Shown here piece after piece: positions 1 to 64,000 of a DNA stretch of 64,000 bases. The notes under the pieces were generated by a model. That model was not told where the DNA came from and did not search any database. It saw only the letters and a program-made list of their open reading frames with translations. The stretch lies in NCBI GenBank assembly GCA_002869165.1, contig PKTK01000001.1, positions 318,005 through 382,004 of the forward strand, read 5' to 3'. How positions within the stretch are numbered: position 1 is the stretch's first letter; the number at the start of each line of letters is the position of its first letter. Source of the stretch: Candidatus Parcubacteria bacterium (lineage in GTDB: Bacteria; Patescibacteriota; Patescibacteriia; Patescibacteriales; UBA12075). The translations under genes and the position numbers were made by a program.

Positions 1-1
1 T

Positions 2-142
2 AAAAATTTAGTAGGTGAAAAAAATATCGCAGCTCTTGAGTTGCCTGGTTTCTATGGAGAAGGTATAGAAACCTGGGCAAGTTCAGGTGCTGTTTTTATT
101 TTTGAAAATGATTATTTGACCTATGTTGAAACCTTAGATTAG
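2..142 (+). CDS. C-terminal end of an unidentified gene entering from upstream of the window
   Basis: Frame 2 is open from the window edge to TAG 140-142 (...FIFENDYLTYVETLD*). No family recognised. Confidence 0.35.
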   Translation, partial: KNLVGEKNIAALELPGFYGEGIETWASSGAVFIFENDYLTYVETLD

Positions 143-145
143 TTT

Positions 146-1384
146 ATGAGATCAAGTTTTTACAAAACTTATATTCTGACAGCTCTGATCGCTGTTTTGG
201 TGTTCACGTCAATTCCACAGGAGGCTCAAGCACGCAATCTATTTCGGCAGTTTTTTCATGATATTCGTCGGGCAACTACTTTTATTGTTAAATTACCTGA
301 CAAAGCTACCAGGTGGATGGGACCAGTGCTAGGACCCATTGCTTCGGGTTTGCTTACTCAGAATTTGGCCGGACACCATAGATTTGGTCAACTCTTTTCT
401 AATATCCGTAGAGCCAATAATGTGATCGAAGATGTAGAGGAACAGAGAAGATTAACTGGGGAGGTGAGGCAGATGTATCGAGACCAGGCAACTGAGCTAA
501 GGAATTATGTATCACAACTAGAGGAAGCCAGAGAGACCCTGCGCACTCAACTCATAGATAGAGATGTAAATATGCATGATTATATTCAGACAGCAATTGA
601 GCTTGATCGAATGATCGAAACTGTGAACCAAACAGCCAACAGATTTGATACTAGTGCGGAAAATTTAAGAACCCAAGATATTGTTAAAATAGCTGGGCAG
701 AATCTACTCAATTCAGTGGTAGGAGAAATACAGAATGTTGCTTTGGGAGAATTGCAGGAAGAAATATTTGATGTAATTAATCCAGATATCATTCGTATCT
801 TAACTGATCAGGATTCTAGAGGTCTGGACGCGCTCATTGAAATGGCGCTAGCTAATGAACGGGATAATTATGACGGAGAATTTAATTGGGATGAATTAAA
901 GGATAGAGTCAGGGATAGGATCAGGGAAATGTTGGAAGATAATAAGAACAATTTCGAAGGAAATTTACGAGATGAGATCCAGTCGATATTAGCAGAGCTA
1001 GCCAATAATATGAACGAAGAGTCAGGCGATCTGGGAGAACAGGTAAATGAACTAAGTGATGGTGTTAAAGATAATGAAGCTGAAGAGGTGAAAAATCCCT
1101 ATACTGATGATGAACTTGTAACAAGTTTAAGCGATATTCCAGTTGACGAGTTTGGCTGTCGCCCAGGCTATGAATGGCAAAGAATGAGCGGAGTAGGCTG
1201 TGTGCAGTCAGATTGTAGAGAAACTGGAGCTCATTATTCATATACCAAGGCCTGTATATGTGGACTTGTAGATCCTAAACCAGGAGACAAGACCAAGTCT
1301 TGCGCTCGACCATCAAATTATTTGGCCTGTCCATCTTGTGTTTTTGCCTGTGTTGACCCAGATGCTGAATGTCCTGAGAGATAA
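146..1384 (+). CDS. secreted coiled-coil protein with Cys-rich C-terminal domain (function unknown)
   Basis: 412-aa ORF. N-terminal signal peptide ending AQA/RN, long charged helical middle, last ~75 aa contain 10 Cys. Followed by a hairpin terminator. Confidence 0.7.
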   Translation: MRSSFYKTYILTALIAVLVFTSIPQEAQARNLFRQFFHDIRRATTFIVKLPDKATRWMGPVLGPIASGLLTQNLAGHHRFGQLFSNIRRANNVIEDVEEQRRLTGEVRQMYRDQATELRNYVSQLEEARETLRTQLIDRDVNMHDYIQTAIELDRMIETVNQTANRFDTSAENLRTQDIVKIAGQNLLNSVVGEIQNVALGELQEEIFDVINPDIIRILTDQDSRGLDALIEMALANERDNYDGEFNWDELKDRVRDRIREMLEDNKNNFEGNLRDEIQSILAELANNMNEESGDLGEQVNELSDGVKDNEAEEVKNPYTDDELVTSLSDIPVDEFGCRPGYEWQRMSGVGCVQSDCRETGAHYSYTKACICGLVDPKPGDKTKSCARPSNYLACPSCVFACVDPDAECPER

Positions 1385-1410
1385 AAATTATAAAATATGA
1401 TCAAATAAAC

Positions 1411-1435
1411 AAAATCGCTTAAGTAGGCGATTTTT
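1411..1435 (+). terminator. rho-independent terminator, copy 1 of a conserved terminator/promoter cassette
   Basis: AAAATCGC (1411-1418), 8-nt loop, GCGATTTT (1427-1434), T-run. Immediately followed by TGtTATAAT (1435-1443). Confidence 0.75.
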
Positions 1436-1466
1436 GTTATAATAAGAATAAGACTTATAATAAAAT

Positions 1467-2048
1467 ATGAAAATAGAATACGAAGCAACATTTAAAGAGG
1501 TTAACAAAGAGGATATTCGAGCTAGACTTGAAAAGACTGGGGCGGTTTTGAAGAAAAAGGAATTCTTACAAAAGCGGACTACTTTTAATCTTGGAAGTTA
1601 TAAAGATGGTCAACATGCTTGGGTGCGTGTTAGAGATGAAGGGGATAGAATCACAATGTCATACAAGGAAGTAAATGGAAGCAAAATAGAAGATCAAAAG
1701 GAAATTGAGCTTTTGGTTAATGATTACCAAGTGGCCGAGAGATTTGTCTTGGCTTTGGGGTGTGAGAAAAAGGCCTATCAAGAAACCAAGCGGGAACTAT
1801 GGGAGTTAGATGGAGTTGAGATCATGATAGATACTTGGCCATTTTTGGATCCGTTTATAGAGATAGAAGGAAAAACCGCAGAAGCGGTTAAAGACACTGT
1901 TCAGAAACTTGGGTTTGAATATGGTGAAGCAATATTTGGTTCAGTTGATGTTTTGTATAATGAAAAATATGGTGTTAGTAAAAATACCATAAATAACAAA
2001 ACTCCCTTGATAGTGTTTGATATGGAGAATCCTTTTGTAGATAATTAA
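1467..2048 (+). CDS. CYTH-domain protein (CyaB-like class IV adenylyl cyclase / triphosphatase family)
   Basis: 193 aa. N-terminal KIEYEATFK resembles the CYTH ExExK start; size and later acidic motifs (WVRVRDEGD, IEIEG) fit the family. Confidence 0.5.
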   Translation: MKIEYEATFKEVNKEDIRARLEKTGAVLKKKEFLQKRTTFNLGSYKDGQHAWVRVRDEGDRITMSYKEVNGSKIEDQKEIELLVNDYQVAERFVLALGCEKKAYQETKRELWELDGVEIMIDTWPFLDPFIEIEGKTAEAVKDTVQKLGFEYGEAIFGSVDVLYNEKYGVSKNTINNKTPLIVFDMENPFVDN

Positions 2049-2247
2049 CAGAAAAAAATAGACTTGGTTTTTGTGGGTTGTTTTGTAGTAGCGATCACCT
2101 GCGGTGATCTAACGATATCTACGTTTAAGATTTTTCGTTTCACTCAGAATTACAAAAAGAAGAAGTTAGTGTTTTAATTAGATTACTTCACTTCGCTTGC
2201 AATAACAGGAAAGAAAAAGGGTATTAAATAGTTAATATATAAAACAT

Positions 2248-3162
2248 ATGAATAGTGCAAAAGGGGCGGCTTTGGCTTTGGGAGGGGCCATTGTAATCAT
2301 AGGGTGGATAATTTATTATGCAGCGGATCAGTATGCTAGTGAAAATCAAGGACCAGGCTCGGGTGACGAAGTTACTGTGGAAGAGCCTACCGGTCCTGGC
2401 AGTGGTGAAGAAGTTGATCGGGGAAATGGACCAGGAGAACCGGGTCCAGGAAGTGGATAGGAAATAATCCCAGGGGACCCAGAGTACGATCCTAGTATGC
2501 AAGAGCCTACCGGTCCTGGTAGCGGAGATGAACTACCTGCTGATGAACCCACAGGTCCTGGCTCGGGAGATGAATTGCCAGCTGATGAACCAACCGGTCC
2601 TGGCTATGGAGATGAGCTACCTGCTGATGAACCCACAGGTCCTGGTTCTGGTGATGAAGTTCCAAGTGATGAACCAACTGGTCCTGGTTCTGGTGATGAA
2701 GTCTCTGCTGATGAACCAACCGGTCCTGGAAGCGGGGATGAGATACCAGCTGATGAACCAACTGGTCCCGGCTCTGGGGATGAGATACCAGCTGATGAAC
2801 CAACTGGTCCTGGTTCTGGAGATGAAATAATAGAAGAGCCGACTGGCCCAGGTTCAGGTGAAGAGGCAAAAGTTCATGCATCTTGCAATGCTATTGGTAG
2901 GGCTAGTACTTGTATTGATTATATTGGATCATTTTGGTCTTTTCTTCAAAACACTGAACTCAACTGTAATGGTGTTGGTGCTCACTCAACAGAACCTTGT
3001 CCTCAACCATCAGTTGGTGGCTGCAATGTAAGTGCTGGTACTAGTAATGAAATAGTAATATGGCATTATGACTACGGGGGAGACCCATTTACTCCAGACG
3101 TAGTTCCGTACGCTGCTATGACTTGTAATGCTAATCCAATGGCATCATGGCTGGCTAATTGA
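2248..3162 (+). pseudogene. membrane-anchored acidic repeat protein with Cys-rich C-terminal domain, one frame interrupted by in-frame TAG at 2458-2460
   Basis: ORFs 2248-2460 and 2497-3162 are in the same frame with only one stop between them. The N-terminal TM helix is in the first piece. The PGSG(D/E)E repeats run across the stop (GPGSG*EIIPGD versus later GPGSGDEIIEEP). Confidence 0.65.
2503..2874 (+). repeat. 42-bp coding tandem repeat (14-aa unit EPTGPGSGDExPAD), 7 full plus 2 variant units
   Basis: Units start at 2503, 2545, 2587, 2629, 2671, 2713 and 2755, with variant units at 2797 and 2836. More degenerate copies lie upstream from ~2343. Confidence 0.9.
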
Positions 3163-3171
3163 TACTATATA

Positions 3172-3196
3172 AAAATCGCCTTTTTATGCGATTTTT
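3172..3196 (+). terminator. rho-independent terminator, copy 2 of the conserved cassette
   Basis: AAAATCGC (3172-3179), 8-nt loop, GCGATTTT (3188-3195), followed by TGtTATAAT (3196-3204). 27 nt are identical to copy 1 (GCGATTTTTGTTATAATAAGAATAAGA). Confidence 0.75.
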
Positions 3197-3316
3197 GTTA
3201 TAATAAGAATAAGAAGATATTGATAAATAATTAAAATAATATAAAAGGAGGATTTACTTCAAAGGTCGAACTTTGATCTTTAAATGAAAAGAATTTAATA
3301 ATTAAAAAAGAAAATT

Positions 3317-4525
3317 ATGAAAAAATATTTAATCTTTTTACTAGTTTTTGCAATTTCATTTTCATTGACATCAACTATTGTGTTTGCTTATACTGCACCA
3401 AGCACAAATGATGCAAACCGAACAAATGGTTGGGCACATGTTAATGAGCTAAGTGTTAGTTCAGGCGAAATTGAATTAGAATTTGTACAACTAAGGACTA
3501 ACGTTGTTTCTTGTTTTGAATATCGAACTGATGGAGATGTCAGTCAGGTAATTGATGAAGAGCATCCACTTGAGTATTATGGAGTTGCAGATGAAAGTGA
3601 AGGTTTGCAAGAGTATCCTTATTTTTGTTTATCAAGTCCAGGAACTAGAGTTGAAACTTTTTATCCTAGTGAGTTTGTAGAAGTTAGATTGTTATTTGGT
3701 GGTGAAGGAGATGAACGTTTTGATTGGACTAAATTTGAATTGCCATTTGAAAGAAGTGCAGAAATTACAGCTCCGGCTGAAAATAGTTTGTTTTCAGGTG
3801 ATGTTGAATTTATGGCAAGTTATATTGATGAAGACGGGGATGATGGTGTTGCGTGGGCAATAAGATTCGAAACCTGTGCTCCTGATAATTCAGCTAATGT
3901 AGCGGGAAATGTTGGTAGTTTTTCAGGCGGAAACGCAACTCCTTATACATGGGATGGTGCAGATTTTTATTCACAAATCGATACTTCAGCTTGGGTTGAT
4001 GGAGATTATTGTTTTATTTTTAACCAGCAGGATGATTCTGGTGAAGAGGATTTACGAGAAACTCGTTGGTTTAGAGTTGATAACAGTGCTCCAGCTATTA
4101 CCCTTAACAATCCTGAAGATGGAACTATCTATCAAGGCATAGTTCCATTTGAAGCAGTTTGTAATGAAGATTGCGATTATATTAATTTTTGGTGGACCAA
4201 AGTAAGCGAACCTTTTGATTCAGCTGACAGGCAATATCATTATGTTCGTGAAGATGGCACCTTGTTCGAGTGGGAACTAGACACCCTAGCTCCTGAGTAT
4301 TGGAAAGATGATGTTAGATCTCAAATGGATGACGGTGATTACTATGTCTATGCTGCTGGGAAAGACTTGGCTGGTAATTGGGCTCGCTCTGAAAGAGTAA
4401 TGATCACTATAGATAACAATCCAGACACCAAGGATGAATGTAAGAAGGACGGTTGGGAAAATTATGGTTTCAAGAATCAAGGACAATGTGTGATGTTCAT
4501 TGAAACTGGTAAAGATAGTAGATAG
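3317..4525 (+). CDS. secreted acidic protein, function unknown
   Basis: 402 aa. Signal peptide (MKKYLIFLLVFAISFSLTSTIVFA), Asp/Glu-rich, C-terminal KDECKKDGWENYGFKNQGQCV motif. Confidence 0.7.
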   Translation: MKKYLIFLLVFAISFSLTSTIVFAYTAPSTNDANRTNGWAHVNELSVSSGEIELEFVQLRTNVVSCFEYRTDGDVSQVIDEEHPLEYYGVADESEGLQEYPYFCLSSPGTRVETFYPSEFVEVRLLFGGEGDERFDWTKFELPFERSAEITAPAENSLFSGDVEFMASYIDEDGDDGVAWAIRFETCAPDNSANVAGNVGSFSGGNATPYTWDGADFYSQIDTSAWVDGDYCFIFNQQDDSGEEDLRETRWFRVDNSAPAITLNNPEDGTIYQGIVPFEAVCNEDCDYINFWWTKVSEPFDSADRQYHYVREDGTLFEWELDTLAPEYWKDDVRSQMDDGDYYVYAAGKDLAGNWARSERVMITIDNNPDTKDECKKDGWENYGFKNQGQCVMFIETGKDSR

Positions 4526-4547
4526 TATATTTTCTCTATAAATAGCA

Positions 4548-4572
4548 AAAATCGCTCTTTGGGGCGATTTTT
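4548..4572 (+). terminator. rho-independent terminator, copy 3 of the conserved cassette
   Basis: AAAATCGC (4548-4555), 8-nt loop, GCGATTTT (4564-4571), followed by TGtTATAAT (4572-4580). Confidence 0.75.
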
Positions 4573-4607
4573 GTTATAATTTAAATATTTATAAATAAAT
4601 TAAATAT

Positions 4608-5609
4608 ATGGAGAATAAGGCAAAAGTGTATTTTGTAAAATTAAATGAATTAGAAAAAATAAGATCTGTTCTTCCTCAGTTCGAAGGGAAACTGGGGCTA
4701 AAGTGTCATTTTGGTGAAGAAGGCAATGATGCTTTTGTGTCAGCTGATCTTATTAAACAAATAGCCAGTATGGTTAATTATCCTCCTATGCTTGAGACTA
4801 CTGTACTTTACAGAGGTTCAAGATCAAATGCTTCAAGTCACAATGAAGTAGCACGTAAGCATGGATTTGATTTTGCCGATATTGATATTTTTGATGGTGA
4901 AGAAGGGGATAATAGTCTAGAAATCGAAATGTCTAGGGAAAATAAGAATGGTGAAGCAAAGACGTATTTTTTGGGCAAGAATCTAGAAAATTATGACTCA
5001 CTTTTAGTAATATCTCATTTCAAAGGCCATATTGCAGCTGGTTTTGGTGGTGCTATCAAGAATCTGTCTATGGGCTTGGCTGCTAGACGAGGCAAGCTTG
5101 ACATGCACGCTGGTGTAAAACATCAGGTAACAGAAAATGAATGCACGATTTGCGGAACTTGTATCAAGAATTGTCCAGTTTAGGCGATTAGTTATAATGA
5201 AAACAATAAGGCATTTATAGATCAAGAAAAATGTATTAGTTGTTCTAAATGTATTGCAGTTTGCCCAATACAGGCTATACATATTCCCTGGGGTACAACC
5301 GTAGAAGATGATTTTAAAAATAGTTTAGCCGAATATGCTCAAGCAGCAATTAAAGGTAAGAATTGTTTTTATGTTAATTTTCTTACTAATATTGTTCCAC
5401 AATGTGATTGTATGGGTATTTCACAAACTCCCATGTGTGATGATATTGGCGTGCTTATTTCTAGCGATCCCGTGGCTATAGATCAGGCATCATTTGATAT
5501 GATTACCAAACATTGCGAAGAATTCAAGCATTATAATGGCGAACAGACGCTTATTCACGGTGAAAAGATTGGTTTGGGTAGTAGAGCATATGAAATTAAA
5601 GAAATTTAA
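4608..5609 (+). pseudogene. DUF362-type Fe-S protein with inserted 2x[4Fe-4S] ferredoxin domain, interrupted by in-frame TAG at 5181-5183
   Basis: ORFs 4608-5183 and 5412-5609 share a frame, and the stretch between them is open. The read-through translation gives CTICGTCIKNCPV*AISYN...CISCSKCIAVCPIQAI, two ferredoxin cluster motifs. Confidence 0.7.
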
Positions 5610-5689
5610 TTTAATTTTAATTTAAATGTTATATAAATAAAATATATAAACTAATTAACTTATTTAAATAATTAAATTAAAGAAAAAAT

Positions 5690-6172
5690 ATGAAAAAATT
5701 TATTCCCGTATTTATTCTAGCTCTAGTTTTTGCGCTAGGAGCTACAGTAGCTTTAGCTGGTAACGGGTCAGCCGGACCTACAGAAAAAGTAACAGGAACT
5801 ATAGTTACTGTTCCAGCTAATCCAGCTCTTTCTTATGCTGTTTCTGAGTTTAATGCCTTTGAGGAAAGCGCCAAAGGTCCTGCCAAGGGCATGTATCATT
5901 GGTGGGCATATAATCCAGATGGAAGTTTGTATAGAGAAATTATTGTAGAAGTTACTAAAGCAAATATAGAAGGAGATACAGCAACCTTTTCAGGTTTTGC
6001 AACTTATGATAGTTTTGACACAATAGTAGGTAATGAATTTAGCTTTTATGCTATGGATGGAGGAACTCCAGGGTCAGGTAACGATTTAGTTTCATGGGGT
6101 TGGCCAGGATTAAATGAAAAAGAAATTATTGGTGGCAACTTGACAGTTCACTCATACGAAGAATTAGACTAG
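5690..6172 (+). CDS. secreted protein, function unknown
   Basis: 160 aa. Signal peptide MKKFIPVFILALVFALGATVALA. Terminator follows. Confidence 0.65.
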   Translation: MKKFIPVFILALVFALGATVALAGNGSAGPTEKVTGTIVTVPANPALSYAVSEFNAFEESAKGPAKGMYHWWAYNPDGSLYREIIVEVTKANIEGDTATFSGFATYDSFDTIVGNEFSFYAMDGGTPGSGNDLVSWGWPGLNEKEIIGGNLTVHSYEELD

Positions 6173-6187
6173 TTTGAAATACAAAAA

Positions 6188-6215
6188 AGCACTTAATATT
6201 TTTGAGTGCTTTTTT
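6188..6215 (+). terminator. rho-independent terminator
   Basis: AGCACTT, 9-nt loop, GAGTGCT, then TTTTT. Confidence 0.7.
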
Positions 6216-6309
6216 AATTACTTGACAAAATAATCAAAATAGGTTAATTTTAGGTATTGATTTTTGAAAAACCAAAGAATTATTTACTATAAAAAGAGGA
6301 GGGCTCGGT

Positions 6310-6831
6310 ATGAAAATGAATTTGGAGTTGGCTATTTTGGAATTAGTGAAAATGCATAAGTTGCGGAGATGTACTATAACCAAAGCTGTTCATATTTGTG
6401 TTAACATAGTCTATGGTATAAAGAATATAGACAATGTCTCTGATTCGATTATGCACTCAAGTTATCTTCATTTGGTATGTTATAAACCAAATGAAAACAC
6501 GATTATTTTAGTAGGGGTAACTGAGCTAGATGAACTTTATGAAGGTGACGAGTTTTTTCTAAAGCCAAGACTAAAAGAAAACAGTGACGTTGATATTTTT
6601 ACCCAGGTTGTGGAGGAGTTTGAGCGAAATTGTAAGCTTGATCTGAATAAAATGCTAGAAAAAACAAACATTAATATGGGACAAGCTGATCTTAAGGAGC
6701 TTGAACCTACAGTGTGTATTTTTTCTAAAAACAGGTTAGTCAAATTTAGAATGAAAGGTAAGATAAACAAAATAAAGCATGCAACCGTGAAAAAGGTTAA
6801 TGGTGAATACGTTTTTGAGGCAAAAAAATAA
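6310..6831 (+). CDS. hypothetical protein
   Basis: 173 aa. Strong SD (AAGAGGAGGG) 6-7 nt upstream of the ATG. No family recognised. Confidence 0.6.
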   Translation: MKMNLELAILELVKMHKLRRCTITKAVHICVNIVYGIKNIDNVSDSIMHSSYLHLVCYKPNENTIILVGVTELDELYEGDEFFLKPRLKENSDVDIFTQVVEEFERNCKLDLNKMLEKTNINMGQADLKELEPTVCIFSKNRLVKFRMKGKINKIKHATVKKVNGEYVFEAKK

Positions 6832-6844
6832 ACAAATTGTTATT

Positions 6845-6877
6845 AAGCGTTCAATTTTTAGGATTGAGCGCTTTTTT
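6845..6877 (+). terminator. rho-independent terminator
   Basis: AAGCGTTCAAT / ATTGAGCGCTT stem (10 of 11 paired) followed by TTTTTT. Confidence 0.75.
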
Positions 6878-6990
6878 ATTGCTTTCGAATTTTTAGGAAT
6901 AATATGATTATAAAAAATAATGATTAATATTTGGAATATTCGATTAAAAATGTTATAATAGTAATATTAAAATTATTTATACACACGTTA

Positions 6991-7359
6991 ATGCTTAGCA
7001 ATAATATTGCCCTTTACGGGGCAAAAATTTTGGTTGAAATAAGCAGGGATTTTTTATATTTCCCTGTTTGGTGGTACTCACAGGGACTTTATTATTTTAG
7101 TAAGAAACTTATCTTGTTTTTATCTAATATGCAGAAATCTCTGGCCCTTTGGGTTTGGATAAAAAACATTCATAGACCCATGTATCAACAAAAAGACTGG
7201 CAGGGGAGATTGATAAGTTTTTTTATTCGTATAGTTCAAATAATAGTTAGAGCATTAGCCATGCTGGTTTGGCTTCTGGTTTGTTTGCTACTTTTCTTGG
7301 CCTGGGTAGCTGTGCCGATTTATGCTTTTTATCAGCTTTATTATCAAATAGTATTTTAA
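6991..7359 (+). CDS. small integral membrane protein, function unknown
   Basis: The track ORF starts at TTG 6931. The first ATG is at 6991. Hydrophobic with several predicted TM helices. Confidence 0.5.
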   Translation: MLSNNIALYGAKILVEISRDFLYFPVWWYSQGLYYFSKKLILFLSNMQKSLALWVWIKNIHRPMYQQKDWQGRLISFFIRIVQIIVRALAMLVWLLVCLLLFLAWVAVPIYAFYQLYYQIVF

Positions 7360-7377
7360 AAAATAGCAACAAGGAGA

Positions 7378-10125
7378 ATGTATCAAGGAGTAAGTGAAAA
7401 CAAATATGTGATTTGCCCAGAGTGTTCAGGTACTGGCAAAAAGGGTCTTTTTCGTACTTGTCCGAATTGTTTGGGTATGGGAGTGGGAACCTTTTACCGA
7501 GATCATTTTTTTTATTGGAAACCCCAGCTCAATGTTGCTCGAATTGAACTAGATAGATTTCGTGATAAGGTAAATTTTATTATCAATATTATTGCTATCG
7601 TGGTAGCAGTGATTGGCGTTTTATGCCTGTTTGTATGGTTTTACACTGTCTCTACATTTACTATCAGGATTGAAGAGTTTGCTTTTTGGACAAAAAACCA
7701 TCCTTTATTATTCTTTTTCTGGTTAACTGTTTTTGCAGATTTTTTTATTATTTATCGTTTTAGTCGTGAAGCTATTGAAGATAAAAAAATTAAATTATTT
7801 AAATATGATACTAGAAATGTTAGACTGAAGACTTCTAATAATTGGAAAGAGCTTCGCTTGGCAAGTTCTAAGGAAAAAATCAATGTATCTGAAGCATTTT
7901 CTAAATCTTCTTTGCGCCTGATTGATGATACATATATCTTGACCACTAAGCTGAAACACAAAGACATGTCACCTATGCACCTTTTTTTCACTTGTTTGAG
8001 TGATCAGGAAGTAGTGGCTGTGCTAAGTAGACTTAATGTCAAGGCGAAGGATTTACTTGAAAGAATTAAAAGACATCTAAGTGATAGAGCCGTGCCAAGT
8101 AAGGCAACCATAGTTCCCAACGAAACCAGACAAGCTCTGATAGATGCTTATATTGATTCTTGTGAGTTGGGTCAGGAAAAAGTTACTCCCAAGAACATAT
8201 TACTTGCCTTGGTTAAATATGATAAAACAATTTTTGATATATTATCTGAAATGGAAGTAGATCCGGCTAAGATAGCTAATGTTATCCATTGGTTTTCTGT
8301 AAACGAAATTCAAATTGCTAAATACAAAAAGTTTCGCCGTTTGTCTCAGTTCAAACCAGCTTCTAATATGGATCGGGCTTATACGGCAGTAGCTACGCCA
8401 ATTTTAAATAGTTATGATTATGATTTAACAATAGCTGCTAAGTGGAGTAAGTTGGACTATTGTGTGGCTCGTGATGAGGAGATTGATGAGATTTGGGATC
8501 ACGTTGAGGGTGGTGCTAGTGGAATTTTGCTAGTTGGCGATGAAGGAGTTGGTAAAAGGACGATTATTTATGGCGTAGCCCAGAAAATGGTTGAGGAAGA
8601 TGTGCCCAATTTTTTTAAGGACAAGCGTCTTATGGAATTAGATCTTGCTAGACTTGTTAGCGGAGTGAATCCAAGTGAAGCAGAAGGTAGAATGATGTCG
8701 ATAGTTGATGAGGTTCAAGAGGCGGGAAATATTATTTTGTTTGTAAAAGATATTGAATCTATTATAGGAATATCTAGTGGTTCAGAAGGGGCTTTGGATT
8801 TGTCAGAAGTATTATCAAACGCATTATCAAGAAAACTTTTGTTTGTGTTTGCTTCTGTTGAGACTCGAAATTATCTCAAATACATGGAAGGCAAGTCGCT
8901 TGATCTGAGCTTGGAAAAGGTTGATGTGAATGAGAAGAAAGAAGATCAAGCTATACAGATAATTGCTTCCAAGATTTCGGGGATGGAGTCTAATCACGGA
9001 GTTTATTTTTCTTATAATGCAATTGATGAAGCAGTTAATTTAAGTGATAAGTATATACATGATCAGTTTTTACCTAAAAAAGCAATTAAGATACTTGATT
9101 TAGCTGCAGTTAGAGTAGCTAAGAAAAAAATGGATTTTCCATTTGTGACCAAAGATATAGTCAGGGAGATTGTTTCAGAAATTTCCAAGGTGCCCGTAAA
9201 TAAAGTGAGTCAAACAGAAGGAAAGGAATTGCTCAATTTAGAAGAGAGAATTCATGAACGAATGATCAATCAAAAAGAGGCTGTGGACATGGTGTCAGAT
9301 AGCCTAAGAAGAGCTAGGGCAGAGCTTAGAGAGGGTGTGAGACCAATAGCAAGCTTTTTATTTTTAGGACCAACTGGAGTTGGTAAAACTGAACTAGCTA
9401 AATCAGTTTCAGCAATTTATTTTGGAGACGAGAAGTATATGATTAGAGTTGATATGAGTGAGTATCAGCATGCAGATAGTGTGAAGAAAATGATTGGTGA
9501 CTCAGATAACAAAGGTTATTTAACTGAAAAAGTTAGAAAGTCGCAATTTTCATTGGTGTTACTTGATGAGATCGAAAAAGCAAATCCAGAAATACTGAAT
9601 TTATTCTTGCAAGTTATGGATGATGGTCGTTTGACTGATGGTCAAGGGCAAACAATTGATTTTACTAATACTATTATTATTGCTACTTCTAATGCGGGCT
9701 CAGATTATATTCAAGATGCAGTATTTAAGGGAGTAGAGATAGAGGAAATTCGTGATAAGTTGATAAATGAGCACATCAATCAGATAATGAGGCCAGAATT
9801 AATAAATAGGTTTGATGGAATTATTGTTTTTGAACCGCTTAGTCAAGATAATATTTTTCGAATAACCAAGTTAATGTTGGGTGGCATTGAATCAATGCTT
9901 GAGGAAAAGGGAATTGAATTTGAGATAAATGATGATGGTGTCATGAAACTGGCAAAGGAAGGCTATGATCCAAAATTTGGCGCAAGACCTTTGAGGCGTT
10001 TATTGCAAGATAAAATTGAAAACGAAATAGCTAATAAAATACTTTCTGGTGAGCTAAAGAGAAGAGATAAGGTGGTATTAACTGATGAAGCAAAAATTTT
10101 AATAGAAAAAGGAGTGAAACTTTAA
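7378..10125 (+). CDS. atypical Clp/Hsp100-family AAA+ ATPase with N-terminal zinc ribbon and transmembrane segments
   Basis: 915 aa. CPECSGTG...CPNCLGMG zinc-ribbon motif, two or three hydrophobic helices, Clp_N-like repeats. NBD1 is degenerate (GDEGVGKR, ILFVKDIE). NBD2 is canonical ([27 protein letters not shown]). Confidence 0.8.
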   Translation: MYQGVSENKYVICPECSGTGKKGLFRTCPNCLGMGVGTFYRDHFFYWKPQLNVARIELDRFRDKVNFIINIIAIVVAVIGVLCLFVWFYTVSTFTIRIEEFAFWTKNHPLLFFFWLTVFADFFIIYRFSREAIEDKKIKLFKYDTRNVRLKTSNNWKELRLASSKEKINVSEAFSKSSLRLIDDTYILTTKLKHKDMSPMHLFFTCLSDQEVVAVLSRLNVKAKDLLERIKRHLSDRAVPSKATIVPNETRQALIDAYIDSCELGQEKVTPKNILLALVKYDKTIFDILSEMEVDPAKIANVIHWFSVNEIQIAKYKKFRRLSQFKPASNMDRAYTAVATPILNSYDYDLTIAAKWSKLDYCVARDEEIDEIWDHVEGGASGILLVGDEGVGKRTIIYGVAQKMVEEDVPNFFKDKRLMELDLARLVSGVNPSEAEGRMMSIVDEVQEAGNIILFVKDIESIIGISSGSEGALDLSEVLSNALSRKLLFVFASVETRNYLKYMEGKSLDLSLEKVDVNEKKEDQAIQIIASKISGMESNHGVYFSYNAIDEAVNLSDKYIHDQFLPKKAIKILDLAAVRVAKKKMDFPFVTKDIVREIVSEISKVPVNKVSQTEGKELLNLEERIHERMINQKEAVDMVSDSLRRARAELREGVRPIASFLFLGPTGVGKTELAKSVSAIYFGDEKYMIRVDMSEYQHADSVKKMIGDSDNKGYLTEKVRKSQFSLVLLDEIEKANPEILNLFLQVMDDGRLTDGQGQTIDFTNTIIIATSNAGSDYIQDAVFKGVEIEEIRDKLINEHINQIMRPELINRFDGIIVFEPLSQDNIFRITKLMLGGIESMLEEKGIEFEINDDGVMKLAKEGYDPKFGARPLRRLLQDKIENEIANKILSGELKRRDKVVLTDEAKILIEKGVKL

Positions 10126-10149
10126 TAATTTGTCATAAGACAATCAAGT

Positions 10150-11223
10150 ATGTTTTATATAAAAGTTTTTTTGGTAACTATTGTTTTGAGTTTAGTTAGT
10201 ACTTATGTACTAAAAATAATAGCTCAAAAGATTGGTTTGACTGATAAGCCAGACAAGGAGAGGAAATTTCACAAGAAAGAAACAGCTTTACTTGGTGGGG
10301 CAGCAATATTTTTTACATTTTTTATTGTTCTTTACTTTTTTAGATCACATTTGCTTGTTGGAGATTTGAATTATGTTCATTGGTTGGGAGTTTTTTTTGG
10401 AGCTTTGATTTTAATGATTGGTGGTTTTTTGGATGATAAGTTCGATCTGTCAGCTACTTGGCAAATTATTTTTCCTGTTTTGGCAATTTTGGCTGTAATC
10501 GCTAGTGGTATAAATATTGAGAAAATAAGTAACCCATTGGGGGGAGGTTTTATTTATTTGGATGCAATCAAAATTCCCTTAGGGGAAGTTTTTGGTCAGA
10601 TAACATATTTTGTTATTTTTTCAGATTTGTTAATTTTTTTCTGGCTGATAGGTATGATGTATACAACCAAGTTGCTAGATGGGGTTGATGGATTGGTAAC
10701 TGGGGTTACCTCAATTGGAGCTTTGATAATATTTTTTTTCACAGTTTCAGAAAGGTATTATCAACCAGATATTGCCTTGGCTTCCATTGTATTAGCAGCT
10801 GCTTGTTTGGGATTCTTGGTCTTTAATTGGCATCCTGCGTCAATTTTTTTGGGAGAAGGAGGTTCGTTGTTTCTTGGTTTTGCTTTGGGAGTCATTGCTA
10901 TTATCTCAGGTGGAAAGTTTGCTGTTGCTCTACTGGTCATGGTAATACCTATTTTAGATGTTTTTTGGACAATTGTCAGACGTTTGAGTGGTGGGAAAAA
11001 TCCATTTAAGTTTGCTGATCGCGGTCACTTGCATTTCAAAATCTTGGATACTGGTATTGGAGCACGAAAAACAGTTTTAATCTATTATGTGGTTTCCTTG
11101 ACTTTTGGTTTGAGTGCTCTATTCTTGCAAAGCCGGGGTAAAGTCTATGCTTTGAGCTTACTTACACTGGTGATGATTTTTTTGTTAATTTTTTTCTACC
11201 TAGGTGACAAAAATAAAGTATAA
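10150..11223 (+). CDS. glycosyltransferase family 4 polyprenyl-phosphate sugar-1-phosphate transferase (WecA/TagO/MraY family)
   Basis: 357 aa polytopic membrane protein. Motifs FLDDKFDL, TKLLDGVDGL, NWHPASIFLGEGGS, DRGHLHF. Confidence 0.75.
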   Translation: MFYIKVFLVTIVLSLVSTYVLKIIAQKIGLTDKPDKERKFHKKETALLGGAAIFFTFFIVLYFFRSHLLVGDLNYVHWLGVFFGALILMIGGFLDDKFDLSATWQIIFPVLAILAVIASGINIEKISNPLGGGFIYLDAIKIPLGEVFGQITYFVIFSDLLIFFWLIGMMYTTKLLDGVDGLVTGVTSIGALIIFFFTVSERYYQPDIALASIVLAAACLGFLVFNWHPASIFLGEGGSLFLGFALGVIAIISGGKFAVALLVMVIPILDVFWTIVRRLSGGKNPFKFADRGHLHFKILDTGIGARKTVLIYYVVSLTFGLSALFLQSRGKVYALSLLTLVMIFLLIFFYLGDKNKV

Positions 11224-11238
11224 TTATATTTAAATATT

Positions 11239-11709
11239 ATGATAACTAGAATTAATTTAAGAGACAGAATACATATAACTTACGCATGGTGTGTTTTTAT
11301 TGCTGTAATGCTCCTTACTCCTATGCCCATTACAACATATGAGGAACAGACAACCTATTTTGATAAAATAACCCATGCGATTCTTTTTGGTGTTTTTGCC
11401 TTTCTAATTTATTATACTTTGCGAGCTGTGGGCGAGGATAGAATTATAATAAATCCTGACAAAAATATTAAATTAAAAGCCAGGAATAAAAATAAACCCC
11501 TAAATAAAAGACCCAAGGTACCGATTAGGAGGATGTTAATTATTTATTTATCAGCTTTTTCTGTGAGTATAATATATTCTATGTCGCTTGAGTATTTACA
11601 AGCATATGTACCAGGAAGATCCCCTAATGATTTAGATTTTTTGGCATCAATTATAGGTGTAATTTTAGTTTTGTTGTTTGTCTATGGCGATAATTATGCA
11701 AAAAAGTAG
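11239..11709 (+). CDS. VanZ-like membrane protein
   Basis: 156 aa. DKITHAILFGVFAF and EYLQAYVPGRSPNDLDF resemble VanZ-family motifs. Confidence 0.55.
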   Translation: MITRINLRDRIHITYAWCVFIAVMLLTPMPITTYEEQTTYFDKITHAILFGVFAFLIYYTLRAVGEDRIIINPDKNIKLKARNKNKPLNKRPKVPIRRMLIIYLSAFSVSIIYSMSLEYLQAYVPGRSPNDLDFLASIIGVILVLLFVYGDNYAKK

Positions 11710-12238
11710 AAAGAAAATTATATTACATGTTTGTTGTGCTACTTGTGGAGCCTATGTAAGTACATTGCTTAGCAAAGACTATGAGGTGGTGTTATATTAT
11801 TCTAATTCAAATATTTATTCAGAAGAAGAGTTTATTAGAAGAAAAAATGATGTTGAAAAAATTGCTAGAAACTACACTTTGGAAATGTATGAAGATAAAT
11901 ATAATCACAAGGCATGGTTAGAATTTATAAAAGGATTAGAAACCGAACCTGAAAAAGGGAAGAGATGTCTTAAATGCTATGAATATCGAATGAAAAATTT
12001 GGTTAATAAAGCCATTGATTTAGGGATTGATAATTTTGCTACAACCTTGTCTGTTAGCCCGCACAAGATTTATAAATATATCAAAAGTATCGGACAAAGG
12101 CTTGAAAAAGAAACTGGTCTAAAATATTATGACCAAGATTTTAAAAAACAGGATGGGTACAAAAAGTCTAATGACTTATCTAGAGAGATGAATTTTTATA
12201 GACAAAATTATTGTGGCTGTGAATTTTCTAAAAGATAA
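11696..12238 (+). CDS. queH: epoxyqueuosine reductase QueH (DUF208)
   Basis: LHVCCATCG..., GKRCLKCY, TTLSVSPHK, YRQNYCGCEFS are QueH hallmarks. The start is ambiguous (TTG 11678, ATG 11684 or 11696). Confidence 0.8.
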   Translation: MQKSRKKIILHVCCATCGAYVSTLLSKDYEVVLYYSNSNIYSEEEFIRRKNDVEKIARNYTLEMYEDKYNHKAWLEFIKGLETEPEKGKRCLKCYEYRMKNLVNKAIDLGIDNFATTLSVSPHKIYKYIKSIGQRLEKETGLKYYDQDFKKQDGYKKSNDLSREMNFYRQNYCGCEFSKR

Positions 12239-12247
12239 AATATAAAT

Positions 12248-13294
12248 ATGTTAGAAATTAGTAATTATTTTAAAAAAGCAATAGAGCAAAAAGCATCAGA
12301 TTTACATTTGGTAGAGGGGAGTATCCCATCTTTGAGGGTAGCTGGAAATTTAGTAAAGGTAGATGATAAACCGATTAGGAAAGGTGAGTTAAAGGAGGGG
12401 GTTTTTAAATATTTAGATAACCATGAACAAGAGAGGTTCGAGAGAAAAAGAGATATAGATGTTTCTTTAACTTTTTTTGAAATCTCTTTTCGTGTGAATA
12501 TTCATTATCAAGAAGGACGGGTTGGTTTAGCAGCTAGGTTGGTTCCGGATAAAGTACCAAGTCCGCAGGAAATTAATCTTGATGAAATGTTGTACAAGTT
12601 AACCCATTTACGAGATGGGTTAATACTGGTTACTGGTCCAGCTGGCGTAGGCAAATCAACAACTTTAGCGGTGATGCTTGATATCATCAATCAAGAAAGA
12701 GCATCTCATATTATTACTATTGAAGATCCGATTGAATACACTTTTCAAGATAAAAAATCAATTGTAGAGCAAAGGCAACTTGGACGAGATACTCACAGCT
12801 TCTCTTCTGCGTTGAAATATGTTTTGAGACAGGATCCGAATGTGATTATGGTGGGAGAGATGAGAGATGCTGAAACAGTGGCTGCAGTACTAAATGCTGC
12901 CAAAACTGGCCATTTGGTCCTATCCACCTTGCATACTAGCACGGCTGCTGAAACAATTGAACGTATTATTGATTTTTATCCAGCAGAGTATCAATCTATG
13001 ATTGCTCATCAGTTAGCATCATTATTAAGAGCTGTTGTATCACAGCAGTTGTTACCTAAGATTGGTGGAGGACAGGTTTGCGCAAGAGAGATATTGATTA
13101 ATAACAATGCAATTGCCAATATTATCCGAAGCATGCAAATGGAACAGATAAATTCCTTTATGCAGACAAGTAAATCACAAGGCATGATTACTATGAATAA
13201 ATATGTTGAATTTTTATATAGAAAAGGGATTATTTCTAAAGAGACTTATGATAATAGAAAAAGGGACATAGATAATAAAAGTGTTTACTATTAA
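12248..13294 (+). CDS. pilT: type IV pilus retraction ATPase PilT, paralog 1
   Basis: 348 aa. Walker A GPAGVGKSTT, ITIEDPIEY, RQDPNVIMVGEMRD, GHLVLSTLHT. Confidence 0.85.
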   Translation: MLEISNYFKKAIEQKASDLHLVEGSIPSLRVAGNLVKVDDKPIRKGELKEGVFKYLDNHEQERFERKRDIDVSLTFFEISFRVNIHYQEGRVGLAARLVPDKVPSPQEINLDEMLYKLTHLRDGLILVTGPAGVGKSTTLAVMLDIINQERASHIITIEDPIEYTFQDKKSIVEQRQLGRDTHSFSSALKYVLRQDPNVIMVGEMRDAETVAAVLNAAKTGHLVLSTLHTSTAAETIERIIDFYPAEYQSMIAHQLASLLRAVVSQQLLPKIGGGQVCAREILINNNAIANIIRSMQMEQINSFMQTSKSQGMITMNKYVEFLYRKGIISKETYDNRKRDIDNKSVYY

Positions 13295-13308
13295 AATATT
13301 TTAAAAAT

Positions 13309-14352
13309 ATGAATTTATCTTATTATTTTAAAAAAGCAATTGAACGAAATGCTTCTGATCTTCATTTGATAGAGGGTTCTATACCAGCAATACGTGTTAG
13401 TGGTAAGCTAATCCATTTGACCAAAGAAAAAATTCCTATTGGAGAATTAAAGTTTTCAATTTTTTCCTTGCTTGATAAAGATGTAAGGGAGAGGTTTTTG
13501 CGAAAAAAAGATATTGATATCTCAGCTGAGTTTTTTAATCATCGGTTTAGGGTAAACATTCATTATCAAGAGGGCAAGATTGGTTTGGCGGCTAGATTGA
13601 TCGTAAAAGATATTCCCAAACCTGAAGATATTGGTCTCAATGAAACTCTCTACAACATGACTCATTTGAATGATGGTTTGATACTTGTTACTGGGCCTTG
13701 TGGAGTTGGTAAGTCTACTACCTTGGCGGTGATGTTGAATATAATTAACCAAGAAAGAGCTTCTCATATTATTACAATCGAAGATCCAATTGAATATGCT
13801 TTTGAGGATAAAAAGTCCATTATTGAGCAAAGGCAGTTGGGACGAGATACAAATAGTTTTGCTTCAGCCTTGAAATATGCGCTTAGACAAGATCCAAATG
13901 TTATAATGGTAGGCGAGATGCGTGATCTAGAAACAGTTTCAGCCGTACTTACAGCTGCCAAGACTGGCCATTTGGTTTTATCAACTCTTCATACTAGTTC
14001 AGCAGCCGAGACAGTTGAACGTATAGTTGATTATTATCCAACTCAGTATCAGTCTCAAGTGGCGCACCAGTTATCTTCTGTACTTAGATCTGTGATTGGG
14101 CAACAACTTCTGCCAACCAAGGATGGAAAATTGGTGGCAGCCAGAGAAATAATGATAAATGATAATGCTATCGCCAACATGATTCGCACAGGTCAAATTG
14201 AGCAAATAGACTCAGCAATTCAGACAAGCTCTGATGTAGGAATGATAACTATGAATAATTCCATAAGAGAATTATATCGTTCTGGTATTATTTCTAAGGA
14301 AACAATGGAAAACAGAACAAGAGATTTGGAAACTGGATCAATAATGTATTAA
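13309..14352 (+). CDS. pilT: type IV pilus retraction ATPase PilT, paralog 2
   Basis: 347 aa. Colinear with and largely identical to the upstream copy (GPCGVGKSTT, ITIEDPIEY, GHLVLSTLHT). Confidence 0.85.
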   Translation: MNLSYYFKKAIERNASDLHLIEGSIPAIRVSGKLIHLTKEKIPIGELKFSIFSLLDKDVRERFLRKKDIDISAEFFNHRFRVNIHYQEGKIGLAARLIVKDIPKPEDIGLNETLYNMTHLNDGLILVTGPCGVGKSTTLAVMLNIINQERASHIITIEDPIEYAFEDKKSIIEQRQLGRDTNSFASALKYALRQDPNVIMVGEMRDLETVSAVLTAAKTGHLVLSTLHTSSAAETVERIVDYYPTQYQSQVAHQLSSVLRSVIGQQLLPTKDGKLVAAREIMINDNAIANMIRTGQIEQIDSAIQTSSDVGMITMNNSIRELYRSGIISKETMENRTRDLETGSIMY

Positions 14353-14369
14353 TAAATAAAAAATAATTT

Positions 14370-14702
14370 ATGTTACAAGAAAAATGGCAAGATACAAAAA
14401 ACACTATCAAGGATAAGTTTAGTGTTAGTAACGAGGGGGAACTAAAAATTGATGAAGAAGGGGGAATAGAGATTGAGTTTATTGAATTTGAAAGCCCAAT
14501 AGGGCAGATTAGATTAGAGTTTGTAACAAAACCGATAATTCTGGAAAAGAAAACTAATTATTCAAAGAGGATTGGCTCAGAAACACAGGTCACTTATATA
14601 TATAGTGACACAGAAAGGTCCACTCAAATGATTGCTTACAAATGGGACGATCTCAGTGAAGATTGGGTGGAAATGGAGTCAAATGCTTTTGCATCTATGT
14701 GA
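14370..14702 (+). CDS. hypothetical protein
   Basis: 110-aa acidic ORF. No family recognised. Confidence 0.5.
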   Translation: MLQEKWQDTKNTIKDKFSVSNEGELKIDEEGGIEIEFIEFESPIGQIRLEFVTKPIILEKKTNYSKRIGSETQVTYIYSDTERSTQMIAYKWDDLSEDWVEMESNAFASM

Positions 14703-14703
14703 T

Positions 14704-15141
14704 ATGAGGGCGGTTATACAAAGAGTTGAAAAAGCGAATGTTAAAGTGGGTGAAAATATTGTTGCTGAGATAGGCCATGGATTTTTAGTATTGCTTGCAA
14801 TTCACAAAGAGGACAAAGAAGATTCTATCAAAAAATTAGCAGATAAGATTATTAAATTAAGGGTATTTGAAGATAAAGAGGGAAAAATGAATAAATCATT
14901 GGAAGATAAAAATGGTTCAGTGCTAGTAGTGTAACAATTTACTCTCTATGGTGATACATCCAGGGGTAGAAGGCCGAGTTTTATTGAATCGGCAAGACCG
15001 GAAATGGCTAGGGATTACTACGAAAAATTTTGCAAGTATTTAAAGGAAAAGGGAATAAATACTCAAAATGGAATTTTTCAAGAGTCAATGAAAGTAAGTT
15101 TAACAAACGATGGCCCTACTACAATAATAATAGATATATAA
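14704..15141 (+). pseudogene. dtd: D-aminoacyl-tRNA deacylase (Dtd), interrupted by in-frame TAA at 14932-14934
   Basis: MRAVIQRV...GSVLVV*QFTLYGDTSRGRRPSF...SLTNDGPTTIIIDI is colinear with Dtd. The stop sits where the Ser of the SQFTL motif belongs. Confidence 0.8.
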
Positions 15142-17192
15142 TGAGAAGATCTTTAAGTAAAAATTTAGTATTTAGTATTTTAACAGTTTTTTTGCTGTCT
15201 TCTTGTAGTATAGAAATTAAACCACCAGAGTTAAACAATGATGATGTATTTGAAACACCTATTTTAGAAACAAAGAATGAAAAAGACATTGTTTTTCAGG
15301 ATGAAAAAGAATTTGTGAAGAATCAAGAAAAAATGAACAGTTTTGAGTCTTATGAGGAATTAAAATCATTTTTGGCCAAGCAGGAGTTGGATAAAGTAAA
15401 TATTAGTTATGATTATAATTATTCGAGTGAGAAAGACATTTATAATTATAATTCTGAGGGGGTGCAAATTGATGACGAGAATATTATTAAAGGTTTGGGA
15501 GTAAATGATGTATATATTATAAAAAGTGATAATGAGTATCTATACGTTCTAAGTCAGAATAAAATATATTTAATTAGGGCCTATCCTGCTGAAGAAGCAA
15601 GTATATTGTCAATTATTGATTTGAAAAATGCACCAATTGGATTCTTTGTATATGAAAACAAACTATTAGTTTTTGGCGAAAGTTTTGATTTTTATAATGA
15701 AAATAAACATCTTTTTAAAAGAAATAGTACTTATTCATATTTGAAGATTTTTGATGTAAGTAATAGAGCCAATCCTCTTGAAGACAAACAAATTGACTAC
15801 GAAGGTAAGTATTTAGATTCAAGAATTTCTAACGGAAAGTATTATTTGGAATCAGTTATTTATGATTACACTTATTATCAGACAGAAGAAGTTCTACCAC
15901 GTTATTTTGTTAATAATGAGGAGTATGCAGAATGTGGTGATGAAGAATGCTCGAGTGAAGCAGTTCATTATTTTGAGCTTCCTTATGACAAAATTGATTT
16001 TTTTAGCTTATATACTATAGATTTGTCAGGTGTTAATAAAATTATAGATAGAGAACATTTTTTACTTTCGGATAATTTTAGTACTTTCTTTTCAGATTCT
16101 AATTTTTATATCGCATATAATAAAAATTTAGATCAGAGTCAATTAGAAATTGAAGTTATGAATAAACTTTTACTGACTGATTTAAGCGAAGTTGCAGCAA
16201 AAAAAGTCAAGGAAATTTATAGAGTAAAAGATTACGTTTTAAATAAATACGAAAAAGAAGAAAAAATAAAAAATATTTTTAATGATTATATATTTTCTTT
16301 GAGCATGGAAGAACAAATTGCAATTTATTCAGAAATAGAAACAGAATTGGCAAGTCGTCTTGCTAAAATTAAAGAAGATTTAGATACTTCGGTAATACAT
16401 AAATGCAGTTTAGGCGCCAAAGGTCTTGAGTATATAAGTACAGCTGTTATTCCTGGTGAATTTGTAGGAGCACCAACAACCAGTGAAATTAGTGGAGTTT
16501 TATACACTATTACTTATGATTTAGAAAATTCTAATTATACTATTTTAGCTTTGGACAAAAACTTTAAAGAATTAAATCGAGTAGAAGGTTTGTATTCTGG
16601 TGAAACTATTAGCTTAGTTAGTTTCATGCAGAATAAGATGTTTGTTAAACTTGAATCAAAGCCTAGTTCATTATATGTAATTGATTTAAATCTAGCTAAT
16701 GAAATGAAAGATCTGGGAGAAATAACATATTTTTCTCAACTTGAATATTTACACCCTTATGACAATAATATTTTAATCGGTGTTAACAGGGGAGGAGCCA
16801 CTGGAGAGGGCATTAATATTTATTTATATGATGTTACAGATGTAGTTAGTCCTAAATTGATTGATAGTTTTACTATGGGAGGTGCTGGAAGTAATTCACT
16901 TTTAATGTCTAATCCAAGATCATTTTATTTTTCTCGTCCCAAGAATTTAGTATTTTTTCCAGTTGAGATCAGAAATTCTAGTGATGATCTATTTCCTGAA
17001 GCAAATTATACAGGGGCGGTGGTATTAAATACTAGCAGATCAGGTTTTAGCTTAAAGGGAGTAATTGATCATTCTGGATCAACAATAAAAAGAGGCATTT
17101 TTGCAAACAACACACTTTATAGTTTTTCAGATCAGGGCATAAAGGTAAATTCACTAAGCAGTTTAAATGAGTTAAGTTTTATAAAATATTAA
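15141..17192 (+). CDS. beta-propeller-domain lipoprotein
   Basis: The likely start is ATG 15141 (TAATG overlap with dtd), giving MRRSLSKNLVFSILTVFLLSSC, a lipobox-like signal. The body resembles the secreted beta-propeller domain family. The track start at 15030 would overlap dtd. Confidence 0.65.
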   Translation: MRRSLSKNLVFSILTVFLLSSCSIEIKPPELNNDDVFETPILETKNEKDIVFQDEKEFVKNQEKMNSFESYEELKSFLAKQELDKVNISYDYNYSSEKDIYNYNSEGVQIDDENIIKGLGVNDVYIIKSDNEYLYVLSQNKIYLIRAYPAEEASILSIIDLKNAPIGFFVYENKLLVFGESFDFYNENKHLFKRNSTYSYLKIFDVSNRANPLEDKQIDYEGKYLDSRISNGKYYLESVIYDYTYYQTEEVLPRYFVNNEEYAECGDEECSSEAVHYFELPYDKIDFFSLYTIDLSGVNKIIDREHFLLSDNFSTFFSDSNFYIAYNKNLDQSQLEIEVMNKLLLTDLSEVAAKKVKEIYRVKDYVLNKYEKEEKIKNIFNDYIFSLSMEEQIAIYSEIETELASRLAKIKEDLDTSVIHKCSLGAKGLEYISTAVIPGEFVGAPTTSEISGVLYTITYDLENSNYTILALDKNFKELNRVEGLYSGETISLVSFMQNKMFVKLESKPSSLYVIDLNLANEMKDLGEITYFSQLEYLHPYDNNILIGVNRGGATGEGINIYLYDVTDVVSPKLIDSFTMGGAGSNSLLMSNPRSFYFSRPKNLVFFPVEIRNSSDDLFPEANYTGAVVLNTSRSGFSLKGVIDHSGSTIKRGIFANNTLYSFSDQGIKVNSLSSLNELSFIKY

Positions 17193-17201
17193 AAAAAATA
17201 T

Positions 17202-17801
17202 ATGTTGAAAAAATCTATTTTTTTGTATTTAAGTTTTTTTACGATTACTTTGTTTGTTCTTATGGTGGTTTTAGTAAGTGTTTCTATAGTAAGAGCAAGC
17301 AATTATAAAGTTTTTTCAAGTTTTCAGGATTATCAAAAAATGATAAAGACAAATGAGGCTAACGCTAAAGACCTCGTTAAAATAAGAACTGATAAGGAAA
17401 AGTATCTGAAAAATGAAAATGTAAATATTAATTTTGAATATCAGGGATATGCCAAGGCGATCAAAGAAGGGAAATCTCAAATTTCCGTAAAGGCAAGAAA
17501 AGATATCGGAAATAATTTTTCAGTTGCCTTTATTGAATATGAATCAAGTGACGGCTGGATTGCTATTGAGCCAGTCTTGCGTTGTTCGAATGAATGTATG
17601 GAGGCATGCGATAAGAGCCAACTATTGGAAGCTGGTAAAAAAATGAATTTTCTCTGGAATAAAAAGATTTTAAAATGTAGCATTGCAGGAGAGGAAGAAG
17701 AGAATGCTCCTTTGGGAAGATATAGAATTGTTGCATCGGTTTGGGATGAAAGTAGCAATAAAAATGTAAGAATATATTCGAATGAATTTAATTTACAATA
17801 A
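17202..17801 (+). CDS. membrane-anchored protein, function unknown
   Basis: 199 aa with one N-terminal TM helix. Confidence 0.55.
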   Translation: MLKKSIFLYLSFFTITLFVLMVVLVSVSIVRASNYKVFSSFQDYQKMIKTNEANAKDLVKIRTDKEKYLKNENVNINFEYQGYAKAIKEGKSQISVKARKDIGNNFSVAFIEYESSDGWIAIEPVLRCSNECMEACDKSQLLEAGKKMNFLWNKKILKCSIAGEEEENAPLGRYRIVASVWDESSNKNVRIYSNEFNLQ

Positions 17802-17819
17802 TATACAAAAAAGTTTTAT

Positions 17820-18314
17820 ATGAAAAATTTTAAGATTGTTCTAGGTTCCACAGTGCTATTGATAATTATATTTGTATCAATTTTCTTGCTTCAAGCTAAA
17901 AAAATCGATAACAAAGTTACAAATGACAATCAATCAGATAATCTAATTGTTCAGCAAATTAGTAAATCAATTCCTATGGAGGAACAAGAACAGGCATACA
18001 AACAAGAAGCAACCATAATAGTGGAAGAGTATCAATTATTTATTGAGAGTCTTAATACAAAAATTGACGCTGTTGCAAATTCTGATGAAGTTATTTTGGC
18101 ACTTGAAAGTGAAGGTGAGAAACTACAAACAATAAACAATGACTTTTCAAATTTGATAGTTCCTAAAAGATTTAAGGACTATCACTTGCTTATGTCTAGA
18201 TCAATGTTTCTGTTGGCTAGTTATCTTGACACAAATAATCCAGATGATATGTTGAATGGGCTAGATTTGTACGAAAATGCCCAAGAGGAATTAGAAAATT
18301 TATCAATTAGTTAG
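17820..18314 (+). CDS. membrane-anchored protein, function unknown
   Basis: 164 aa with one N-terminal TM helix. Confidence 0.55.
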   Translation: MKNFKIVLGSTVLLIIIFVSIFLLQAKKIDNKVTNDNQSDNLIVQQISKSIPMEEQEQAYKQEATIIVEEYQLFIESLNTKIDAVANSDEVILALESEGEKLQTINNDFSNLIVPKRFKDYHLLMSRSMFLLASYLDTNNPDDMLNGLDLYENAQEELENLSIS

Positions 18315-18316
18315 TT

Positions 18317-19099
18317 ATGAAATATAATAGATTTTTACCATTAATTGTACCGTTTTTTGTTTTTGTTTTGTTTGAAGCATTTTATTTTAATCCTGGTCTT
18401 TTATATTTATCAATGGGTTTTATTTTATTGATATTGCTTTTTGCTTCTAGGCAATTAATATTGGCCAGTAGTATTAAAGAAAGATGGTATAATATAATCT
18501 TGTTGCCTTTATATCTAAGTTTTAGTACAATACTTCTAAGTATTCTAGTGCCACTTAGTACTTTTTTTGCAAAACTATTGGTTCAAGGTTTATTTTTATT
18601 AGTTTTATTTCTTTTATATTATTATTATAGAAATTTATACTTATATTTATTAAGTCCAAAAAAATATATAAAAGGAAGTCTTGAAAATTTTTCACTTTAT
18701 GTTAACTATTTGTCAGTTTATTTAATGACATCAGCAATATTTGGAATGAGTTTTTTTCTGAATATTTCAAACTGGACCTTGATGTTGTTTATGTTGTTTT
18801 TTATAACTGCTGTAATATACGAAGCTATGTGGGCTCATAGAATCCTTAACACAAATTCATATTTTTATATCGTGTTAGTATGTTTGTGTTTGTTCGAATT
18901 TGCTTGGGCAATATCATTTTTAACATTAAGTTATTATATCCTGGGTTTATTGATGGCGATTGCGTATTATATTATAATGGGTTTGGTAAGATTTCATTTG
19001 TTGAATATTTTAAATAAGAAGATAATAAAAACATTTTTAAGTTTAGGGTTTGTTAGTATTTTATTTGTATTGCTAACTGCTCGATGGATAGAATTATGA
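18317..19099 (+). CDS. polytopic membrane protein, function unknown
   Basis: 260 aa, very hydrophobic with about 7 helices. Confidence 0.6.
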   Translation: MKYNRFLPLIVPFFVFVLFEAFYFNPGLLYLSMGFILLILLFASRQLILASSIKERWYNIILLPLYLSFSTILLSILVPLSTFFAKLLVQGLFLLVLFLLYYYYRNLYLYLLSPKKYIKGSLENFSLYVNYLSVYLMTSAIFGMSFFLNISNWTLMLFMLFFITAVIYEAMWAHRILNTNSYFYIVLVCLCLFEFAWAISFLTLSYYILGLLMAIAYYIIMGLVRFHLLNILNKKIIKTFLSLGFVSILFVLLTARWIEL

Positions 19100-20298
19100 A
19101 CACAAGAAGAGTGCCAATTGTGTTATTGGTAATAATAGCAGTATTTTTTGGATTACTTGGAGGAGTGAGCGGACAACTTTTAAGTCGGGTTTTTCTTTTA
19201 CAAGATTTATATGGTGTGCCACTTTTTGGCGAAATCGATGTACCTGAAAATCTATATCAAGGTTCAAGCTTGATCATTGAAAGCCCAGAAAAAGTTATTG
19301 TTGAGCAAAATACTAAAGTTTTTGAAACCGTTAATTCCGCAAAGAGAAGTATGGTTGCTATTTTTGAAAAAATCGAAAAACCAGAAAAGAAAACCGAGGA
19401 CGTTTTATTAGAAGATTTTTATAAACTTGAAAATCCTTTAGCTCAAGCATTTGTAGTTACAAGTGATGGTTGGTTAATTAGCACCTACTTACCTCAAAGG
19501 CTTATAAATATAGAGTCAGTGCTTGCAACCAGTACTAGAGAAGAATTAGAATTAGAATATTTAGATGAATTGACAATAATAACACAAGACAGAGAAATAT
19601 TCGAGATAACAGATGTTGAATATGATAAAAAAGCAATGGTGTCATTTTGGAAGATTGATTCAACTGATTTACCAGTTAGGCAGTTTGAGCAAATACTTGA
19701 TATCCAAGCAGGTCAACTTGTTTTGGCAGTAAACTGGAATTCTAAAGTTTGGTTAACTTCTGTAGCTGATAAAAAAAGTACAAGTGAATCATTAATAAAG
19801 TCAAGCGATGATTTAGATCTTGAAATAAAGTTAGTAGAAACAATTGATAAAGATTTTGGCGATGGTTTTTTGTTTAATACTGAAGGTGATTTGATTGCGT
19901 TATTAGATGATAGAAGTGAGATTATTCCGATTAGTTCATTTTTTTCTTGTGTGAGCTGTTTACTAGAGAAGAAGAATATAAGTAATTCTTATTTGGGGAT
20001 TAATTATATTGATTTGTCTACTGTTTTGGATGTTAGCGAAAAATATAACGAAAAAAGTGGGGCCTTGGTATATGTGGACCTTAATAATCCAGCCGTAAAA
20101 AAGAATAGTCCAGCAGAAATTGCGGGCATTTTGGAAGGTGATATCATAGTTTCTGTAAATGGTTTAAAAGTAGATAAAAACACTAGTCTAAATAGTTTAA
20201 TAGCTCAATACAGTCCAGGAGAGGTAATTGATATAGCGGTTATTAGAGGCGACGAAAATATCGTCTTGAGTGTAGTTCTTGACCAAATTCAAGATTGA
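19096..20298 (+). CDS. HtrA-like PDZ-domain protein lacking a recognisable catalytic triad
   Basis: ATGA overlap start at 19096 (alternative ATG at 19084). N-terminal TM helix. C-terminal PDZ (SPAEIAGILEGDIIVSVNGLKV...GEVIDIAVIRG). GDGFLFN sits in place of GNSGGPL. Confidence 0.55.
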   Translation: MNTRRVPIVLLVIIAVFFGLLGGVSGQLLSRVFLLQDLYGVPLFGEIDVPENLYQGSSLIIESPEKVIVEQNTKVFETVNSAKRSMVAIFEKIEKPEKKTEDVLLEDFYKLENPLAQAFVVTSDGWLISTYLPQRLINIESVLATSTREELELEYLDELTIITQDREIFEITDVEYDKKAMVSFWKIDSTDLPVRQFEQILDIQAGQLVLAVNWNSKVWLTSVADKKSTSESLIKSSDDLDLEIKLVETIDKDFGDGFLFNTEGDLIALLDDRSEIIPISSFFSCVSCLLEKKNISNSYLGINYIDLSTVLDVSEKYNEKSGALVYVDLNNPAVKKNSPAEIAGILEGDIIVSVNGLKVDKNTSLNSLIAQYSPGEVIDIAVIRGDENIVLSVVLDQIQD

Positions 20299-20391
20299 CG
20301 AAACAAAAAAAAACTTGTAATATAAAAGCATTAATTCAATATTAAAAGAGCCTAATTTGGCTCTTTTAAAATAGTTTTTTTGGATTGTTTT

Positions 20392-22176
20392 ATGTCTAAT
20401 ATTAGAAATTTTTGTATTATTGCACACATTGATCATGGTAAAAGTACGTTGGCTGACAGAATGCTAGAGAAAACCAATACAGTTGATCCTAGAAAAATGA
20501 AGGATCAGTTACTTGATAGGATGGATTTAGAGAGAGAAAGAGGTATAACTATCAAGCTTCAACCAGTTACTATGGATTATAATGATTATAAATTAAACTT
20601 GATTGATACTCCTGGTCATGTTGATTTTTCATATGAAGTTTCTAGATCTTTGGCTGCGGTTGAAGGAGCAATTCTTTTAGTTGACGCAACACAAGGCATG
20701 CAGGCGCAAACTTTAGCTAATCTGTATTTGGCCATGGAGCAGGATCTGACAATAATTCCCGTAGCTAACAAAATAGATCTACCGGCCTCTGATGTTTTAA
20801 AAACAAAAAAGGAAATTATGGATTTACTTGGGTGTAAGGAAGACGAAATAATATGTGCTTCTGGTAAAACAGGGGAAGGCGTGGAGGATATTTTAGATGA
20901 AGTAATTAGAAGAATTCCTGAGCCCAAAATTGATATAAACAAAGAGGAGACCAGAGCTTTAATATTTGATTCAAATTATGATGAATATAAGGGTGTGGTT
21001 GCTTATGTAAGAGTGATTGATGGTGAAATAAAAAAGGGTAACAAGATTAAATTATTAGCAACCACTGCAGAAAGCGAAGCATTGGATGTAGGCATATTTA
21101 AGCCTGATTATTATACCACTGGCAATTTACAAGCAGGGGAGATTGGGTATGTTGTTACTGGTTTCAAGGACGTAAGTGAATGTCGAGTTGGAGATACTAT
21201 TACTTTGAAAAAATTCAGTGATAGAGTTAAAGCCCTCAAGGGTTATAACGAAGTAAAGCCAATGGTTTTTGCAGGAATTTTTCCTAAAGAGGGGAATGAG
21301 TTCAATGAACTTCGCGATGCAATTGAAAAATTAAAACTAAATGATTCTTCTCTTTCATATGAGCCAGAGCAATCACTTGCCCTTGGCCTTGGATTTCGTT
21401 GTGGATTTTTGGGAATTTTGCATTTGGAAATTTTTCAGGAAAGATTAAAAAGAGAGTATGGCTTAGATTTGATAGTAACTATTCCGAGTGTAGCTTATAA
21501 GATTTTTAAAAAAAATGGAGAAGAAATTACTATTAGAACTCCTCAACAATTTCCGGAAAGAGAATCAATAGACAGGATTGAAGAACCTTGGGTGAAACTT
21601 GATATTATCACCCCAAAAGAATACGTAGGAGGAGTAATGAATTTAGCTCAAGAGAAAAGAGGTATTTACAAAAATACTGAGTATATTGATGAAACCAGGG
21701 CAGTTTTGCATTATTATATTCCAATGAGTGCAATTTTGACTGATTTTTATGATAAAATTAAAAGTACTAGCTCGGGTTATGCTTCTATAAATTATGAAAT
21801 GTCAGGCTATAATCAAGCCAGTGTAGTTAAAATGGATATTTTGGTAGCCGAAGAGCCTATTGAAGCCTTAACTGTTATCGTATATGAAGACGAAGCTCAC
21901 AAACGAGGAAAAGAAATAGTTAAGACATTGAAGGATAGTTTACCTAAACAGATGTTTGTATTGAAATTACAAGCTGCTATTGGTGGGAAGATCGTAGCAG
22001 CAGAAAGATTATCAGCTATGAGAAAAGATGTAACTGCCAAACTTTATGGTGGTGATGTTACCAGAAAGAGAAAGCTACTCGAAAAACAGAAAAAAGGAAA
22101 AAAGAAAATGATGGCAGGTGGCAAGGGAAGTGTTGATATACCTAGTGATACTTTTATCAAGATATTAAAAAAATAA
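20392..22176 (+). CDS. lepA: translation elongation factor 4 (LepA)
   Basis: IRNFCIIAHIDHGKSTLADR, DTPGHVDF, NKIDL, and a conserved LepA C-terminal region. ATG 20392 is preferred over TTG 20380. Confidence 0.95.
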   Translation: MSNIRNFCIIAHIDHGKSTLADRMLEKTNTVDPRKMKDQLLDRMDLERERGITIKLQPVTMDYNDYKLNLIDTPGHVDFSYEVSRSLAAVEGAILLVDATQGMQAQTLANLYLAMEQDLTIIPVANKIDLPASDVLKTKKEIMDLLGCKEDEIICASGKTGEGVEDILDEVIRRIPEPKIDINKEETRALIFDSNYDEYKGVVAYVRVIDGEIKKGNKIKLLATTAESEALDVGIFKPDYYTTGNLQAGEIGYVVTGFKDVSECRVGDTITLKKFSDRVKALKGYNEVKPMVFAGIFPKEGNEFNELRDAIEKLKLNDSSLSYEPEQSLALGLGFRCGFLGILHLEIFQERLKREYGLDLIVTIPSVAYKIFKKNGEEITIRTPQQFPERESIDRIEEPWVKLDIITPKEYVGGVMNLAQEKRGIYKNTEYIDETRAVLHYYIPMSAILTDFYDKIKSTSSGYASINYEMSGYNQASVVKMDILVAEEPIEALTVIVYEDEAHKRGKEIVKTLKDSLPKQMFVLKLQAAIGGKIVAAERLSAMRKDVTAKLYGGDVTRKRKLLEKQKKGKKKMMAGGKGSVDIPSDTFIKILKK

Positions 22177-22186
22177 TTATATACTT

Positions 22187-22285
22187 ATGAAGAAAAAAAC
22201 ACTTGTTAAGTTTGTTTGGTCAATGCTTAGCATTATGATAATTCTTTCTATGGTTCTTTGGACCGTTGGTGTAGCTTTTATGTAA
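22187..22285 (+). CDS. possible 32-aa membrane peptide
   Basis: MKKKTLVKFVWSMLSIMIILSMVLWTVGVAFM*. It fills the lepA-recJ gap and is below the ORF-track cutoff. Confidence 0.3.
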   Translation: MKKKTLVKFVWSMLSIMIILSMVLWTVGVAFM

Positions 22286-22295
22286 GAATATCATT

Positions 22296-24032
22296 ATGTT
22301 AAGAAAAAAATGGGAAATAAAAAATAAAATCAATCAACAAACTGCTAAAACATATCCTGACATGGATCAGGTTTTAAAACAATTGCTTTTTAATCGTGAG
22401 ATTAAAAGCAAGGAGGAAATAAATGATTTTTTATTTGCTGATTATTCAAAAAATGCACATGATCCTTTTTTATTTAGGGACATGGAGGCGAGCATTGATC
22501 TACTAATCAAGCATATAAAAAATCAATCGGTGATATTTATTTATGGAGATTATGATGCTGACGGAGTAACTTCAACTGCACTTCTTTATAATCTTTTAAG
22601 TATTTTAAAAGCCCAGTTAAAATATTATATTCCAGATAGAGTTAGTGAGGGCTACGGTTTAAATATGGAAGCAATTGACTATATGATCAAAGAAGGTGTT
22701 TGTCTTGTGGTTACAGTGGATAATGGAATTAGAAATAAAAACGAAGTTGAATATTTAAAAAAGAACGGTGTAGACGTAATAATAACCGATCATCATCAGG
22801 CGCCAAACACCAAAGATGAGTATCCTGATTGTTTAACAATAAATCCAGCGATACCTGAAGAAACTTATCCTTTCAAATATTTGAGTGGAGTAGGAGTAGC
22901 TTTGAAATTTGCCAGTGCTTTGATCTCAAAAACTAAACTAGATAAATCCTCTAAAAATATTTTACTTGATTCTTTATTTGAATTTAGTGCAATTGGTACA
23001 GTGGCAGATTGTGTAAGTTTATTGGGGGAGAATAGATTGATAGTAAAAAAAGGTCTAGAGTTATTGAGTGTGAGTAGAAAGCCAGGCATAGTTAAGTTGG
23101 TTGAGATAAGTAATATAAAGAATGCTGATAAACTGGATGCTTGGAATATTGGTTTTCAGCTGGCACCCAGGATAAATGCTGCTGGTAGAATGGATCATGC
23201 CAATACTGCTTTTAAACTTTTAATAAGCAAAAATGAAGATGAAGCAAGTGATTTAGCAAAGAAATTAAATCATTACAACCAGATGAGGCAAGTAAGTAGT
23301 GAGGAGATATTTTTGGAAGTTGAAAAGCAACTTGATGCAAAAGATTTTCTACTATCAGCTTTTTATAATGATTCTAGTGTAATTAATGAACCATGGAATG
23401 AAGGAATAGTGGGTTTGGTAGCAGGAAGAATTACTGAAAAATATTATAAGCCATGTATGGTGATAACAAAAACTGAAGAAGGGTATAAGGGTTCATGCAG
23501 AAGCATTCCAGAGTTTAATATAGCAAAAGCACTAGAAAAAAATTCTGATTATCTTGAAAAATTTGGAGGTCATCCCTTGGCTTGTGGTTTTAGTTTGAAT
23601 GAAAATAATTTGTCAATGTTTCTTGAACAAATGGAAAGGTGTGCTAGAGATGAATTATCAGGCAAGGATCTTTGCCCAAAGATTGATATTGATATGGAGC
23701 TTAGTTTTTCACAAATAAACATTGAGTTAATTTTTAAAATAAAAAAATTAGAACCTTTTGGGCAATGCAATCCTAAGCCTATTTTTGTTTCCAAGAATGC
23801 TGTAATTCTCGATAAGATAAGTATGGGTATTGAAGGGCAACATTTAAAATTGGTTCTTAAACAAGGTAATTCAAGTTTGATTAGAGCAATTGGTTTTGGA
23901 CAGACAGAAAAATGGAAAGACATAAAAAGCGGCGACAATATTGATATCGTTTATCATTTAGATATAAATGAGTTTAACGGGAAAAAAGAATCTCAATTAT
24001 TAATTCTTGATATTTTAAAAAATGCATCATGA
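22296..24032 (+). CDS. recJ: single-stranded-DNA-specific exonuclease RecJ
   Basis: DHH-family motifs (IYGDYDADGVTS, VDNG, ITDHHQ), GGHPLACG, 578 aa. Confidence 0.9.
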   Translation: MLRKKWEIKNKINQQTAKTYPDMDQVLKQLLFNREIKSKEEINDFLFADYSKNAHDPFLFRDMEASIDLLIKHIKNQSVIFIYGDYDADGVTSTALLYNLLSILKAQLKYYIPDRVSEGYGLNMEAIDYMIKEGVCLVVTVDNGIRNKNEVEYLKKNGVDVIITDHHQAPNTKDEYPDCLTINPAIPEETYPFKYLSGVGVALKFASALISKTKLDKSSKNILLDSLFEFSAIGTVADCVSLLGENRLIVKKGLELLSVSRKPGIVKLVEISNIKNADKLDAWNIGFQLAPRINAAGRMDHANTAFKLLISKNEDEASDLAKKLNHYNQMRQVSSEEIFLEVEKQLDAKDFLLSAFYNDSSVINEPWNEGIVGLVAGRITEKYYKPCMVITKTEEGYKGSCRSIPEFNIAKALEKNSDYLEKFGGHPLACGFSLNENNLSMFLEQMERCARDELSGKDLCPKIDIDMELSFSQINIELIFKIKKLEPFGQCNPKPIFVSKNAVILDKISMGIEGQHLKLVLKQGNSSLIRAIGFGQTEKWKDIKSGDNIDIVYHLDINEFNGKKESQLLILDILKNAS

Positions 24033-24432
24033 TAAAATAACAATTTATTCTGATGGGGGAGCTAGAGGAAATCCGGGGCCAGCTGGAATAGGTGCGGTGC
24101 TTTTGTCTTCTGATGATAATGTTTTAGTGGAAATTTCAGAATATATTGGAGAGACAACAAATAACCAAGCTGAGTATAGAGCCTTGCTAGCTGCCTTAAA
24201 AAAGGCAAAAGACCTAGGAGCTGTTGAAATAGAAGCATATCTTGATTCTGAGTTAGTTGTAAAACAGCTAAACAAAGAATATAAAGTAAAAAATAAAGAT
24301 TTAGCACCTTTATTTGTGCAAATATATAATATAAGTTTAGGTTTTAAAAAAATATCTTTTTCTCATGTCAGAAGAGAAATGAATAAACATGCTGATAGAT
24401 TGGCTAATGAGGCAATGGATAGAGCAAGTTAA
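24022..24432 (+). CDS. rnhA: ribonuclease HI
   Basis: YSDGGARGNPGPAGIG, NNQAEYRALL, HVRREMNKHADRLAN. Overlaps the recJ end by 11 nt. Confidence 0.85.
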   Translation: MHHDKITIYSDGGARGNPGPAGIGAVLLSSDDNVLVEISEYIGETTNNQAEYRALLAALKKAKDLGAVEIEAYLDSELVVKQLNKEYKVKNKDLAPLFVQIYNISLGFKKISFSHVRREMNKHADRLANEAMDRAS

Positions 24433-25385
24433 TGTTAAAAAAGAAATATTTGGCAATAATAATAATATTTTTAATGTCTCCAGCGTTGGTGCCTGTATTT
24501 TATTTTTTCTTTGGTCCAGAAACCAGAGTTTGTGGAGTTGATAAAAAAACATATCCATCTCAAAAAGAATTAGAAATTGCTGGAGTCGCCATGTCTTATG
24601 ATTTTCCCTGTCAATTTCCAAAAAAGGAAACAGGTTTATACGAAAGAAAGGAAGAAATAGAAATAATTGGCCAACTTCTTGAGTTTAAAAAGTTGGGTAG
24701 TTTAACATATTTAATAATTAAAGATAATCAAGAAAATAAGGAATGGTTGCTTGTCAGTGATTTTCAAGATGAAAAATTATTGATGCCAGGCGATCAGCTT
24801 CGTATTAATGGTGAATTGAATAAAAATACAAAAATTGTAGACGCTTATAAAATTACAAATCTATCATTTCATGAAGAAAGTTTCAATGTGATTAATTGTG
24901 TATTTAGAAATACAAATTTAGTCGAAAAAACAATAGAATGTTCCAGCGAAGAAGGTAATGAATTATATTCTTATGATGATTCGCTTCGAATTGTTGCTGG
25001 AACTATTAATCCCGCTCAAATAGGGGATCTAAAAAGAAATGATATATTGCGTATTAGGGTTAATACCAAGAAAGATCAACTACAAACTGTGATTGTTGCT
25101 CAAAGAGGAGGTGCTAATTTTCTAGCTAGTTCTCTTTTTGTAGACAAGTTAGAGATTGTAACTAATGCATACACAGCTAGAAGACCATATTTTGAATTTT
25201 TAAACAGAGAAACCAATGAGAATGAAATAATGTTTTTGACAGCTAACACTAGAATGGTTTTAAAATATTTTGGAGTGGCTTCAGTGAATCGTTTTAAAGA
25301 AGGTGATGAGGTTTTTGTAGTTGCTAAAGAAAAAAATAAAGAAATGTATTTATATTTATTAAAGAATAATTCTGTGTGGAAATAA
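24432..25385 (+). CDS. membrane-anchored protein, function unknown
   Basis: 317 aa with an N-terminal TM helix. TAATG overlap with rnhA. Confidence 0.55.
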   Translation: MLKKKYLAIIIIFLMSPALVPVFYFFFGPETRVCGVDKKTYPSQKELEIAGVAMSYDFPCQFPKKETGLYERKEEIEIIGQLLEFKKLGSLTYLIIKDNQENKEWLLVSDFQDEKLLMPGDQLRINGELNKNTKIVDAYKITNLSFHEESFNVINCVFRNTNLVEKTIECSSEEGNELYSYDDSLRIVAGTINPAQIGDLKRNDILRIRVNTKKDQLQTVIVAQRGGANFLASSLFVDKLEIVTNAYTARRPYFEFLNRETNENEIMFLTANTRMVLKYFGVASVNRFKEGDEVFVVAKEKNKEMYLYLLKNNSVWK

Positions 25386-25397
25386 TTTAATTTTTTT

Positions 25398-26678
25398 ATG
25401 GATAAATTGTATTATATAATTACAATAGGTTGCCAGATGAATAAGTCAGATTCAGAGCGGATTGCTAAATATTTGGAAAGTTTGGGTTATATACTGGCCA
25501 GTAATGATTCTTGTGCTGATGTGGTTGTAATAACTACCTGTGGCATCAGGCAAAGCGCTGAAGATAGAGTCTATGGGCTAATTCCTAGAATTAAAAAAGA
25601 CAATCCAAAATCATGTATTATATTGACAGGATGCTTATCCGAAAGAGAGGACGTAAAAAAAAGAGTTGAAGAACAAGTAGATATCTGGTTACCAATAAAA
25701 GATCTTGGTAGTCTTAAATATAAACTTGCAGGAAAGGACTTGCATGGGGATTATGCCGACTGTTATTATTTAAAATTTGAAGCTAAGTATGAATCTGATT
25801 TTTCAGCTTTTGTACCAATTGGAAACGGCTGTAATAATTTTTGTTCATACTGTGTTGTGCCCTACGCTCGAGGAAGAGAAGTGTACCGAGATCATAATGA
25901 GGTTATAAAAGAAGTAAAGGATCTTTTGAATAGGGGATACAAGGAAATAACCTTGATAGCACAGAATGTAAATTCCTACATTTCCAGTGATAAAAAAACT
26001 GATTTTGCTGATTTACTTAAAATGGTAAATGATCTAGACGGTGACTTCTGGTTGCGTTTTTCTACAAGTCACCCCAAAGATATGAGTGATAAATTAATAA
26101 ATACAATGGTTGATTGCAACAAGCTTTGTCATCATTTACATTTACCAGCGCAAGCAGGTAATAATTATATACTTAGAGCTATGAATAGGAAATATTCTAT
26201 AGAAGACTATTTGGCTTTAATTAAAAAAGTAAAAAATAAAATTTCGGACATGTCTTTTACTACTGATATTATTGTTGGTTTTCCTGGAGAAACTGGTGAA
26301 CAATTCAAGGATACAAAAAAGCTTTTTGAAAAAGTGGGATATGATATGGCTTATATTGCTCAGTATAGCCCAAGACCAGGTAAAATGGCTGAAAAATTAA
26401 AAGATGATGTAAGTAAAGAAGAAAAGAAAAAAAGAGAAGAAGAGTTAATGGCGATTTTAAGAAAAACATAAAAAGAAAATAATAAGAAGTATTTACATAA
26501 AAAAATTAAAGTTTTAGTTGAAGGAAAAAATAAAAAAGGCGAATTTTTCGGTAAAGCTGAGAATTATAAAAGCATAAAATTTTTGTCAAATAACAGAGAT
26601 TTAATTGGTAGTATTGTAGAAATAGAAATCGACGAAGTAAATGATTTTGGTCTTTTTGGGAAAATAAAAAACGCCTAA
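25398..26678 (+). pseudogene. miaB: tRNA methylthiotransferase MiaB, interrupted by in-frame TAA at 26469-26471
   Basis: UPF0004 domain (GCQMN), radical-SAM CxxxCxxC (GCNNFCSYCVVPYARG). After the stop the same frame encodes a TRAM domain (KIKVLVEGKNKKGEFFGKAENYKSIKF...IVEIEIDEV) ending at TAA 26676-26678. Confidence 0.8.
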
Positions 26679-26699
26679 AGCAAATGTTTAGGCATTTTT
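26673..26699. terminator. bidirectional hairpin terminator between convergent genes
   Basis: GCCTAAA, 7-nt loop, TTTAGGC, flanked by A-run and T-run. Confidence 0.7.
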
Positions 26700-26703
26700 A
26701 TTT

Positions 26704-27435
26704 TTATTTATACAAAAAAAGATAAGGACAATCTCCAGTATTAGAACAAAGAAGCTTTTCACTATTAGGTAATTTAACAAAAATAAGATTTCTGGAGGTT
26801 TCCTTTCTGGCTCGCCATGAATAGAAAGCCGGAGTGTAGCTGATCACGGTATGTGCTGAGCAGGTCTTTATGGTATTAATATTTTTATCATGTATGCCTG
26901 ATTTAAAGACTTGTTCATGAATAATTTTAGCAATATCCATCATTTTTTTACTAGAATCGGATTTATGGTTCTTAAAACACTTAGAATGATCTTGGAATTT
27001 TTGAATGACGTCTTCTCTAACTTCATAACAGTCTTGGCAAATTCCTGGATAAATAAAAGCGTTTAACTTATCTATTGAAACAAAAGACTTGATATTGTTA
27101 AAGGTTTTAAATATAATGCCTTTTGAGATGGTTATGTGACTGCAGTGGATCATAGCAACAAACCTATCCTGGTGCTTATAAAAAAGACCATCACCAGAAA
27201 AATGATCAATGTTATTTTCTTTAATTGATCTGATTCTAGTTTCGTGTTCAGGTTTCATGAAATTAAATTTTCCACTTTGAATTGCCCGATGATTGCTTAT
27301 ATTAAACATGTTAATCCAAAAATTTTTGTCGCTCATACGGAAGTTACCCGCGTCTCTAGTTGTTATGCCAATTTTAACTGGATTATCATGCATGATAAGC
27401 ACATTTTTTAAAAGAACAGGTTTTTTAACTTTCAT
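26704..27435 (-). CDS. divergent DUF152/YfiH (PgeF)-like protein
   Basis: 243 aa. IYPGICQDCYEV and a C-terminal C..H....FYSWRA...SRN resemble the family, but the central motifs are poorly conserved. Confidence 0.4.
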   Translation of the reverse strand: MKVKKPVLLKNVLIMHDNPVKIGITTRDAGNFRMSDKNFWINMFNISNHRAIQSGKFNFMKPEHETRIRSIKENNIDHFSGDGLFYKHQDRFVAMIHCSHITISKGIIFKTFNNIKSFVSIDKLNAFIYPGICQDCYEVREDVIQKFQDHSKCFKNHKSDSSKKMMDIAKIIHEQVFKSGIHDKNINTIKTCSAHTVISYTPAFYSWRARKETSRNLIFVKLPNSEKLLCSNTGDCPYLFLYK

Positions 27436-27492
27436 TTCTTCCTCCTTTTTGTATTTATTTTATAAAAGAAAAAATAACATAAAAAAAATTAT

Positions 27493-28428
27493 ATGTCAAA
27501 ACCAAAAGTTATAGCAATAGTAGGCACAACCGCAAGCGGCAAAACTCAGGTAGCCGTTGAATTGGCTTTCCAGTATAATGGTGAAGTGGTTTCAGCCGAT
27601 TCAAGGCAAGTTTATAAGTATATGGATATTGGTACAGGCAAGGATTTAGAAGAATACGAAATAATTCGTGATGGAAAAAAGGTATGTGTTCCGTATCATA
27701 TGATTGATGTGGCTCATCCTAAGGATAATTACAATTTAGCTATGTGGCTCAAAGAAGCTAAAAAAGCTATTAATGATATTTTGAAACGCGGGAAAGTACC
27801 GATAATTGCTGGTGGAACAGGACTGTATATTCAGGCTTTGTTAGATAATTTTGATTTAACAAAAGTAAAAGAAGACTATAATCTAAGAAAAGAGATGGAG
27901 CAACTAGATACTGAGCATGTATTTTTGAAGTTAAAAGAATTAGATGAAGAGTTTGCCATGTCTTTAAATGAGAGTGATAGTAAAAATAAACGGCGCTTGA
28001 TACGCTACATTGAAATGATTAAGTCAGAAGGTAAAATAGAAGAAACTCCTAAAAAGGAAAAAGAATATGAGGCTTTAGTGATTGGTTTGACATGGCCAAG
28101 AGATATATTAAGAGACAGAATAAAAGAAAGATTAAAAAAAAGAAAGAACGACCAAGGATTGATTGAAGAAGTTATAAATCTTAGGAATGAGCATGGCTTG
28201 AATTGGGAAAGACTTGATTCTTTTGGTTTAGAGTATAGGTATATTGCCAAATATTTACTTGGCGAGCTTGATCAAGATGAGATGCTGGAAAAGCTTTATT
28301 TTGCAATATGTCAGTTTTCCAAGCGTCAGATGACTTGGTTGAGACGTTGGGAAAAACAAGGAACTAAAATTTTCTGGGAAAATGATTTGCAAAAAATAAA
28401 CAAGAAAGTTAACGAATTTTTAACATAA
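27493..28428 (+). CDS. miaA: tRNA dimethylallyltransferase MiaA
   Basis: IAIVGTTASGKT, SADSRQVYKYMDIGTGK, GGTGLY, 311 aa. Confidence 0.9.
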   Translation: MSKPKVIAIVGTTASGKTQVAVELAFQYNGEVVSADSRQVYKYMDIGTGKDLEEYEIIRDGKKVCVPYHMIDVAHPKDNYNLAMWLKEAKKAINDILKRGKVPIIAGGTGLYIQALLDNFDLTKVKEDYNLRKEMEQLDTEHVFLKLKELDEEFAMSLNESDSKNKRRLIRYIEMIKSEGKIEETPKKEKEYEALVIGLTWPRDILRDRIKERLKKRKNDQGLIEEVINLRNEHGLNWERLDSFGLEYRYIAKYLLGELDQDEMLEKLYFAICQFSKRQMTWLRRWEKQGTKIFWENDLQKINKKVNEFLT

Positions 28429-28442
28429 CATGCAAAAATATA

Positions 28443-29978
28443 ATGATAGACAAAAATATATTTAAAAAAACCTTTTTATATTTAGCTTTACTTGAAACTA
28501 TTTCTATAGCTGTTTTTTACCTACCATCAATTCAGGACATAGTTTTTTTCTTGCTTTGTTTGTCTTTTTTATTTTTGAGTTTGAAGAATTTTAAAATTGC
28601 AGCTTTGATTATAGTTTTAGAATTAATTATTGGATCGAAAAGTGGAGATTTGTTTTTCTTAGATTTGTCTGGAATTACTCTATCAGTTAGAATTGCATTT
28701 TGGTTGATATTTTTGTCTGTCTTTCTAAGTAAAAATTTAATAGATTTACTCAAAGGAAATAGACAGATTCTAGAAATTATAAAAGAACCCTGGTTTAAGT
28801 ATATAATGGTACTTTTCATTTTTATTCTTTGGGGATTATTAAATGCCGTTTACAATCATAATCAGTTTTTTAATTTATTCTTTGATATTAATGCTTGGTT
28901 CTATTTTTTATTTGTTTTACCATTCTATTCTGTTTACAAAGAACTTAAATCAGAAGGGCAGTGGACACTAAATAGTTTTTTTACAGTAATTTTATCTGCA
29001 ATTATTTGGATATCTACTAAGACCCTGATTATTTTATTTTTATTTGCTCATAAACTTGAATTTATAAATACAGGACTTTATACCTGGATCAGGAAAACTG
29101 GAGTAGGAGAAATAACTCAAATGCAAGGTGGTTTTTATAGGGTATTTTTTCAATCACACATTTTTGTTTTATTAGCTTTATTAGCTTTTTTTTATATTGC
29201 TATTAGAGTGTTGTCCAATAAGGAGAAAAATTGGAAAAATGATAAATCAGAAATTATTTTTATGACTTGTATTTTTATGATATTAGTAATGACTACAATA
29301 GTCTCCTTGTCGAGGAGTAATTGGGTAGGGTTGATTGTTGCTTTGGGATTGGTTTTTGTTTTTGCAGTTTGGCAGTATCGCTTAAAAGGCTTGGTAAATT
29401 TCATACTTGTTACAGTTATATCTTTGCTTGTAAGCATGGCGTTAATTGTTCTGCTTGTAAAATTTCCTTATCCTAAACCAATCGGTGGTTTTGCTACGGC
29501 TGATTTGATAGGAAATAGAGCCACAGAAGTAAAAACTGAAGCCGGAGTTTCTTCTAGATGGAACTTACTACCAGAATTATGGGATGAGATAAGTGACCAG
29601 CCATTACTTGGAAAAGGTTACGGAACGACAGTAACTTATATTTCAAATGATCCTCGTGTTAGAGAAAAATCTTTGGATGGAGAGTATACTACTTACGCAT
29701 TTGAGTGGGGGTGGTTGGATACTTGGTTGAAAATTGGTTTATTTGGTGTTGTTTCATATATTGTTTTTCTTATTTATCTATGTTTGGATTCCTTTTTTCT
29801 TTTTTTAAAAAACAAAAAAAATATAGCCCCAATCATACTTCTCACTTCTATTGTTCTTGTTTCTGCAATTAATTTTTTTAGTCCATATTTAAATCATCCT
29901 ATAGGTATCGGAACAATTTTGGTATTAATGTTTTTGTTAAGTTTTTATAAAGACAAAGATTTTAAAAATACAACTTAA
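28443..29978 (+). CDS. O-antigen ligase/polymerase-like (Wzy_C) membrane protein
   Basis: 511 aa polytopic. SLSRSNWVGLIVALGL motif and a periplasmic loop typical of the family. Confidence 0.55.
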   Translation: MIDKNIFKKTFLYLALLETISIAVFYLPSIQDIVFFLLCLSFLFLSLKNFKIAALIIVLELIIGSKSGDLFFLDLSGITLSVRIAFWLIFLSVFLSKNLIDLLKGNRQILEIIKEPWFKYIMVLFIFILWGLLNAVYNHNQFFNLFFDINAWFYFLFVLPFYSVYKELKSEGQWTLNSFFTVILSAIIWISTKTLIILFLFAHKLEFINTGLYTWIRKTGVGEITQMQGGFYRVFFQSHIFVLLALLAFFYIAIRVLSNKEKNWKNDKSEIIFMTCIFMILVMTTIVSLSRSNWVGLIVALGLVFVFAVWQYRLKGLVNFILVTVISLLVSMALIVLLVKFPYPKPIGGFATADLIGNRATEVKTEAGVSSRWNLLPELWDEISDQPLLGKGYGTTVTYISNDPRVREKSLDGEYTTYAFEWGWLDTWLKIGLFGVVSYIVFLIYLCLDSFFLFLKNKKNIAPIILLTSIVLVSAINFFSPYLNHPIGIGTILVLMFLLSFYKDKDFKNTT

Positions 29979-30059
29979 TAAGTATCTTATAAATACTTGC
30001 AAAATATTTAAAGATATAGTATATTACAGATTATATAATTTTAAAAAAATTTAATAATT

Positions 30060-30518
30060 ATGACAGAGCAAATTATCACCCAGGAAGGGTATGACAAGCT
30101 TAAAGAAGAGCTTGAATTTTTAAAAACTACTAAAAGAAAAGAAATCGCCCAAAGAATACAGACTGCCAAGGATATGGGTGATTTAAGTGAAAATGCTGAG
30201 TATTCAGAAGCAAAAGATGCACAAGCATTTAACGAAGGAAGAATTGCTGAGATAACACATTCACTAAAGAACCTGACAATTGTTAAAAACGGTGAATCAA
30301 AAGGAAGTGTTGGTATGGGCTCAAAAATAAAGGTAAAAGCAAACGATAAAGAAAAAGAATTTGTGATTGTTAGTTTTAATGAGGCAGATCCTTTGACAGG
30401 AAAAATTTCTAACGAATCACCATTGGGACAAGCGTTTTTAAACAAAGAAAAGGGCACTAAAGTTAGTGTGGAAACACCAAGAGGAACAGTGGAATATGAG
30501 ATATTAGAAATATCATAA
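30060..30518 (+). CDS. greA: transcription elongation factor GreA
   Basis: ITQEGYDKLKEELEFLK...GDLSENAEYSEAK...SPLGQAFL, 152 aa. Confidence 0.9.
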   Translation: MTEQIITQEGYDKLKEELEFLKTTKRKEIAQRIQTAKDMGDLSENAEYSEAKDAQAFNEGRIAEITHSLKNLTIVKNGESKGSVGMGSKIKVKANDKEKEFVIVSFNEADPLTGKISNESPLGQAFLNKEKGTKVSVETPRGTVEYEILEIS

Positions 30519-30540
30519 AAATTATAAAATATAGTCAAAA

Positions 30541-30579
30541 AAAGTCGTAGAAAAGCATATCTACGGCTTTTGACTTTTT
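30541..30579 (+). terminator. rho-independent terminator
   Basis: AAAGTCGTAG / CTACGGCTTT stem (one GU pair) followed by T-rich sequence. Confidence 0.6.
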
Positions 30580-30647
30580 GGCTAAAATATAGTAATATTT
30601 TTAATATGGAAGCAAAAATTCCTTAATTTTTTATTACAATAAAATAT

Positions 30648-32777
30648 ATGAGTAACAACGAACAAAACCAAAATATTAATCAGGAAATGAATGATAGATT
30701 GAAAAAACTAAAAAGATTAAAAGAACTAAAAATAAACCCTTACCCAGCTAAAACAAAGAAAAAAATATTAGTTTCAAAGATTTTGGATAATTTTGATAAA
30801 TTTGAAAAAGAAGCCAAAAAACTTATTTTAGCAGGACGTCTGATGAGCAAAAGAACTCATGGTAATTTGACTTTTTGTGATTTGCAAGACTCTGAAGGAA
30901 GAATTCAGTTGGCTTTTTCTAAAAATGACCTTGGCGTTGATAAATATAAGAAGTTTGTAAAACTTATTGATATGGGTGATTTTATCGAAGCCAGTGGAAC
31001 CGCCTTTGTAACTCACAAAGGTGAAAAAAGTATTATGGTTAATAAATGGACTTTACTTACAAAAGCTATTAGACCTTTACCAGATAAATATCATGGCTTA
31101 AAAGATGAGGAAGACAGATTTAGAAAAAGATACCTTGATTTACTTTTAAACAAAGAAGCTCGAGAAATATTTAAAAAGAAAAGTCTTTTTTGGGATGTAA
31201 CTCGTAATTTTATGAAAAAGCAAGGTTTTTTTGAAGTAGAAACACCTACTCTTGAAACTACCACAGGTGGCGCCGAGGCTAATCCTTTCAAAACAAAGCA
31301 CAAGGATTTTGGTATAGATGTTTATCTTCGTATTTCTATAGGTGAATTATGGCAAAAAAGATTGATGGCAGCCGGTTTTGAAAAAACATTTGAAATTGGT
31401 AAAGCATATAGAAACGAGGGCTCTAGCCCAGACCATATTCAAGAATTTACTAATATGGAGTTTTATTGGGCATATGCAGACTATAAAGACGGAATGAAGT
31501 TAGTGGAGAAGTTATATAAAGAAATTGCTATGAAAGTTTTTGGTACTACAAAATTTGAGTCTAAGGGGATGCTTTTTGATTTGTCAGATAAATGGCCAAT
31601 GATTGATTACAGGGATGAAATACTAAAACAAACAGGTATTGATGTAATCAAGGCAACAGAAAAGGAAATGGAGGCAAAGTTAACTGAACTTCAGGTGAAA
31701 TATGATGGTGAAAATAAAGAGAGAATGACTGATTCATTATGGAAGTATTGTCGAAAAAGTATAGCAGGTCCTGCGTTTTTAGTTCATCATCCGAAGCTAG
31801 TTTCACCACTTGCCAAATCAACCAAAAAGAACTTGAATTTAACTGAACGATTTCAGATTATTTTAGCTGGTACAGAAATTGGCAATGGTTACTCCGAGCT
31901 AAACAATCCAATTGAACAGAAGAAAAGATTTGATGTTCAACAGGAATTAATCGAATCAGGAGACGAAGAAGCTATGATGCCTGATTATGAATTTGTGGAG
32001 ATGCTTGAGTATGGCATGCCGCCTACTTGTGGTTTTGGTTTTGGTGAGCGTTTATTTTCAGTGATGGTAGACAAACCAATTAGGGAAACAACTCTTTTTC
32101 CTTTACTAAGACCAAAAATGGAAATAACTGCTAGCACAAATGTAAAAATTGACGCAGAAGTATCCGTTGAAGTGGAGAAACCTGATAATAAACTAGATTT
32201 TGGTGTTGATTATAAACGAGCAAGAGAAATATTTGATAAATATATTACTGACGAGATAACTCGTTTTCATATGATTGAGTCAGAAGCTATTATGCGTGCT
32301 TTAGCAAAGCATTTTGGAGAAGATGAAGAAAAGTGGGGAATAGCTGGGTTGCTTCACGATATTGATTGGCAGGAGACTAAGAATGACGTTAAAAACCATA
32401 CTGTTAAGGCAGTTGAGATATTAAAATCTGAGGGAGTTAGTGATGATTTAATTAATTTGGTTAAATCACATACCTATGGAAGTGATATGTGTGGCGATTG
32501 TCAGGACAAAGTTCGTTCAAGACGAATTGAGCATGCACTAGTAGCTGCAGAAACTTTAACTGGTCTAATAGTTGCTAATGCTTTAATGCAACCAGACAAG
32601 AAATTAGCGTCTGTAAAATTAAAATCACTTAAAAAGAAATTTAAACAAAAAGCATTTGCCGCTAATTGTAACAGAGAGTTAATAAAAGAAATTGAAAAAA
32701 CTGGTCTAAGTGTAGATGATTTTCTAGATATTGGCTTAAAAGCGCTACAGAATATTTCTTCTGAAATTAATTTATAA
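30648..32777 (+). CDS. lysS: class II lysyl-tRNA synthetase fused to a C-terminal HD-domain hydrolase (COG2316-like)
   Basis: LysRS core motifs (FEVETPTLE, YLRISIGELWQKRL, FRNEG, GFGFGERL) run to about aa 490. A ~200-aa HD domain follows (WGIAGLLHDIDW..., LASVKLKSLKKKFKQKAFAA). Confidence 0.85.
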   Translation: MSNNEQNQNINQEMNDRLKKLKRLKELKINPYPAKTKKKILVSKILDNFDKFEKEAKKLILAGRLMSKRTHGNLTFCDLQDSEGRIQLAFSKNDLGVDKYKKFVKLIDMGDFIEASGTAFVTHKGEKSIMVNKWTLLTKAIRPLPDKYHGLKDEEDRFRKRYLDLLLNKEAREIFKKKSLFWDVTRNFMKKQGFFEVETPTLETTTGGAEANPFKTKHKDFGIDVYLRISIGELWQKRLMAAGFEKTFEIGKAYRNEGSSPDHIQEFTNMEFYWAYADYKDGMKLVEKLYKEIAMKVFGTTKFESKGMLFDLSDKWPMIDYRDEILKQTGIDVIKATEKEMEAKLTELQVKYDGENKERMTDSLWKYCRKSIAGPAFLVHHPKLVSPLAKSTKKNLNLTERFQIILAGTEIGNGYSELNNPIEQKKRFDVQQELIESGDEEAMMPDYEFVEMLEYGMPPTCGFGFGERLFSVMVDKPIRETTLFPLLRPKMEITASTNVKIDAEVSVEVEKPDNKLDFGVDYKRAREIFDKYITDEITRFHMIESEAIMRALAKHFGEDEEKWGIAGLLHDIDWQETKNDVKNHTVKAVEILKSEGVSDDLINLVKSHTYGSDMCGDCQDKVRSRRIEHALVAAETLTGLIVANALMQPDKKLASVKLKSLKKKFKQKAFAANCNRELIKEIEKTGLSVDDFLDIGLKALQNISSEINL

Positions 32778-32778
32778 T

Positions 32779-33372
32779 ATGAGCAAGTCAGAGAAAATTC
32801 TTGAAAAATATTTTTCCTCAGTAAGTGATGAAAAAAAAGAAAAAATACTCAAATTATCAGATGTTTACAGGGAAGTAAATAATAAAATAAATATAATATC
32901 TAGAGCAGATATTGAGAACGTTCTTGAGAAGCATATTTTAACAGCTTTATCTATCGCTAGGGCAAAAAAATTTAGAAATGGAGCAAAGGTATTGGATATT
33001 GGTAGTGGTGGAGGACTTCCAGGAATACCTTTGTCAATAATTTTTGAAGATTGTAAGTTCACTCTCAGTGATTCAAGAAAAAAGAAGTGTGAAGCTATGG
33101 AGATGGCACTTGAAGAGTTAAATCTAAAGAATGTAGAGATAATAAATAAACGAAGCAATGAAATAAAGGAAAAGTTTGATTTTGTAGTAGGTCGAGCTGT
33201 AACTGAACCGAGTGAATTCATGAAATTAGCTAAAAAAAATCTTAAAGTTAAAGACGGACAAGCTTTTTATATAAGTGGTGATAATGAAAATTACAATGGA
33301 TCAAAGATTGCTATTAGTGATATTTATGATGAAGAATATTTTGAAAACAAATATATTTATGTATACCCGTAA
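32779..33372 (+). CDS. rsmG: 16S rRNA (guanine527-N7)-methyltransferase RsmG
   Basis: LDIGSGGGLPGIPLSI SAM motif, ~197 aa, GidB-like layout. Confidence 0.8.
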   Translation: MSKSEKILEKYFSSVSDEKKEKILKLSDVYREVNNKINIISRADIENVLEKHILTALSIARAKKFRNGAKVLDIGSGGGLPGIPLSIIFEDCKFTLSDSRKKKCEAMEMALEELNLKNVEIINKRSNEIKEKFDFVVGRAVTEPSEFMKLAKKNLKVKDGQAFYISGDNENYNGSKIAISDIYDEEYFENKYIYVYP

Positions 33373-33566
33373 ACAAGAAATAATTACATTAAACAAAAGT
33401 ATATTATATTCGAAATCGAATTCGTCCCCCTGGGGGATAGAGATTTAATTTTGAAATTTTTTAATTTTCAATTTTGTTCCGCACTTTAATTTTTTGATGC
33501 GGGATCCCGCAATGGCGGTGGTAAACAATTTTTAATTTATAATTCTTAATTTTTAATTGAATAAGT

Positions 33567-34883
33567 ATGTTAGATATTAAATATATACGTGAAAACGTTG
33601 ATAAAATAAAGGAGGCGGCCAAGAATAAAAACTTAAAAGTAGATTTAGATGGTCTTTTAAAACTTGATGATCAAAGAAGAGAACTATTATCTAGCGTTGA
33701 CGACATGAGAGCCAAAAGAAATGAACTTGCTAAAGCAGCTAAAGGACAAAGACCAAGCCCAGAGCAAATAAAGGAGGGCAAGAAAGTAAAAGAAGAAATT
33801 GCTTCAATTGAAGAAAAATTAAAGTTAGTTGAAGAAAAATATATGGAAATCATGGTGACAGTGCCGACTGTTACTTCAAGTGATGTGCCACTAGGGAAAG
33901 ATGATTCTGAAAACGTGGAGATTTATAGGGAAGGGGAGCCAACAAAATTTGATTTTGAAATCAAAGACCATATTCAACTTGGAAAAGAACTGGATATTAT
34001 TGACATGGAGCGAGGAGCTAAAGTTGCTGGTTACCGTGGGTATTATCTTAAAAACGAAGGAGTTAATCTAGTAATGGCTCTCATGATGTTTGCCCTGGAG
34101 AAGTTGATTCAAAAAGGTTTTACGCCTGTTATTCCACCTACCTTAATTAGAGAATTTCCGTTATTTGGTAGTGGATATTTTGCTGGTAAAAATTTTGATC
34201 CAGAAGTAGATGAAATTTATAAAATCGAAAATTTTGAGTTAGATGCAGAAGGAAACAAAAATAAAGAAAATAAATTTTTAGTAGGAACTGCTGAACCAGT
34301 GTTACTTGCTTACTATGCAAATGAAATTTTAGAAGAAAAAGATTTACCAATTAAATTTTGCGGTTTTTCTCAATGTTATAGATCAGAGATTGGTTCATAT
34401 GGCAAAGACGTGAAAGGCATGTATCGTGTTCATGAATTTATGAAAGTTGAACAAGTCTGTATAACTACAGCTAATATTGAAGAAGCAGAAAAAGCTCACC
34501 AGGAAATGGTGGAGATATCAAAAGAGCTTCACAGAGACCTGGGTCTTCCATTTAGAGTTTTACAAATCTGTACAGGGGATATGAGTGCAGGGAAGTACAA
34601 AATGTTTGACTTGGAAGCTTGGATGCCGAGCAGAGAATCATGGGGAGAAACTGGGTCAGCTAGCAATTTCCTAGACTGGCAATCAAGAAGATTGAATGTT
34701 CGTTATAAGGATAAAGATGGCGATAATAAATTTGTATATATGCTCAACAACACAGCTTTACCTAGTGTTAGGCCCTTGATTGCAATACTTGAAAACTATC
34801 AGCAACCTGACGGTTCAGTGATTGTTCCCGAAGTCCTAAGAAGATTTATGCCAGGAGGAAAGGCAAAGATTGAAAAAAAATAA
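33567..34883 (+). CDS. serS: seryl-tRNA synthetase
   Basis: MLDIKYIREN coiled-coil arm, then a class II core (FRSE..., TGSASNF, LNNTALP). Confidence 0.95.
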   Translation: MLDIKYIRENVDKIKEAAKNKNLKVDLDGLLKLDDQRRELLSSVDDMRAKRNELAKAAKGQRPSPEQIKEGKKVKEEIASIEEKLKLVEEKYMEIMVTVPTVTSSDVPLGKDDSENVEIYREGEPTKFDFEIKDHIQLGKELDIIDMERGAKVAGYRGYYLKNEGVNLVMALMMFALEKLIQKGFTPVIPPTLIREFPLFGSGYFAGKNFDPEVDEIYKIENFELDAEGNKNKENKFLVGTAEPVLLAYYANEILEEKDLPIKFCGFSQCYRSEIGSYGKDVKGMYRVHEFMKVEQVCITTANIEEAEKAHQEMVEISKELHRDLGLPFRVLQICTGDMSAGKYKMFDLEAWMPSRESWGETGSASNFLDWQSRRLNVRYKDKDGDNKFVYMLNNTALPSVRPLIAILENYQQPDGSVIVPEVLRRFMPGGKAKIEKK

Positions 34884-34903
34884 CTTGAGCATGTTTTTAT
34901 TAC

Positions 34904-36073
34904 ATGTTTGAACGAACAAAAGATTTAAAACTTTCAATTATAAAGCAAATTGAACTCAGGGCAAGTAATTACCCGGATGTGATTTCGCTTGCCCAAGGAA
35001 TTCCTAGCTTTGATACACCTCCATGCATCAAACGACGAGTTGAGCGAGCGCTCAAGAGGGGAGTGGTAGCAAAATACTCTCTTTCTCCAGGACTACCTGA
35101 ACTTCGTGAATTAATAGAACTTCAATTAGCTAATGAAAATATGTACTACGATTTTGAAAAAGAAATTGTAGTAACAGCTGGTTCGATCCAGGCAATCACA
35201 GCAACAATTTTAGCGATTACCAAATCAGGTGATGAAATTATTATTCCAGAGCCAACTTATACTAGCTACAGAGAGGTTATAACATTGGCTGGTTGCAAAC
35301 CAGTATTTGCCCCTCTGAATGAAGAAAAAGGATGGTCATTTGAACTTGATCAGTACGAAAAGTTGATAAATGAAAAAACCAAAGCAATTTTTTATTGCAA
35401 TCCCAATAATCCTACAGGAACAATATATACAAAAGAACAGTTGCTTGAACTAGCTAAACTAGCGAAGAAATATAATTTATTTTTGATTTCTGATGAAGTG
35501 TATAAGGATTTTGTTTATGACGATCAAAAAATATTTTCGCTTGCTGAAATTCCTGAATACAGAAATTTTGTTATTAGGATATATGGTTTTTCCAAGGCCT
35601 ATGCTATGACTGGCTGGAGAGTTGGTTATGTGCATAGTGATGAAAAGATAATGAATGAAATTATCAAAGTTCATGATTCTTTGGTTACATGTGCTCCAGT
35701 TATCTCTCAGTATGGTGCAATGGGTGCTTTGGAGATGGGCAAAAAAGACCTTGAAAACTTTAACAGGGAATACAAGAGGAGGTTGGATTTAACTGTCAAC
35801 AGGCTTATGAGGCTTAATAAGGTTTTTTCTTTTGTCGAGCCTAAAAGTTCTTACTATGTTTTTCCAAGAATCCTAAAAAATAAACTAACAAAAGATGACC
35901 ACAAAATAAATTCTTGGGATTTTTCACTTGACTTGCTTGATAAGTGTCAGGTAGCTTTTGTGCCTGGTTTTGCATTCGGTAAGAATGGCGAAGAGCATGT
36001 TAGGATAAGTTTTGGTCGAAGTAGAGAGGATATTATCAAAGCCTTTAATAGGCTGGATGATTATTTTAGTTAA
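34904..36073 (+). CDS. class I/II pyridoxal-phosphate aminotransferase
   Basis: NPNNPTG, SDEVY, GFSKAYAMTGWRVGY (PLP lysine motif). Confidence 0.85.
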   Translation: MFERTKDLKLSIIKQIELRASNYPDVISLAQGIPSFDTPPCIKRRVERALKRGVVAKYSLSPGLPELRELIELQLANENMYYDFEKEIVVTAGSIQAITATILAITKSGDEIIIPEPTYTSYREVITLAGCKPVFAPLNEEKGWSFELDQYEKLINEKTKAIFYCNPNNPTGTIYTKEQLLELAKLAKKYNLFLISDEVYKDFVYDDQKIFSLAEIPEYRNFVIRIYGFSKAYAMTGWRVGYVHSDEKIMNEIIKVHDSLVTCAPVISQYGAMGALEMGKKDLENFNREYKRRLDLTVNRLMRLNKVFSFVEPKSSYYVFPRILKNKLTKDDHKINSWDFSLDLLDKCQVAFVPGFAFGKNGEEHVRISFGRSREDIIKAFNRLDDYFS

Positions 36074-36074
36074 T

Positions 36075-36824
36075 ATGTTAAAGTATATTGGAAAAATATT
36101 TTTAAAGTATTATCTTGGGCTTATCACCAAGATTGTATTAGTAGTTCATCGACCTATTATAATAGCTGTTGCAGGTAGTATAAATAAAGCTTTTGTAAAA
36201 GAAGAAGTAAAAAAAGCTCTGGAAGAAAGGAAATATTCAGTTAGAGCCAATCCTAAGAATTTTAATACCGAGATTGGTTTGCCATTGGCAGTTTTGTCAC
36301 TTCCTAGTGGTTATAATAGTTTTCGAGATTGGATCCCAGCCATACTAAAGGCACCGAGAAAAATATTTTTAAGACGTTTTCCAAAGTATTTGGTTTTAAG
36401 TATAGGTACGTCTGATCCAGGGGACGCTTCTTATTTATTAAAAATAATTAAACCAAAGATTTTGATTTTAACTGAAATTTCCCAAAGATACTTGGAGAGT
36501 TTTAAAGACATGGATGAATTGGCTAAGGAATACGAAATGATGAGAGATATTTTAACTGAAGATGATTTAATAATTGCTAATTTTGATAATTCAAGAATTA
36601 GAGAAATCCTGGTGGAGTCAAAGGCAAGAGTTCTTGGATTTGGTTTTTTTGAAAAAAGTGATTTTAAGTTAATTAAAATAGAGAAACAATACGCTGGTCA
36701 GAGTTTTGTGTATGAATATAAAAATAATCAAATTAATAAGAATATAAAGCGTTTTGGTAAGCATCATGTTTATGCAAGCTTAGTTAAGGAAGCTATTATT
36801 AAATATGTTGAAAAAAAATTATAA
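36075..36824 (+). CDS. Mur-ligase-like protein (MurF-like) with degenerate P-loop and no C-terminal domain
   Basis: IIIAVAGSINKAF in place of TGSNGKTT; NFNTEIGLPLAVLSLP, ILILTEISQRYLESF and GKHHVYASL follow the MurF order. ATG 36075 is preferred to the overlapping track start at 36012. Confidence 0.45.
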   Translation: MLKYIGKIFLKYYLGLITKIVLVVHRPIIIAVAGSINKAFVKEEVKKALEERKYSVRANPKNFNTEIGLPLAVLSLPSGYNSFRDWIPAILKAPRKIFLRRFPKYLVLSIGTSDPGDASYLLKIIKPKILILTEISQRYLESFKDMDELAKEYEMMRDILTEDDLIIANFDNSRIREILVESKARVLGFGFFEKSDFKLIKIEKQYAGQSFVYEYKNNQINKNIKRFGKHHVYASLVKEAIIKYVEKKL

Positions 36825-37686
36825 AAAAAATAAATTTATATCAAGACCAAATAAAGGGAGGAAATTTACATATTCAGCCAAAACTTATTCTAATCCTTTT
36901 TTCGAAAGTAAAAGAAACAAGCGGGCAAAAAGCAATGTTCCTAGCATTCCCTTGAAGATTAAATTGATATTTTTTGCAGTTTTATCTGTAATTGTTTTAG
37001 TTGTATGGTTTTTGGTATACTCAAGTTATTTTAGTATAAAAACAATTGAGGCCAGGGGAGGGGGTAGAATAAGTCCAAACGAGATTCATGATTTAGCATG
37101 GTCGCAAATCAATGATTCTGATTTCGTTTTGTGGCCACAAAAAAATATTTTCTTATTTAACAAAAACGAATTAATTGAAACTTTGAATTTAAAATATTCA
37201 TTTAATGATATAATTGTAAACAAAAAGCTACCTGACAAGCTTATTATTCAATATAACGAAAAGGATTATAGCATGGTATGGTATGAAAAAGAGCTATACT
37301 ACTATATTGATGAAAATGGTTATGTGGTAAGTAAAATAGGGGAGAAGTCAGAGGAGAAGAACTATCCAGTTTATAAAAATGTAACAGAAAATTTTATTGA
37401 AGGCAATCACGTAGCAATTAATAAGAATCTAATAGGGGAGGCGCTTGATCTTATTGAGAAATTTAAAGTCTACAATGATTTTGAAATTGATTTTTTTGAA
37501 GCAAGGGAAAGTGACAATATAATTTATGTTAAAATCAAAGAAGGTCCGTATTTGTATATAGATATATATGGAGATACAGAAAAACAACTTAATAAAATAA
37601 TTAAATTAAAGGGGATTTTGGAAGAAGATTTTTTTAAGCGTCAATACATTGATGTGACAATAGGGGATAGTGTTTATTATAAATAA
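36805..37686 (+). CDS. FtsQ/DivIB-like cell-division protein (POTRA domain)
   Basis: Basic N-terminus, a single TM helix, then a POTRA-like FSIKTIEARGGGRISPNEI segment. Confidence 0.5.
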   Translation: MLKKNYKKNKFISRPNKGRKFTYSAKTYSNPFFESKRNKRAKSNVPSIPLKIKLIFFAVLSVIVLVVWFLVYSSYFSIKTIEARGGGRISPNEIHDLAWSQINDSDFVLWPQKNIFLFNKNELIETLNLKYSFNDIIVNKKLPDKLIIQYNEKDYSMVWYEKELYYYIDENGYVVSKIGEKSEEKNYPVYKNVTENFIEGNHVAINKNLIGEALDLIEKFKVYNDFEIDFFEARESDNIIYVKIKEGPYLYIDIYGDTEKQLNKIIKLKGILEEDFFKRQYIDVTIGDSVYYK

Positions 37687-37754
37687 GTCACAAGTAGCGT
37701 ATTGAGTTAGCTTTTTTTAATTTTTCTTCTCTCTAACTCCCCTGCTTAAATACA

Positions 37755-37901
37755 ATGGAAAATGCGTTTAAATTTGTTTTTGGACTTACTGTCATAGTTT
37801 TTTGTTTAGTAATCATTGGTATTTTTTTGTTAGCTTTAAAAATCTCTCTTATTTGGTTGAGTAGCATTACTTTATTTGGTATACATATGACCGCTGCTTA
37901 A
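37755..37901 (+). CDS. possible 48-aa membrane peptide
   Basis: MENAFKFVFGLTVIVFCLVIIGIFLLALKISLIWLSSITLFGIHMTAA*. Below the track cutoff and no SD. Confidence 0.25.
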   Translation: MENAFKFVFGLTVIVFCLVIIGIFLLALKISLIWLSSITLFGIHMTAA

Positions 37902-38269
37902 ATATGTGTTATAATGGTAATACGTTAATTAATCTACATTATGCGAAGTATCATATAGTGGTATGCTAGGTCGTCTTTTTTATTTAATATTAGCTATAAA
38001 TATCGCTTTTTACTCTATTTTGAATTGTGACGCAAGTAATTCCCCTAAGATATCTAGAGTTTCTAATTATAATTTTTTATTTTTTAATTTTGCAGTTTTA
38101 TAAACGGTTTTTAACTTATAATTTTAAATTTAACAAATCTATTGATTTTTATTTGCTTAAACTAGATTTTTTATTTAAAGACTCAAATTTGGCTTTTTAG
38201 GAACTTTTTAAGACTGTTTAAGTGTCTAGTTACATACTTTGTCATTGAAGTCACCACTCCTTCGTAGGT

Positions 38270-38300
38270 GTTCGTGTTTAAACACGAACAAAACACGAAC
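38270..38300. repeat. 20-bp perfect palindrome plus a third copy of its half-site
   Basis: GTTCGTGTTT|AAACACGAAC (38270-38289), then A, then AAACACGAAC (38291-38300). Confidence 0.9.
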
Positions 38301-38319
38301 TTATGATTTTTAATAATTT

Positions 38320-38363
38320 ATCCTTGTGTATCTTTAAAGATATCTTTAAAGATACACAAGGAT
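38320..38363. repeat. 44-bp perfect, spacerless palindrome
   Basis: ATCCTTGTGTATCTTTAAAGAT|ATCTTTAAAGATACACAAGGAT. It contains two tandem copies of the 12-bp palindrome ATCTTTAAAGAT. Confidence 0.95.
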
Positions 38364-38470
38364 GGATTATATTATTTTGCTTGCAATTATTCTTATTGTT
38401 AACAACAAGTAATTCGTCATTTTAAATTAAAAATAATAAATTAGTCCCCTCTTCAAAAAAAATAAAAATA

Positions 38471-39037
38471 ATGACAAAATATATTTTACATGGTGGTGCT
38501 TCTAGTAAGAAAACACCAAATAATAAAAATTTTTACAAGGAAATATTAGATGGGCTTAAAGATTCTGTTGCAATTTTATGTATTTATTTTGCTAATGATA
38601 AAAGTAAATGGGAAACTAAATTTAAACAAGAACAGGAACGGTTTACTAGTGCCTCCCCTGCTCTGGATATTAATTTTATTATGGCCAGTGATGAAATATA
38701 ATTACTTGAAAAGCAAATAAAAGAAGCTGATATTATTTTTATAAGAGGCGGTAAAGATGTTGTTCCTTTGGTTGGTATTTTAAAAAAGATAGATAAATTA
38801 AAAGATGTCCTAAAGAACAAGTTTGTGATTGGATCTTCTGCGGGTGTCTATGCTCTATCAAAGTACTATATACGAGGTAATGGTGAAATATTCGAAGGTT
38901 TGGGTGTGTTAAATATAAAAAGCATATGTCATTTTTCAGATGACAGGAGTGATTTAGTTGAGAAGTTGTTAAATTATAAAGAGGATTTAGAATTAATAAA
39001 AATCCCAGAAGAAGAGATTGTGCTTATTGAGCAGTAA
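38471..39037 (+). pseudogene. peptidase S51 (peptidase E-like) family protein, interrupted by in-frame TAA at 38699-38701
   Basis: ORFs 38471-38701 and 38768-39037 share a frame. The read-through gives ...ASDEI*LLEKQIKEADIIFIRGGKDVV...VIGSSAGVYAL, the S51 order of motifs. Confidence 0.65.
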
Positions 39038-39083
39038 GACTATTCATTATTTAAATTAATTAAAATAGACGATTTATATATCT

Positions 39084-39113
39084 GGATTCCCGTCTTCGCG
39101 GGAATGACAAAAG
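39084..39113 (+). repeat. GC-rich hairpin element of the ...GGGAATGACAAAA family
   Basis: GGATTCCCG-TCTTCG-CGGGAATGACAAAAG, ending 1 nt before the recombinase ATG. Confidence 0.7.
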
Positions 39114-39114
39114 A

Positions 39115-40080
39115 ATGAGTAAAAAAACTAAACCAATAATTGAATATTTAACAGACTACTTGGATTACTTGGAGATTCAGAAGGGTTTGGCTTCTAAGAG
39201 TCAAGAAAATTATGCTAGGTTTTTGAATAAATTTTTTAATTGGTTACTAGACAATGGTTTAGATAAACTCAAGCCAGAAAAATTAACTGAAAAGCATGTA
39301 TGGAAATATCGTGTGTTCCTTTCGCGACATACTGATCCAAAAACTGACAAAACATTAAAAAAGTCTACTCAGAATTACTATTTGATAGCCCTGCGAAGCT
39401 TGCTGGAATATTTCTCTGAACTTGGGATTCGCTCTCTCTCCCCTACTGCTGTAAAGTTAGCCAAGGATAAAAGTGATAAAGATATTAAATATTTAAAACT
39501 TGAGGAGCTTGAGAAGCTTCTTTTGGCTCCAAAAACAAGTTCTAGGATAGGTCTTCGGGATCGAGCAATCTTGGAAACACTTTTCTCAACGGGTTTGCGG
39601 GTTGCAGAGCTGGTAGCTTTGAACACCGAGCAATTGAAAATAAAATCATCTACTGTAGATATAGAGATTTCAATTATGGGTAAAGGTGAAAAGGTTCGAA
39701 CTATTTATTTTTCAGAACGAGCTGTCAAGCATTTGCGTAATTATTTAAATAAAAGAAATGACATAGATGAAGCTTTGTTTATAAACTATAAGCCCGGTAT
39801 AGAAAAAACCAATGAACCCAGAAGGCTTACTACTAAATCAATTGAAGATATTGTAAAGAAATATGTAAAAATTGCTGGCCTTTCAACCATGATAACTCCG
39901 CACACTATCAGACACTCTTTTGCCACTGATCTACTTGCCCAAGGTGCTGATATTAGATTAGTTCAGGAATTTTTGGGGCACAGGAATATTGCCACTACTC
40001 AGATATACACTCATGTAACCAATAAGCAACTCAAGGACGTTCACAAGAAATTGCATAGTGGCAAGGATATTAAGGATTAA
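39115..40080 (+). CDS. tyrosine site-specific recombinase, XerC/XerD family
   Basis: N-terminal SAM-like domain. The C-terminal catalytic region has GLRVAELVAL, HTIRHSFATDLL and LGHRNIATTQIYTHV. Confidence 0.85.
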   Translation: MSKKTKPIIEYLTDYLDYLEIQKGLASKSQENYARFLNKFFNWLLDNGLDKLKPEKLTEKHVWKYRVFLSRHTDPKTDKTLKKSTQNYYLIALRSLLEYFSELGIRSLSPTAVKLAKDKSDKDIKYLKLEELEKLLLAPKTSSRIGLRDRAILETLFSTGLRVAELVALNTEQLKIKSSTVDIEISIMGKGEKVRTIYFSERAVKHLRNYLNKRNDIDEALFINYKPGIEKTNEPRRLTTKSIEDIVKKYVKIAGLSTMITPHTIRHSFATDLLAQGADIRLVQEFLGHRNIATTQIYTHVTNKQLKDVHKKLHSGKDIKD

Positions 40081-40152
40081 TTGACTTAAAATAAATAAGA
40101 TAATAATATATATTTAATTTTGTACCCATAATAATTTTAAAAGGAGGGGTAA

Positions 40153-40389
40153 ATGTTCATACAGATGTTGGTTAAGACAAGCATTGAAGGTATGATTTAT
40201 AATTATGACCTAAGTGAAAGTGAAGAATTTCATGCTATGTTAAACTATAAACCACCTCAGGTTGCTTTTGGTTATTGGTATAGCGCATTAATAGAGCTAA
40301 AAACACTGCTGTCATCAAAATCTAATGATGACGATGATGTAAGAGATTTTTTGATTAAAGAGTGGAAAGACATCTATCTTTTTTCCTAA
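40153..40389 (+). CDS. hypothetical protein
   Basis: 78 aa. Strong SD (AAAGGAGGGG). Terminator follows. Confidence 0.5.
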   Translation: MFIQMLVKTSIEGMIYNYDLSESEEFHAMLNYKPPQVAFGYWYSALIELKTLLSSKSNDDDDVRDFLIKEWKDIYLFS

Positions 40390-40396
40390 ACAAAAA

Positions 40397-40426
40397 AGCG
40401 TACGAATAATATCGTACGCTATTTTT
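40397..40426. terminator. bidirectional hairpin terminator between convergent genes
   Basis: AGCGTACGA, 6-nt loop, TCGTACGCT, flanked by A-run and T-run. Confidence 0.75.
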
Positions 40427-40437
40427 ATGTAAAAAAC

Positions 40438-41184
40438 TTATTTATTTGTTACACTTTCAAGTGCTCTCAAAACTTCAACAGGCAAGGCAAATACTACGGT
40501 ATTTGATTGATCGCTTGATAAATCATTTATTGACTGCAAAGTTCTAAGATGGAGTGCACCAGTTGAGCCACTAAGAAGTCTGGCAGCTTCAGCCATATTT
40601 TTGGCAGCAGCTACCTCCCCCTCTGCTTTTATAATAACCGCTCTTCTTTCTCTTTCAGCTTCAGCTTGCTTAGCTATAGTTCTTTCCATTTCTTCAGGTA
40701 GACTTACATCTTTTAGTTCAACATTGGAAACTTTTAAACCCCAACCATCTGTTTCTTTATCTACAATTTGTCTGATACGGTCAGCAATAGCATCTCGGTT
40801 AGCTAAAATTTCATCAAGCGTGGCTTCACCAACAATATTTCTCATGGTAGTTTGAGCAAACTGACTGATAGCGTAGCGAAAATTTTCTACTTCTATAACA
40901 GCCTTTTCAGCTGAGGCTACTCGGTAATAAATAACGGCATTCACAAGAACAGAAATATTGTCTTTGGTAATGGCTTTCTGGTCAGGTACATCTACTGCTT
41001 TGATACGCATGTCAACTTTTTGGTATGATTGAAAAACAGGGATTACTAATCTCCAGCCTGGGTTCATTATACCCGTATACCTTCCCATGGTAAACTTAAC
41101 TCCTCGTTGATATTGGTTAACTTGTCTAAGACTTATGACTATTAGAAATAGAAATAATGAAATAGAGGTGAATAAATAATCCAT
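40438..41184 (-). CDS. SPFH/band-7 (stomatin/prohibitin-like) membrane protein
   Basis: N-terminal TM helix, then the SPFH core (VDMRIKAVDVPDQKAITKDNISV..., Ala/Glu-rich EAERERRA tail). Confidence 0.85.
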   Translation of the reverse strand: MDYLFTSISLFLFLIVISLRQVNQYQRGVKFTMGRYTGIMNPGWRLVIPVFQSYQKVDMRIKAVDVPDQKAITKDNISVLVNAVIYYRVASAEKAVIEVENFRYAISQFAQTTMRNIVGEATLDEILANRDAIADRIRQIVDKETDGWGLKVSNVELKDVSLPEEMERTIAKQAEAERERRAVIIKAEGEVAAAKNMAEAARLLSGSTGALHLRTLQSINDLSSDQSNTVVFALPVEVLRALESVTNK

Positions 41185-41203
41185 TTTTTTATATAATTAA
41201 TTA

Positions 41204-42436
41204 TTAAGGTAAATAACTTAGTGGATCAACCGGAATGCCATTTAAACGTACTTCAAAGTGAAGATGCGGTCCGGTGGTCAATCTACCGGCACCGGGTGTA
41301 CCAGGAAGACCCCCTGTTTTTCCTATGGTTTGACCTTGGACAACATATTCATCTTCAGCAATATATATCTTGGAAACATGACCATAAACTGTGGATAGTC
41401 CATCCCCATGAATTATCATGATATAACTGTATCCCGTAGCTCCACCATCTTTTACACGAGCAACATATCCTGAAGCAGCAGCTTTTAGAGTGGTCCCCTG
41501 CCCTGCCCTTATATCAATGGCTGGATGTTCGTAAACGCTTCTGAAGGGGTAGTCAGGATCGTGAAAATAGGCAGTAATCACATTTTTAGGGACTGGCCAA
41601 GCTATACCGTTATCATTAAACTCTATGTCTTTGCCCTCTAAAGCAGCTAATTTTGCTCTCACTTGTTTTTCCATGGTGGCTATTTCAGCAGCTGCATCTT
41701 CTTGCTCCTTTTTGCTAAGTTCAATAAGTCTTTGATATTCACTTTCAGACGAACTAACCTGGGCTATGACAATTTGCTTGGTTTCTTTCTAAGCTTCTAA
41801 TTTATCTAAATTTTGTTCCAGCTCTTCCTTGAGAGAAAGAAGAGCTTGATTCTTTTTGTTAAGTTCTGTTTTGTTTTTATCTAGCTTTTCTTTAAGGTCA
41901 TACAGGTTATCAAGACTAGATTTTATACTAGCATTAATATCTTCAAGATATTTGCTTTGACTCATAAATTCAGACAATGAATCGTTGAGAAGAATTATTT
42001 CTAAATAGCTAACATTATCTTGCTTGTTTAGTATTTTTAAAATATTAGAAATCTTGGTTTTTTCAATTTCAATTTCATTGTTGCTATCATCAATTTCTTT
42101 ATCTGTTTTTTGTATTTCCAATTCAATTCTTTCAATTTCAGTTTCTGTGAGTTCAATATCAAGCTCTGATTTAGCAACTCGATTATCCAGAATAGCAAGT
42201 TGATTGTTTAGTGACGCTTTTTCTTTTTGAGCTTGTTCTATTGCCTCTGAATACTCTTCTTGTCTTTCTTCCAGCCTTTTCATTTCCTGTTTTTTTGAGC
42301 TGATATCGTCGTTTAGTATTTTTACTTCAGAGTTTAGTTGATTTGAAGTTTGTGAGTAGGCAAATTCTCCAAGGTTAACAAAAACTAGTGATAGACAAAG
42401 GATGATGATGGTAGATATTTTGGGGATTAATTTCAT
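41204..42436 (-). pseudogene. M23 (LytM-type) peptidase with N-terminal coiled coil (EnvC-like), interrupted by in-frame TAG at 41789-41791
   Basis: ORFs 41789-42436 and 41204-41674 share a frame, and the 114 nt between them are open (...LDKLEA*KETKQIVIAQVSSSESEYQRLIELSKKEQEDAAAEIATMEKQ...). The C-terminus carries HPAIDI and GPHLHFEV metal-binding motifs. Confidence 0.75.
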
Positions 42437-42491
42437 TTGATTTTATTTATATTTCAAGTATATTATAGCATTTTTTTGTTTTTTTACCAAG

Positions 42492-43976
42492 CTATTTGCT
42501 AGCCTCTTTTATTCTATTAATGCTTTTATTTTTACCTAAAATTTCGGCTATCTCGAAAGGTCCAGGACTGTTTTTTCTAGCACACAGAGATACTCTCATT
42601 GGCCAAAGATATTCGCCAATTTTATATTCATTGGTTTTTAGATATTCAATAATTGTTGTTTCCAAGTGTTCTTTATTCCAGTCGTTTTCACTAATTTTTT
42701 CTAATACTACAATAAGCTTTTTAAGGTTTACTTGCGCATCATCTTTAGTTATTTTTTTCCAAGCAAGCATTTCTTTATCAAGCTCAAGTTTATCTAAAAA
42801 GAAGAATTCAGTCATCTCCCCTATTTCGGATAGTTTTTTCATTCTTTCTTTTTCTACTCTTACTACTTTGAGAAGAAAGTTTTTATCAAAATTCTTAATG
42901 TTGATATTTTTTTCTTCTAAATATGTTTTTAGATATGGTAAACAATTTTTAAGCAAGTCGTCGTCATTTAGGGCTTTGATGTAATGCGCGTTAAAAAAGT
43001 CCAATTTATCTTGATCAAAAACAGCTGGTGAGGTATTTATTTTTTTGTAGTCAAATATTTGAGTGACTTCATCTAAACTTAAGATCTCAACATTTTTGTC
43101 ATTTTTTTTATCTTTGTCGTATGGAGACCAGCCAAGTAGAACATTAAAGTTAATGAGGGCTTGTCTTAGATACCCTTTATTTTTAAAGTCTTCCACTGTT
43201 ACATCTCCTTGGCGTTTGCTTAATTTTCCTCCACCTTTGTTTAGTACAACTGGTAAATGAATAAATTTTGGTATTTCCCAGTTAAAAGCTTTGTATAATA
43301 AAACGTTTTTAGGAAAACTTGGTATCCATTCTTCTGCCCTGGTAACATGAGAGATTTCCATTAAATGATCATCTACTACTGAAGCAAATTGATACGTAGG
43401 AATGCCATTTGATTTGATTAGCACATGATCTTCAAGTTCAGCTGCTTTGAATATGATATCACCACGTAATTCATCATGAACTTTTATTTCTCCTTCAAGA
43501 GGCATTTTTTGTCTAATGGTATATTTTTCGCCTGCTTGAATTCGTTTTTCTACTTTTTCCCTACTTAAGCCCCTGCAAGCTCTGTCGTATCTAGGTGGTA
43601 ATTTGTCTTTTTGTTGAGCTTCTCTTAATTCAGTTAAGCGTTCCGCTGAACAGAAACAGTGGTAAGCTTCACCTTTCTCTAATAATTTTTTGATATATTT
43701 GTCATAAATATCTTGTCTTTCGCTTTGAATATATGGGCCATAGTCTCCTCCAATTTCTGGGCCTTCATCATATTTAATACCAAGCCAATTCAAGATTTCG
43801 ATTAATTTTTCAACTGAGCCCTTGACGTATCTTTTTTGGTCAGTATCCTCAATACGTAACAAAAAATCACCATCTTGACTCTTGGAAATCAAATAAGCGA
43901 AAAGAATAGTTCTCAGACTACCAATATGCAAGTATCCGGTTGGTGATGGAGCAAATCTAGTTCTAACTTTTTTCAT
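42492..43976 (-). CDS. gltX: glutamyl-tRNA synthetase
   Basis: RFAPSPTGYLHIGSLRT (HIGH) and KLSKR (KMSKS), 494 aa. Confidence 0.95.
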   Translation of the reverse strand: MKKVRTRFAPSPTGYLHIGSLRTILFAYLISKSQDGDFLLRIEDTDQKRYVKGSVEKLIEILNWLGIKYDEGPEIGGDYGPYIQSERQDIYDKYIKKLLEKGEAYHCFCSAERLTELREAQQKDKLPPRYDRACRGLSREKVEKRIQAGEKYTIRQKMPLEGEIKVHDELRGDIIFKAAELEDHVLIKSNGIPTYQFASVVDDHLMEISHVTRAEEWIPSFPKNVLLYKAFNWEIPKFIHLPVVLNKGGGKLSKRQGDVTVEDFKNKGYLRQALINFNVLLGWSPYDKDKKNDKNVEILSLDEVTQIFDYKKINTSPAVFDQDKLDFFNAHYIKALNDDDLLKNCLPYLKTYLEEKNINIKNFDKNFLLKVVRVEKERMKKLSEIGEMTEFFFLDKLELDKEMLAWKKITKDDAQVNLKKLIVVLEKISENDWNKEHLETTIIEYLKTNEYKIGEYLWPMRVSLCARKNSPGPFEIAEILGKNKSINRIKEASK

Positions 43977-45183
43977 ATTTTTGTATTGTTTTGTGTAGTT
44001 TTTTAATGTATTTAATAAATGATTCTTGCCTAACTTCTTCTATAATTGTTTTGGCTTCATCTAATGTAAACCATTTCCATTCAATATATTCCCATTCCCT
44101 AATTTTTAAATCAGAATCATCGCCAGTGTATTTTGTTATAGCAAGTGATTGACTTTGACCTTTGTAGTTTCTGTATTGATGATTTTCTTTTTTGGGAAAA
44201 GTGTATTTATGTAAGTTTTTATAAGTGTCTAAAATTTTTATTTTTTTGGTTCCAAGTTCTTCTTGAATTTCTCTAATAGCGGCTGATTCAATCGAATCGC
44301 CATCTATTCCTCCCTGAGGAATTTGCCATGCCCCATTATCATTTCTTTTTATTAAAAGAATTTTATATTGTTTTGCTTCGTCAATTTTATATATCAGACA
44401 GGCGACATTTTTTCTGTATTGAAATTGGTTTATTAATAACCATTTTAAATATTCATATGGAAATAAAAAAATAGCATTAATAATTCTTTTGGTTCTTATT
44501 AATTTTTTATCGCCATAACTTTTAATATTTATTAAACGCCAGAGCCACTCTAAACCAATAAGTTTTAAAATTGCAGGACTTGGTTTGACTTTAGCACTGA
44601 TATAATCAAAACTTCCTCCGACTCCAATAGCAAGTTTTACAAACGGCATTTTAGGTAGATTTTTGTAGATAAATTTTTCTTGGTAAGGGCTGCCAGTAGT
44701 AATAAAGATTATTTCAGGTTTAAAAACATTTATGTTTTGGTAATAAGCCAATGACCATTCTTTATCTATTGATTCGATAGCGAAATTTAGATCTGGATAT
44801 TTTTTCTTGAGCGCCCAGTTAATATCATTTCCGCTTGAAAGTCCGTTTTTCAAGTTGAAAATAGCAACTTTCTTAGCTTCTGTTTCAGCGTATTTTAGTA
44901 GCCAAAGACAAATATCAGAGCCAGCCCAGCGGACAAGATTTTTCCCTTGAAGCCAAGAAGCAAACTTGATACCTATACCATCAGGAATAGACAAAGTAGC
45001 AGAATTTATAATATGGTGCAATTTTTCATCATGGTTTGCATTTAAGACTATTTCAGGATTTGGGGTTACGATATAAGACTGCTTTTCTCCTGCGAGTATG
45101 TCGATTATTTTATTTTGAAAAACTTTTTTATTTGCTCTGTCAAAAGAAATCCCTAAAACATTAATTTTATCAAAATATTCCAT
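43963..45183 (-). CDS. fusion of WecG/TagA/CpsF-family (GT26) glycosyltransferase and NUDIX hydrolase
   Basis: The N-terminal ~245 aa match GT26 (VTPNPEIV, SIPDGIGI, LAIGVGGSFD). The C-terminal part has the NUDIX box GGIDGDSIESAAIREIQEELG. The stop overlaps the gltX start by 14 nt. Confidence 0.75.
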   Translation of the reverse strand: MEYFDKINVLGISFDRANKKVFQNKIIDILAGEKQSYIVTPNPEIVLNANHDEKLHHIINSATLSIPDGIGIKFASWLQGKNLVRWAGSDICLWLLKYAETEAKKVAIFNLKNGLSSGNDINWALKKKYPDLNFAIESIDKEWSLAYYQNINVFKPEIIFITTGSPYQEKFIYKNLPKMPFVKLAIGVGGSFDYISAKVKPSPAILKLIGLEWLWRLINIKSYGDKKLIRTKRIINAIFLFPYEYLKWLLINQFQYRKNVACLIYKIDEAKQYKILLIKRNDNGAWQIPQGGIDGDSIESAAIREIQEELGTKKIKILDTYKNLHKYTFPKKENHQYRNYKGQSQSLAITKYTGDDSDLKIREWEYIEWKWFTLDEAKTIIEEVRQESFIKYIKKLHKTIQKYEKS

Positions 45184-45307
45184 TTATTTATTTAATATTA
45201 GATAAAAATAGTAGTTCTTAAAAACTACTTTTATAATTTAATTATATATGAAAAACTTGTTTTTAGCAATATAATATGATAATTTAAAGTAAATAAAATT
45301 TTAGCTT

Positions 45308-46324
45308 ATGCAAGAAGCAAAATATTATAAAAGTGATAATAAAAAAACAGTTACTTGTAAATTGTGTAATCATTATTGTGTTATCTCAAATAATGGAGTT
45401 GGTGTTTGCAAAAATCGTGTTAATAAAAACGGAAAGCTTTATAGTCTTAATTTTGGCAAGCCAATAGCTCAGAATATAGACCCCATAGAAAAGAAACCAT
45501 TTTTTCATTTCTTACCAGGTTCTAGTACTTATTCTATCGGAGCCCTTGGTTGTAATTTTCTATGTGCTAATTGTCAGAACTATGATATTTCACAAGCTGA
45601 GGAATTAGAAAAAAAGAATGAAATACTTAACTATGTTACACCAATGAGAATACTTGAAGAGGCATTGGGAAATGGTTGTAAATCAATTAGCTATACTTAC
45701 AGTGAGCCTACTATTTTTGCTGAATATGCACTTGAGATAATGAAGTTAGCTCATAAACATAAACTTAAAAATGTCTGGGTTTCCAATGGCTATATGTCTA
45801 AAGAGTTATTGAATGATATTATACCTTATTTAGATGCAATAAATATAGATTTAAAATCGTTTGATGAAAAATTTTATAAAAAAATATGTAATTCCAAACT
45901 AAAACCAGTCTTGGATAATATTCGTATTTTAAAAGAAGAACAAGTACATTTAGAATTAACAACTTTAATTATCCCTGATTATTCGGATAGCATTTCTGTT
46001 ATTTCAGAAATTGCTGATTTTATTGCTACTGAGCTCGATGAAGATACACCATGGCACTTAAGTAAGTTTTCACCTGATATTTCTTGGAAAATGAAGAATT
46101 TGGAAGCTACCTCTGAGGATATCATATATGAAGCTTACGAGGTGGCTAAAGATGCTGGGGTTCGTTATGTTTATGTTGGCAATATACCTGGAGACCAAAA
46201 AGAAAATACTTATTGTTCTAAATGTGGCGAGCTAGCGATCCGTAGGTTTGGGTATCAAATAGAAAGATTGGATGTTAAAGGACATTGTTTTAATTGTGAT
46301 CGGAGCTTGGATATTGTAGAATAA
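45308..46324 (+). CDS. AmmeMemoRadiSam-system radical SAM enzyme (PflA-like activase family)
   Basis: CKLCNHYC...GVCKNR, DPIEKKPFFHFLPGS, GCNFLCANCQNYDIS, C-terminal CSKCG...CFNC. Confidence 0.8.
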   Translation: MQEAKYYKSDNKKTVTCKLCNHYCVISNNGVGVCKNRVNKNGKLYSLNFGKPIAQNIDPIEKKPFFHFLPGSSTYSIGALGCNFLCANCQNYDISQAEELEKKNEILNYVTPMRILEEALGNGCKSISYTYSEPTIFAEYALEIMKLAHKHKLKNVWVSNGYMSKELLNDIIPYLDAINIDLKSFDEKFYKKICNSKLKPVLDNIRILKEEQVHLELTTLIIPDYSDSISVISEIADFIATELDEDTPWHLSKFSPDISWKMKNLEATSEDIIYEAYEVAKDAGVRYVYVGNIPGDQKENTYCSKCGELAIRRFGYQIERLDVKGHCFNCDRSLDIVE

Positions 46325-46354
46325 AACAAAAATCAAAAGTAAAAATCAAAAAAC

Positions 46355-46375
46355 AGGCGCATAAGCGCCTTTTTA
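46355..46375 (+). terminator. rho-independent terminator
   Basis: AGGCGC-ATAA-GCGCCT followed by TTTT. Confidence 0.75.
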
Positions 46376-46417
46376 TTATTTGTTTTGTGATATGTTTGCA
46401 TGCATTACCGAAATATC

Positions 46418-46446
46418 TTGACACTAATAAGCGTATATACTATTAT
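46418..46446 (+). promoter_or_regulatory. sigma-70-type promoter of clpB
   Basis: TTGACA (46418-46423), 17-nt spacer, TATTAT (46441-46446). Confidence 0.7.
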
Positions 46447-46450
46447 AAAA

Positions 46451-46477
46451 TTAGCACTCCCCTATTGTGAGTGCTAA
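46451..46477 (+). promoter_or_regulatory. CIRCE operator (HrcA binding site)
   Basis: TTAGCACTC-N9-GAGTGCTAA, a perfect match to the CIRCE consensus, 4 nt downstream of the -10. Confidence 0.85.
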
Positions 46478-46571
46478 ATATCATTTATTTTTAATTTAAA
46501 ATTAACTATAATAACAGTATAAGTATATCCAGATATATATCAGGATATTTATACATAAAAATAATAAAACC

Positions 46572-49199
46572 ATGTTTAATAAATTTACAAATAAATCACA
46601 AGAAGTGATCATAAACGCACAAGTAATAGCGCAAGATAATGGTCAACAGCAAATAGAGTCTTTACATATTTTGGCTGCACTATTAACTCAATCTGAGAGT
46701 TTGGTAAAACCAATTTTAGAGAAACTGGAAGTTGAACCAGAATATGTTGAAGATTTAGTTTTTGACAAAATTGAAGCTTTGCCAAAGACTGTAGCTACGG
46801 CTAATGCTGGTACTGTTCAGGGTACTGCTGAAGTAGCAATGGTACTTGAAAAGGCTAAAAAAGAAGCTGACCAGATGGGAGATGAATTTATTTCTACTGA
46901 ACATATCTTCTTGTCGCTTATAAGTGTAAAGTCAGAAGCACAAAAGATTTTACTCGGACTAAAAATTGAGTACAATACAGTAATGAAGATTTTGTCAGAA
47001 CTTAGGGGTTCACAAAAAGTCGACTCCCCTGACCCAGAAACAAAATATAAAGTCTTGGAAAAATATGCAACTAATTTAACTGATATGGCTAGAAAAAAGA
47101 AACTTGATCCAGTAATTGGCAGAGATGAAGAGATAAGACGTATTATGCAAGTTCTTTCTAGAAGAACCAAGAATAACCCTGTTTTAATAGGAGAAGCTGG
47201 AACTGGTAAAACTGCTATAATTGAAGGTTTGGCCCAGAGAATAATTTCTGGAGATGTTCCAGAGACCCTCAAAAACAAAGAACTTTTAAGTCTTGATCTA
47301 GGAGCTTTGGTTGCGGGAGCGAAATTTCGTGGTGAGTTTGAAGATCGACTAAAAGCAGTTCTAAAAGAAATTAAATCCCAAGAAGGTAAAATAATACTTT
47401 TTATTGATGAGCTTCATACTATCGTTGGAGCTGGAGCTTCGGAAGGTTCTATGGATGCTTCCAATATGCTTAAGCCGGCTTTGGCTCGTGGTGAACTTCG
47501 AAGTATTGGAGCTACCACAACCAAAGAATATCAAAAATATATTGAAAAAGACGCAGCTCTTGAGCGAAGATTTCAGCCAATTTTTGTTTCTGAACCAAGC
47601 ATAGAAGATACAATCGCCATACTACGTGGCATCAAAGAAAAGTATGAAGTTCACCATGGTGTCAGAATAACTGATGATGCTTTGATTGCTTCGGCTAAAT
47701 TATCTGCTAGATATATTAGTGATAGATTTTTGCCCGATAAAGCGGTTGATTTGATGGATGAAGCAACCTCTGGTCTTCGTATGGAGATTGATTCTATGCC
47801 GGAAGATATTGATAAATTAAAAAGAGATATTAAAAGATTAGAGATTGAAAAGGCAGGACTTAAAAAAGACAAAAAAGGAGCTTCAAAACTAAGAGGAATC
47901 AATAAAAAATTAACTGAACTCAAAGAAGAAGCTAATCAACTGGAGTTACACTGGAATAATGAAAAGAATATTATTGCTAAGATTAGTGAAACTAAAAAAG
48001 AAATAGATAAACTAAAAGCTGAAGCTGAGATAATTGAAAGAAAAGGTGATGATCTAACTCGAGTTGCTGAGATTCGTTATTCAATGATTCCTGAGTATGA
48101 GAAAAAAGTTCAGAAGTTTGAAGAAGAATTAAATAGTATTCAAAAGAAAGGTCAAAGAATCTTAAAAGAAGAGATAGATGAAGAAGATATTGCCAAAGTT
48201 GTTTCTCGTTGGACTGGTATACCAGTATCCAAAATGCTTGAGTCAGAGATTCAAAAATTAGCCAAAGCAGAAGTTGAACTGGAGAAACGTGTCAGAGGGC
48301 AAGAATCAGCTATCAAAGCAGTTGCCAATGCTATCAGACGTTCTCGAGCAGGAATTTCTGAAGAAAAAAAGCCAATTGGTTCATTCTTGTTTGTTGGTCC
48401 AACAGGAGTTGGCAAGACTGAATTAGCCAAAACTTTAGCTGAATTTATGTTTAATGACGAAGCATCTTTAATTAGATTAGATATGTCGGAATTTATGGAG
48501 AAGCACTCAGTGGCTAAAATTATTGGTTCCCCTCCTGGTTATATTGGACATGACGAAGGTGGTCAATTGACCGAACAAGTCAGACGAAGGCCTTATTCAG
48601 TGATATTGTTTGATGAGATTGAAAAAGCTCACCCAGAAGTTTTTAATATATTGTTGCAAATTCTTGATGATGGTAGATTATCTGATTCTAAGGGACGAGA
48701 AGTAAACTTTAAAAATACTATTATTATCATGACATCGAATCTTGGTAATGAGGTTATCAAGCATTATTCTATTGGTTTTTCTGACGGTTCTGATAAACAA
48801 AATGAAATCAAACATCGTGAAAATGAAATGAAAGAAAAAATCGAGAATATTTTAAAAGATCATTTTAAGTTAGAATTTTTGAATAGAATTGATGAAACAG
48901 TGATCTTTAAAAGCCTTGATAAGTTAGCTCTTTCTGAAATTGTTGATTTAGAACTTGCTAAAGTAGAAAAACGTTTGTTGGATAAAAATATTAAGATTAG
49001 AATTGCCGCTAAAGTTAAAAAACATTTAGCTGAAAAAGGCTTTGATATCACCTTTGGAGCTAGGCCACTTAAACGTATTATTCAGAACACAATTTTAGAC
49101 GAATTGGCATTAGATATAATTGAAGGTAAAGTTAAGGAAGGTGATAACATAACTATTGATCTCGGAGTTAATCATAAATTGATGTTGAAAGTTAAGTAG
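46572..49199 (+). CDS. clpB: chaperone ClpB (Hsp100 disaggregase)
   Basis: 875 aa. Clp_N, NBD1 ([16 protein letters not shown]), long coiled-coil M-domain, NBD2 ([20 protein letters not shown]). Confidence 0.95.
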
Positions 49200-49225
49200 A
49201 GATGCATATCATTCAGCAATAAAAA

Positions 49226-49247
49226 ACAGGCCTTCAGGCCTGTTTTT
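49226..49247 (+). terminator. rho-independent terminator
   Basis: ACAGGCC-TTCA-GGCCTGT followed by TTTT. Confidence 0.8.
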
Positions 49248-49442
49248 GTATGTCTTCTTATTCTCAGTTATGGGTATCCAATAATCCAGAAAAACAAAAA
49301 AATTAACCGAAAAATCTTTTTTTGTTATACGATATATATTGTGTGATAACTGATATGTAATAAAATTTGTGATAAGATTTAAAATATTGTATAATTGTAT
49401 AATGTAAATAATTAAAAGTTAATCCTTTCATGCTAAAAAAAT

Positions 49443-51089
49443 ATGAATAATAAACACAGATGGTTGATAGTATTTATCTTCATTATTTCGCTAACAATCG
49501 CAGTAAAAGCTGAAGCAGCTACATTTGACCCTGCTTATATTATTTCTGATGAAGAAATGACTAACGCAGATTCAATGACATTGGCTGATATTGAAGCCTT
49601 TTTAAAGTTAAAAGGAGGATATATTTCTAGGAATTATTTTTTGAGTTCAGATGGTGAACTTATGTCAGCTGCTCAAATCATATATAATGCAGCGCACAAC
49701 TATGATTGTGAAGGAGTTGAACTTAGCGACAGTCCAAATAGAACTGAAAGAGTTAATAAATGTCGTTACGCTCCTGTTAATCCAAAATTATTGTTAGTTT
49801 TATTACAAAAAGAGCAAAGCTTAATCGAAGAAATGTCTCCGACAGAAAAACAGTTAGCTTGGGCAACTGGATATGCGGTTTGTGATAATTGTTCAATGTC
49901 TGACCCAAGTATTCAACGCTGGAAAGGTTTTGGTAGGCAGGTAAATTCCGCTAGTCTTCAGTTTTCTGATTACATGAGAAATCCACAAAATTATGGTTTT
50001 CAAGCAGGAAAAACTTACAGTATCACAAACACAGGTAGACCGGCTATGATTGTAACGATTCAAAATCAAGCTACTGCAGCACTTTATAATTATACACCAC
50101 ATGTTTATTGGGGAAACTATAATTTTTTCAAACTTTGGACGAAGTATTTCACAAGATCATATCCAAATAATTCACTGCTTCAAGTAAAAGGTGAAAATGG
50201 GGTTTGGTTAATAAAAGACGGAAAAAGAAGAGCTTTTATGACTCGTGGTGCTTTAACTAGTAGATATGATGTAAATAAAGTAATCCAAGTATCTAAGTCT
50301 GATTTGGAAATGTATGAAGAAGGATCTCCTATTAAATTTGCTCAGTACTCCTTGCTTCGTTCTCCTCGAGGAACAATATTTTTACTAGTAGATGATACTA
50401 GGAGAGGTTTTGCTTCACAAGAGGCTTTTAGAAAACTTGGCTTTAACCCAGAAGAGATAATTGATGCTAGTTGGGAAGATATTAATCTTTATGATGAAAT
50501 AGAATCAATTACAGAAGATTCTATGTATCCAACCGGTGCCTTACTTCAAGATAAAGCTACTGGTGGAATATATTTTGTTAGAAATGGAACAAAGGCTCCT
50601 CTTTGGGATAGGGTTTTGCTCGAAACTAAATTTATGATGAACTCAATATTCCCTGTTGACTCTGAGAAGTTGGATAGCTTTAAAACAGTTGAACCAGCTA
50701 TATTTGACGATGGTGAGTTGTTATCACCAACTAACTCCCCCGCTGTTTACGTGATTGATAACCATAAAAGAAGACCAATCGTTTCTGGAGAAGCTTTTGA
50801 GGATTTAGGTTATAAATGGGAGAATATTATTACTGTACCTGAAAATATTATAAATTTATATGAGGAAGGTGAGATTTTGGGCCTAAAATTTGAAGAGTCA
50901 GATATTGAAATAATCGATCCAATGGCTTCAACTACTATTGATATGTTGATTGCTTCTGGTTCAGAAAATATGTTGATTGCTTCAGGAACTGAGTATATAC
51001 TTGACCAAGATGACTTAGAATTAGACAAAGAAACATTAGAAGAAGTTCAACAGATACTTTATCCATATTTTAAATTTACACAAGACTAA
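49443..51089 (+). CDS. secreted protein, function unknown
   Basis: 548 aa. Signal peptide (LIVFIFIISLTIAVKAEA). No catalytic motif recognised. Confidence 0.6.
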   Translation: MNNKHRWLIVFIFIISLTIAVKAEAATFDPAYIISDEEMTNADSMTLADIEAFLKLKGGYISRNYFLSSDGELMSAAQIIYNAAHNYDCEGVELSDSPNRTERVNKCRYAPVNPKLLLVLLQKEQSLIEEMSPTEKQLAWATGYAVCDNCSMSDPSIQRWKGFGRQVNSASLQFSDYMRNPQNYGFQAGKTYSITNTGRPAMIVTIQNQATAALYNYTPHVYWGNYNFFKLWTKYFTRSYPNNSLLQVKGENGVWLIKDGKRRAFMTRGALTSRYDVNKVIQVSKSDLEMYEEGSPIKFAQYSLLRSPRGTIFLLVDDTRRGFASQEAFRKLGFNPEEIIDASWEDINLYDEIESITEDSMYPTGALLQDKATGGIYFVRNGTKAPLWDRVLLETKFMMNSIFPVDSEKLDSFKTVEPAIFDDGELLSPTNSPAVYVIDNHKRRPIVSGEAFEDLGYKWENIITVPENIINLYEEGEILGLKFEESDIEIIDPMASTTIDMLIASGSENMLIASGTEYILDQDDLELDKETLEEVQQILYPYFKFTQD

Positions 51090-51090
51090 T

Positions 51091-51879
51091 ATGTCAATTG
51101 TATTTTCAGCCATACTACCCCATCCGCCTATATTAATACCTCAAATTGGTAAAGAAAATATTGGTCAATTGGAAAAGACTTTGCAGGCAATAGAAAAGTT
51201 GCGCAAGGATTTTATTGATAGTGGAGCGGAAACAATTATGATTATTTCTCCTCATGGAATAATTCAAAATGATGCCTTCACTATGAATCTATGTCCAGAA
51301 TTTAAGTGTGACTTTGAAGATTTTGGTGATTTTTCCACTAAATGTACTTGGCCAGGTAATGTTGGTCTTTCTCATAAGTTAAGAGAGGCACTTGAGGTAA
51401 CTGCCCCGCTACAGTTAATAAGTGAAGAGAATTTGGATTATGGAACTTCCGTTCCTTTGTGTGTACTAACTGAAGGCAAGCCAAATTTAAAACTTATACC
51501 TCTTTACTATTCTGGACTCAATAACGAAGCTCATTATAAATTTGGGCAAGTCATGAAAAAGGAGTTATTAAAAAGAAGAGAGCCTGTTGCGATTATTGCC
51601 TCAGGAGATCTTTCTCATCGTTTGGAGAAAAATGCTCCTGGCGGTTATTCGTCAAAAGGAAAAAAGTTTGATAATAGACTTATCAAACTTCTTCAAGAAA
51701 AAAATATCGAAAAAATAATAAATATGGATGAAGGATTGATTGTAGAAGCTGGTGAATGTGGACTTAAATCAATTCTTATTTTACTTGGTATACTGGATGA
51801 CATAAACTACAACCCCAAGCTTCTATCATATGAAGCTCCGTTTGGAGTTGGTTACATGACAATGAATTTTAAGTTTTAG
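51091..51879 (+). CDS. class III extradiol dioxygenase subunit B-like (LigB/Memo superfamily) protein
   Basis: FSAILPHPPILIP, IISPHG, ASGDLSHRL follow the LigB-family His pattern. Confidence 0.6.
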   Translation: MSIVFSAILPHPPILIPQIGKENIGQLEKTLQAIEKLRKDFIDSGAETIMIISPHGIIQNDAFTMNLCPEFKCDFEDFGDFSTKCTWPGNVGLSHKLREALEVTAPLQLISEENLDYGTSVPLCVLTEGKPNLKLIPLYYSGLNNEAHYKFGQVMKKELLKRREPVAIIASGDLSHRLEKNAPGGYSSKGKKFDNRLIKLLQEKNIEKIINMDEGLIVEAGECGLKSILILLGILDDINYNPKLLSYEAPFGVGYMTMNFKF

Positions 51880-52145
51880 TCCGTGTCATTCACTACTTTA
51901 AAAAAGTATTTCCATTTTTCCCTGGAATGACACAGTTCTTTTGTGTCATTCAGACTATTAATAATGTGTTGCTTGGGGAAGTCTTTGCAAACCTTAAAAA
52001 CAGAACTTCTTTTGTCATTAGGAACTCTAAGATCTTTTATGATGCGCAGAGCTAAATCTTGCCATTCGTATACTGGTGCTTTTTTAGACTTGATTTTGCT
52101 AGCAAAAATATCTTTTATATTGGAAAAATCTTTTTCTTCTTTCAT
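51876..52145 (-). CDS. hypothetical protein
   Basis: 89-aa basic ORF, convergent with and overlapping the previous gene by 4 nt. Confidence 0.45.
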   Translation of the reverse strand: MKEEKDFSNIKDIFASKIKSKKAPVYEWQDLALRIIKDLRVPNDKRSSVFKVCKDFPKQHIINSLNDTKELCHSREKWKYFFKVVNDTD

Positions 52146-52195
52146 ACTTGATTATTTTATAATCTTTTGTTACTATTTTATCTTAGTTTAGAAAT

Positions 52196-52663
52196 ATGTC
52201 AAAAATTTACAATATTGTTACACATCCAGCAGAGTCTCTTCGGAAAAGATCAGAAGAGATTAATATTCAGGATATAAGAAATCCTGATTTTTTAGTATTG
52301 TTCAAGGATATGAAAAAAACTATGCTAAAGAAAGATGGAGTTGGTTTAGCAGCCCCTCAGATCGGTAAAAATATCAGATTGATAATTGTAAATACTTACG
52401 ATGGACCAACAGCTATGATAAACCCAATAATCAATAAAAAGTCATGGGCAAAAGTCATAGGAGAAGAAGGGTGTATATCAGTACCTAATACATTTGGAGA
52501 TGTAAGTAGACATAAGAAAATTATATATTCTTATATTGACGAAAAAGGAAGAAATAAAAAGCTGGAAGCGAAAGACATGGAAGCTAGCATTATCCAGCAT
52601 GAGATTGACCATTTGGACGGAATTTTGTTTATTGATAAAGCAAAAAACATTAAGAAGGCTTAA
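52196..52663 (+). CDS. def: peptide deformylase
   Basis: GVGLAAPQIG, EGCISVP, QHEIDHLDG. Confidence 0.95.
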   Translation: MSKIYNIVTHPAESLRKRSEEINIQDIRNPDFLVLFKDMKKTMLKKDGVGLAAPQIGKNIRLIIVNTYDGPTAMINPIINKKSWAKVIGEEGCISVPNTFGDVSRHKKIIYSYIDEKGRNKKLEAKDMEASIIQHEIDHLDGILFIDKAKNIKKA

Positions 52664-53640
52664 TTTTCTTCCACTGTTTTTTCCTTTTTCTTTGATGCAT
52701 TGTTGAGAACTTGAACAATAAAGTAACCAATAAACATAATAAAAATTGCAATAAAGAATTCTTTGTTGATTTCAGGTAATACATTCCTTTCAGCAATTGT
52801 ATAAACCTCCCCGTTAATGATTTTTTGATCAATGGCTTCTTTCAAGGGCCATATTTTTTTTATAGAGCCAATGATCAACCCAGTTAATATTGCTAAAGTG
52901 AGATTGTAGTTTTTATCAAAAAGTTTTGCTATTATTCTTGAGATAGTAATAACACCTATCAGGCACCCTGAGGCAAAGATCACTAGTATAATGATGTTTT
53001 CGCTTTGGAGTGGATTTTTGGCAGCATTTAAGATAAATTCATATTTCCCTATTAAGAGGAGAAGAAAAGATCCGCTAATTCCCGGAAGTATCATGGCAGT
53101 TATAGCAATAATGCCTGAAATAAAAATAAACCATAAATATTCGGGAGTGGTTGTTGGGATAATATTTACAATTATGAAACCAATAAATGAACCAATCAAA
53201 AGTCCGAGTCCACCAGATCCCCATATGTTTTTTATCTTTTCACCAATGATAAATATAGATGAAAGAATGAGACCGAAGAAAAGCGACCAAGTATAAATAG
53301 CCTGATTTTGCAAGAGAAATGAAATAAGATTGGCAAAAACAAATATTGAAAAAAGTATACCTGAAACTAGAGTAAGTAAAAATCTAAAGTGAGAGGTGCA
53401 TAATGCCTCCTTGATTTGAAATTTTAGTAGTTGCAAGAAGAATTTTAAATTTATTGACTTAACAGCATTCATTAAATTTTTGTATATGCCAGTAATAAAA
53501 GCAACAGTGCCACCAGAAACCCCTGGAACCAAATCAGCCGCGCCCATTGCCATACCTTTGGCAAATAAAAGCAAGAACTCTAGCTTTGCTCTAGGTCCTG
53601 GTGAATAAAAATATGCTTCTTTCCAAGTAAGTTTATTCAT
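52660..53640 (-). CDS. DUF368 membrane protein (family implicated in undecaprenyl-phosphate recycling)
   Basis: GAADLVPGVSGGTVAFITGIY and a second PGISGSFLLLLIG half-repeat. Polytopic. Confidence 0.8.
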   Translation of the reverse strand: MNKLTWKEAYFYSPGPRAKLEFLLLFAKGMAMGAADLVPGVSGGTVAFITGIYKNLMNAVKSINLKFFLQLLKFQIKEALCTSHFRFLLTLVSGILFSIFVFANLISFLLQNQAIYTWSLFFGLILSSIFIIGEKIKNIWGSGGLGLLIGSFIGFIIVNIIPTTTPEYLWFIFISGIIAITAMILPGISGSFLLLLIGKYEFILNAAKNPLQSENIIILVIFASGCLIGVITISRIIAKLFDKNYNLTLAILTGLIIGSIKKIWPLKEAIDQKIINGEVYTIAERNVLPEINKEFFIAIFIMFIGYFIVQVLNNASKKKEKTVEEN

Positions 53641-53689
53641 GCTTTAATGTAATTATTATTAATTATATCTTAACACATTAAATTTAAAA

Positions 53690-54610
53690 ATGACAAATAA
53701 AATAAAAACAATTTTTATTGGTACACCAAGGATTGCTGTTCCTAGCTTTGAAAAATTGGTTTTTAGTGATTATTTTGAAGTTTTGGCAGTTATAACCCAA
53801 AAGGACAAAAAAGTGGGCAGAAAGCAAGAAATAAGCCTTTCAGAAGTCAAAAAAAGGGCCCTTGAGCATAATATAGATGTTTTACAGCCAGAAAAGATAA
53901 AGGATATAAAAAATGATATTTTAAACCTTAAACCTGATATAGTAGTAGTAATGGCCTATGGTCAGATTATTCCCAAGGATATTTTAGATATTCCAAAATA
54001 TGGATTTGTAAATATTCACACTTCCCTACTCCCAGAATATCGTGGTGCTTCTTGTATTCAGTCAGCAATTTTGAATCAAGATGAAGTAACAGGTGTTACC
54101 TTCATGCAAATGGATGAGGGTATGGATACAGGGCCAATTATTGCTCAAAAGGAATTGAGAATAAACAATAATGATTATGAAGAGCTGGTAATTAGATTGG
54201 CTGATTTAAGTGCTCAAAATATTGAAGAGGTTTTATGTCTCTATGTAAAAGGAGAATTGTTGCCAAAAAAGCAAAATGATAATCTGGCTACATACACCAC
54301 AATAATAAAAAAGCAGGCTGGTAAAATAGATTTTAATATGAATTCAGAAAAAGTATTGGCAATGTATCGAGCTTACAAAAAATGGCCAGGAATTTATATT
54401 GAAAAAGCAAATAAAAATATTAAATTAATTGAACTTGGCAATGAGACGGACAAAGGGAAAAAGAAAGCCGGTGATCTGTATAAAAAAAATGAACAACTAT
54501 TCTTAATGCTTAATGATACCGCAGTTGAGATTAAAAAAATTCAAGTTTCAGGTAAAAAAGTTATTGAAGCCAAGAATTTTATACAAGGTTATTCATATCT
54601 TCTATCATAA
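53690..54610 (+). CDS. fmt: methionyl-tRNA formyltransferase
   Basis: IFIGTP, NIHTSLLPEYRGASCIQSAI, C-terminal beta-barrel domain, 306 aa. Confidence 0.9.
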   Translation: MTNKIKTIFIGTPRIAVPSFEKLVFSDYFEVLAVITQKDKKVGRKQEISLSEVKKRALEHNIDVLQPEKIKDIKNDILNLKPDIVVVMAYGQIIPKDILDIPKYGFVNIHTSLLPEYRGASCIQSAILNQDEVTGVTFMQMDEGMDTGPIIAQKELRINNNDYEELVIRLADLSAQNIEEVLCLYVKGELLPKKQNDNLATYTTIIKKQAGKIDFNMNSEKVLAMYRAYKKWPGIYIEKANKNIKLIELGNETDKGKKKAGDLYKKNEQLFLMLNDTAVEIKKIQVSGKKVIEAKNFIQGYSYLLS

Positions 54611-54974
54611 AGATGTTAAAGAAAAAAAGCACCCGCACATCATATGATGCGCGGGCGCTTTAATCCCCATGCTTTTGGCTCTTTAAAATGAGTTCAAGAG
54701 CCTCTTAAGATATTGATGTAAAATCAATATATACTTAAGTGTTTGCATTATACATTATTATATTTTTTTGTCAAGACCCCTACTTGTACATAAGCTGTTA
54801 AAAAGCTGTGGATACTGTATAAAAATTGTGTACACTTAGACAATAAGTAAATATACATTAAAAATATACATTTTAATATACATACGAGGAATAAAGTATT
54901 GATAAATAAAAAAAACTATGTTATGATAAATTTTGTTAAATTTGTAAAAAGAGTTTTTGAAAAAAAATAAAGAT

Positions 54975-55046
54975 GGCCCCTTCGTCTAGTGGTTAGGACG
55001 CGAGGTTCTCATCCTTGAAACAGGGGTTCGATTCCCCTAGGGGTCA
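54975..55046 (+). tRNA. tRNA-Glu (anticodon CUC)
   Basis: Hand-folded cloverleaf. Acceptor GGCCCCT/AGGGGTC, D arm GTCT/GGAC, anticodon stem CGAGG/CCTTG with loop TTCTCAT, 4-nt variable region, T arm AGGGG-TTCGATT-CCCCT. CCA is not encoded. Confidence 0.9.
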
Positions 55047-55051
55047 CAAAT

Positions 55052-55085
55052 AAAAATACCGGGTGAATACCTGGTGTTTTTATTT
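55052..55085 (+). terminator. rho-independent terminator after the tRNA
   Basis: AAAAATACCGGG, loop TGAATA, CCTGGTGTTTTT (12 pairs including GU), T-rich tail. Confidence 0.65.
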
Positions 55086-55206
55086 GTGATATTTAGGTAG
55101 GATAGATCACCTTGTGATTATGCTTGGGAATAGAAAAATCCAAATATATGAGACCAATTTCATAAAGTAAAAACTAGTTATTTTGAGGGTGTGAGGCTTC
55201 CGCCTC

Positions 55207-55232
55207 TTCGATTCCCCTAGGGGTCACAAATA
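55207..55232 (+). repeat. 26-bp direct repeat of the tRNA-Glu 3' end (att-like)
   Basis: TTCGATTCCCCTAGGGGTCACAAATA at 55027-55052 (T-loop through 6 nt past the tRNA) is repeated exactly at 55207-55232. The upstream part of the tRNA is not repeated. Confidence 0.9.
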
Positions 55233-55280
55233 TGAATGGACTGCGGATGCTGTTTGTTTTTTTTGTGCAGTTAGTAAAAT

Positions 55281-55303
55281 AAAAACAGCTACTTAGTAGC
55301 TGT
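55281..55303 (-). terminator. terminator of the minus-strand gene 55313-55729
   Basis: ACAGCTA-CTTAG-TAGCTGT, with a T-run on the minus strand. Confidence 0.6.
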
Positions 55304-55312
55304 TGTAAATTT

Positions 55313-55729
55313 TTATTTGTTTGAGTTCCATTCCACATCCTTTTTTGTGGGCTTAGCCAATTTGGACACTATCTGACTTTCAAGATATTCCCAGATAATA
55401 ATACCTTTTATAGGTTTGTGGGTTTTGGATACGCTTTTTTGTTCTAGTGAGGTGATACTTTTAGTTTGAAGGTCTAGGTGAAAATTTTGAAAGAATAAAT
55501 CATCTTCAAGAACAATTGATTCAATAATCAAAGATCTTTTATTATTTGGAATGATTTTTAGCACTTTCCCTTTGTTAGCAATAAATTCTAAAATGTACTT
55601 AATCAAGATATCAATGATGCTTGTTTCAGCGTGTATGTTTTTTAAGGTTATGCCAATAATTTCAGCTCTTTTTCTAGTAATATTTTTTGTTTCTATTTCA
55701 AATACAGTGTGATTTTTTTTATTAGCCAT
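55313..55729 (-). CDS. hypothetical protein
   Basis: 138 aa. Strong SD (AAAGGAGGAAT). No family recognised. Confidence 0.55.
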   Translation of the reverse strand: MANKKNHTVFEIETKNITRKRAEIIGITLKNIHAETSIIDILIKYILEFIANKGKVLKIIPNNKRSLIIESIVLEDDLFFQNFHLDLQTKSITSLEQKSVSKTHKPIKGIIIWEYLESQIVSKLAKPTKKDVEWNSNK

Positions 55730-55854
55730 AATTCCTCCTTTTTTTAAATGATCGTTCTACAAATTTTAGAAAAAGATATCTATTTTGTCAATTGACTATT
55801 GATAATAATAATGATATTTTTATTATAATTTCGTAGTTCTTTATACTAATACAA

Positions 55855-57099
55855 ATGGAAGTAGAAAAAGTGGAAAGTGATTACAGGTTTCATTTAAAAG
55901 ATGCAATTTTGGGAATGCAGATGTTATTTGTTGCTTTTGGAGCCTTAGTTTTGGTGCCTTTGATAGTTGGCCTTAATTCAAGCGTGGCATTATTCACAGC
56001 TGGAATAGGTACTTTAATTTTTCAAGTATGCACTAAAGGAAAGGTGCCAATATTTTTGGCATCAAGTTTTGCATTTATCGCGCCAATGATATACGGTATT
56101 CAAAACTGGGGAATTCCAGCAACGATGTGCGGGTTAATGGCAGCAGGTTTTCTGTATATTATATTAAGCTTACTTATCATGTATTTTGGCGTAGGTTTTG
56201 TTCACAAAATTTTTCCACCAATAGTTACAGGTCCGGTACTTATGACTATTGGGCTGTTACTGGTTAGTGTGGGAGTTAATATGGCTATAGGAAAAACAGG
56301 AGACGGCGCAGCTGTCTTAGTACCCTACCCTACAGCTATAAGTGTTTCAATGATTACCTTGATTGTGGCTATTTTTGTGGCTGTGTCCAGAAATAAGTTT
56401 CTAAGCTTAATACCGATATTTTCTGCAATTATCGCGGGCTATATTGTTTCAGTATTTTTTGGTTTAATTGATTTTTCAAAAGTAGTTTCTGTTCCATGAA
56501 TTCAAATTCCGGCCTTTACATTACCAGAGTTTAATTGGCAGGCAATTTTGTTTATTGCTCCAGTTGCTATTGCTCCAGCAATTGAGCATTTTGGTGATGT
56601 AATTGCAATAGGTTCAGTAACTAAAAAGGATTATCTTACTGACCCCGGAATAGACAAAACATTGCTTGGTGATGGGATTGCAACTATGGTAGCTTCTTTT
56701 CTTGGTGGGCCACCAAATACAACTTATTAAGAGGTCACAGGAGCAGTGGCTTTAACAAAAGCTGTTAATCCTGCAATTATGACCTGGGCAGCAATATGTG
56801 CAATACTTTTCGCTTTTGTTGGAAAATTGAACGCTGTTTTGGCGACAATCCCGGTTCCAGTTATGGGAGGCATAATGATTCTTTTATTCGGAATCATAGC
56901 ATCGGTAGGAATAGGAAATATTGTTCGAGGCAAGGTAGATATGTCAAAACCAAGAAATATGGTAATAGCTGCTGTACCTCTTGGTTTCGGTATAGGTGGA
57001 ATGATATTCCAGGCTGGAAGTTTTAAATTAGGAGGGATTGCCCTGGCAGGAATTTCAGCAGTAATTTTGAATTTAATTCTTCCAAACAATAAAGAGTAA
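55855..57099 (+). pseudogene. NCS2-family uracil/xanthine permease, interrupted by in-frame TGA (56497-56499) and TAA (56728-56730)
   Basis: Three track ORFs (55855-56499, 56548-56730, 56746-57099) share one frame and together give a colinear ~414-aa permease (...AIEHFGD...GGPPNTTY*EVTGAVALT...PVPVMGGIMILLFG...). Confidence 0.8.
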
Positions 57100-57106
57100 T
57101 TTAGGC

Positions 57107-57134
57107 AAAAACGGTGATTTTATATCACCGTTTT
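57107..57134 (+). terminator. rho-independent terminator
   Basis: AACGGTGAT-TTTAT-ATCACCGTT followed by TT. Confidence 0.7.
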
Positions 57135-57204
57135 ATATTTGACTTGACATATTATAATATTTATGATATTTTAAAAAATCGCTATTTAAAAAAAGGAGGA
57201 AAAA

Positions 57205-57546
57205 ATGAACAAGCAAAGATCTACACTTATAACGGCTACTAATTTATCATCTTCTCAAATAAGAGGAATGAAATTTAGGGTGAAAAATTTTTTAAACAAG
57301 AAAGTTGGCACAATCAAGGCATTCGAGATTGAAAAGACTAACGAAAGTCTTAATCCTTTCTATAGTTTAAAACAAGCACTTCCAGGGAAGAGAGTTCGGG
57401 TCTGTATAATCGATGAAGGTATGAAAATCATCAGAGTAAAAGATGTTTTGAAGCCTGAAAGTACTAATGATGAAATATGTAGAATTATCAGTAACATGGA
57501 TGTAATTACAGTCATTTCTCCAGAAACATTATTAGAATTTGTATAA
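57205..57546 (+). CDS. hypothetical protein
   Basis: 113 aa. Strong SD (AAAGGAGGAAAAA). Terminator follows. Confidence 0.55.
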   Translation: MNKQRSTLITATNLSSSQIRGMKFRVKNFLNKKVGTIKAFEIEKTNESLNPFYSLKQALPGKRVRVCIIDEGMKIIRVKDVLKPESTNDEICRIISNMDVITVISPETLLEFV

Positions 57547-57552
57547 AGAAGT

Positions 57553-57585
57553 AAACCCTCTATTTTAAAAAGAGGGTTTTATTTT
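57553..57585 (+). terminator. rho-independent terminator
   Basis: AAACCCTCT, 9-nt loop, AGAGGGTTT, T-rich tail. Confidence 0.75.
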
Positions 57586-57592
57586 GAGAATC

Positions 57593-57621
57593 TTGCCAAA
57601 TTTTAAATATCGTGATAATAT
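57593..57621 (+). promoter_or_regulatory. candidate promoter with extended -10
   Basis: TTGCCA (57593-57598), 17-nt spacer, TAATAT (57616-57621) preceded by TGa. The predicted start falls at about the ATG of the leader ORF. Confidence 0.45.
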
Positions 57622-57628
57622 ATTTTAT

Positions 57629-57700
57629 ATGAATAATTTAAACATCAAAAACACAGGAAACTTTTGGTTTTACTTTTACGGATTTAGACGTGAAGGTTAG
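57629..57700 (+). CDS. candidate 23-aa leader peptide rich in aromatic codons
   Basis: MNNLNIKNTGNFWFYFYGFRREG*. It has 4 Phe, 2 Tyr and 1 Trp codon within 8 consecutive codons (57662-57685). No SD, possibly leaderless. Confidence 0.4.
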   Translation: MNNLNIKNTGNFWFYFYGFRREG

Positions 57701-57763
57701 TTTTTGTTGTATAAATTGATTCAAAATTAGAACTGACCTTCAAAGAGATGAAGGTCATTTTTT
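57691..57763 (+). promoter_or_regulatory. candidate transcription attenuator (alternative antiterminator and terminator hairpins)
   Basis: TGAAGGTTAG (57691-57700) can pair over 10 bp with CTGACCTTCA (57733-57742). TGACCTTC (57734-57741) also pairs with GAAGGTCA (57750-57757), which is followed by TTTTTT. Confidence 0.45.
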
Positions 57764-57805
57764 GTTGTTTTAAAATATCTTTTTATCAACAAAAGGAGGA
57801 TAAAC

Positions 57806-57982
57806 ATGACTTTATTTGCAGGTAGAGCAGCCAATCAAAGCTTGTTGGGGATGAAAGAAGAAAGTGAAAAAATACAAGTCGCAAAAAATAAAGAAATGAA
57901 AATAATTAAAACTCAAGGTAGCGCTGATCTGGGTCCTGATATTAAAAAAAAGCAAAAAGAAGTGTTTATTGTTGATATTTAG
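57806..57982 (+). CDS. 58-aa hypothetical protein (not in the ORF track)
   Basis: ATG 57806 preceded by AAAGGAGGA. MTLFAGRAANQSLLGMKEESEKIQ...KEVFIVDI*. An 11-bp hairpin follows. The antisense track ORF 57812-58012 is less plausible. Confidence 0.55.
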   Translation: MTLFAGRAANQSLLGMKEESEKIQVAKNKEMKIIKTQGSADLGPDIKKKQKEVFIVDI

Positions 57983-57987
57983 AAATA

Positions 57988-58014
57988 AGGTGCCTATAAA
58001 AAATATAGGCACCT
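57988..58014 (+). terminator. strong hairpin after the 58-aa ORF (weak U-tract)
   Basis: AGGTGCCTATA-AAAAA-TATAGGCACCT, followed by ATTTAAAA rather than a clean T-run. Confidence 0.45.
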
Positions 58015-58039
58015 ATTTAAAAAGTTAAAAAATTATATA

Positions 58040-58125
58040 GTCATTGTGATTGATTGAATTTTTCAAGAAATTAAACGAATGTCTTCAAATAGATATTGCT
58101 TCGTCACTTCTTTCCTCACAATGAC
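58040..58125. mobile_element. MITE-like element with 10-bp terminal inverted repeats
   Basis: GTCATTGTGA (58040-58049) and TCACAATGAC (58116-58125) flank ~66 bp that includes TGCTTCGTCACTTCTTTCC. It ends 12 nt before the pheA ATG. Confidence 0.55.
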
Positions 58126-58137
58126 TTTTAAATCACT

Positions 58138-58701
58138 ATGAAGATTGGTATTTCGGGAAACAAAGGAAGTTTTTCTGAGGAAGCAGCTAATTATTACTGC
58201 CTAAAAAATAAACAAGAAAATTGTGAATTACAGTTTTTGATTGGCGTAGAAAACGCTTTACAAGCTTTAACAGATGGAAAAGTTGGAAAAGCAATTTTTC
58301 CTATTGAAAATTCGAATGGTGGAGCTGTTATTGAGGCTTTGTATGCAATGGCAAACCATATTTTTATAATTGAAGAAATATTTGAGATTGATGTTAAACA
58401 TAATCTTCTAATAAAACCAGGAACAAATGCTGGTAATATTAAAAAAATCGTATCCCATCCTCAGGCTCTCAAACAATGTCGAATGTATCTAAAAAGAAAA
58501 TGGGAAGAAGTTGAGCTTGAGGAATATTCTGATACTGCCTCAGCTGCTGAGGATTTGAGTACTGGAAAACTCAATCAGGATTGTGCAGTAATTGCTCCTA
58601 AAGTCTGCTCCCCTATCTATGGTCTGGAAATTCTAGAAGAAGATATTCAAGATTTAAAATTTAATTATACTTCGTTTATAAGCGCTACTAGTAAATCTTA
58701 A
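58138..58701 (+). CDS. pheA: prephenate dehydratase, catalytic PDT domain only (no ACT domain)
   Basis: GNKGSFSEEAA, PIENSNGGAV, SHPQALKQC, NYTSF follow the PDT pattern. 187 aa, then several stops in a row. Confidence 0.8.
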   Translation: MKIGISGNKGSFSEEAANYYCLKNKQENCELQFLIGVENALQALTDGKVGKAIFPIENSNGGAVIEALYAMANHIFIIEEIFEIDVKHNLLIKPGTNAGNIKKIVSHPQALKQCRMYLKRKWEEVELEEYSDTASAAEDLSTGKLNQDCAVIAPKVCSPIYGLEILEEDIQDLKFNYTSFISATSKS

Positions 58702-58754
58702 TGATAATCTACAAAGCAAAGCAAACCTGAAAATATTAATATTGATGTTCTTTA

Positions 58755-58886
58755 TCATTCCTGCGGAGGCAGGAATTAAGAAAAGTGCGGTAGATGGTAA
58801 TGTTAATATTTGCAAAGTAATTTTGTTCAATTATAAATTTTAAATATAATTTCATAGTAGGTAGATTCCTGCCTCCGCAGGAATGA
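58755..58886. mobile_element. MITE-like element bounded by a perfect 22-bp inverted repeat
   Basis: TCATTCCTGCGGAGGCAGGAAT (58755-58776) and its exact reverse complement ATTCCTGCCTCCGCAGGAATGA (58865-58886). Each arm is itself an 8-bp-stem hairpin. Confidence 0.65.
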
Positions 58887-58898
58887 ATAAAAAAATAT

Positions 58899-59924
58899 AT
58901 GAAAAATAAAAAAATATTAATAATAGGTTTTTGTAATTTTGGAAAATTGGCTACTAGTATATTGGCTAGAAATTTTGATGTTTCTGTTTTGTCCAGAACG
59001 GTAAACAATGAAGTTAAAAGACAAATAGAAAAATGTGGAGCCAAAATTGCTGATAATAATTCAGTAAAGCAAGCTGATGTTGTTGTTTTGTGTGCTCCAA
59101 TTTCAAAAACTGAAGAAATTATCAAGAAAATTGCCCCAAAAATGAAGGCAGATTCCCTCTTATTTGATACTAGTTCAGTCAAGGTTTTGCCATGCAAGTG
59201 GCTAAAAGAAAATACCAGAGAAGATATCGAAATAGTAGGCACTCATCCAATGTTTGGTCCTACAACATCAAAATTTGATCTTGAAAAACAAAGCTGGCAA
59301 CTTGACGGTTTGCAAATTGTTTTGTGCCCCCTAAGGACAAAAGAAGAAACTTTGGAAAAAATCCGAAGTTTTTTAAATTCCTTGAATTTGAAAATTATTG
59401 AAACAAGCCCAGAAGATCATGATAAGCAAAATGCCAAGACCCTGTCATTTGTTCATTATGTGGGCAGGTCTTTGCTTGCTTCAAATATTGGACATCAGGA
59501 AATATTTACCCCAGGGTACATTGATTTACTATCAATTCTTCCTCACACAACAAGCGATAATTGGCAGTTGTTTTATGATATGAACAACTACAATCCTTAT
59601 TCAGCACCTCTAAGAGAGATATTTCGGGATGCGGGCTTGAAGATAGAGGAAAAAATTATCATGAATTCAAACAAAGAAGAACTAGAGAAGCAAAGAGAAA
59701 TGATAGATTTGATAGATATGCGCATCATGAAATTACTTGAAAGTAGATTAGAACACACAAAGCAAATTGGTGAATATAAAAAGGCTAAAAATATTGATAT
59801 AGTTGATAAAAAGCGTGAAGATGATATTATAAAAAATAAGCAAGAAAAGACAAGTCTTGATGATAAATTTATAAAAAAGTTATATAGACTTATTCTCGAT
59901 GAGTCTTATAAGACACAAGAATAA
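58899..59924 (+). CDS. tyrA: prephenate dehydrogenase fused to C-terminal chorismate mutase (CM type 2)
   Basis: Rossmann start ILIIGFCNFG, GTHPMFGP. The last ~85 aa (QREMIDLIDMRIMKLLESRLEHTKQIGEYK...DKKREDDII) match the AroQ-type CM. Confidence 0.8.
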   Translation: MKNKKILIIGFCNFGKLATSILARNFDVSVLSRTVNNEVKRQIEKCGAKIADNNSVKQADVVVLCAPISKTEEIIKKIAPKMKADSLLFDTSSVKVLPCKWLKENTREDIEIVGTHPMFGPTTSKFDLEKQSWQLDGLQIVLCPLRTKEETLEKIRSFLNSLNLKIIETSPEDHDKQNAKTLSFVHYVGRSLLASNIGHQEIFTPGYIDLLSILPHTTSDNWQLFYDMNNYNPYSAPLREIFRDAGLKIEEKIIMNSNKEELEKQREMIDLIDMRIMKLLESRLEHTKQIGEYKKAKNIDIVDKKREDDIIKNKQEKTSLDDKFIKKLYRLILDESYKTQE

Positions 59925-59932
59925 TAAAATTT

Positions 59933-60060
59933 ATTGTTGCGAGCGAAATGAAGTGTAACGTGACAATCCTGTGAAGGCTATCACTAAAACAAATCATTAG
60001 TATTAATAAACACAAGATTCCCTTCCTCTCCGCTTCGCTCAGGCCGGGAATGACAAAAAG
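59933..60060. repeat. two GC-rich hairpin elements of the same repeat family
   Basis: ATTGTTGCGAGCGAAATGAAGTGTAACGTGACAATCC (59933-59969) and GATTCCCTTCCTCTCCGCTTCGCTCAGGCCGGGAATGACAAAAAG (60016-60060), ending 5 nt before the next ATG. Confidence 0.65.
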
Positions 60061-60065
60061 GAAAT

Positions 60066-61157
60066 ATGCTATCAGAAAATATTAAAAAACTAGAAGAGTC
60101 AGGTATTAGAAAGGTTTTTAAAATGGCTATGTCACTAGACAAGAAAAAGTCTATTAATCTTTCTATTGGTCAGCCTCATTTTGAGGTAAGCAAAGAATTG
60201 AAAGAATTGGCAACTGAAGCAATTAATGATGACTATAACTCCTACTTCCCTACCGAAGGATATTTGCCACTTAGAAAAAAGATTTGTAAAAAGCTAAAAG
60301 AGAAAAATAATATAGACGCTGATGAGGATGATGTAATTGTCACAGCTGGAGTTAGTGGAGCAATACACCTCTTGTTTAGTTCAATTATAAATGAAGGGGA
60401 TGAAGTAATACTACCTGATCCATATTTTGTACTATACGAACAGATTATGAAGTTACTAGGAGCTAAAATTGTGTATCTTGATACTTATCCTGACTTTCGG
60501 ATTAATCCTCAAAAACTCGAGTCATTAATTAGCAATAAAACAAAACTGTTAATTATAAATTCTCCTAACAATCCAACGGGAATAGTTTACTCAGAATCTG
60601 AATTAAAAGAAGTGGCTCAAGTTGCCAGTAAACACGGTTTACTTGTAATGTCTGATGAGATTTATGAAGATTTTGATTTTGATAAGAAGTTTTTTAGTAT
60701 CGGAAGTATATATGATAATACAGTAACTTTAAATGGTTTTTCAAAAAACCTAGCAATTACAGGCTGGCGCCTTGGCTATGCTCATGGTCCCAAAGAGATA
60801 ATTGAAGCTATGAATAAACTACAGATGTATACTTATGTTTGCGCACCTAGTTTTGCGCAACTTGCAGTTTCTCAACTGGATGAAATAAAGACGGGTTTTG
60901 ACTATAGGAAAAATAGAGATTTAGTGCTTGAAAGACTAAAAGATAAATACGAATTCAATATTCCAGAGGGAGCTTTTTATGCCTATATAAAAATTCCAGA
61001 AGGAAAAAAAGATTTTCTTGATCAATTGTACAAAGAAAATGTACTGGTAATCCCTGGGGGTGTTTTTTCTCAAAAAACCGGCTATTTTCGACTATCATTT
61101 GCAGTTAATGAAATGGAGCTCAGAAGAGGATTGGAAGTTTTTAAAAAGTTAGTATAA
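60066..61157 (+). CDS. class I/II PLP aminotransferase (aromatic/aspartate type by context)
   Basis: NSPNNPTG, SDEIY, NGFSKNLAITGWRLGY. Adjacent to pheA and tyrA. Confidence 0.8.
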   Translation: MLSENIKKLEESGIRKVFKMAMSLDKKKSINLSIGQPHFEVSKELKELATEAINDDYNSYFPTEGYLPLRKKICKKLKEKNNIDADEDDVIVTAGVSGAIHLLFSSIINEGDEVILPDPYFVLYEQIMKLLGAKIVYLDTYPDFRINPQKLESLISNKTKLLIINSPNNPTGIVYSESELKEVAQVASKHGLLVMSDEIYEDFDFDKKFFSIGSIYDNTVTLNGFSKNLAITGWRLGYAHGPKEIIEAMNKLQMYTYVCAPSFAQLAVSQLDEIKTGFDYRKNRDLVLERLKDKYEFNIPEGAFYAYIKIPEGKKDFLDQLYKENVLVIPGGVFSQKTGYFRLSFAVNEMELRRGLEVFKKLV

Positions 61158-61284
61158 TAAAATCAAAGACCCTTGTAAAATAATACTAATGTAACAAAGT
61201 TTTGTAGATAAAAAGTAAATTTGACTTTATGATAAATATCTGTTAAATTGTACAAAACAAAAAATTAAATAAGGAGGAGTGTAA

Positions 61285-61617
61285 ATGAGTGAAATGTATA
61301 ATGTTGCATTACGCTATACTATAAAAGCGGGGGGGTATCATGGAATAATTACATGGACTTCATTTGAAAGTAAAGAGGATTTTGACAAGTTTTATACTGA
61401 GAAAATCAGAGAAAATCAGGAAGTTGTCGAAGAAGGAATTTCGGAGGAAAGATGTATGGATTTAACTGCTACAACTCCACTTGCCTGTCGTATAGCAGCA
61501 GCGCATGAGGAAGCAAACTCTTCAGGTGGTGAAATTAGCAAGTTTATTCTTGAGGCCGAGATGCAAAAAGCCGTGTTTGCACACACACAAGATAGAAAAC
61601 GTCTTGGGATTAAATAG
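61285..61617 (+). CDS. hypothetical protein
   Basis: 110 aa. Strong SD (TAAGGAGGAG). Confidence 0.55.
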   Translation: MSEMYNVALRYTIKAGGYHGIITWTSFESKEDFDKFYTEKIRENQEVVEEGISEERCMDLTATTPLACRIAAAHEEANSSGGEISKFILEAEMQKAVFAHTQDRKRLGIK

Positions 61618-61699
61618 TTTATTTTCTTAGCTGGCAAAACATATTTGTCAGCTATTTTTTTAGCCATTTAACAATATAGTAGTCGAATAATTTAAAATA

Positions 61700-61728
61700 T
61701 TGACATTTCTTTTGTTTTAGTCTATACT
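61700..61728 (+). promoter_or_regulatory. sigma-70-type promoter of the cold-shock gene
   Basis: TTGACA (61700-61705), 17-nt spacer, TATACT (61723-61728). This leaves a ~100-nt 5' UTR, as is usual for csp genes. Confidence 0.65.
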
Positions 61729-61836
61729 AAACATTGAAAGTGCCAAATGCGAAGTGCTTTGGTATGTAGTAATATGTGAAGATATAAGTCGGATCTTTAG
61801 TATTTCTACCGATTAAAAATTTATCTTTACATTTAA

Positions 61837-62034
61837 ATGCAAGGAACAATCAAAAAATTGACTGACAAAAATTTTGGTTTCATTTCTACTTCTGAATCTG
61901 ACAAAGATGTATTCTTTCACGCTTCTGAGTTAACTGATGTTAGCTTTGATCAATTAAGTGAAGGCGATGCAGTAGAATTCGAGCTATCTGACACACCAAA
62001 AGGAACTGCAGCAACACAAATCAAAAAAGCGTAA
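61837..62034 (+). CDS. cold-shock domain protein (CspA family)
   Basis: GTIKKLTDKNFGFIS (RNP1-like) and DVFFHAS (RNP2-like), 65 aa. Confidence 0.85.
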   Translation: MQGTIKKLTDKNFGFISTSESDKDVFFHASELTDVSFDQLSEGDAVEFELSDTPKGTAATQIKKA

Positions 62035-62051
62035 ATACTTTTTAGATAATA

Positions 62052-62082
62052 AAAACCCTGGTTTTAAAAATCAGGGTTTTTT
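62052..62082 (+). terminator. rho-independent terminator
   Basis: AAAACCCTG, 11-nt loop, CAGGGTTTT, then TT. Confidence 0.8.
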
Positions 62083-62195
62083 GTTTGACATCATTTTATT
62101 ATATTCCAGGGCAGGATCTCTTGTCTTTCCGTTCTTGCCTGCCGTTAGGCAGGCGGTAAGCGAGCTTCGTGATATATAATACCCTTTGGGTCCAC

Positions 62196-62306
62196 TTTGT
62201 CATGTCGAACGAAGTGAGACATCTATAATGGGTCAAAAAAACATATTTTGCTTTATTTTTTTAAAAACGTATTACAGATCTCTCCTTTCAGTCGAGATGA
62301 CAAAAA
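62196..62306. mobile_element. MITE-like element of the TTTGTCAT.../...ATGACAAAA family
   Basis: TTTGTCATGTCGAACGAAGTGAGACATC (62196-62223) and GATCTCTCCTTTCAGTCGAGATGACAAAAA (62277-62306) in inverted orientation. A further GC-rich hairpin (GCCTGCC-GTTA-GGCAGGC) lies just upstream at ~62132-62149. Confidence 0.55.
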
Positions 62307-62461
62307 TAGCGCTTTAGTTTAAAACTGCATTTTAGCTAATATTTATAATTACCTAATATATTTATGCACCACCGTAATTATATGTAACCGATTTAATTTG
62401 ACATTAAAAAGTTAATATACTAGTATAAATAATCGATCTTAAAAATATAAATGGAGGAAAA

Positions 62462-62866
62462 ATGAATAATTTCAGTTATGCAGTTATTTCCGGTCTATGT
62501 TTTGGTCTCTGGCCACTTTTTGTGAACAAAAGTCTTTTGAGTGGATTTGTATCTGCATTTTTCATATGTCTAGTGAGTATAATAATATTTTTTCCAATGG
62601 CTTGGTCAAGTTTAGGCGAAATAAGAAATGCAAATATTTCCATGGTTCTTGTAGGGTCTGTGTTAAGTGCAATCGGTATAGTTTTTTTGACTCTTATGTT
62701 AGCAAATACAAAGGACAAAGAAGTAAGCATTATATTCATAATTATGATTTGCTTTCAGATTGCTGTACCAGCTATATACCATATATACCTTGAAGGCGGG
62801 ATTAGCTTGAATAAAGTAATCGGATTTATAGGACTGATAGTGACAGTTGTATTTTTGCAAAAATAA
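62462..62866 (+). CDS. small 4-TM membrane protein, function unknown
   Basis: 134 aa, hydrophobic. SD is TGGAGGAAAA. Confidence 0.55.
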   Translation: MNNFSYAVISGLCFGLWPLFVNKSLLSGFVSAFFICLVSIIIFFPMAWSSLGEIRNANISMVLVGSVLSAIGIVFLTLMLANTKDKEVSIIFIIMICFQIAVPAIYHIYLEGGISLNKVIGFIGLIVTVVFLQK

Positions 62867-62880
62867 ACAACGGAGAAGAA

Positions 62881-63630
62881 ATGGTTGAATTAATAAGCTC
62901 AGGAAATACTACGGTGATAACTGGTGACTATGGGGCCAGAAAGAAAAGGGAGAGAGGAATGGATAGTATAAATAGAACAGGAATTAGTATTGATGGTCTA
63001 ACAGAAGATGAGGTGAGGCGTCAACAAGAAAAGTATAAGGAAAATTTAAGAAAGGAAAAAGAAAAATACAGAAAAATTGCTGTAGGAATTTTTGAGGTCT
63101 TTGATCTTCTACGAACTCCTAGATCTGGCTGGAGACGCGTAGGTGTGCCACTCGCTATGATTGAAAATGTGGCTGAGCATGACTCTTTAACTGTTAAAAT
63201 TGGAATAATAATTGCAATTTTGGAAGGAGAAGATCCAGGTTTGACCGCATGTTCACTTGCGTTTCATGATTCGGGCGAATCAAGAACTGGAGATCCTGAT
63301 AAGATGTTCAAGCGATATTTCCCAAACAAAAAAGAAGCTGAAAAATTAGCTTTTTCTGATTTTACAGATTTTTTCCCTGGAGAAGTGAAAGAAAAATTAT
63401 TAAGTTACTTTAATAGATTTGAAGAGCAAAAAGAAATAATTGATAAAATCGGAAAAGACGCTGATTTGCTTCAAATGATATTCCAAGCAAGATATTTGGA
63501 AAGCATAGGATTTAAATTTGCTAAGTTATGGTATGAGAATTCTATACCGTTACTACACACTAAATCAGCCAAGAAGATTGCTGATGTTGCAATAAAGATA
63601 GATTTCTGGCAATGGTGTCTGGAAAAATAG
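62881..63630 (+). CDS. HD-domain phosphohydrolase (YfbR/HDDC2-like 5'-nucleotidase family)
   Basis: RSGWRRVGVP..ENVAEHD...AFHDSGESRTGD matches the H-HD-D pattern. The start may be an internal ATG. Confidence 0.65.
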   Translation: MVELISSGNTTVITGDYGARKKRERGMDSINRTGISIDGLTEDEVRRQQEKYKENLRKEKEKYRKIAVGIFEVFDLLRTPRSGWRRVGVPLAMIENVAEHDSLTVKIGIIIAILEGEDPGLTACSLAFHDSGESRTGDPDKMFKRYFPNKKEAEKLAFSDFTDFFPGEVKEKLLSYFNRFEEQKEIIDKIGKDADLLQMIFQARYLESIGFKFAKLWYENSIPLLHTKSAKKIADVAIKIDFWQWCLEK

Positions 63631-63641
63631 CAAAATCAATA

Positions 63642-63668
63642 AAACCCGTCGAAATGAGACGGGTTTTT
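63642..63668 (+). terminator. rho-independent terminator
   Basis: AAACCCGTC-GAAATGA-GACGGGTTT, then TT. Confidence 0.8.
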
Positions 63669-63704
63669 ATTTTGGTACTACGTATCGATACGTAGTACCA
63701 AAAT
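63669..63704. repeat. 36-bp perfect, spacerless palindrome
   Basis: ATTTTGGTACTACGTATC|GATACGTAGTACCAAAAT, directly abutting the preceding terminator. Confidence 0.95.
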
Positions 63705-64000
63705 CTTAAAGATATGTTTTCTATATTAAGTTATTTTTTGAATATCTTTTCAACCCGCTTGAGCATTTTTTCTTTTTCTTTGTCGCTTCGATGCCTCATT
63801 CCTGAAAAAGCGCAATGTTTTTGATTTTGAGTCCACAAAATTTAAATAAAGCAATTCCCCAAATTACATAATATGGCATACCCAGAAAAAAATACATAAT
63901 TTTAGGGCCATCTAATGATAGGAATACACTCGCACGCTTCCCTTTTAGAAGTCCCTCGGGTAGCTTATTGGAATACTATTTGCAAAACCTGATGTAAAAA

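Follow-up and report, generated by a model that had tools for sequence, protein, structure and literature searches.

Of eight stop codons that lie in frame in the 64-kb window (the whole stretch of DNA analysed here), seven are very likely consensus artefacts of one genome record, of the type left by oxidised guanine (8-oxoG), and the eighth is a real nonsense codon. By exact look-up, the proteins of the window are those of the GenBank MAG PLX279xx (locus tags C0583_015xx), where they lie on a contig of 584,723 bp. This MAG comes from a Parcubacteria/Falkowbacteria-like CPR bacterium with a 32% GC genome, of which the analysis took in ~85 kb out of ~585 kb. This NCBI record was compared with three other assemblies of the same organism, namely ENA ERZ794999, JGI 3300007102 and Logan SRR5894289. 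Their contigs covered positions 1-64000 of the window ungapped, at 99.91-99.97% identity, and the ENA and Logan sequences were identical to each other over 37 kb. Truncated MiaB and DUF362 products were present in NCBI sources only, and unaffected proteins were also found in JGI, Logan and ENA.

The eight in-frame stops

A preliminary description of this DNA had placed eight stops in seven otherwise intact genes, with the pieces of each gene sharing one frame and a single stop between them, or two in a permease. All of this was confirmed, as was the estimate that about one gene in nine is affected (7 of ~62 genes). The first stop, TAG at 2458-2460 on the plus strand, lies in a gene for a PGSGDE-repeat protein (2248-3162), at a D/E position of the repeat; no Pfam family matched this gene. 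At 2458, T is confined to the window assembly and G is found elsewhere (GAG, Glu), both ENA and JGI having the G and an intact call of 304 aa. In the DUF362/4Fe-4S ferredoxin gene (4608-5609, plus strand), TAG at 5181-5183 results from a T at 5181 that is again restricted to the window assembly. ENA, JGI and Logan have G at this position (GAG, Glu) and a call of 333 aa, and the corresponding 191-aa fragment is known from NCBI sources only. The stop in dtd (14704-15141, plus strand), TAA at 14932-14934, replaces the Ser of the SQFTL motif, a position occupied by Ser in 5/5 Falkowbacteria-like relatives. Only NCBI and JGI have this stop, with A at 14933 where ENA has C (TCA, Ser), and the gene is called at 145 aa in ENA versus 76 aa in JGI.

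In miaB (25398-26678, plus strand), TAA at 26469-26471 falls directly ahead of the TRAM domain. It is due to an A at 26470 that is confined to the window assembly; ENA, JGI and Logan have C (TCA, Ser), and MiaB is called there at 413 aa; the 357-aa fragment PLX27925.1 occurs in NCBI sources only. The peptidase S51 gene (38471-39037, plus strand) carries TAA at 38699-38701, with a T at 38699 found in the window assembly only and G elsewhere (GAA, Glu); ENA and JGI have the G and a call of 188 aa. On the minus strand, TAG at 41789-41791 interrupts a coiled-coil M23 peptidase gene (41204-42436). The A at 41791 (plus strand) is again peculiar to the window assembly; ENA, JGI and Logan have C (GAG, Glu) and a call of 410 aa. 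The remaining two stops lie in one uracil/xanthine permease gene (55855-57099, plus strand). TAA at 56728-56730 replaces the Ser of NTTYSE, which is invariant (120/120 homologues), and its A at 56729 is found in the window assembly only, with C (TCA) in ENA, JGI and Logan. TGA at 56497-56499 occupies a position that is Trp in 116/120 homologues. All four assemblies carry this TGG>TGA transition and agree throughout 56497-56499, and the permease is called as 214 + 183 aa in ENA, JGI and Logan.

When each stop was replaced by X, Pfam domains were found to cross the stops in six genes: DUF362 and the 4Fe-4S ferredoxin domain, Tyr_Deacylase, UPF0004/Radical_SAM/TRAM (MiaB), Peptidase_S51, Peptidase_M23 and Xan_ur_permease. 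This agrees with the continuation of family motifs on both sides of the stops that had been proposed. The sister-assembly residues at the eight stops are, in order, E, E, S, S, E, E, W and S, each one substitution away, in line with the residues inferred beforehand. The ungapped alignments bear out the reported lack of indels, and with it the rejection of ordinary decay in which indels contribute. Sense codons in sister genomes had been named as the mark of an assembly artefact. They were found for seven stops, six of them in every other covering assembly (GAG, GAG, TCA, GAA, GAG and TCA) and that of dtd in ENA but not in JGI; they were not found for TGA 56497.

Since this G>A transition is found in all four assemblies, TGA 56497 is a real, population-wide nonsense codon, and it is the only one of the eight lesions present in all of ENA, JGI, Logan and NCBI. 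It is an ordinary recent nonsense mutation, a separate event from the other seven stops. The permease was apparently acquired horizontally. An accessory transporter with a nonsense codon throughout the population recalls the pseudogenisation seen in reduced or symbiont genomes. The other seven stops differ in being missing from the ENA/Logan consensus and in having no indels alongside them.

Spectrum and context of the assembly-specific changes

Forty-one differences are specific to the window, and 39 of them are G:C>T:A transversions; the other two are at 15471 (T>G) and 55860 (G>A). The transversions span 1240 to 58932 and comprise 21 G>T and 18 C>A on the plus strand, at positions 1240, 2305, 2458, 2606, 3187, 4026, 4844, 4892, 5181, 8417, 9545, 10943, 14377, 14933, 15513, 20075, 21715, 23496, 24871, 25764, 26383, 26470, 28913, 35071, 38699, 38941, 40335, 41791, 44137, 44426, 45249, 46797, 47808, 50635, 52475, 52586, 52844, 56729 and 58932. 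Their density in the record is ~0.6 per kb relative to the other assemblies of the same population. Computed over the window, G:C>T:A changes make up 10.9% of all possible substitutions. All the stops but TGA 56497 fall within this set; that seven stops belong to one mutational class of 39 changes, and that TGA 56497 is different in kind, goes beyond the preliminary description.

The window alleles are derived, because the non-window alleles agree with conserved residues of distant homologues. Conserved residues altered in the window include the Ser of SQFTL, the Ser of NTTYSE, Pro723 of ClpB (conserved in all relatives), Gly265 of a GT4 protein and Asp125 of a beta-propeller protein, with radical replacements at invariant residues in ClpB (P723Q) and GT4 (G265V). 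The 39 changes hit coding sequence as though selection were absent. They comprise 7 nonsense, 27 missense, 3 synonymous and 2 intergenic changes, as compared with 4.65, 28.05, 3.17 and 3.11 expected for random G:C>T:A changes (chi-square p = 0.65). Under dN/dS = 0.1, the probability of at most 3 synonymous changes among 37 coding changes would be 9e-9. In the AT-rich coding sequence of this genome, about 12% of possible G:C>T:A changes lead to TAA, TAG or TGA, so that 39 changes should give ~5 false stops; 7 were seen.

The sequence context was strongly biased. In C>A orientation, 37/39 changes had a 5' pyrimidine (CC 20, TC 17, AC 1 and GC 1; p = 1.7e-8); read as G, 37/39 were thus at the 5'-G of GG or GA. 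CC was enriched 2.6-fold and TC 1.3-fold, and AC and GC were depleted about 8- to 10-fold. No genome-strand asymmetry was detected among the 39 changes (G>T 21/39 versus a G share of 0.59, p = 0.52). Among the nine pairs of events no more than 300 bp apart, eight shared the strand type (permutation p = 0.018, with a threshold picked post hoc). This same-strand clustering fits an origin in single damaged fragments, but is suggestive only.

Related changes in other assemblies and their probable origin

Thirty-six of the 39 variants were in no other assembly covering them. The remaining three, at the consecutive positions 10943, 14377 and 14933, were present in JGI and absent from ENA. JGI has in addition private G:C>T:A changes of its own, five within the window and two upstream, one of the latter being a GGA>TGA stop. 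The NCBI and JGI variant sets therefore overlap in part and do not form two clean haplotypes. As the three variants occur in both assemblies, some read set common to the two must contain the variant alleles in good number, and a real variant sub-population would also account for this. A 3x contig of the sibling ENA assembly ERZ794998 showed 10 substitutions relative to the window over 4.1 kb, every one of them a transversion. Three of these correspond to window-specific G:C>T:A events; the remaining seven, at which the contig is also unlike ERZ794999, include A/C and T/G types. Other low-coverage ENA contigs had their own private amino-acid changes.

The purely G>T/C>A spectrum and the favoured 5'-G of GG or GA indicate 8-oxoG. 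Polymerase pairs A opposite 8-oxoG. By the most probable route, template DNA with oxidative damage, in at least one library of the submitter, would have been copied at amplification, and the errors would have entered the consensus at spots of low effective unique depth. The JGI assembly, apparently made from the same read pool, would have taken up a smaller, partly overlapping set. The OxoG artefact of Illumina libraries is listed in COSMIC as artefact signature SBS45. It resembles the changes in the window in being limited to C>A/G>T, in apparently favouring C before the mutated C, in being absent from independent data and in being blind to coding consequence.

Library artefacts of this type were described by Costello et al. 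2013 (PMC3616734), who found C>A/G>T changes due to 8-oxoG in a preceding-C context, with CCG strongest, and at low allele fraction. Two points here count against the artefact reading, as do the three variants common to NCBI and JGI. At low allele fraction, such changes would normally not be expected to win the consensus at ~23x depth, and the full CCG>CAG context shows no specific enrichment in the window. On the first point, the published artefact is confined to a minor fraction of reads whereas the changes in the window are fixed in the consensus of the assembly. For that, effective depth or library complexity must have been low, or amplification must have passed through a bottleneck. On the second, the CCG>CAG peak is possibly missing because CCG is rare at 32% GC; with 1 change observed versus 0.66 expected, there are too few such sites.

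Alternative explanations and significance

The preliminary description had put forward artefact, a burst of nonsense mutations and suppression or read-through without choosing among them. Artefact is very likely for seven of the eight stops and does not apply to TGA 56497, and read-through is not needed. That the stops are decoded by suppression, read-through or an altered code, the genes being functional as written, is highly improbable, even though the downstream frames are intact and conserved. For seven of the eight, a sense codon is found in another assembly of this organism, which refutes the explanation for these seven, and TAA would have to stand for both Ser and Glu (Ser, Ser, Ser and Glu). 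As had been argued earlier against a code change, all three stops also terminate normal genes (46 TAA, 11 TAG and 5 TGA in the window). No suppressor tRNA was found within the 64-kb window, where the sole tRNA is tRNA-Glu(CUC). UGA is the stop most readily misread by tRNA-Trp, and low-level read-through would restore the native residue at TGA 56497 only. UGA is read as Gly in Gracilibacteria/Absconditabacteria (code 25) and as Trp in code 4. With an in-frame TGA where Trp is expected, this small AT-rich CPR genome recalls such reassignments, but here a single in-frame TGA stands against 184 TGG, TGA ends 5 genes, and TAA and TAG are also involved and are assembly-specific. A technical artefact of non-oxidative origin (G/T channel cross-talk, error correction or polishing, or the consensus of a sample of very low coverage that was merged into the MAG) is improbable. 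The 3x ERZ794998 contig does show that low depth in this project leaks errors into the consensus, and the private amino-acid changes of other low-coverage ENA contigs point the same way. However, cross-talk should yield A:T>C:G and G:C>T:A at similar frequencies, and the window has 1 versus 39. The neighbour hierarchy GG > GA >> GT, GC seen in the window is a property of guanine oxidation chemistry and is not known from base-callers or polishers.

The changes might also have arisen in vivo, in a hypermutated sub-lineage exposed to oxidants and/or devoid of GO repair (MutM/MutY) that went through severe bottlenecks; its genuine sequence would then be that of the NCBI MAG, with the JGI co-assembly as a partial mixture. 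We consider this unlikely. MutY/MutM deficiency does give a G:C>T:A spectrum like that of the window, the three consecutive variants common to two assemblies indicate that some read set has a substantial share of variant alleles, dN/dS ~1 is also known from mutation-accumulation lines, and none of the seven nonsense changes hits an aminoacyl-tRNA synthetase gene. Yet 39 changes per 64 kb correspond to ~350 mutations per 0.58-Mb genome, which is implausible for a population that assembles into a 585-kb contig, and nonsense codons in ~11% of genes would come on top of radical changes such as those in ClpB and GT4. Apart from the one G>A and the one T>G there are no further substitutions or indels, which would demand an extreme and very recent mutator episode, and replication-strand asymmetry is absent. 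The private G:C>T:A changes of JGI are missing from the NCBI MAG and cannot come from one variant clone. A mutM/mutY mutator is one heritable haplotype under some selection; here no single haplotype holds all variants (3/39 shared with JGI, 5 private to JGI in the window), the sets overlap only partly, and selection seems not to have acted on the load of nonsense and radical changes. Also quite unlikely is an in vivo burst of guanine-oxidation mutagenesis in a CPR episymbiont whose DNA repair is minimal, such as might occur in an enrichment culture that produces oxidants and goes through transfer bottlenecks. If true, the episymbiont would have persisted for a while with ~11% of its genes bearing nonsense codons, and its host or co-infecting intact genomes might have buffered the effect. 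With the seven stops read as 8-oxoG-type consensus errors, caution is called for, as truncated proteins from such records sit in public databases.

In-frame stops and their counterparts in other assemblies

Eight in-frame stop codons in seven otherwise intact genes had been described from the sequence of the window alone. Translation through every site confirmed that the frame continues beyond each of them, with one stop per gene and two in the permease gene. The family signatures reported on both sides of the stops were also recovered, Pfam domains bridging the break in six of the genes when the stop was masked. These are the DUF362 and 4Fe-4S ferredoxin gene (stop at 5181), the D-Tyr-tRNA deacylase gene dtd (14932), miaB with its UPF0004, Radical_SAM and TRAM domains (26469), the peptidase S51 gene (38699), the peptidase M23 gene (41789, minus strand) and the permease gene, where the Xan_ur_permease domain spans both stops (56497 and 56728). 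No Pfam family was found for the seventh gene (2248-3162). Its product is made of EPTGPGSGDE-type repeats, and the stop at 2458 falls at a repeat position otherwise occupied by D or E. This secreted or membrane-anchored product carries the 14-residue unit EPTGPGSGDE-x-PAD about ten times in tandem, ahead of a Cys-rich C-terminal domain. The proportion of about one gene in nine also held, for approximately 62 genes on 90% of the window.

All three stop codons terminate normal genes in the window (TAA 46, TAG 11, TGA 5), as the preliminary description had stated, and 184 TGG codons were counted against one in-frame TGA. A single tRNA, Glu-CUC, is present, and it was the sole match in an Rfam scan of the window. 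A code change, already regarded as unlikely, was rejected for both code 4 and code 25, given how stops are used in the window and which residues occupy the sites, as were selenocysteine and pyrrolysine. Recoding or read-through is excluded for seven of the stops.

The window was then compared with the DNA of ENA ERZ794999 (NODE_4_length_500921_cov_22.95), JGI 3300007102 (Ga0102541_1231305, 369,492 bp) and Logan SRR5894289, three other assemblies of the same organism which jointly span positions 1-64000 at 99.91-99.97% identity. The alignment contained no gap over this interval, in keeping with the earlier claim that no frameshift was involved. Seven of the stops were absent from at least one other assembly, and six from all of them. 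The other assemblies read GAG where the window reads TAG (2458, 5181 and, on the minus strand, 41791), TCA for TAA at 26470 and 56729, and GAA for TAA at 38699. In dtd (14933) the TAA of the window is TCA in ENA and TAA in JGI, and the TGA at 56497-56499 is TGA in every assembly. The other assemblies call a repeat protein of 304 aa, a DUF362 protein of 333 aa, MiaB of 413 aa, and S51 and M23 peptidases of 188 and 410 aa. Dtd is called with 145 aa in ENA and 76 aa in JGI, and the permease as 214 + 183 aa in ENA, JGI and Logan alike.

A scan of species-representative genomes returned only distant relatives (at most 57% protein identity), Falkowbacteria or other Patescibacteria MAGs. Not sister genomes themselves, they were used as outgroups for dtd, ClpB and the glycosyltransferase GT4. 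The window alleles are the derived state, as the outgroups side with the non-window alleles: the dtd stop site is Ser in five relatives, and permease position 56728 is Ser in 120 of 120 homologues. The source MAG may belong to the work of Barnum et al. 2018 on perchlorate-reducing enrichments, and the argument is independent of that origin.

Several other features were observed along this DNA. A 58-bp near-perfect palindrome (38313-38370), with arms of 33 nt that are 94% complementary, precedes the S51 peptidase gene by about 100 bp, in a 784-bp intergenic region of 26% GC (37687-38470) that has a second hairpin close by. This region folds better than shuffled controls (z = -5.2), and the palindrome had no Rfam match. 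The next gene downstream of S51 (39115-40080) encodes a XerC/D-like tyrosine recombinase. Precomputed Pfam hits identified two ClpB-like AAA+ chaperone genes (7378-10125 and 46572-49199), within 40 kb of the ~0.58-Mb genome, and two unusual fusions: an Asp/Asn-type tRNA synthetase with a C-terminal HD domain (30648-32777, 709 aa) and a WecG glycosyltransferase-NUDIX protein (43963-45183, 406 aa). About 1.7-3.4 kb past the window end, the ENA contig L023 carries genes with [NiFe]-hydrogenase large-subunit (NiFeSe_Hases) and small-subunit (Oxidored_q6) domains (12427-14187), with a large serine recombinase gene nearby (16776-18560).

A single-class, selection-blind set of substitutions

The window differed from the other assemblies at 41 specific sites, 39 of which are G:C>T:A changes, 21 reading as G>T and 18 as C>A on the plus strand. 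The remaining two are a synonymous G>A at 55860 and a T>G at 15471; no C>T change, no other transition and no indel was found among the window-specific differences. Cytosine-deamination damage of the ancient-DNA or APOBEC type was rejected on these counts (C>T, 0; G>A, 1). The T>G, which converts TAT (Tyr) to GAT (Asp) in a beta-propeller protein, is the sole window-specific A:T>C:G change (n=1), a class that arises from 8-oxo-dGTP incorporation.

For the expected distribution, the 39 sites were restored and all possible G:C>T:A changes in the window were enumerated. Nonsense changes represent 11.9% of these (4.65 of 39 expected, 7 observed), missense changes 71.9% (28.05 expected, 27 observed), synonymous changes 8.1% (3.17 expected, 3 observed) and intergenic changes 8.0% (3.11 expected, 2 observed). 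The observed classes fitted random change (chi-square p = 0.65), and so few synonymous changes would be expected under purifying selection (dN/dS = 0.1, no nonsense) with p = 9e-9. The seven stops are part of one single-class, selection-blind substitution set. Many stops appear without frameshifts because a G:C>T:A change is 2.4 times as likely as the average substitution to create a stop (11.9% versus 4.9%) and never produces an indel. The missense changes fall on residues that are invariant or nearly so among relatives, such as ClpB Pro723>Gln (Pro in all 16 relatives and in the second AAA module), glycosyltransferase-4 Gly265>Val and beta-propeller Asp125>Tyr. An exact protein look-up of the 915-aa window ClpB gave no match because this copy carries two private missense changes.

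The sequence context of the 39 events was strongly biased. In the C>A orientation a pyrimidine stood 5' of 37 of them (p = 1.7e-8): C in 20 (background share 0.196) and T in 17 (0.342), with A (0.262) and G (0.201) in one each. Read on the guanine strand, the changes fall on the first G of GG (2.6-fold enrichment) or on the G of GA (1.3-fold), and hardly ever on a G followed by T or C. Guanine oxidation potentials rank in this same order (GG > GA >> GT/GC). Costello et al. 2013 (PMC3616734) attributed C>A/G>T artefacts in which a C precedes the mutated base to 8-oxoG arising in sample preparation. There was no bias between the two genome strands among the 39 events (p = 0.52), and clustering along the window was rejected, a uniform distribution fitting the data (KS p = 0.31). 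Among events less than 300 bp apart, 8 of 9 pairs shared one strand type (permutation p = 0.018, in a test chosen post hoc), which is suggestive of errors from one damaged DNA strand. Methylation-linked errors were rejected, no common motif being seen around the stops.

Origin of the substitutions

An assembly artefact, a burst of nonsense mutations and read-through had all been offered as explanations. We conclude that the phenomenon is not real biologically: one ordinary nonsense mutation and a data-quality artefact in a single public record of the genome together account for it. Guanine would have been oxidised in the template DNA and copied as T, and the errors may have entered the consensus via low effective depth, low library complexity or amplification. 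The weak point of this reading is that published OxoG artefacts have a low allele fraction, whereas the changes in the window won the consensus. The main rival is a real hypermutator lineage of the GO type, which we consider very improbable. The G:C>T:A spectrum is the one expected of such a lineage, but the extrapolated load would reach about 350 changes per 0.58-Mb genome, with nonsense codons in about 11% of genes, radical changes at invariant sites and other mutation types nearly absent. Moreover, a hypermutator does not account for the variants private to the JGI assembly.

ENA and Logan were identical across their 37-kb overlap and are therefore probably assemblies of the same run. JGI differed from both solely by G>T/C>A changes. 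Eight of these lie inside the window, five of them private (9451, 10766, 15086, 40872, 41635) and three common to the NCBI MAG (10943, 14377, 14933), and two more were found upstream of it. At position 2438 of the JGI contig L028, about 4.2 kb ahead of the first window base, a G>T turns codon 211 of a 285-aa gene from GGA into TGA; ENA has this gene intact, so that false stops of the same origin also occur beyond the NCBI record. The NCBI and JGI variant sets overlap only in part, a pattern that a clean strain simply mixed with a single mutant one does not explain. Widespread G>T noise in the read pool, with different subsets of it fixed by the individual assemblers, explains both sets.

The 3x contig L026, from the sibling ENA assembly ERZ794998, showed 10 substitutions relative to the window over 4.1 kb, every one of them a transversion. 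Three of the ten belong to the window-specific events, and at the other seven L026 also differs from ERZ794999. These seven lie at window positions 21809-22171 and 24412; three of them, in the C-terminal part of the LepA gene, are A/C differences at intervals of exactly 21 bp (22129, 22150, 22171). Other low-coverage contigs contained private amino-acid changes of their own.

The uracil permease and the database record

The TGA at 56497-56499 is a TGG>TGA transition common to all four assemblies, at a position that is Trp in 116 of 120 homologues. This stop is real, and the simplest reading is a recent pseudogene. Conservation of the permease is otherwise good: of 157 near-invariant columns, 10 show a departure, the artefact stop not being counted, and at about half of these the closest homologue has the same residue. 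This JGI protein (P0001), 70% identical, was the best match in a large protein collection. The next-best homologues belong to Desulfobacterota (Desulfovibrio, Desulfonauticus and others; 62-66% identity) and not to CPR bacteria, and judging from these matches the permease was therefore probably acquired horizontally. Any occasional UGA read-through by tRNA-Trp would restore the native residue.

Exact look-up of ten window proteins assigned them to a GenBank MAG (PLX27900-PLX27957, locus tags C0583_015xx, on a contig of 584,723 bp) and retrieved near-identical proteins in JGI/IMG, ENA and Logan. The truncated 357-aa MiaB and 191-aa DUF362 products were found in NCBI sources only, the other sources holding the 413-aa MiaB. 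Both fragments, PLX27925.1 (MiaB, window 25398-26471) and PLX27905.1 (DUF362, 4608-5183), are deposited as ordinary proteins, and each represents its own 90%-identity cluster in the large protein collection.

A nearly complete GenBank CPR genome carries about 0.06% single-class substitution errors. About one gene in nine is falsely truncated, and the fragments now stand in protein databases as normal entries. The diagnostic is simple: differences between assemblies that are G:C>T:A only, a dN/dS near 1 and the absence of indels. The stops themselves have no biological significance, and the permease lesion, the only real one, is unremarkable; their value lies in a caution for database users and in a recognisable signature. 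Studies that use this record to infer that CPR bacteria have lost genes, carry a load of pseudogenes, recode or evolve under relaxed selection would be misled.

Follow-up and report, generated by a model that had tools for sequence, protein, structure and literature searches.

A candidate attenuator ahead of phenylalanine and tyrosine genes

Leader-peptide attenuation is textbook biology, its documented cases being mainly proteobacterial, and gene regulation is almost unknown among the CPR bacteria, which are uncultivated and genome-reduced. Whether control of this kind operates in such a bacterium is the question raised by a short stretch of DNA upstream of phenylalanine and tyrosine biosynthesis genes in a MAG of an uncultivated Parcubacteria (CPR) bacterium (Candidatus Parcubacteria bacterium, GCA_002869165.1). 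The window, meaning here the whole stretch of DNA that was analysed, comprises 64,000 nt of contig PKTK01000001.1 (positions 318,005-382,004, forward strand), and coordinates are given as positions within it.

A compact element (~135 nt) was identified within 57593-57771, a region that carries a promoter, an ORF with no SD, an intrinsic terminator and an antiterminator that is mutually exclusive with the terminator (Table 1). This is very likely to be a ribosome-mediated (leader-peptide) transcription attenuator, predicted to sense the charging of tRNA-Phe, tRNA-Tyr and tRNA-Trp in vivo, and it represents a new family of a known mechanism, probably a leaderless one. An attenuator with a leader peptide and competing hairpins had been proposed for this site in a first-pass annotation, and this reading is supported by the codon run, terminator and antiterminator being kept and covarying in relatives.

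Table 1. Features of the attenuator locus and of the genes that follow it (window coordinates)
Feature	Position	Strand	Details
Terminator of upstream 113-aa gene	57555-57585	+	AAACCCTCT...AGAGGGTTT and T-run, read from sequence
-35 box	57593-57598	+	TTGCCA, sequence motif
Extended -10 box	57613-57621	+	TGaTAATAT; TG at 57613-57614; 7 nt from box end to ATG
Leader ORF	57629-57700	+	23 codons, MNNLNIKNTGNFWFYFYGFRREG then stop; ATG 57629, TAG 57698-57700; SD-less
P1 5' arm (long stem, anti-antiterminator)	57630-57652	+	ORF codons 1-8; MFE; duplex -16.3 kcal/mol
Regulatory codon run	57662-57685	+	F12 W13 F14 Y15 F16 Y17 G18 F19; leader ORF codons
Hairpin 1':2'	57672-57697	+	ACUUUUACG ... CGUGAAGGU; 57672-57680 with 57689-57697 in MFE; -9.2 kcal/mol
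Antiterminator 5' arm (segment 2)	57691-57704	+	UGAAGGUUAGUUUU; pairs with 57729-57742; contains last sense codons and stop codon
P1 3' arm	57701-57724	+	MFE; 4-nt overlap with antiterminator 5' arm
Antiterminator 3' arm (segment 3)	57729-57742	+	AGAACUGACCUUCA; 57734-57742 common to terminator 5' arm
Intrinsic terminator	57734-57771	+	Stem 57734-57742 with 57749-57757, loop AAGAGA, then TTTTTTGTTGTTTT; -12.9 kcal/mol
58-aa orphan ORF, first downstream cistron	57806-57982	+	Strong SD AAGGAGG at 57793-57799
11-bp hairpin 3' of 58-aa ORF	57988-58014	+	No T-run on + strand
pheA, prephenate dehydratase	58138-58701	+	187 aa; Pfam PF00800, 3e-45, residues 3-182
tyrA-CM, prephenate dehydrogenase fused to chorismate mutase	58899-59924	+	PF02153 and PF01817
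Class I/II aminotransferase	60066-61157	+	PF00155, 1e-64

Leader ORF and promoter

The leader unit is bounded on its 5' side by the terminator of the upstream 113-aa gene. The rnk_leader model gave a partial match to this terminator at its own terminator end, for which the hairpin alone accounts.

The -35 box is separated by 17 nt from the -10 box (TAATAT, 57616-57621), and its counterparts were found at equal distance in the related loci L020, L102 and L105 (TTGCCT/TTGCTT/TTGAAA). As the extended -10 box ends only 7 nt before the ATG, transcription is predicted to start at or beside this codon, giving a leaderless transcript. The geometry of the promoter supports this prediction, with 6-7 nt between the end of the -10 box and the ATG in the window, L020, L102 and L105; among the wider family the distance was 6-9 nt in about 12 of 28 members. 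No GGAG, GAGG, AGGA or AAGG motif was identified within 18 nt of the leader ATG, and the ORF was without an SD in 27 of the 28 family members. The ORF, its 23 codons packed with aromatic residues, and the promoter had been placed by the first-pass annotation at coordinates that agree throughout with the sequence, while its suggestion of a leaderless, SD-less start accords with the missing motifs and with the spacing retained in all four closest homologues.

Codons 12-19 of the leader ORF encode F W F Y F Y G F, seven of the eight being aromatic, with folds that simulate masking by a ribosome marking F12-Y17 (57662-57679) as the effective sensing positions. This leader was the only case in the window of an ATG ORF with an aromatic run (at least 6 in 9 residues) and a terminator after it. 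A search of the window for other leaders, using any amino acid run followed by a terminator and also a covariance model, returned no other credible one.

Terminator, antiterminator and anti-antiterminator

Folding of 57625-57775 gave a z-score of -5.5, with none of 200 shuffles being equally stable. The intrinsic terminator was found to have a 9-bp stem containing four GC pairs, a 6-nt loop and a tail of T6GTTGTTTT, its T-run TTTTTTGTTGTTTT beginning at 57758. The first-pass annotation was right in placing a terminator here and slightly off in its dimensions, having described 8 bp and an 8-nt loop. The three pairing segments on which it was based (TGAAGGTTAG, 57691-57700; CTGACCTTCA, 57733-57742; GAAGGTCA, 57750-57757) do pair, although the antiterminator formed by the first two extends beyond the 10 bp described to 14 bp with two G-U pairs (57691-57704 with 57729-57742). 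The antiterminator duplex has an energy of -18.6 kcal/mol and the terminator one of -12.9, and the competition between them that had been envisaged holds, as they are mutually exclusive. When 57660-57725 was put through dinucleotide shuffling, only 1 shuffle in 1000 paired as strongly with the terminator 5' arm.

The set of competing hairpins originally described was incomplete, with two pairings overlooked, namely P1 (57630-57652 with 57701-57724) and hairpin 1':2' (57672-57680 with 57689-57697). Both are present in the MFE structure and act in the fold as anti-antiterminator pairings that hold segment 2. Once formed, P1 buries the start codon. The 5' arm of hairpin 1':2' lies in the Tyr-Phe-Tyr-Gly codons, while its 3' arm sequesters the 5' arm of the antiterminator; L020, L102 and L105 each have a counterpart of this hairpin.

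Ribosome position and the choice of structure

The effect of a ribosome on these structures was simulated in silico with classical masking, in which it is assumed that no pairing occurs across the stalled ribosome. In the absence of a ribosome the terminator formed with P = 0.98. With the A-site on any codon from F12 to Y17 the antiterminator was favoured (P = 0.88-0.97), and once the A-site lay between F19 and the stop codon, both included, the terminator returned (P of at least 0.95). The cleanness of this switch depends on the masking assumption: when pairing across the ribosome was permitted, equilibrium folds regained P1 and the terminator at A-site positions from F14 onward. Closure of a helix around a 70S ribosome is, however, assumed to be unlikely.

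A test on nascent transcripts, judged to be a more suitable proxy than equilibrium folding at full length, was applied to 30 family members. In all 30, the terminator 5' arm remained sequestered until the ribosome cleared the end of the codon run, and was freed within 1-3 codons past it. A subfamily with 15-bp terminators always gives the terminator when folded at full length to equilibrium, so that kinetics must be invoked for its members.

The following sequence of events can be proposed from these folds. Transcription would start at or beside the ATG at 57629, and a ribosome would begin the 23-codon ORF of the leaderless mRNA as RNA polymerase proceeds. Where aromatic aminoacyl-tRNAs are plentiful, this ribosome would reach the stop codon and cover segment 2, leaving segments 3 and 4 to form the terminator stem (57734-57757) ahead of the T-run, with the transcript expected to end near 57763. 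A ribosome stalled with its A-site on F12-Y17 would instead melt P1 and hairpin 1':2', so that the freed segment 2 could pair with segment 3 as the 14-bp antiterminator; the terminator would be prevented and the polymerase would enter the 58-aa ORF, presumably continuing to pheA, tyrA-CM and the aminotransferase. With no translation, P1 and hairpin 1':2' would hold segment 2 and termination would be the default. P1 would also hide the 5' AUG once 57701-57724 has been made, which may limit initiation to one early ribosome.

Conservation and covariation in relatives

Relatives were searched for leaders by requiring an ATG ORF and a terminator, with closer relatives included; the closest by prephenate dehydratase (PDT), P0003 at 81%, was left out of the leader comparison. 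Homologous leaders were found in L020, L017, L019, L102, L103 and L105, whose PDTs are 76-80% identical to that of the window. Both the leader ORF and the alternative pairing, the absence of which in relatives would have spoken against the first-pass annotation, were found to be conserved. The ORFs of L020, L102 and L105 encode MTLINKQNSLFFWFYFYGFSHKG, MINNKQKTFTNFWFYFYDFGRKG and MIKNIQKTFTSFWFYFYGFSPKG, and the four closest homologues show almost no variation in the FWFYFYGF motif. Across the family every member retains an in-frame ORF that begins with ATG, despite divergence in nucleotide sequence and length, the central run conserving its composition and not its order. A blastn search of the leader against 16 GTDB loci gave no match. 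A crude all-frame scan for aromatic runs was dropped, as AT-rich noise swamped the signal.

Alignments made with MAFFT only (A2, A3) had poor structural register, RNAalifold recovering P1 and the terminator only in part, and they were replaced by a covariance-model alignment. Covariance model R1 scored the window at 49.6 bits (E = 6e-7) with the window left out of its build. For P1, the inner stem and the terminator together, 84% of cells were paired, compared to 67% in shuffles, and changes on both sides were seen in 34 of 39 pairs across the family (19/20 in P1, 11/13 in the terminator).

The antiterminator, which lies outside the covariance model, was paired in 73% of cells, a value reached by none of 500 shuffles (66.5% when shuffled), as against 44-56% when the pairing was slid. 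Both-side changes were present in 14 of its 17 pairs, and the duplexes averaged -20 kcal/mol with their own partners compared to -12 with the partners of other sequences. Within the window subtype, GAAGGUUAG/CUGACCUUC is replaced by AGGGUUAG/CUGGCCC. The same subtype has two highly conserved nucleotide stretches, TGGTTTTACTTTTACG and GGTTAGTTTT.

Downstream genes and linkage to aromatic biosynthesis

The small ORF that follows the terminator had no Pfam match, and a search for homologues in 5.8 billion clusters returned only itself, making it unusable as a synteny anchor. The hairpin 3' of this ORF resembles hairpins without a T-run at the equivalent place in L020, L017 and L019, and it probably does not block read-through. 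A SNORD70 match at 58037-58128 was spurious and reflects an 11-bp inverted repeat. The start of pheA lies ~375 nt past the T-run of the terminator with no recognisable SD, and no promoter-like or terminator-like site was identified on the + strand between 57950 and 59800. Co-transcription of pheA with the leader can be envisaged, and pheA, tyrA-CM and the aminotransferase would come under attenuator control through read-through of the further hairpin. These genes had been named in the first-pass annotation, along with the 58-aa ORF now seen to be an orphan first cistron, and Pfam identified all three. As the PDT carries no ACT regulatory domain (and no CM domain), Phe-sensing feedback at the enzyme level may be absent.

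Of 75 Patescibacteria loci, 36 had an aromatic leader with a terminator upstream of the prephenate dehydratase gene, compared to 2 of 79 control regions, while in approximately half of the relatives (L001 and L002 among them) the leader upstream of PDT was absent or decayed. Loci in which pheA comes directly after the leader are L041, L048, L069, L081 and L087. Elsewhere the leader immediately precedes genes for the first step of the shikimate pathway, namely ADH synthase in L024, L030, L053 and L061 (with DHQ synthase II next in L061) and DAHP synthase in L096 and L049.

Comparison with known attenuators

The classical proteobacterial attenuators of the trp, his, leu, thr and ilv operons follow a 1:2, 2:3, 3:4 logic with codons that match the end products, and terminate by default without translation. 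The Parcubacteria element shares this four-segment logic, the matching codons and, as predicted by folding, the default termination, and the leuL and ilvL types are mirrored by leaders of the same family carrying Leu, Ile or Val codons. It differs in belonging to an independent sequence family that reaches no Rfam gathering score, and in that a single homologous CPR scaffold carries different codon runs; the proteobacterial leaders of different operons are not known to be alignable with each other. CPR leaders are also found in tandem, often with small orphan ORFs after them.

When the window and 20 relatives were compared to Rfam 15 at gathering scores, only tRNA reached one. A scan of 57540-58140 by E-value gave weak unrelated matches apart from Phe_leader (RF01859), which scored below threshold (30.1 bits where the gathering score is 55; E = 0.005 on 601 nt). 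This model aligned over its full length to 57643-57763, which is consistent with the attenuator reading. The nearest known counterpart in layout is pheL-pheA of E. coli and other gamma-proteobacteria, where an ORF with Phe codons, a Rho-independent terminator, an antiterminator and an anti-antiterminator likewise precede prephenate dehydratase and the position of the ribosome decides the outcome. However, an SD precedes pheL (PMC3082878, Fig. 1 legend), while the Parcubacteria leader is SD-less and predicted to be leaderless. The run of pheL is of Phe alone, in contrast to the mixture of Phe, Tyr and Trp found here, and segment 1 of the Parcubacteria element takes in the very start of the ORF. 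The pheA of the window lacks CM and ACT domains and is preceded by an extra small ORF. The hosts differ too, this one being a member of the Patescibacteria; pheL has been reported in gamma-proteobacteria, with only a few candidates outside the proteobacteria (PMC3082878).

Compared by layout, the polycysteine short-ORF attenuators of mycobacteria (bioRxiv 10.1101/834739) are also similar, as an ORF at the 5' end of a leaderless transcript is rich in one class of codon and the operon responds to that amino acid. Those elements belong to another phylum, amino acid and sequence family, and the Parcubacteria element has in addition an intrinsic terminator and a covarying antiterminator. No published report of attenuation in CPR bacteria was found. 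The element described here would be textbook attenuation logic in the form of an independent, uncatalogued RNA family in CPR. It suggests that translation and transcription are coupled closely enough in these bacteria for a ribosome to steer RNA polymerase, that their aromatic amino acid synthesis is regulated by tRNA charging, and that a sensor ORF may start without any 5' leader.

Alternative explanations

A terminator and antiterminator could also be decided between by a bound ligand or protein, as in riboswitches and T-box-like, TRAP-like or PyrR-like attenuators, with the ORF being incidental. The RNA is strongly structured, with a fold resembling a three-way junction and a terminator downstream, and the conservation of TGGTTTTACTTTTACG and GGTTAGTTTT in the window subtype and the lack of an SD would also suit such a device. 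This was nevertheless considered very unlikely. No Rfam riboswitch, T-box or protein-binding leader was matched at any noteworthy threshold, and a dispensable ORF is difficult to reconcile with an in-frame ATG ORF kept in every member while nucleotides and length diverge, or with a central run that keeps its composition and not its order. Moreover, Leu, Ile or Val codons replace this run in sister elements with the scaffold unchanged, the variable part is precisely the loop between P1 and segment 2, and the boundary of antitermination follows the end of the codon run in 30/30 members. Even less probable is an independent trans-acting small RNA gene of ~135 nt whose position beside the Phe and Tyr genes has no regulatory meaning. 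The element does have its own promoter and a strong terminator, and its default fold is the terminated form (P = 0.98); however, the linkage to aromatic genes is strict and strand-specific (36/75 loci against 2/79 controls) and the antiterminator alternative is conserved. A small RNA is in any case compatible with an attenuator. In other bacteria, leader transcripts cut short by attenuation are known to act as sRNAs as well.

Least probable of all is that the product itself is functional, as a small peptide of hydrophobic or aromatic character (for example a membrane peptide resembling type I toxins, a signalling peptide or a RiPP precursor), with the long 5'-3' stem controlling translation as in hok and tisB mRNAs and the terminator merely ending the gene. 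The near invariance of FWFYFYGF in the four closest homologues, the burial of the start codon in a long-range stem and the possession of a promoter and terminator by the unit are features that such a gene could show, and some of the sister peptides, those with Val or Ile runs, have sufficient length to cross a membrane. However, the aromatic run of the window has ~9 residues, fewer than a transmembrane helix requires, with polar and charged residues (N, K, R and E) on its flanks, while the family as a whole keeps aromatic composition only (156 F, 54 Y and 23 W). A simple small gene would not need a covarying antiterminator overlapping its terminator, nor does this explanation account for elements that directly precede the genes for pheA, DAHP synthase and ADH synthase in the same orientation. 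No convincing antisense promoter was seen, as promoter-like matches on the minus strand were at chance level (8 against 5.2 +/- 2.2 expected).

Sister leaders on a common scaffold

The Leu, Ile or Val runs carried by sister elements on the common scaffold fit what would be expected of a codon-reading device, as the ribosome-mediated attenuator is proposed to be. A more far-reaching proposal, regarded as possible rather than probable, is that of a modular and likely leaderless family spread throughout the CPR clade, in which one scaffold (5' ORF stem, codon run in the loop, antiterminator and terminator) accepts interchangeable aromatic, Leu, Ile or Val runs, with copies often in tandem and a small, fast-evolving ORF placed between each copy and any biosynthesis gene. 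Were this so, the control exerted in these reduced symbionts by amino acid starvation, as sensed by the ribosome, would extend beyond biosynthetic enzymes, and the family would provide indirect evidence of tight transcription-translation coupling in CPR cells. The family may serve as an annotation marker for aromatic and, apparently, branched-chain amino acid regulons in CPR metagenomes. What follows the Ile, Val and Leu sister leaders is small ORFs with no assigned function, and not obvious ilv or leu genes; tandem leaders were observed, and small orphan ORFs often followed.

Leader structure, promoter and predicted transcript start

The positions assigned to the leader ORF, the three pairing segments, the T-run and the promoter in the first-pass annotation all agreed with the sequence of the window (Table). 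Codons 12-19 of this ORF specify F W F Y F Y G F. Folding of 57625-57775 gave an MFE structure of -40.2 kcal/mol (z = -5.5), with none of 200 shuffles being equally stable. This fold contains a long stem (P1, the anti-antiterminator) enclosing a weak hairpin and an inner hairpin (1':2'), none of which the annotation had noticed. The 5' arm of 1':2' consists of the Tyr-Phe-Tyr-Gly codons, while its 3' arm is the segment that the annotation numbered 1 and that is segment 2 here. The terminator and antiterminator it proposed are both present, the former as a 9-bp stem with a 6-nt loop rather than 8 bp and 8 nt, and the latter as 14 bp with two G-U pairs rather than 10 bp with one. The comparison of their fold energies that it suggested gave -18.6 kcal/mol for the antiterminator as a duplex (-17.6 kcal/mol closed as a hairpin) and -12.9 kcal/mol for the terminator, with values of -9.2 kcal/mol for 1':2' and -16.3 kcal/mol for P1. 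Of 1000 dinucleotide shuffles of 57660-57725, a single one paired equally well with the terminator 5' arm. With P1 and the inner hairpin as anti-antiterminator alongside the antiterminator and the terminator, the predicted structures comprise every part of a classical attenuator.

Features of the probable attenuator region in the window, and sister leaders in loci of relatives (L numbers)
Feature	Position	Strand	Remark
Terminator of upstream 113-aa gene	57555-57585	+	that gene's own
Promoter		+	TTGCCA, 17 nt, TGaTAATAT; 7 nt between its end and leader ATG
Leader ORF	57629-57700	+	encodes MNNLNIKNTGNFWFYFYGFRREG, then stop
P1 long stem	57630-57652 with 57701-57724	+	ORF codons 1-8 with stretch just 3' of stop codon; in MFE fold
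Weak hairpin within P1	57657-57671	+	MFE fold
Inner hairpin 1':2'	57672-57680 with 57689-57697	+	9 bp, within P1; MFE fold
Pairing segment TGAAGGTTAG	57691-57700	+	leader ORF end and stop
Antiterminator	57691-57704 with 57729-57742	+
Pairing segment CTGACCTTCA	57733-57742	+	central
Terminator	57734-57757	+	T-run from 57758
Pairing segment GAAGGTCA	57750-57757	+	terminator 3' side
58-aa ORF	57806-57982	+	first cistron after attenuator; strong SD AAGGAGG
Sister leader	L034:172-309
Sister leader	L084:1274-1421
Sister leader	L053:484-626
Sister leader	L053:1009-1167
Sister leader	L025:902-1046
Sister leader	L081:1807-1939
Sister leader	L045:1286-1439
Sister leader	L079:1276-1430
Sister leader	L049:566-706

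Since the upstream 113-aa gene is already terminated by its own structure, the second terminator must end a transcript begun within this ~150-nt interval. The window is low-GC DNA (~32% GC). Within 18 nt of the leader ORF start there is no Shine-Dalgarno-like tetramer, bearing out the earlier remark that an SD is missing, and none was found in 27 of 28 aromatic leaders. A good promoter (TTGACA, 16-17 nt, TAnnAT) ends 6-9 nt before the ATG in approximately 12 of these 28, and each of the four window-subtype members has a -10 box ending 6-7 nt before the ATG. This spacing predicts that the transcript begins at or next to the AUG, i.e. that it is leaderless; mycobacteria offer an earlier example of regulatory short ORFs that are leaderless (bioRxiv 10.1101/834739). 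P1 would bury the leader AUG once 57701-57724 has been made, so that only a single early ribosome would initiate and would thereby be synchronised with the polymerase.

Conservation and covariation

The nearest relatives were all Patescibacteria/CPR metagenome-assembled genomes. Neither similar DNA nor a clear leader was found in 16 species-representative genomes, whose prephenate dehydratase (PDT, gene pheA) is 55-77% identical; leaders were found in closer relatives reached via the protein database, namely L020, L017 (MDKKLQKNYFFFGFWYFMSPGRSFFCNVLKN, then stop) and L019 (MNKTLQKTNFFFGFWYFTSPRRSVFCDVSMN, then stop). L020 shares its gene order with the window (def, fmt and tRNA, then pheA, tyrA-CM, aminotransferase and csp) and carries TTGCCT, 17 nt, TAAAAT, 6 nt and ATG, followed by the leader MTLINKQNSLFFWFYFYGFSHKG with its stop and a terminator quite unlike that of the window in sequence. 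A mechanical scan of 80 further metagenome loci (ATG ORF of 10-45 codons, at least 6 of 9 residues aromatic, terminator within ~130 nt) found the element repeatedly on the PDT strand. Of the 75 loci in which 700 nt or more precede PDT, 36 carried the element there, versus 2 of 79 downstream control regions. A covariance model built from 12 relatives' sequences, with the window left out, detected the window at 49.6 bits (E ~6e-7). Two further members of the window subtype were identified, L102 (MINNKQKTFTNFWFYFYDFGRKG, then stop) and L105 (MIKNIQKTFTSFWFYFYGFSPKG, then stop). The aromatic run is mixed; taken together, 28 leaders contain 156 F, 54 Y and 23 W.

Covariation was counted after 26 hits had been aligned by means of the covariance model. 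The pairs that the model includes (P1, inner stem and terminator), towards which the alignment is biased by having been fitted to them, were 84.2% paired versus 66.6% when shuffled and 43-54% with slid partners, with both-side changes in 34 of 39 pairs. The antiterminator is absent from the model, so the alignment was not fitted to it; it was 72.8% paired versus 66.5% shuffled (0 of 500 reaching the observed value) and 44-56% slid, with both-side changes in 14 of 17 pairs. An alignment-free test agrees: segment 2 averaged -20.3 kcal/mol with its own segment 3 versus -12.3 kcal/mol with that of other members, and P1 -19.5 versus -11.8 kcal/mol. Within the window subtype, the window has GAAGGUUAG/CUGACCUUC, L020 and L102 have AGGGUUAG/CUGGCCC, and L105 has AAGGUUAG/CUGACCU, with terminator 3' arms altered to match. 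The leader ORF, terminator and alternative pairing thus recur and covary in relatives, where the first-pass annotation had proposed to look for their conservation.

As further observations, L002:1211-1333 (71.8 bits) and L029:2911-3052 (45.1 bits) retain a recognisable P1 and terminator and are missing the ATG and aromatic run, apparently being decayed elements. Two aromatic leaders occur in L049 (1275-1418 and 1569-1696, ~300 nt apart, the second lying ahead of a DAHP synthase gene with pheA beyond it) and in L087 (32-162 and 843-990).

Ribosome position and switching in silico

Base-pair probabilities for the window were calculated with the ribosome masking -12 to +15 of the P-site and all RNA behind. 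The terminator probability was 0.98 with no ribosome, ~0.8 with the A-site before the codon run and at least 0.95 from F19 to the stop codon, while that of the antiterminator was 0.88-0.97 with the A-site on F12, W13, F14, Y15, F16 or Y17. The stalling positions predicted to give read-through are therefore exactly these six consecutive aromatic codons. This result assumes, classically, that no RNA pairs across the stalled ribosome; when such pairing was allowed, P1 and the terminator re-formed for A-site F14 onward. A second, kinetic proxy, which asked if pairing had already taken up the terminator 5' arm in the growing RNA, gave the same modelled picture: in 30 of 30 family members this arm was sequestered until the ribosome passed the end of the codon run, being freed within 1-3 codons thereafter.

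Linkage to aromatic amino-acid genes and interpretation

Immediately downstream of the leader lies pheA in L041, L048, L069, L081 and L087, 2-amino-3,7-dideoxy-D-threo-hept-6-ulosonate (ADH) synthase in L024, L030, L053 and L061 (dehydroquinate synthase II being next in L061), and DAHP synthase in L049 and L096 (divergent from pheA), which ties the family to aromatic amino-acid synthesis. Conservation, covariation, switching in silico and this linkage support the attenuator interpretation of the first-pass annotation, and the element is very probably a ribosome-mediated attenuator that senses the supply of aromatic aminoacyl-tRNA; the remaining doubt about this predicted function is partly due to the presence of small ORFs after many copies.

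The proposed mechanism matches that of the pheA, trp, his, leu, thr and ilv attenuators. The element scored 30.1 bits against RF01859 (Phe_leader; threshold 55), and is not a member by the Rfam criterion; in the window and in 20 relatives, no Rfam 15 family other than tRNA reached threshold. pheL is known from gamma-proteobacteria, with few candidates outside proteobacteria, and has an SD in E. coli (PMC3082878). In contrast to pheL, the window element is without an SD, has a predicted leaderless start and mixes Phe, Tyr and Trp in its run; its segment 1 begins with base 2 of the ORF, and a small ORF intervenes. A non-exhaustive full-text search found no literature joining leader peptides or attenuation with Patescibacteria, CPR or Parcubacteria. 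The element represents a new family, so far uncatalogued, within a type of regulator that is itself well known, and of which no earlier report was found for its phylum.

Downstream genes

The 58-aa ORF had no Pfam match and no homologue besides itself. After it come an 11-bp hairpin that lacks a T-run and then pheA, beginning at 58138. No promoter-like or terminator-like site was found by scanning the + strand between 57950 and 59800, making it likely that pheA, tyrA-CM and the aminotransferase gene are co-transcribed with the leader. The PDT (58138-58701, 187 aa) is limited to its catalytic domain, as in its relatives, and has neither an ACT regulatory domain nor a chorismate mutase fusion; close relatives among the matches listed are of similar length (185-211 aa). 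Chorismate mutase is joined instead to the C-terminal end of prephenate dehydrogenase (58899-59924). Given the missing ACT domain, feedback by Phe at the enzyme level may be absent, and sensing through transcription would then matter more.

In relatives, the place of the 58-aa ORF is taken by a small ORF that also has a strong SD and is unrelated in sequence; several of these end in ...(I/T)GW (L020, L071, L102, L103) or ...GGADL (L017, L103) before the stop. A stable structure at 58039-58129, closed by a perfect 11-bp inverted repeat (AGTCATTGTGA, 58041-51, with TCACAATGACT, 58118-28), ends 9 nt before the pheA ATG (fold of 57983-58140, z = -7.2) and could affect pheA translation or mRNA stability. 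A match to SNORD70 arising from it was spurious.

Sister leaders with other codon runs

The covariance model also matched sister leaders with the same scaffold and other runs, such as MKQVNQKNLLGLLLLLLQRVACFSINKI (Leu), MINNFKTTQILNVSVVVVVILVVVVLLPGCLNI (Val) and MKIIQRIQIIIINIIQIIIIDNQLLHSLKT (Ile). Several lie in tandem upstream of an aromatic leader. Downstream of each comes a small orphan ORF rather than an obvious leu or ilv gene. With Leu, Ile and Val runs on one scaffold, tandem copies and small orphan first cistrons, the family is perhaps more interesting than a single attenuator.

Interval between the tRNA and the leader

In the syntenic L020 the aromatic leader directly follows the tRNA, while in the window ~2.5 kb lie between them, comprising a 138-aa ORF, a broken permease and a 113-aa ORF. 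The coding sequence of the xanthine/uracil permease falls into three reading frames (55855-56499, 56548-56730 and 56746-57099), of which the first and third, the two covered by the Pfam scan, match PF00860; this represents either a pseudogene or assembly frameshifts. The tRNA (54975-55046) ends in GGGGTCACAAAT, and the same 12-mer recurs at 55220-55231, preceded by an apparent T-arm fragment. This repeat of the tRNA end, together with the additional ~2.5 kb relative to L020, suggests an insertion at the tRNA.
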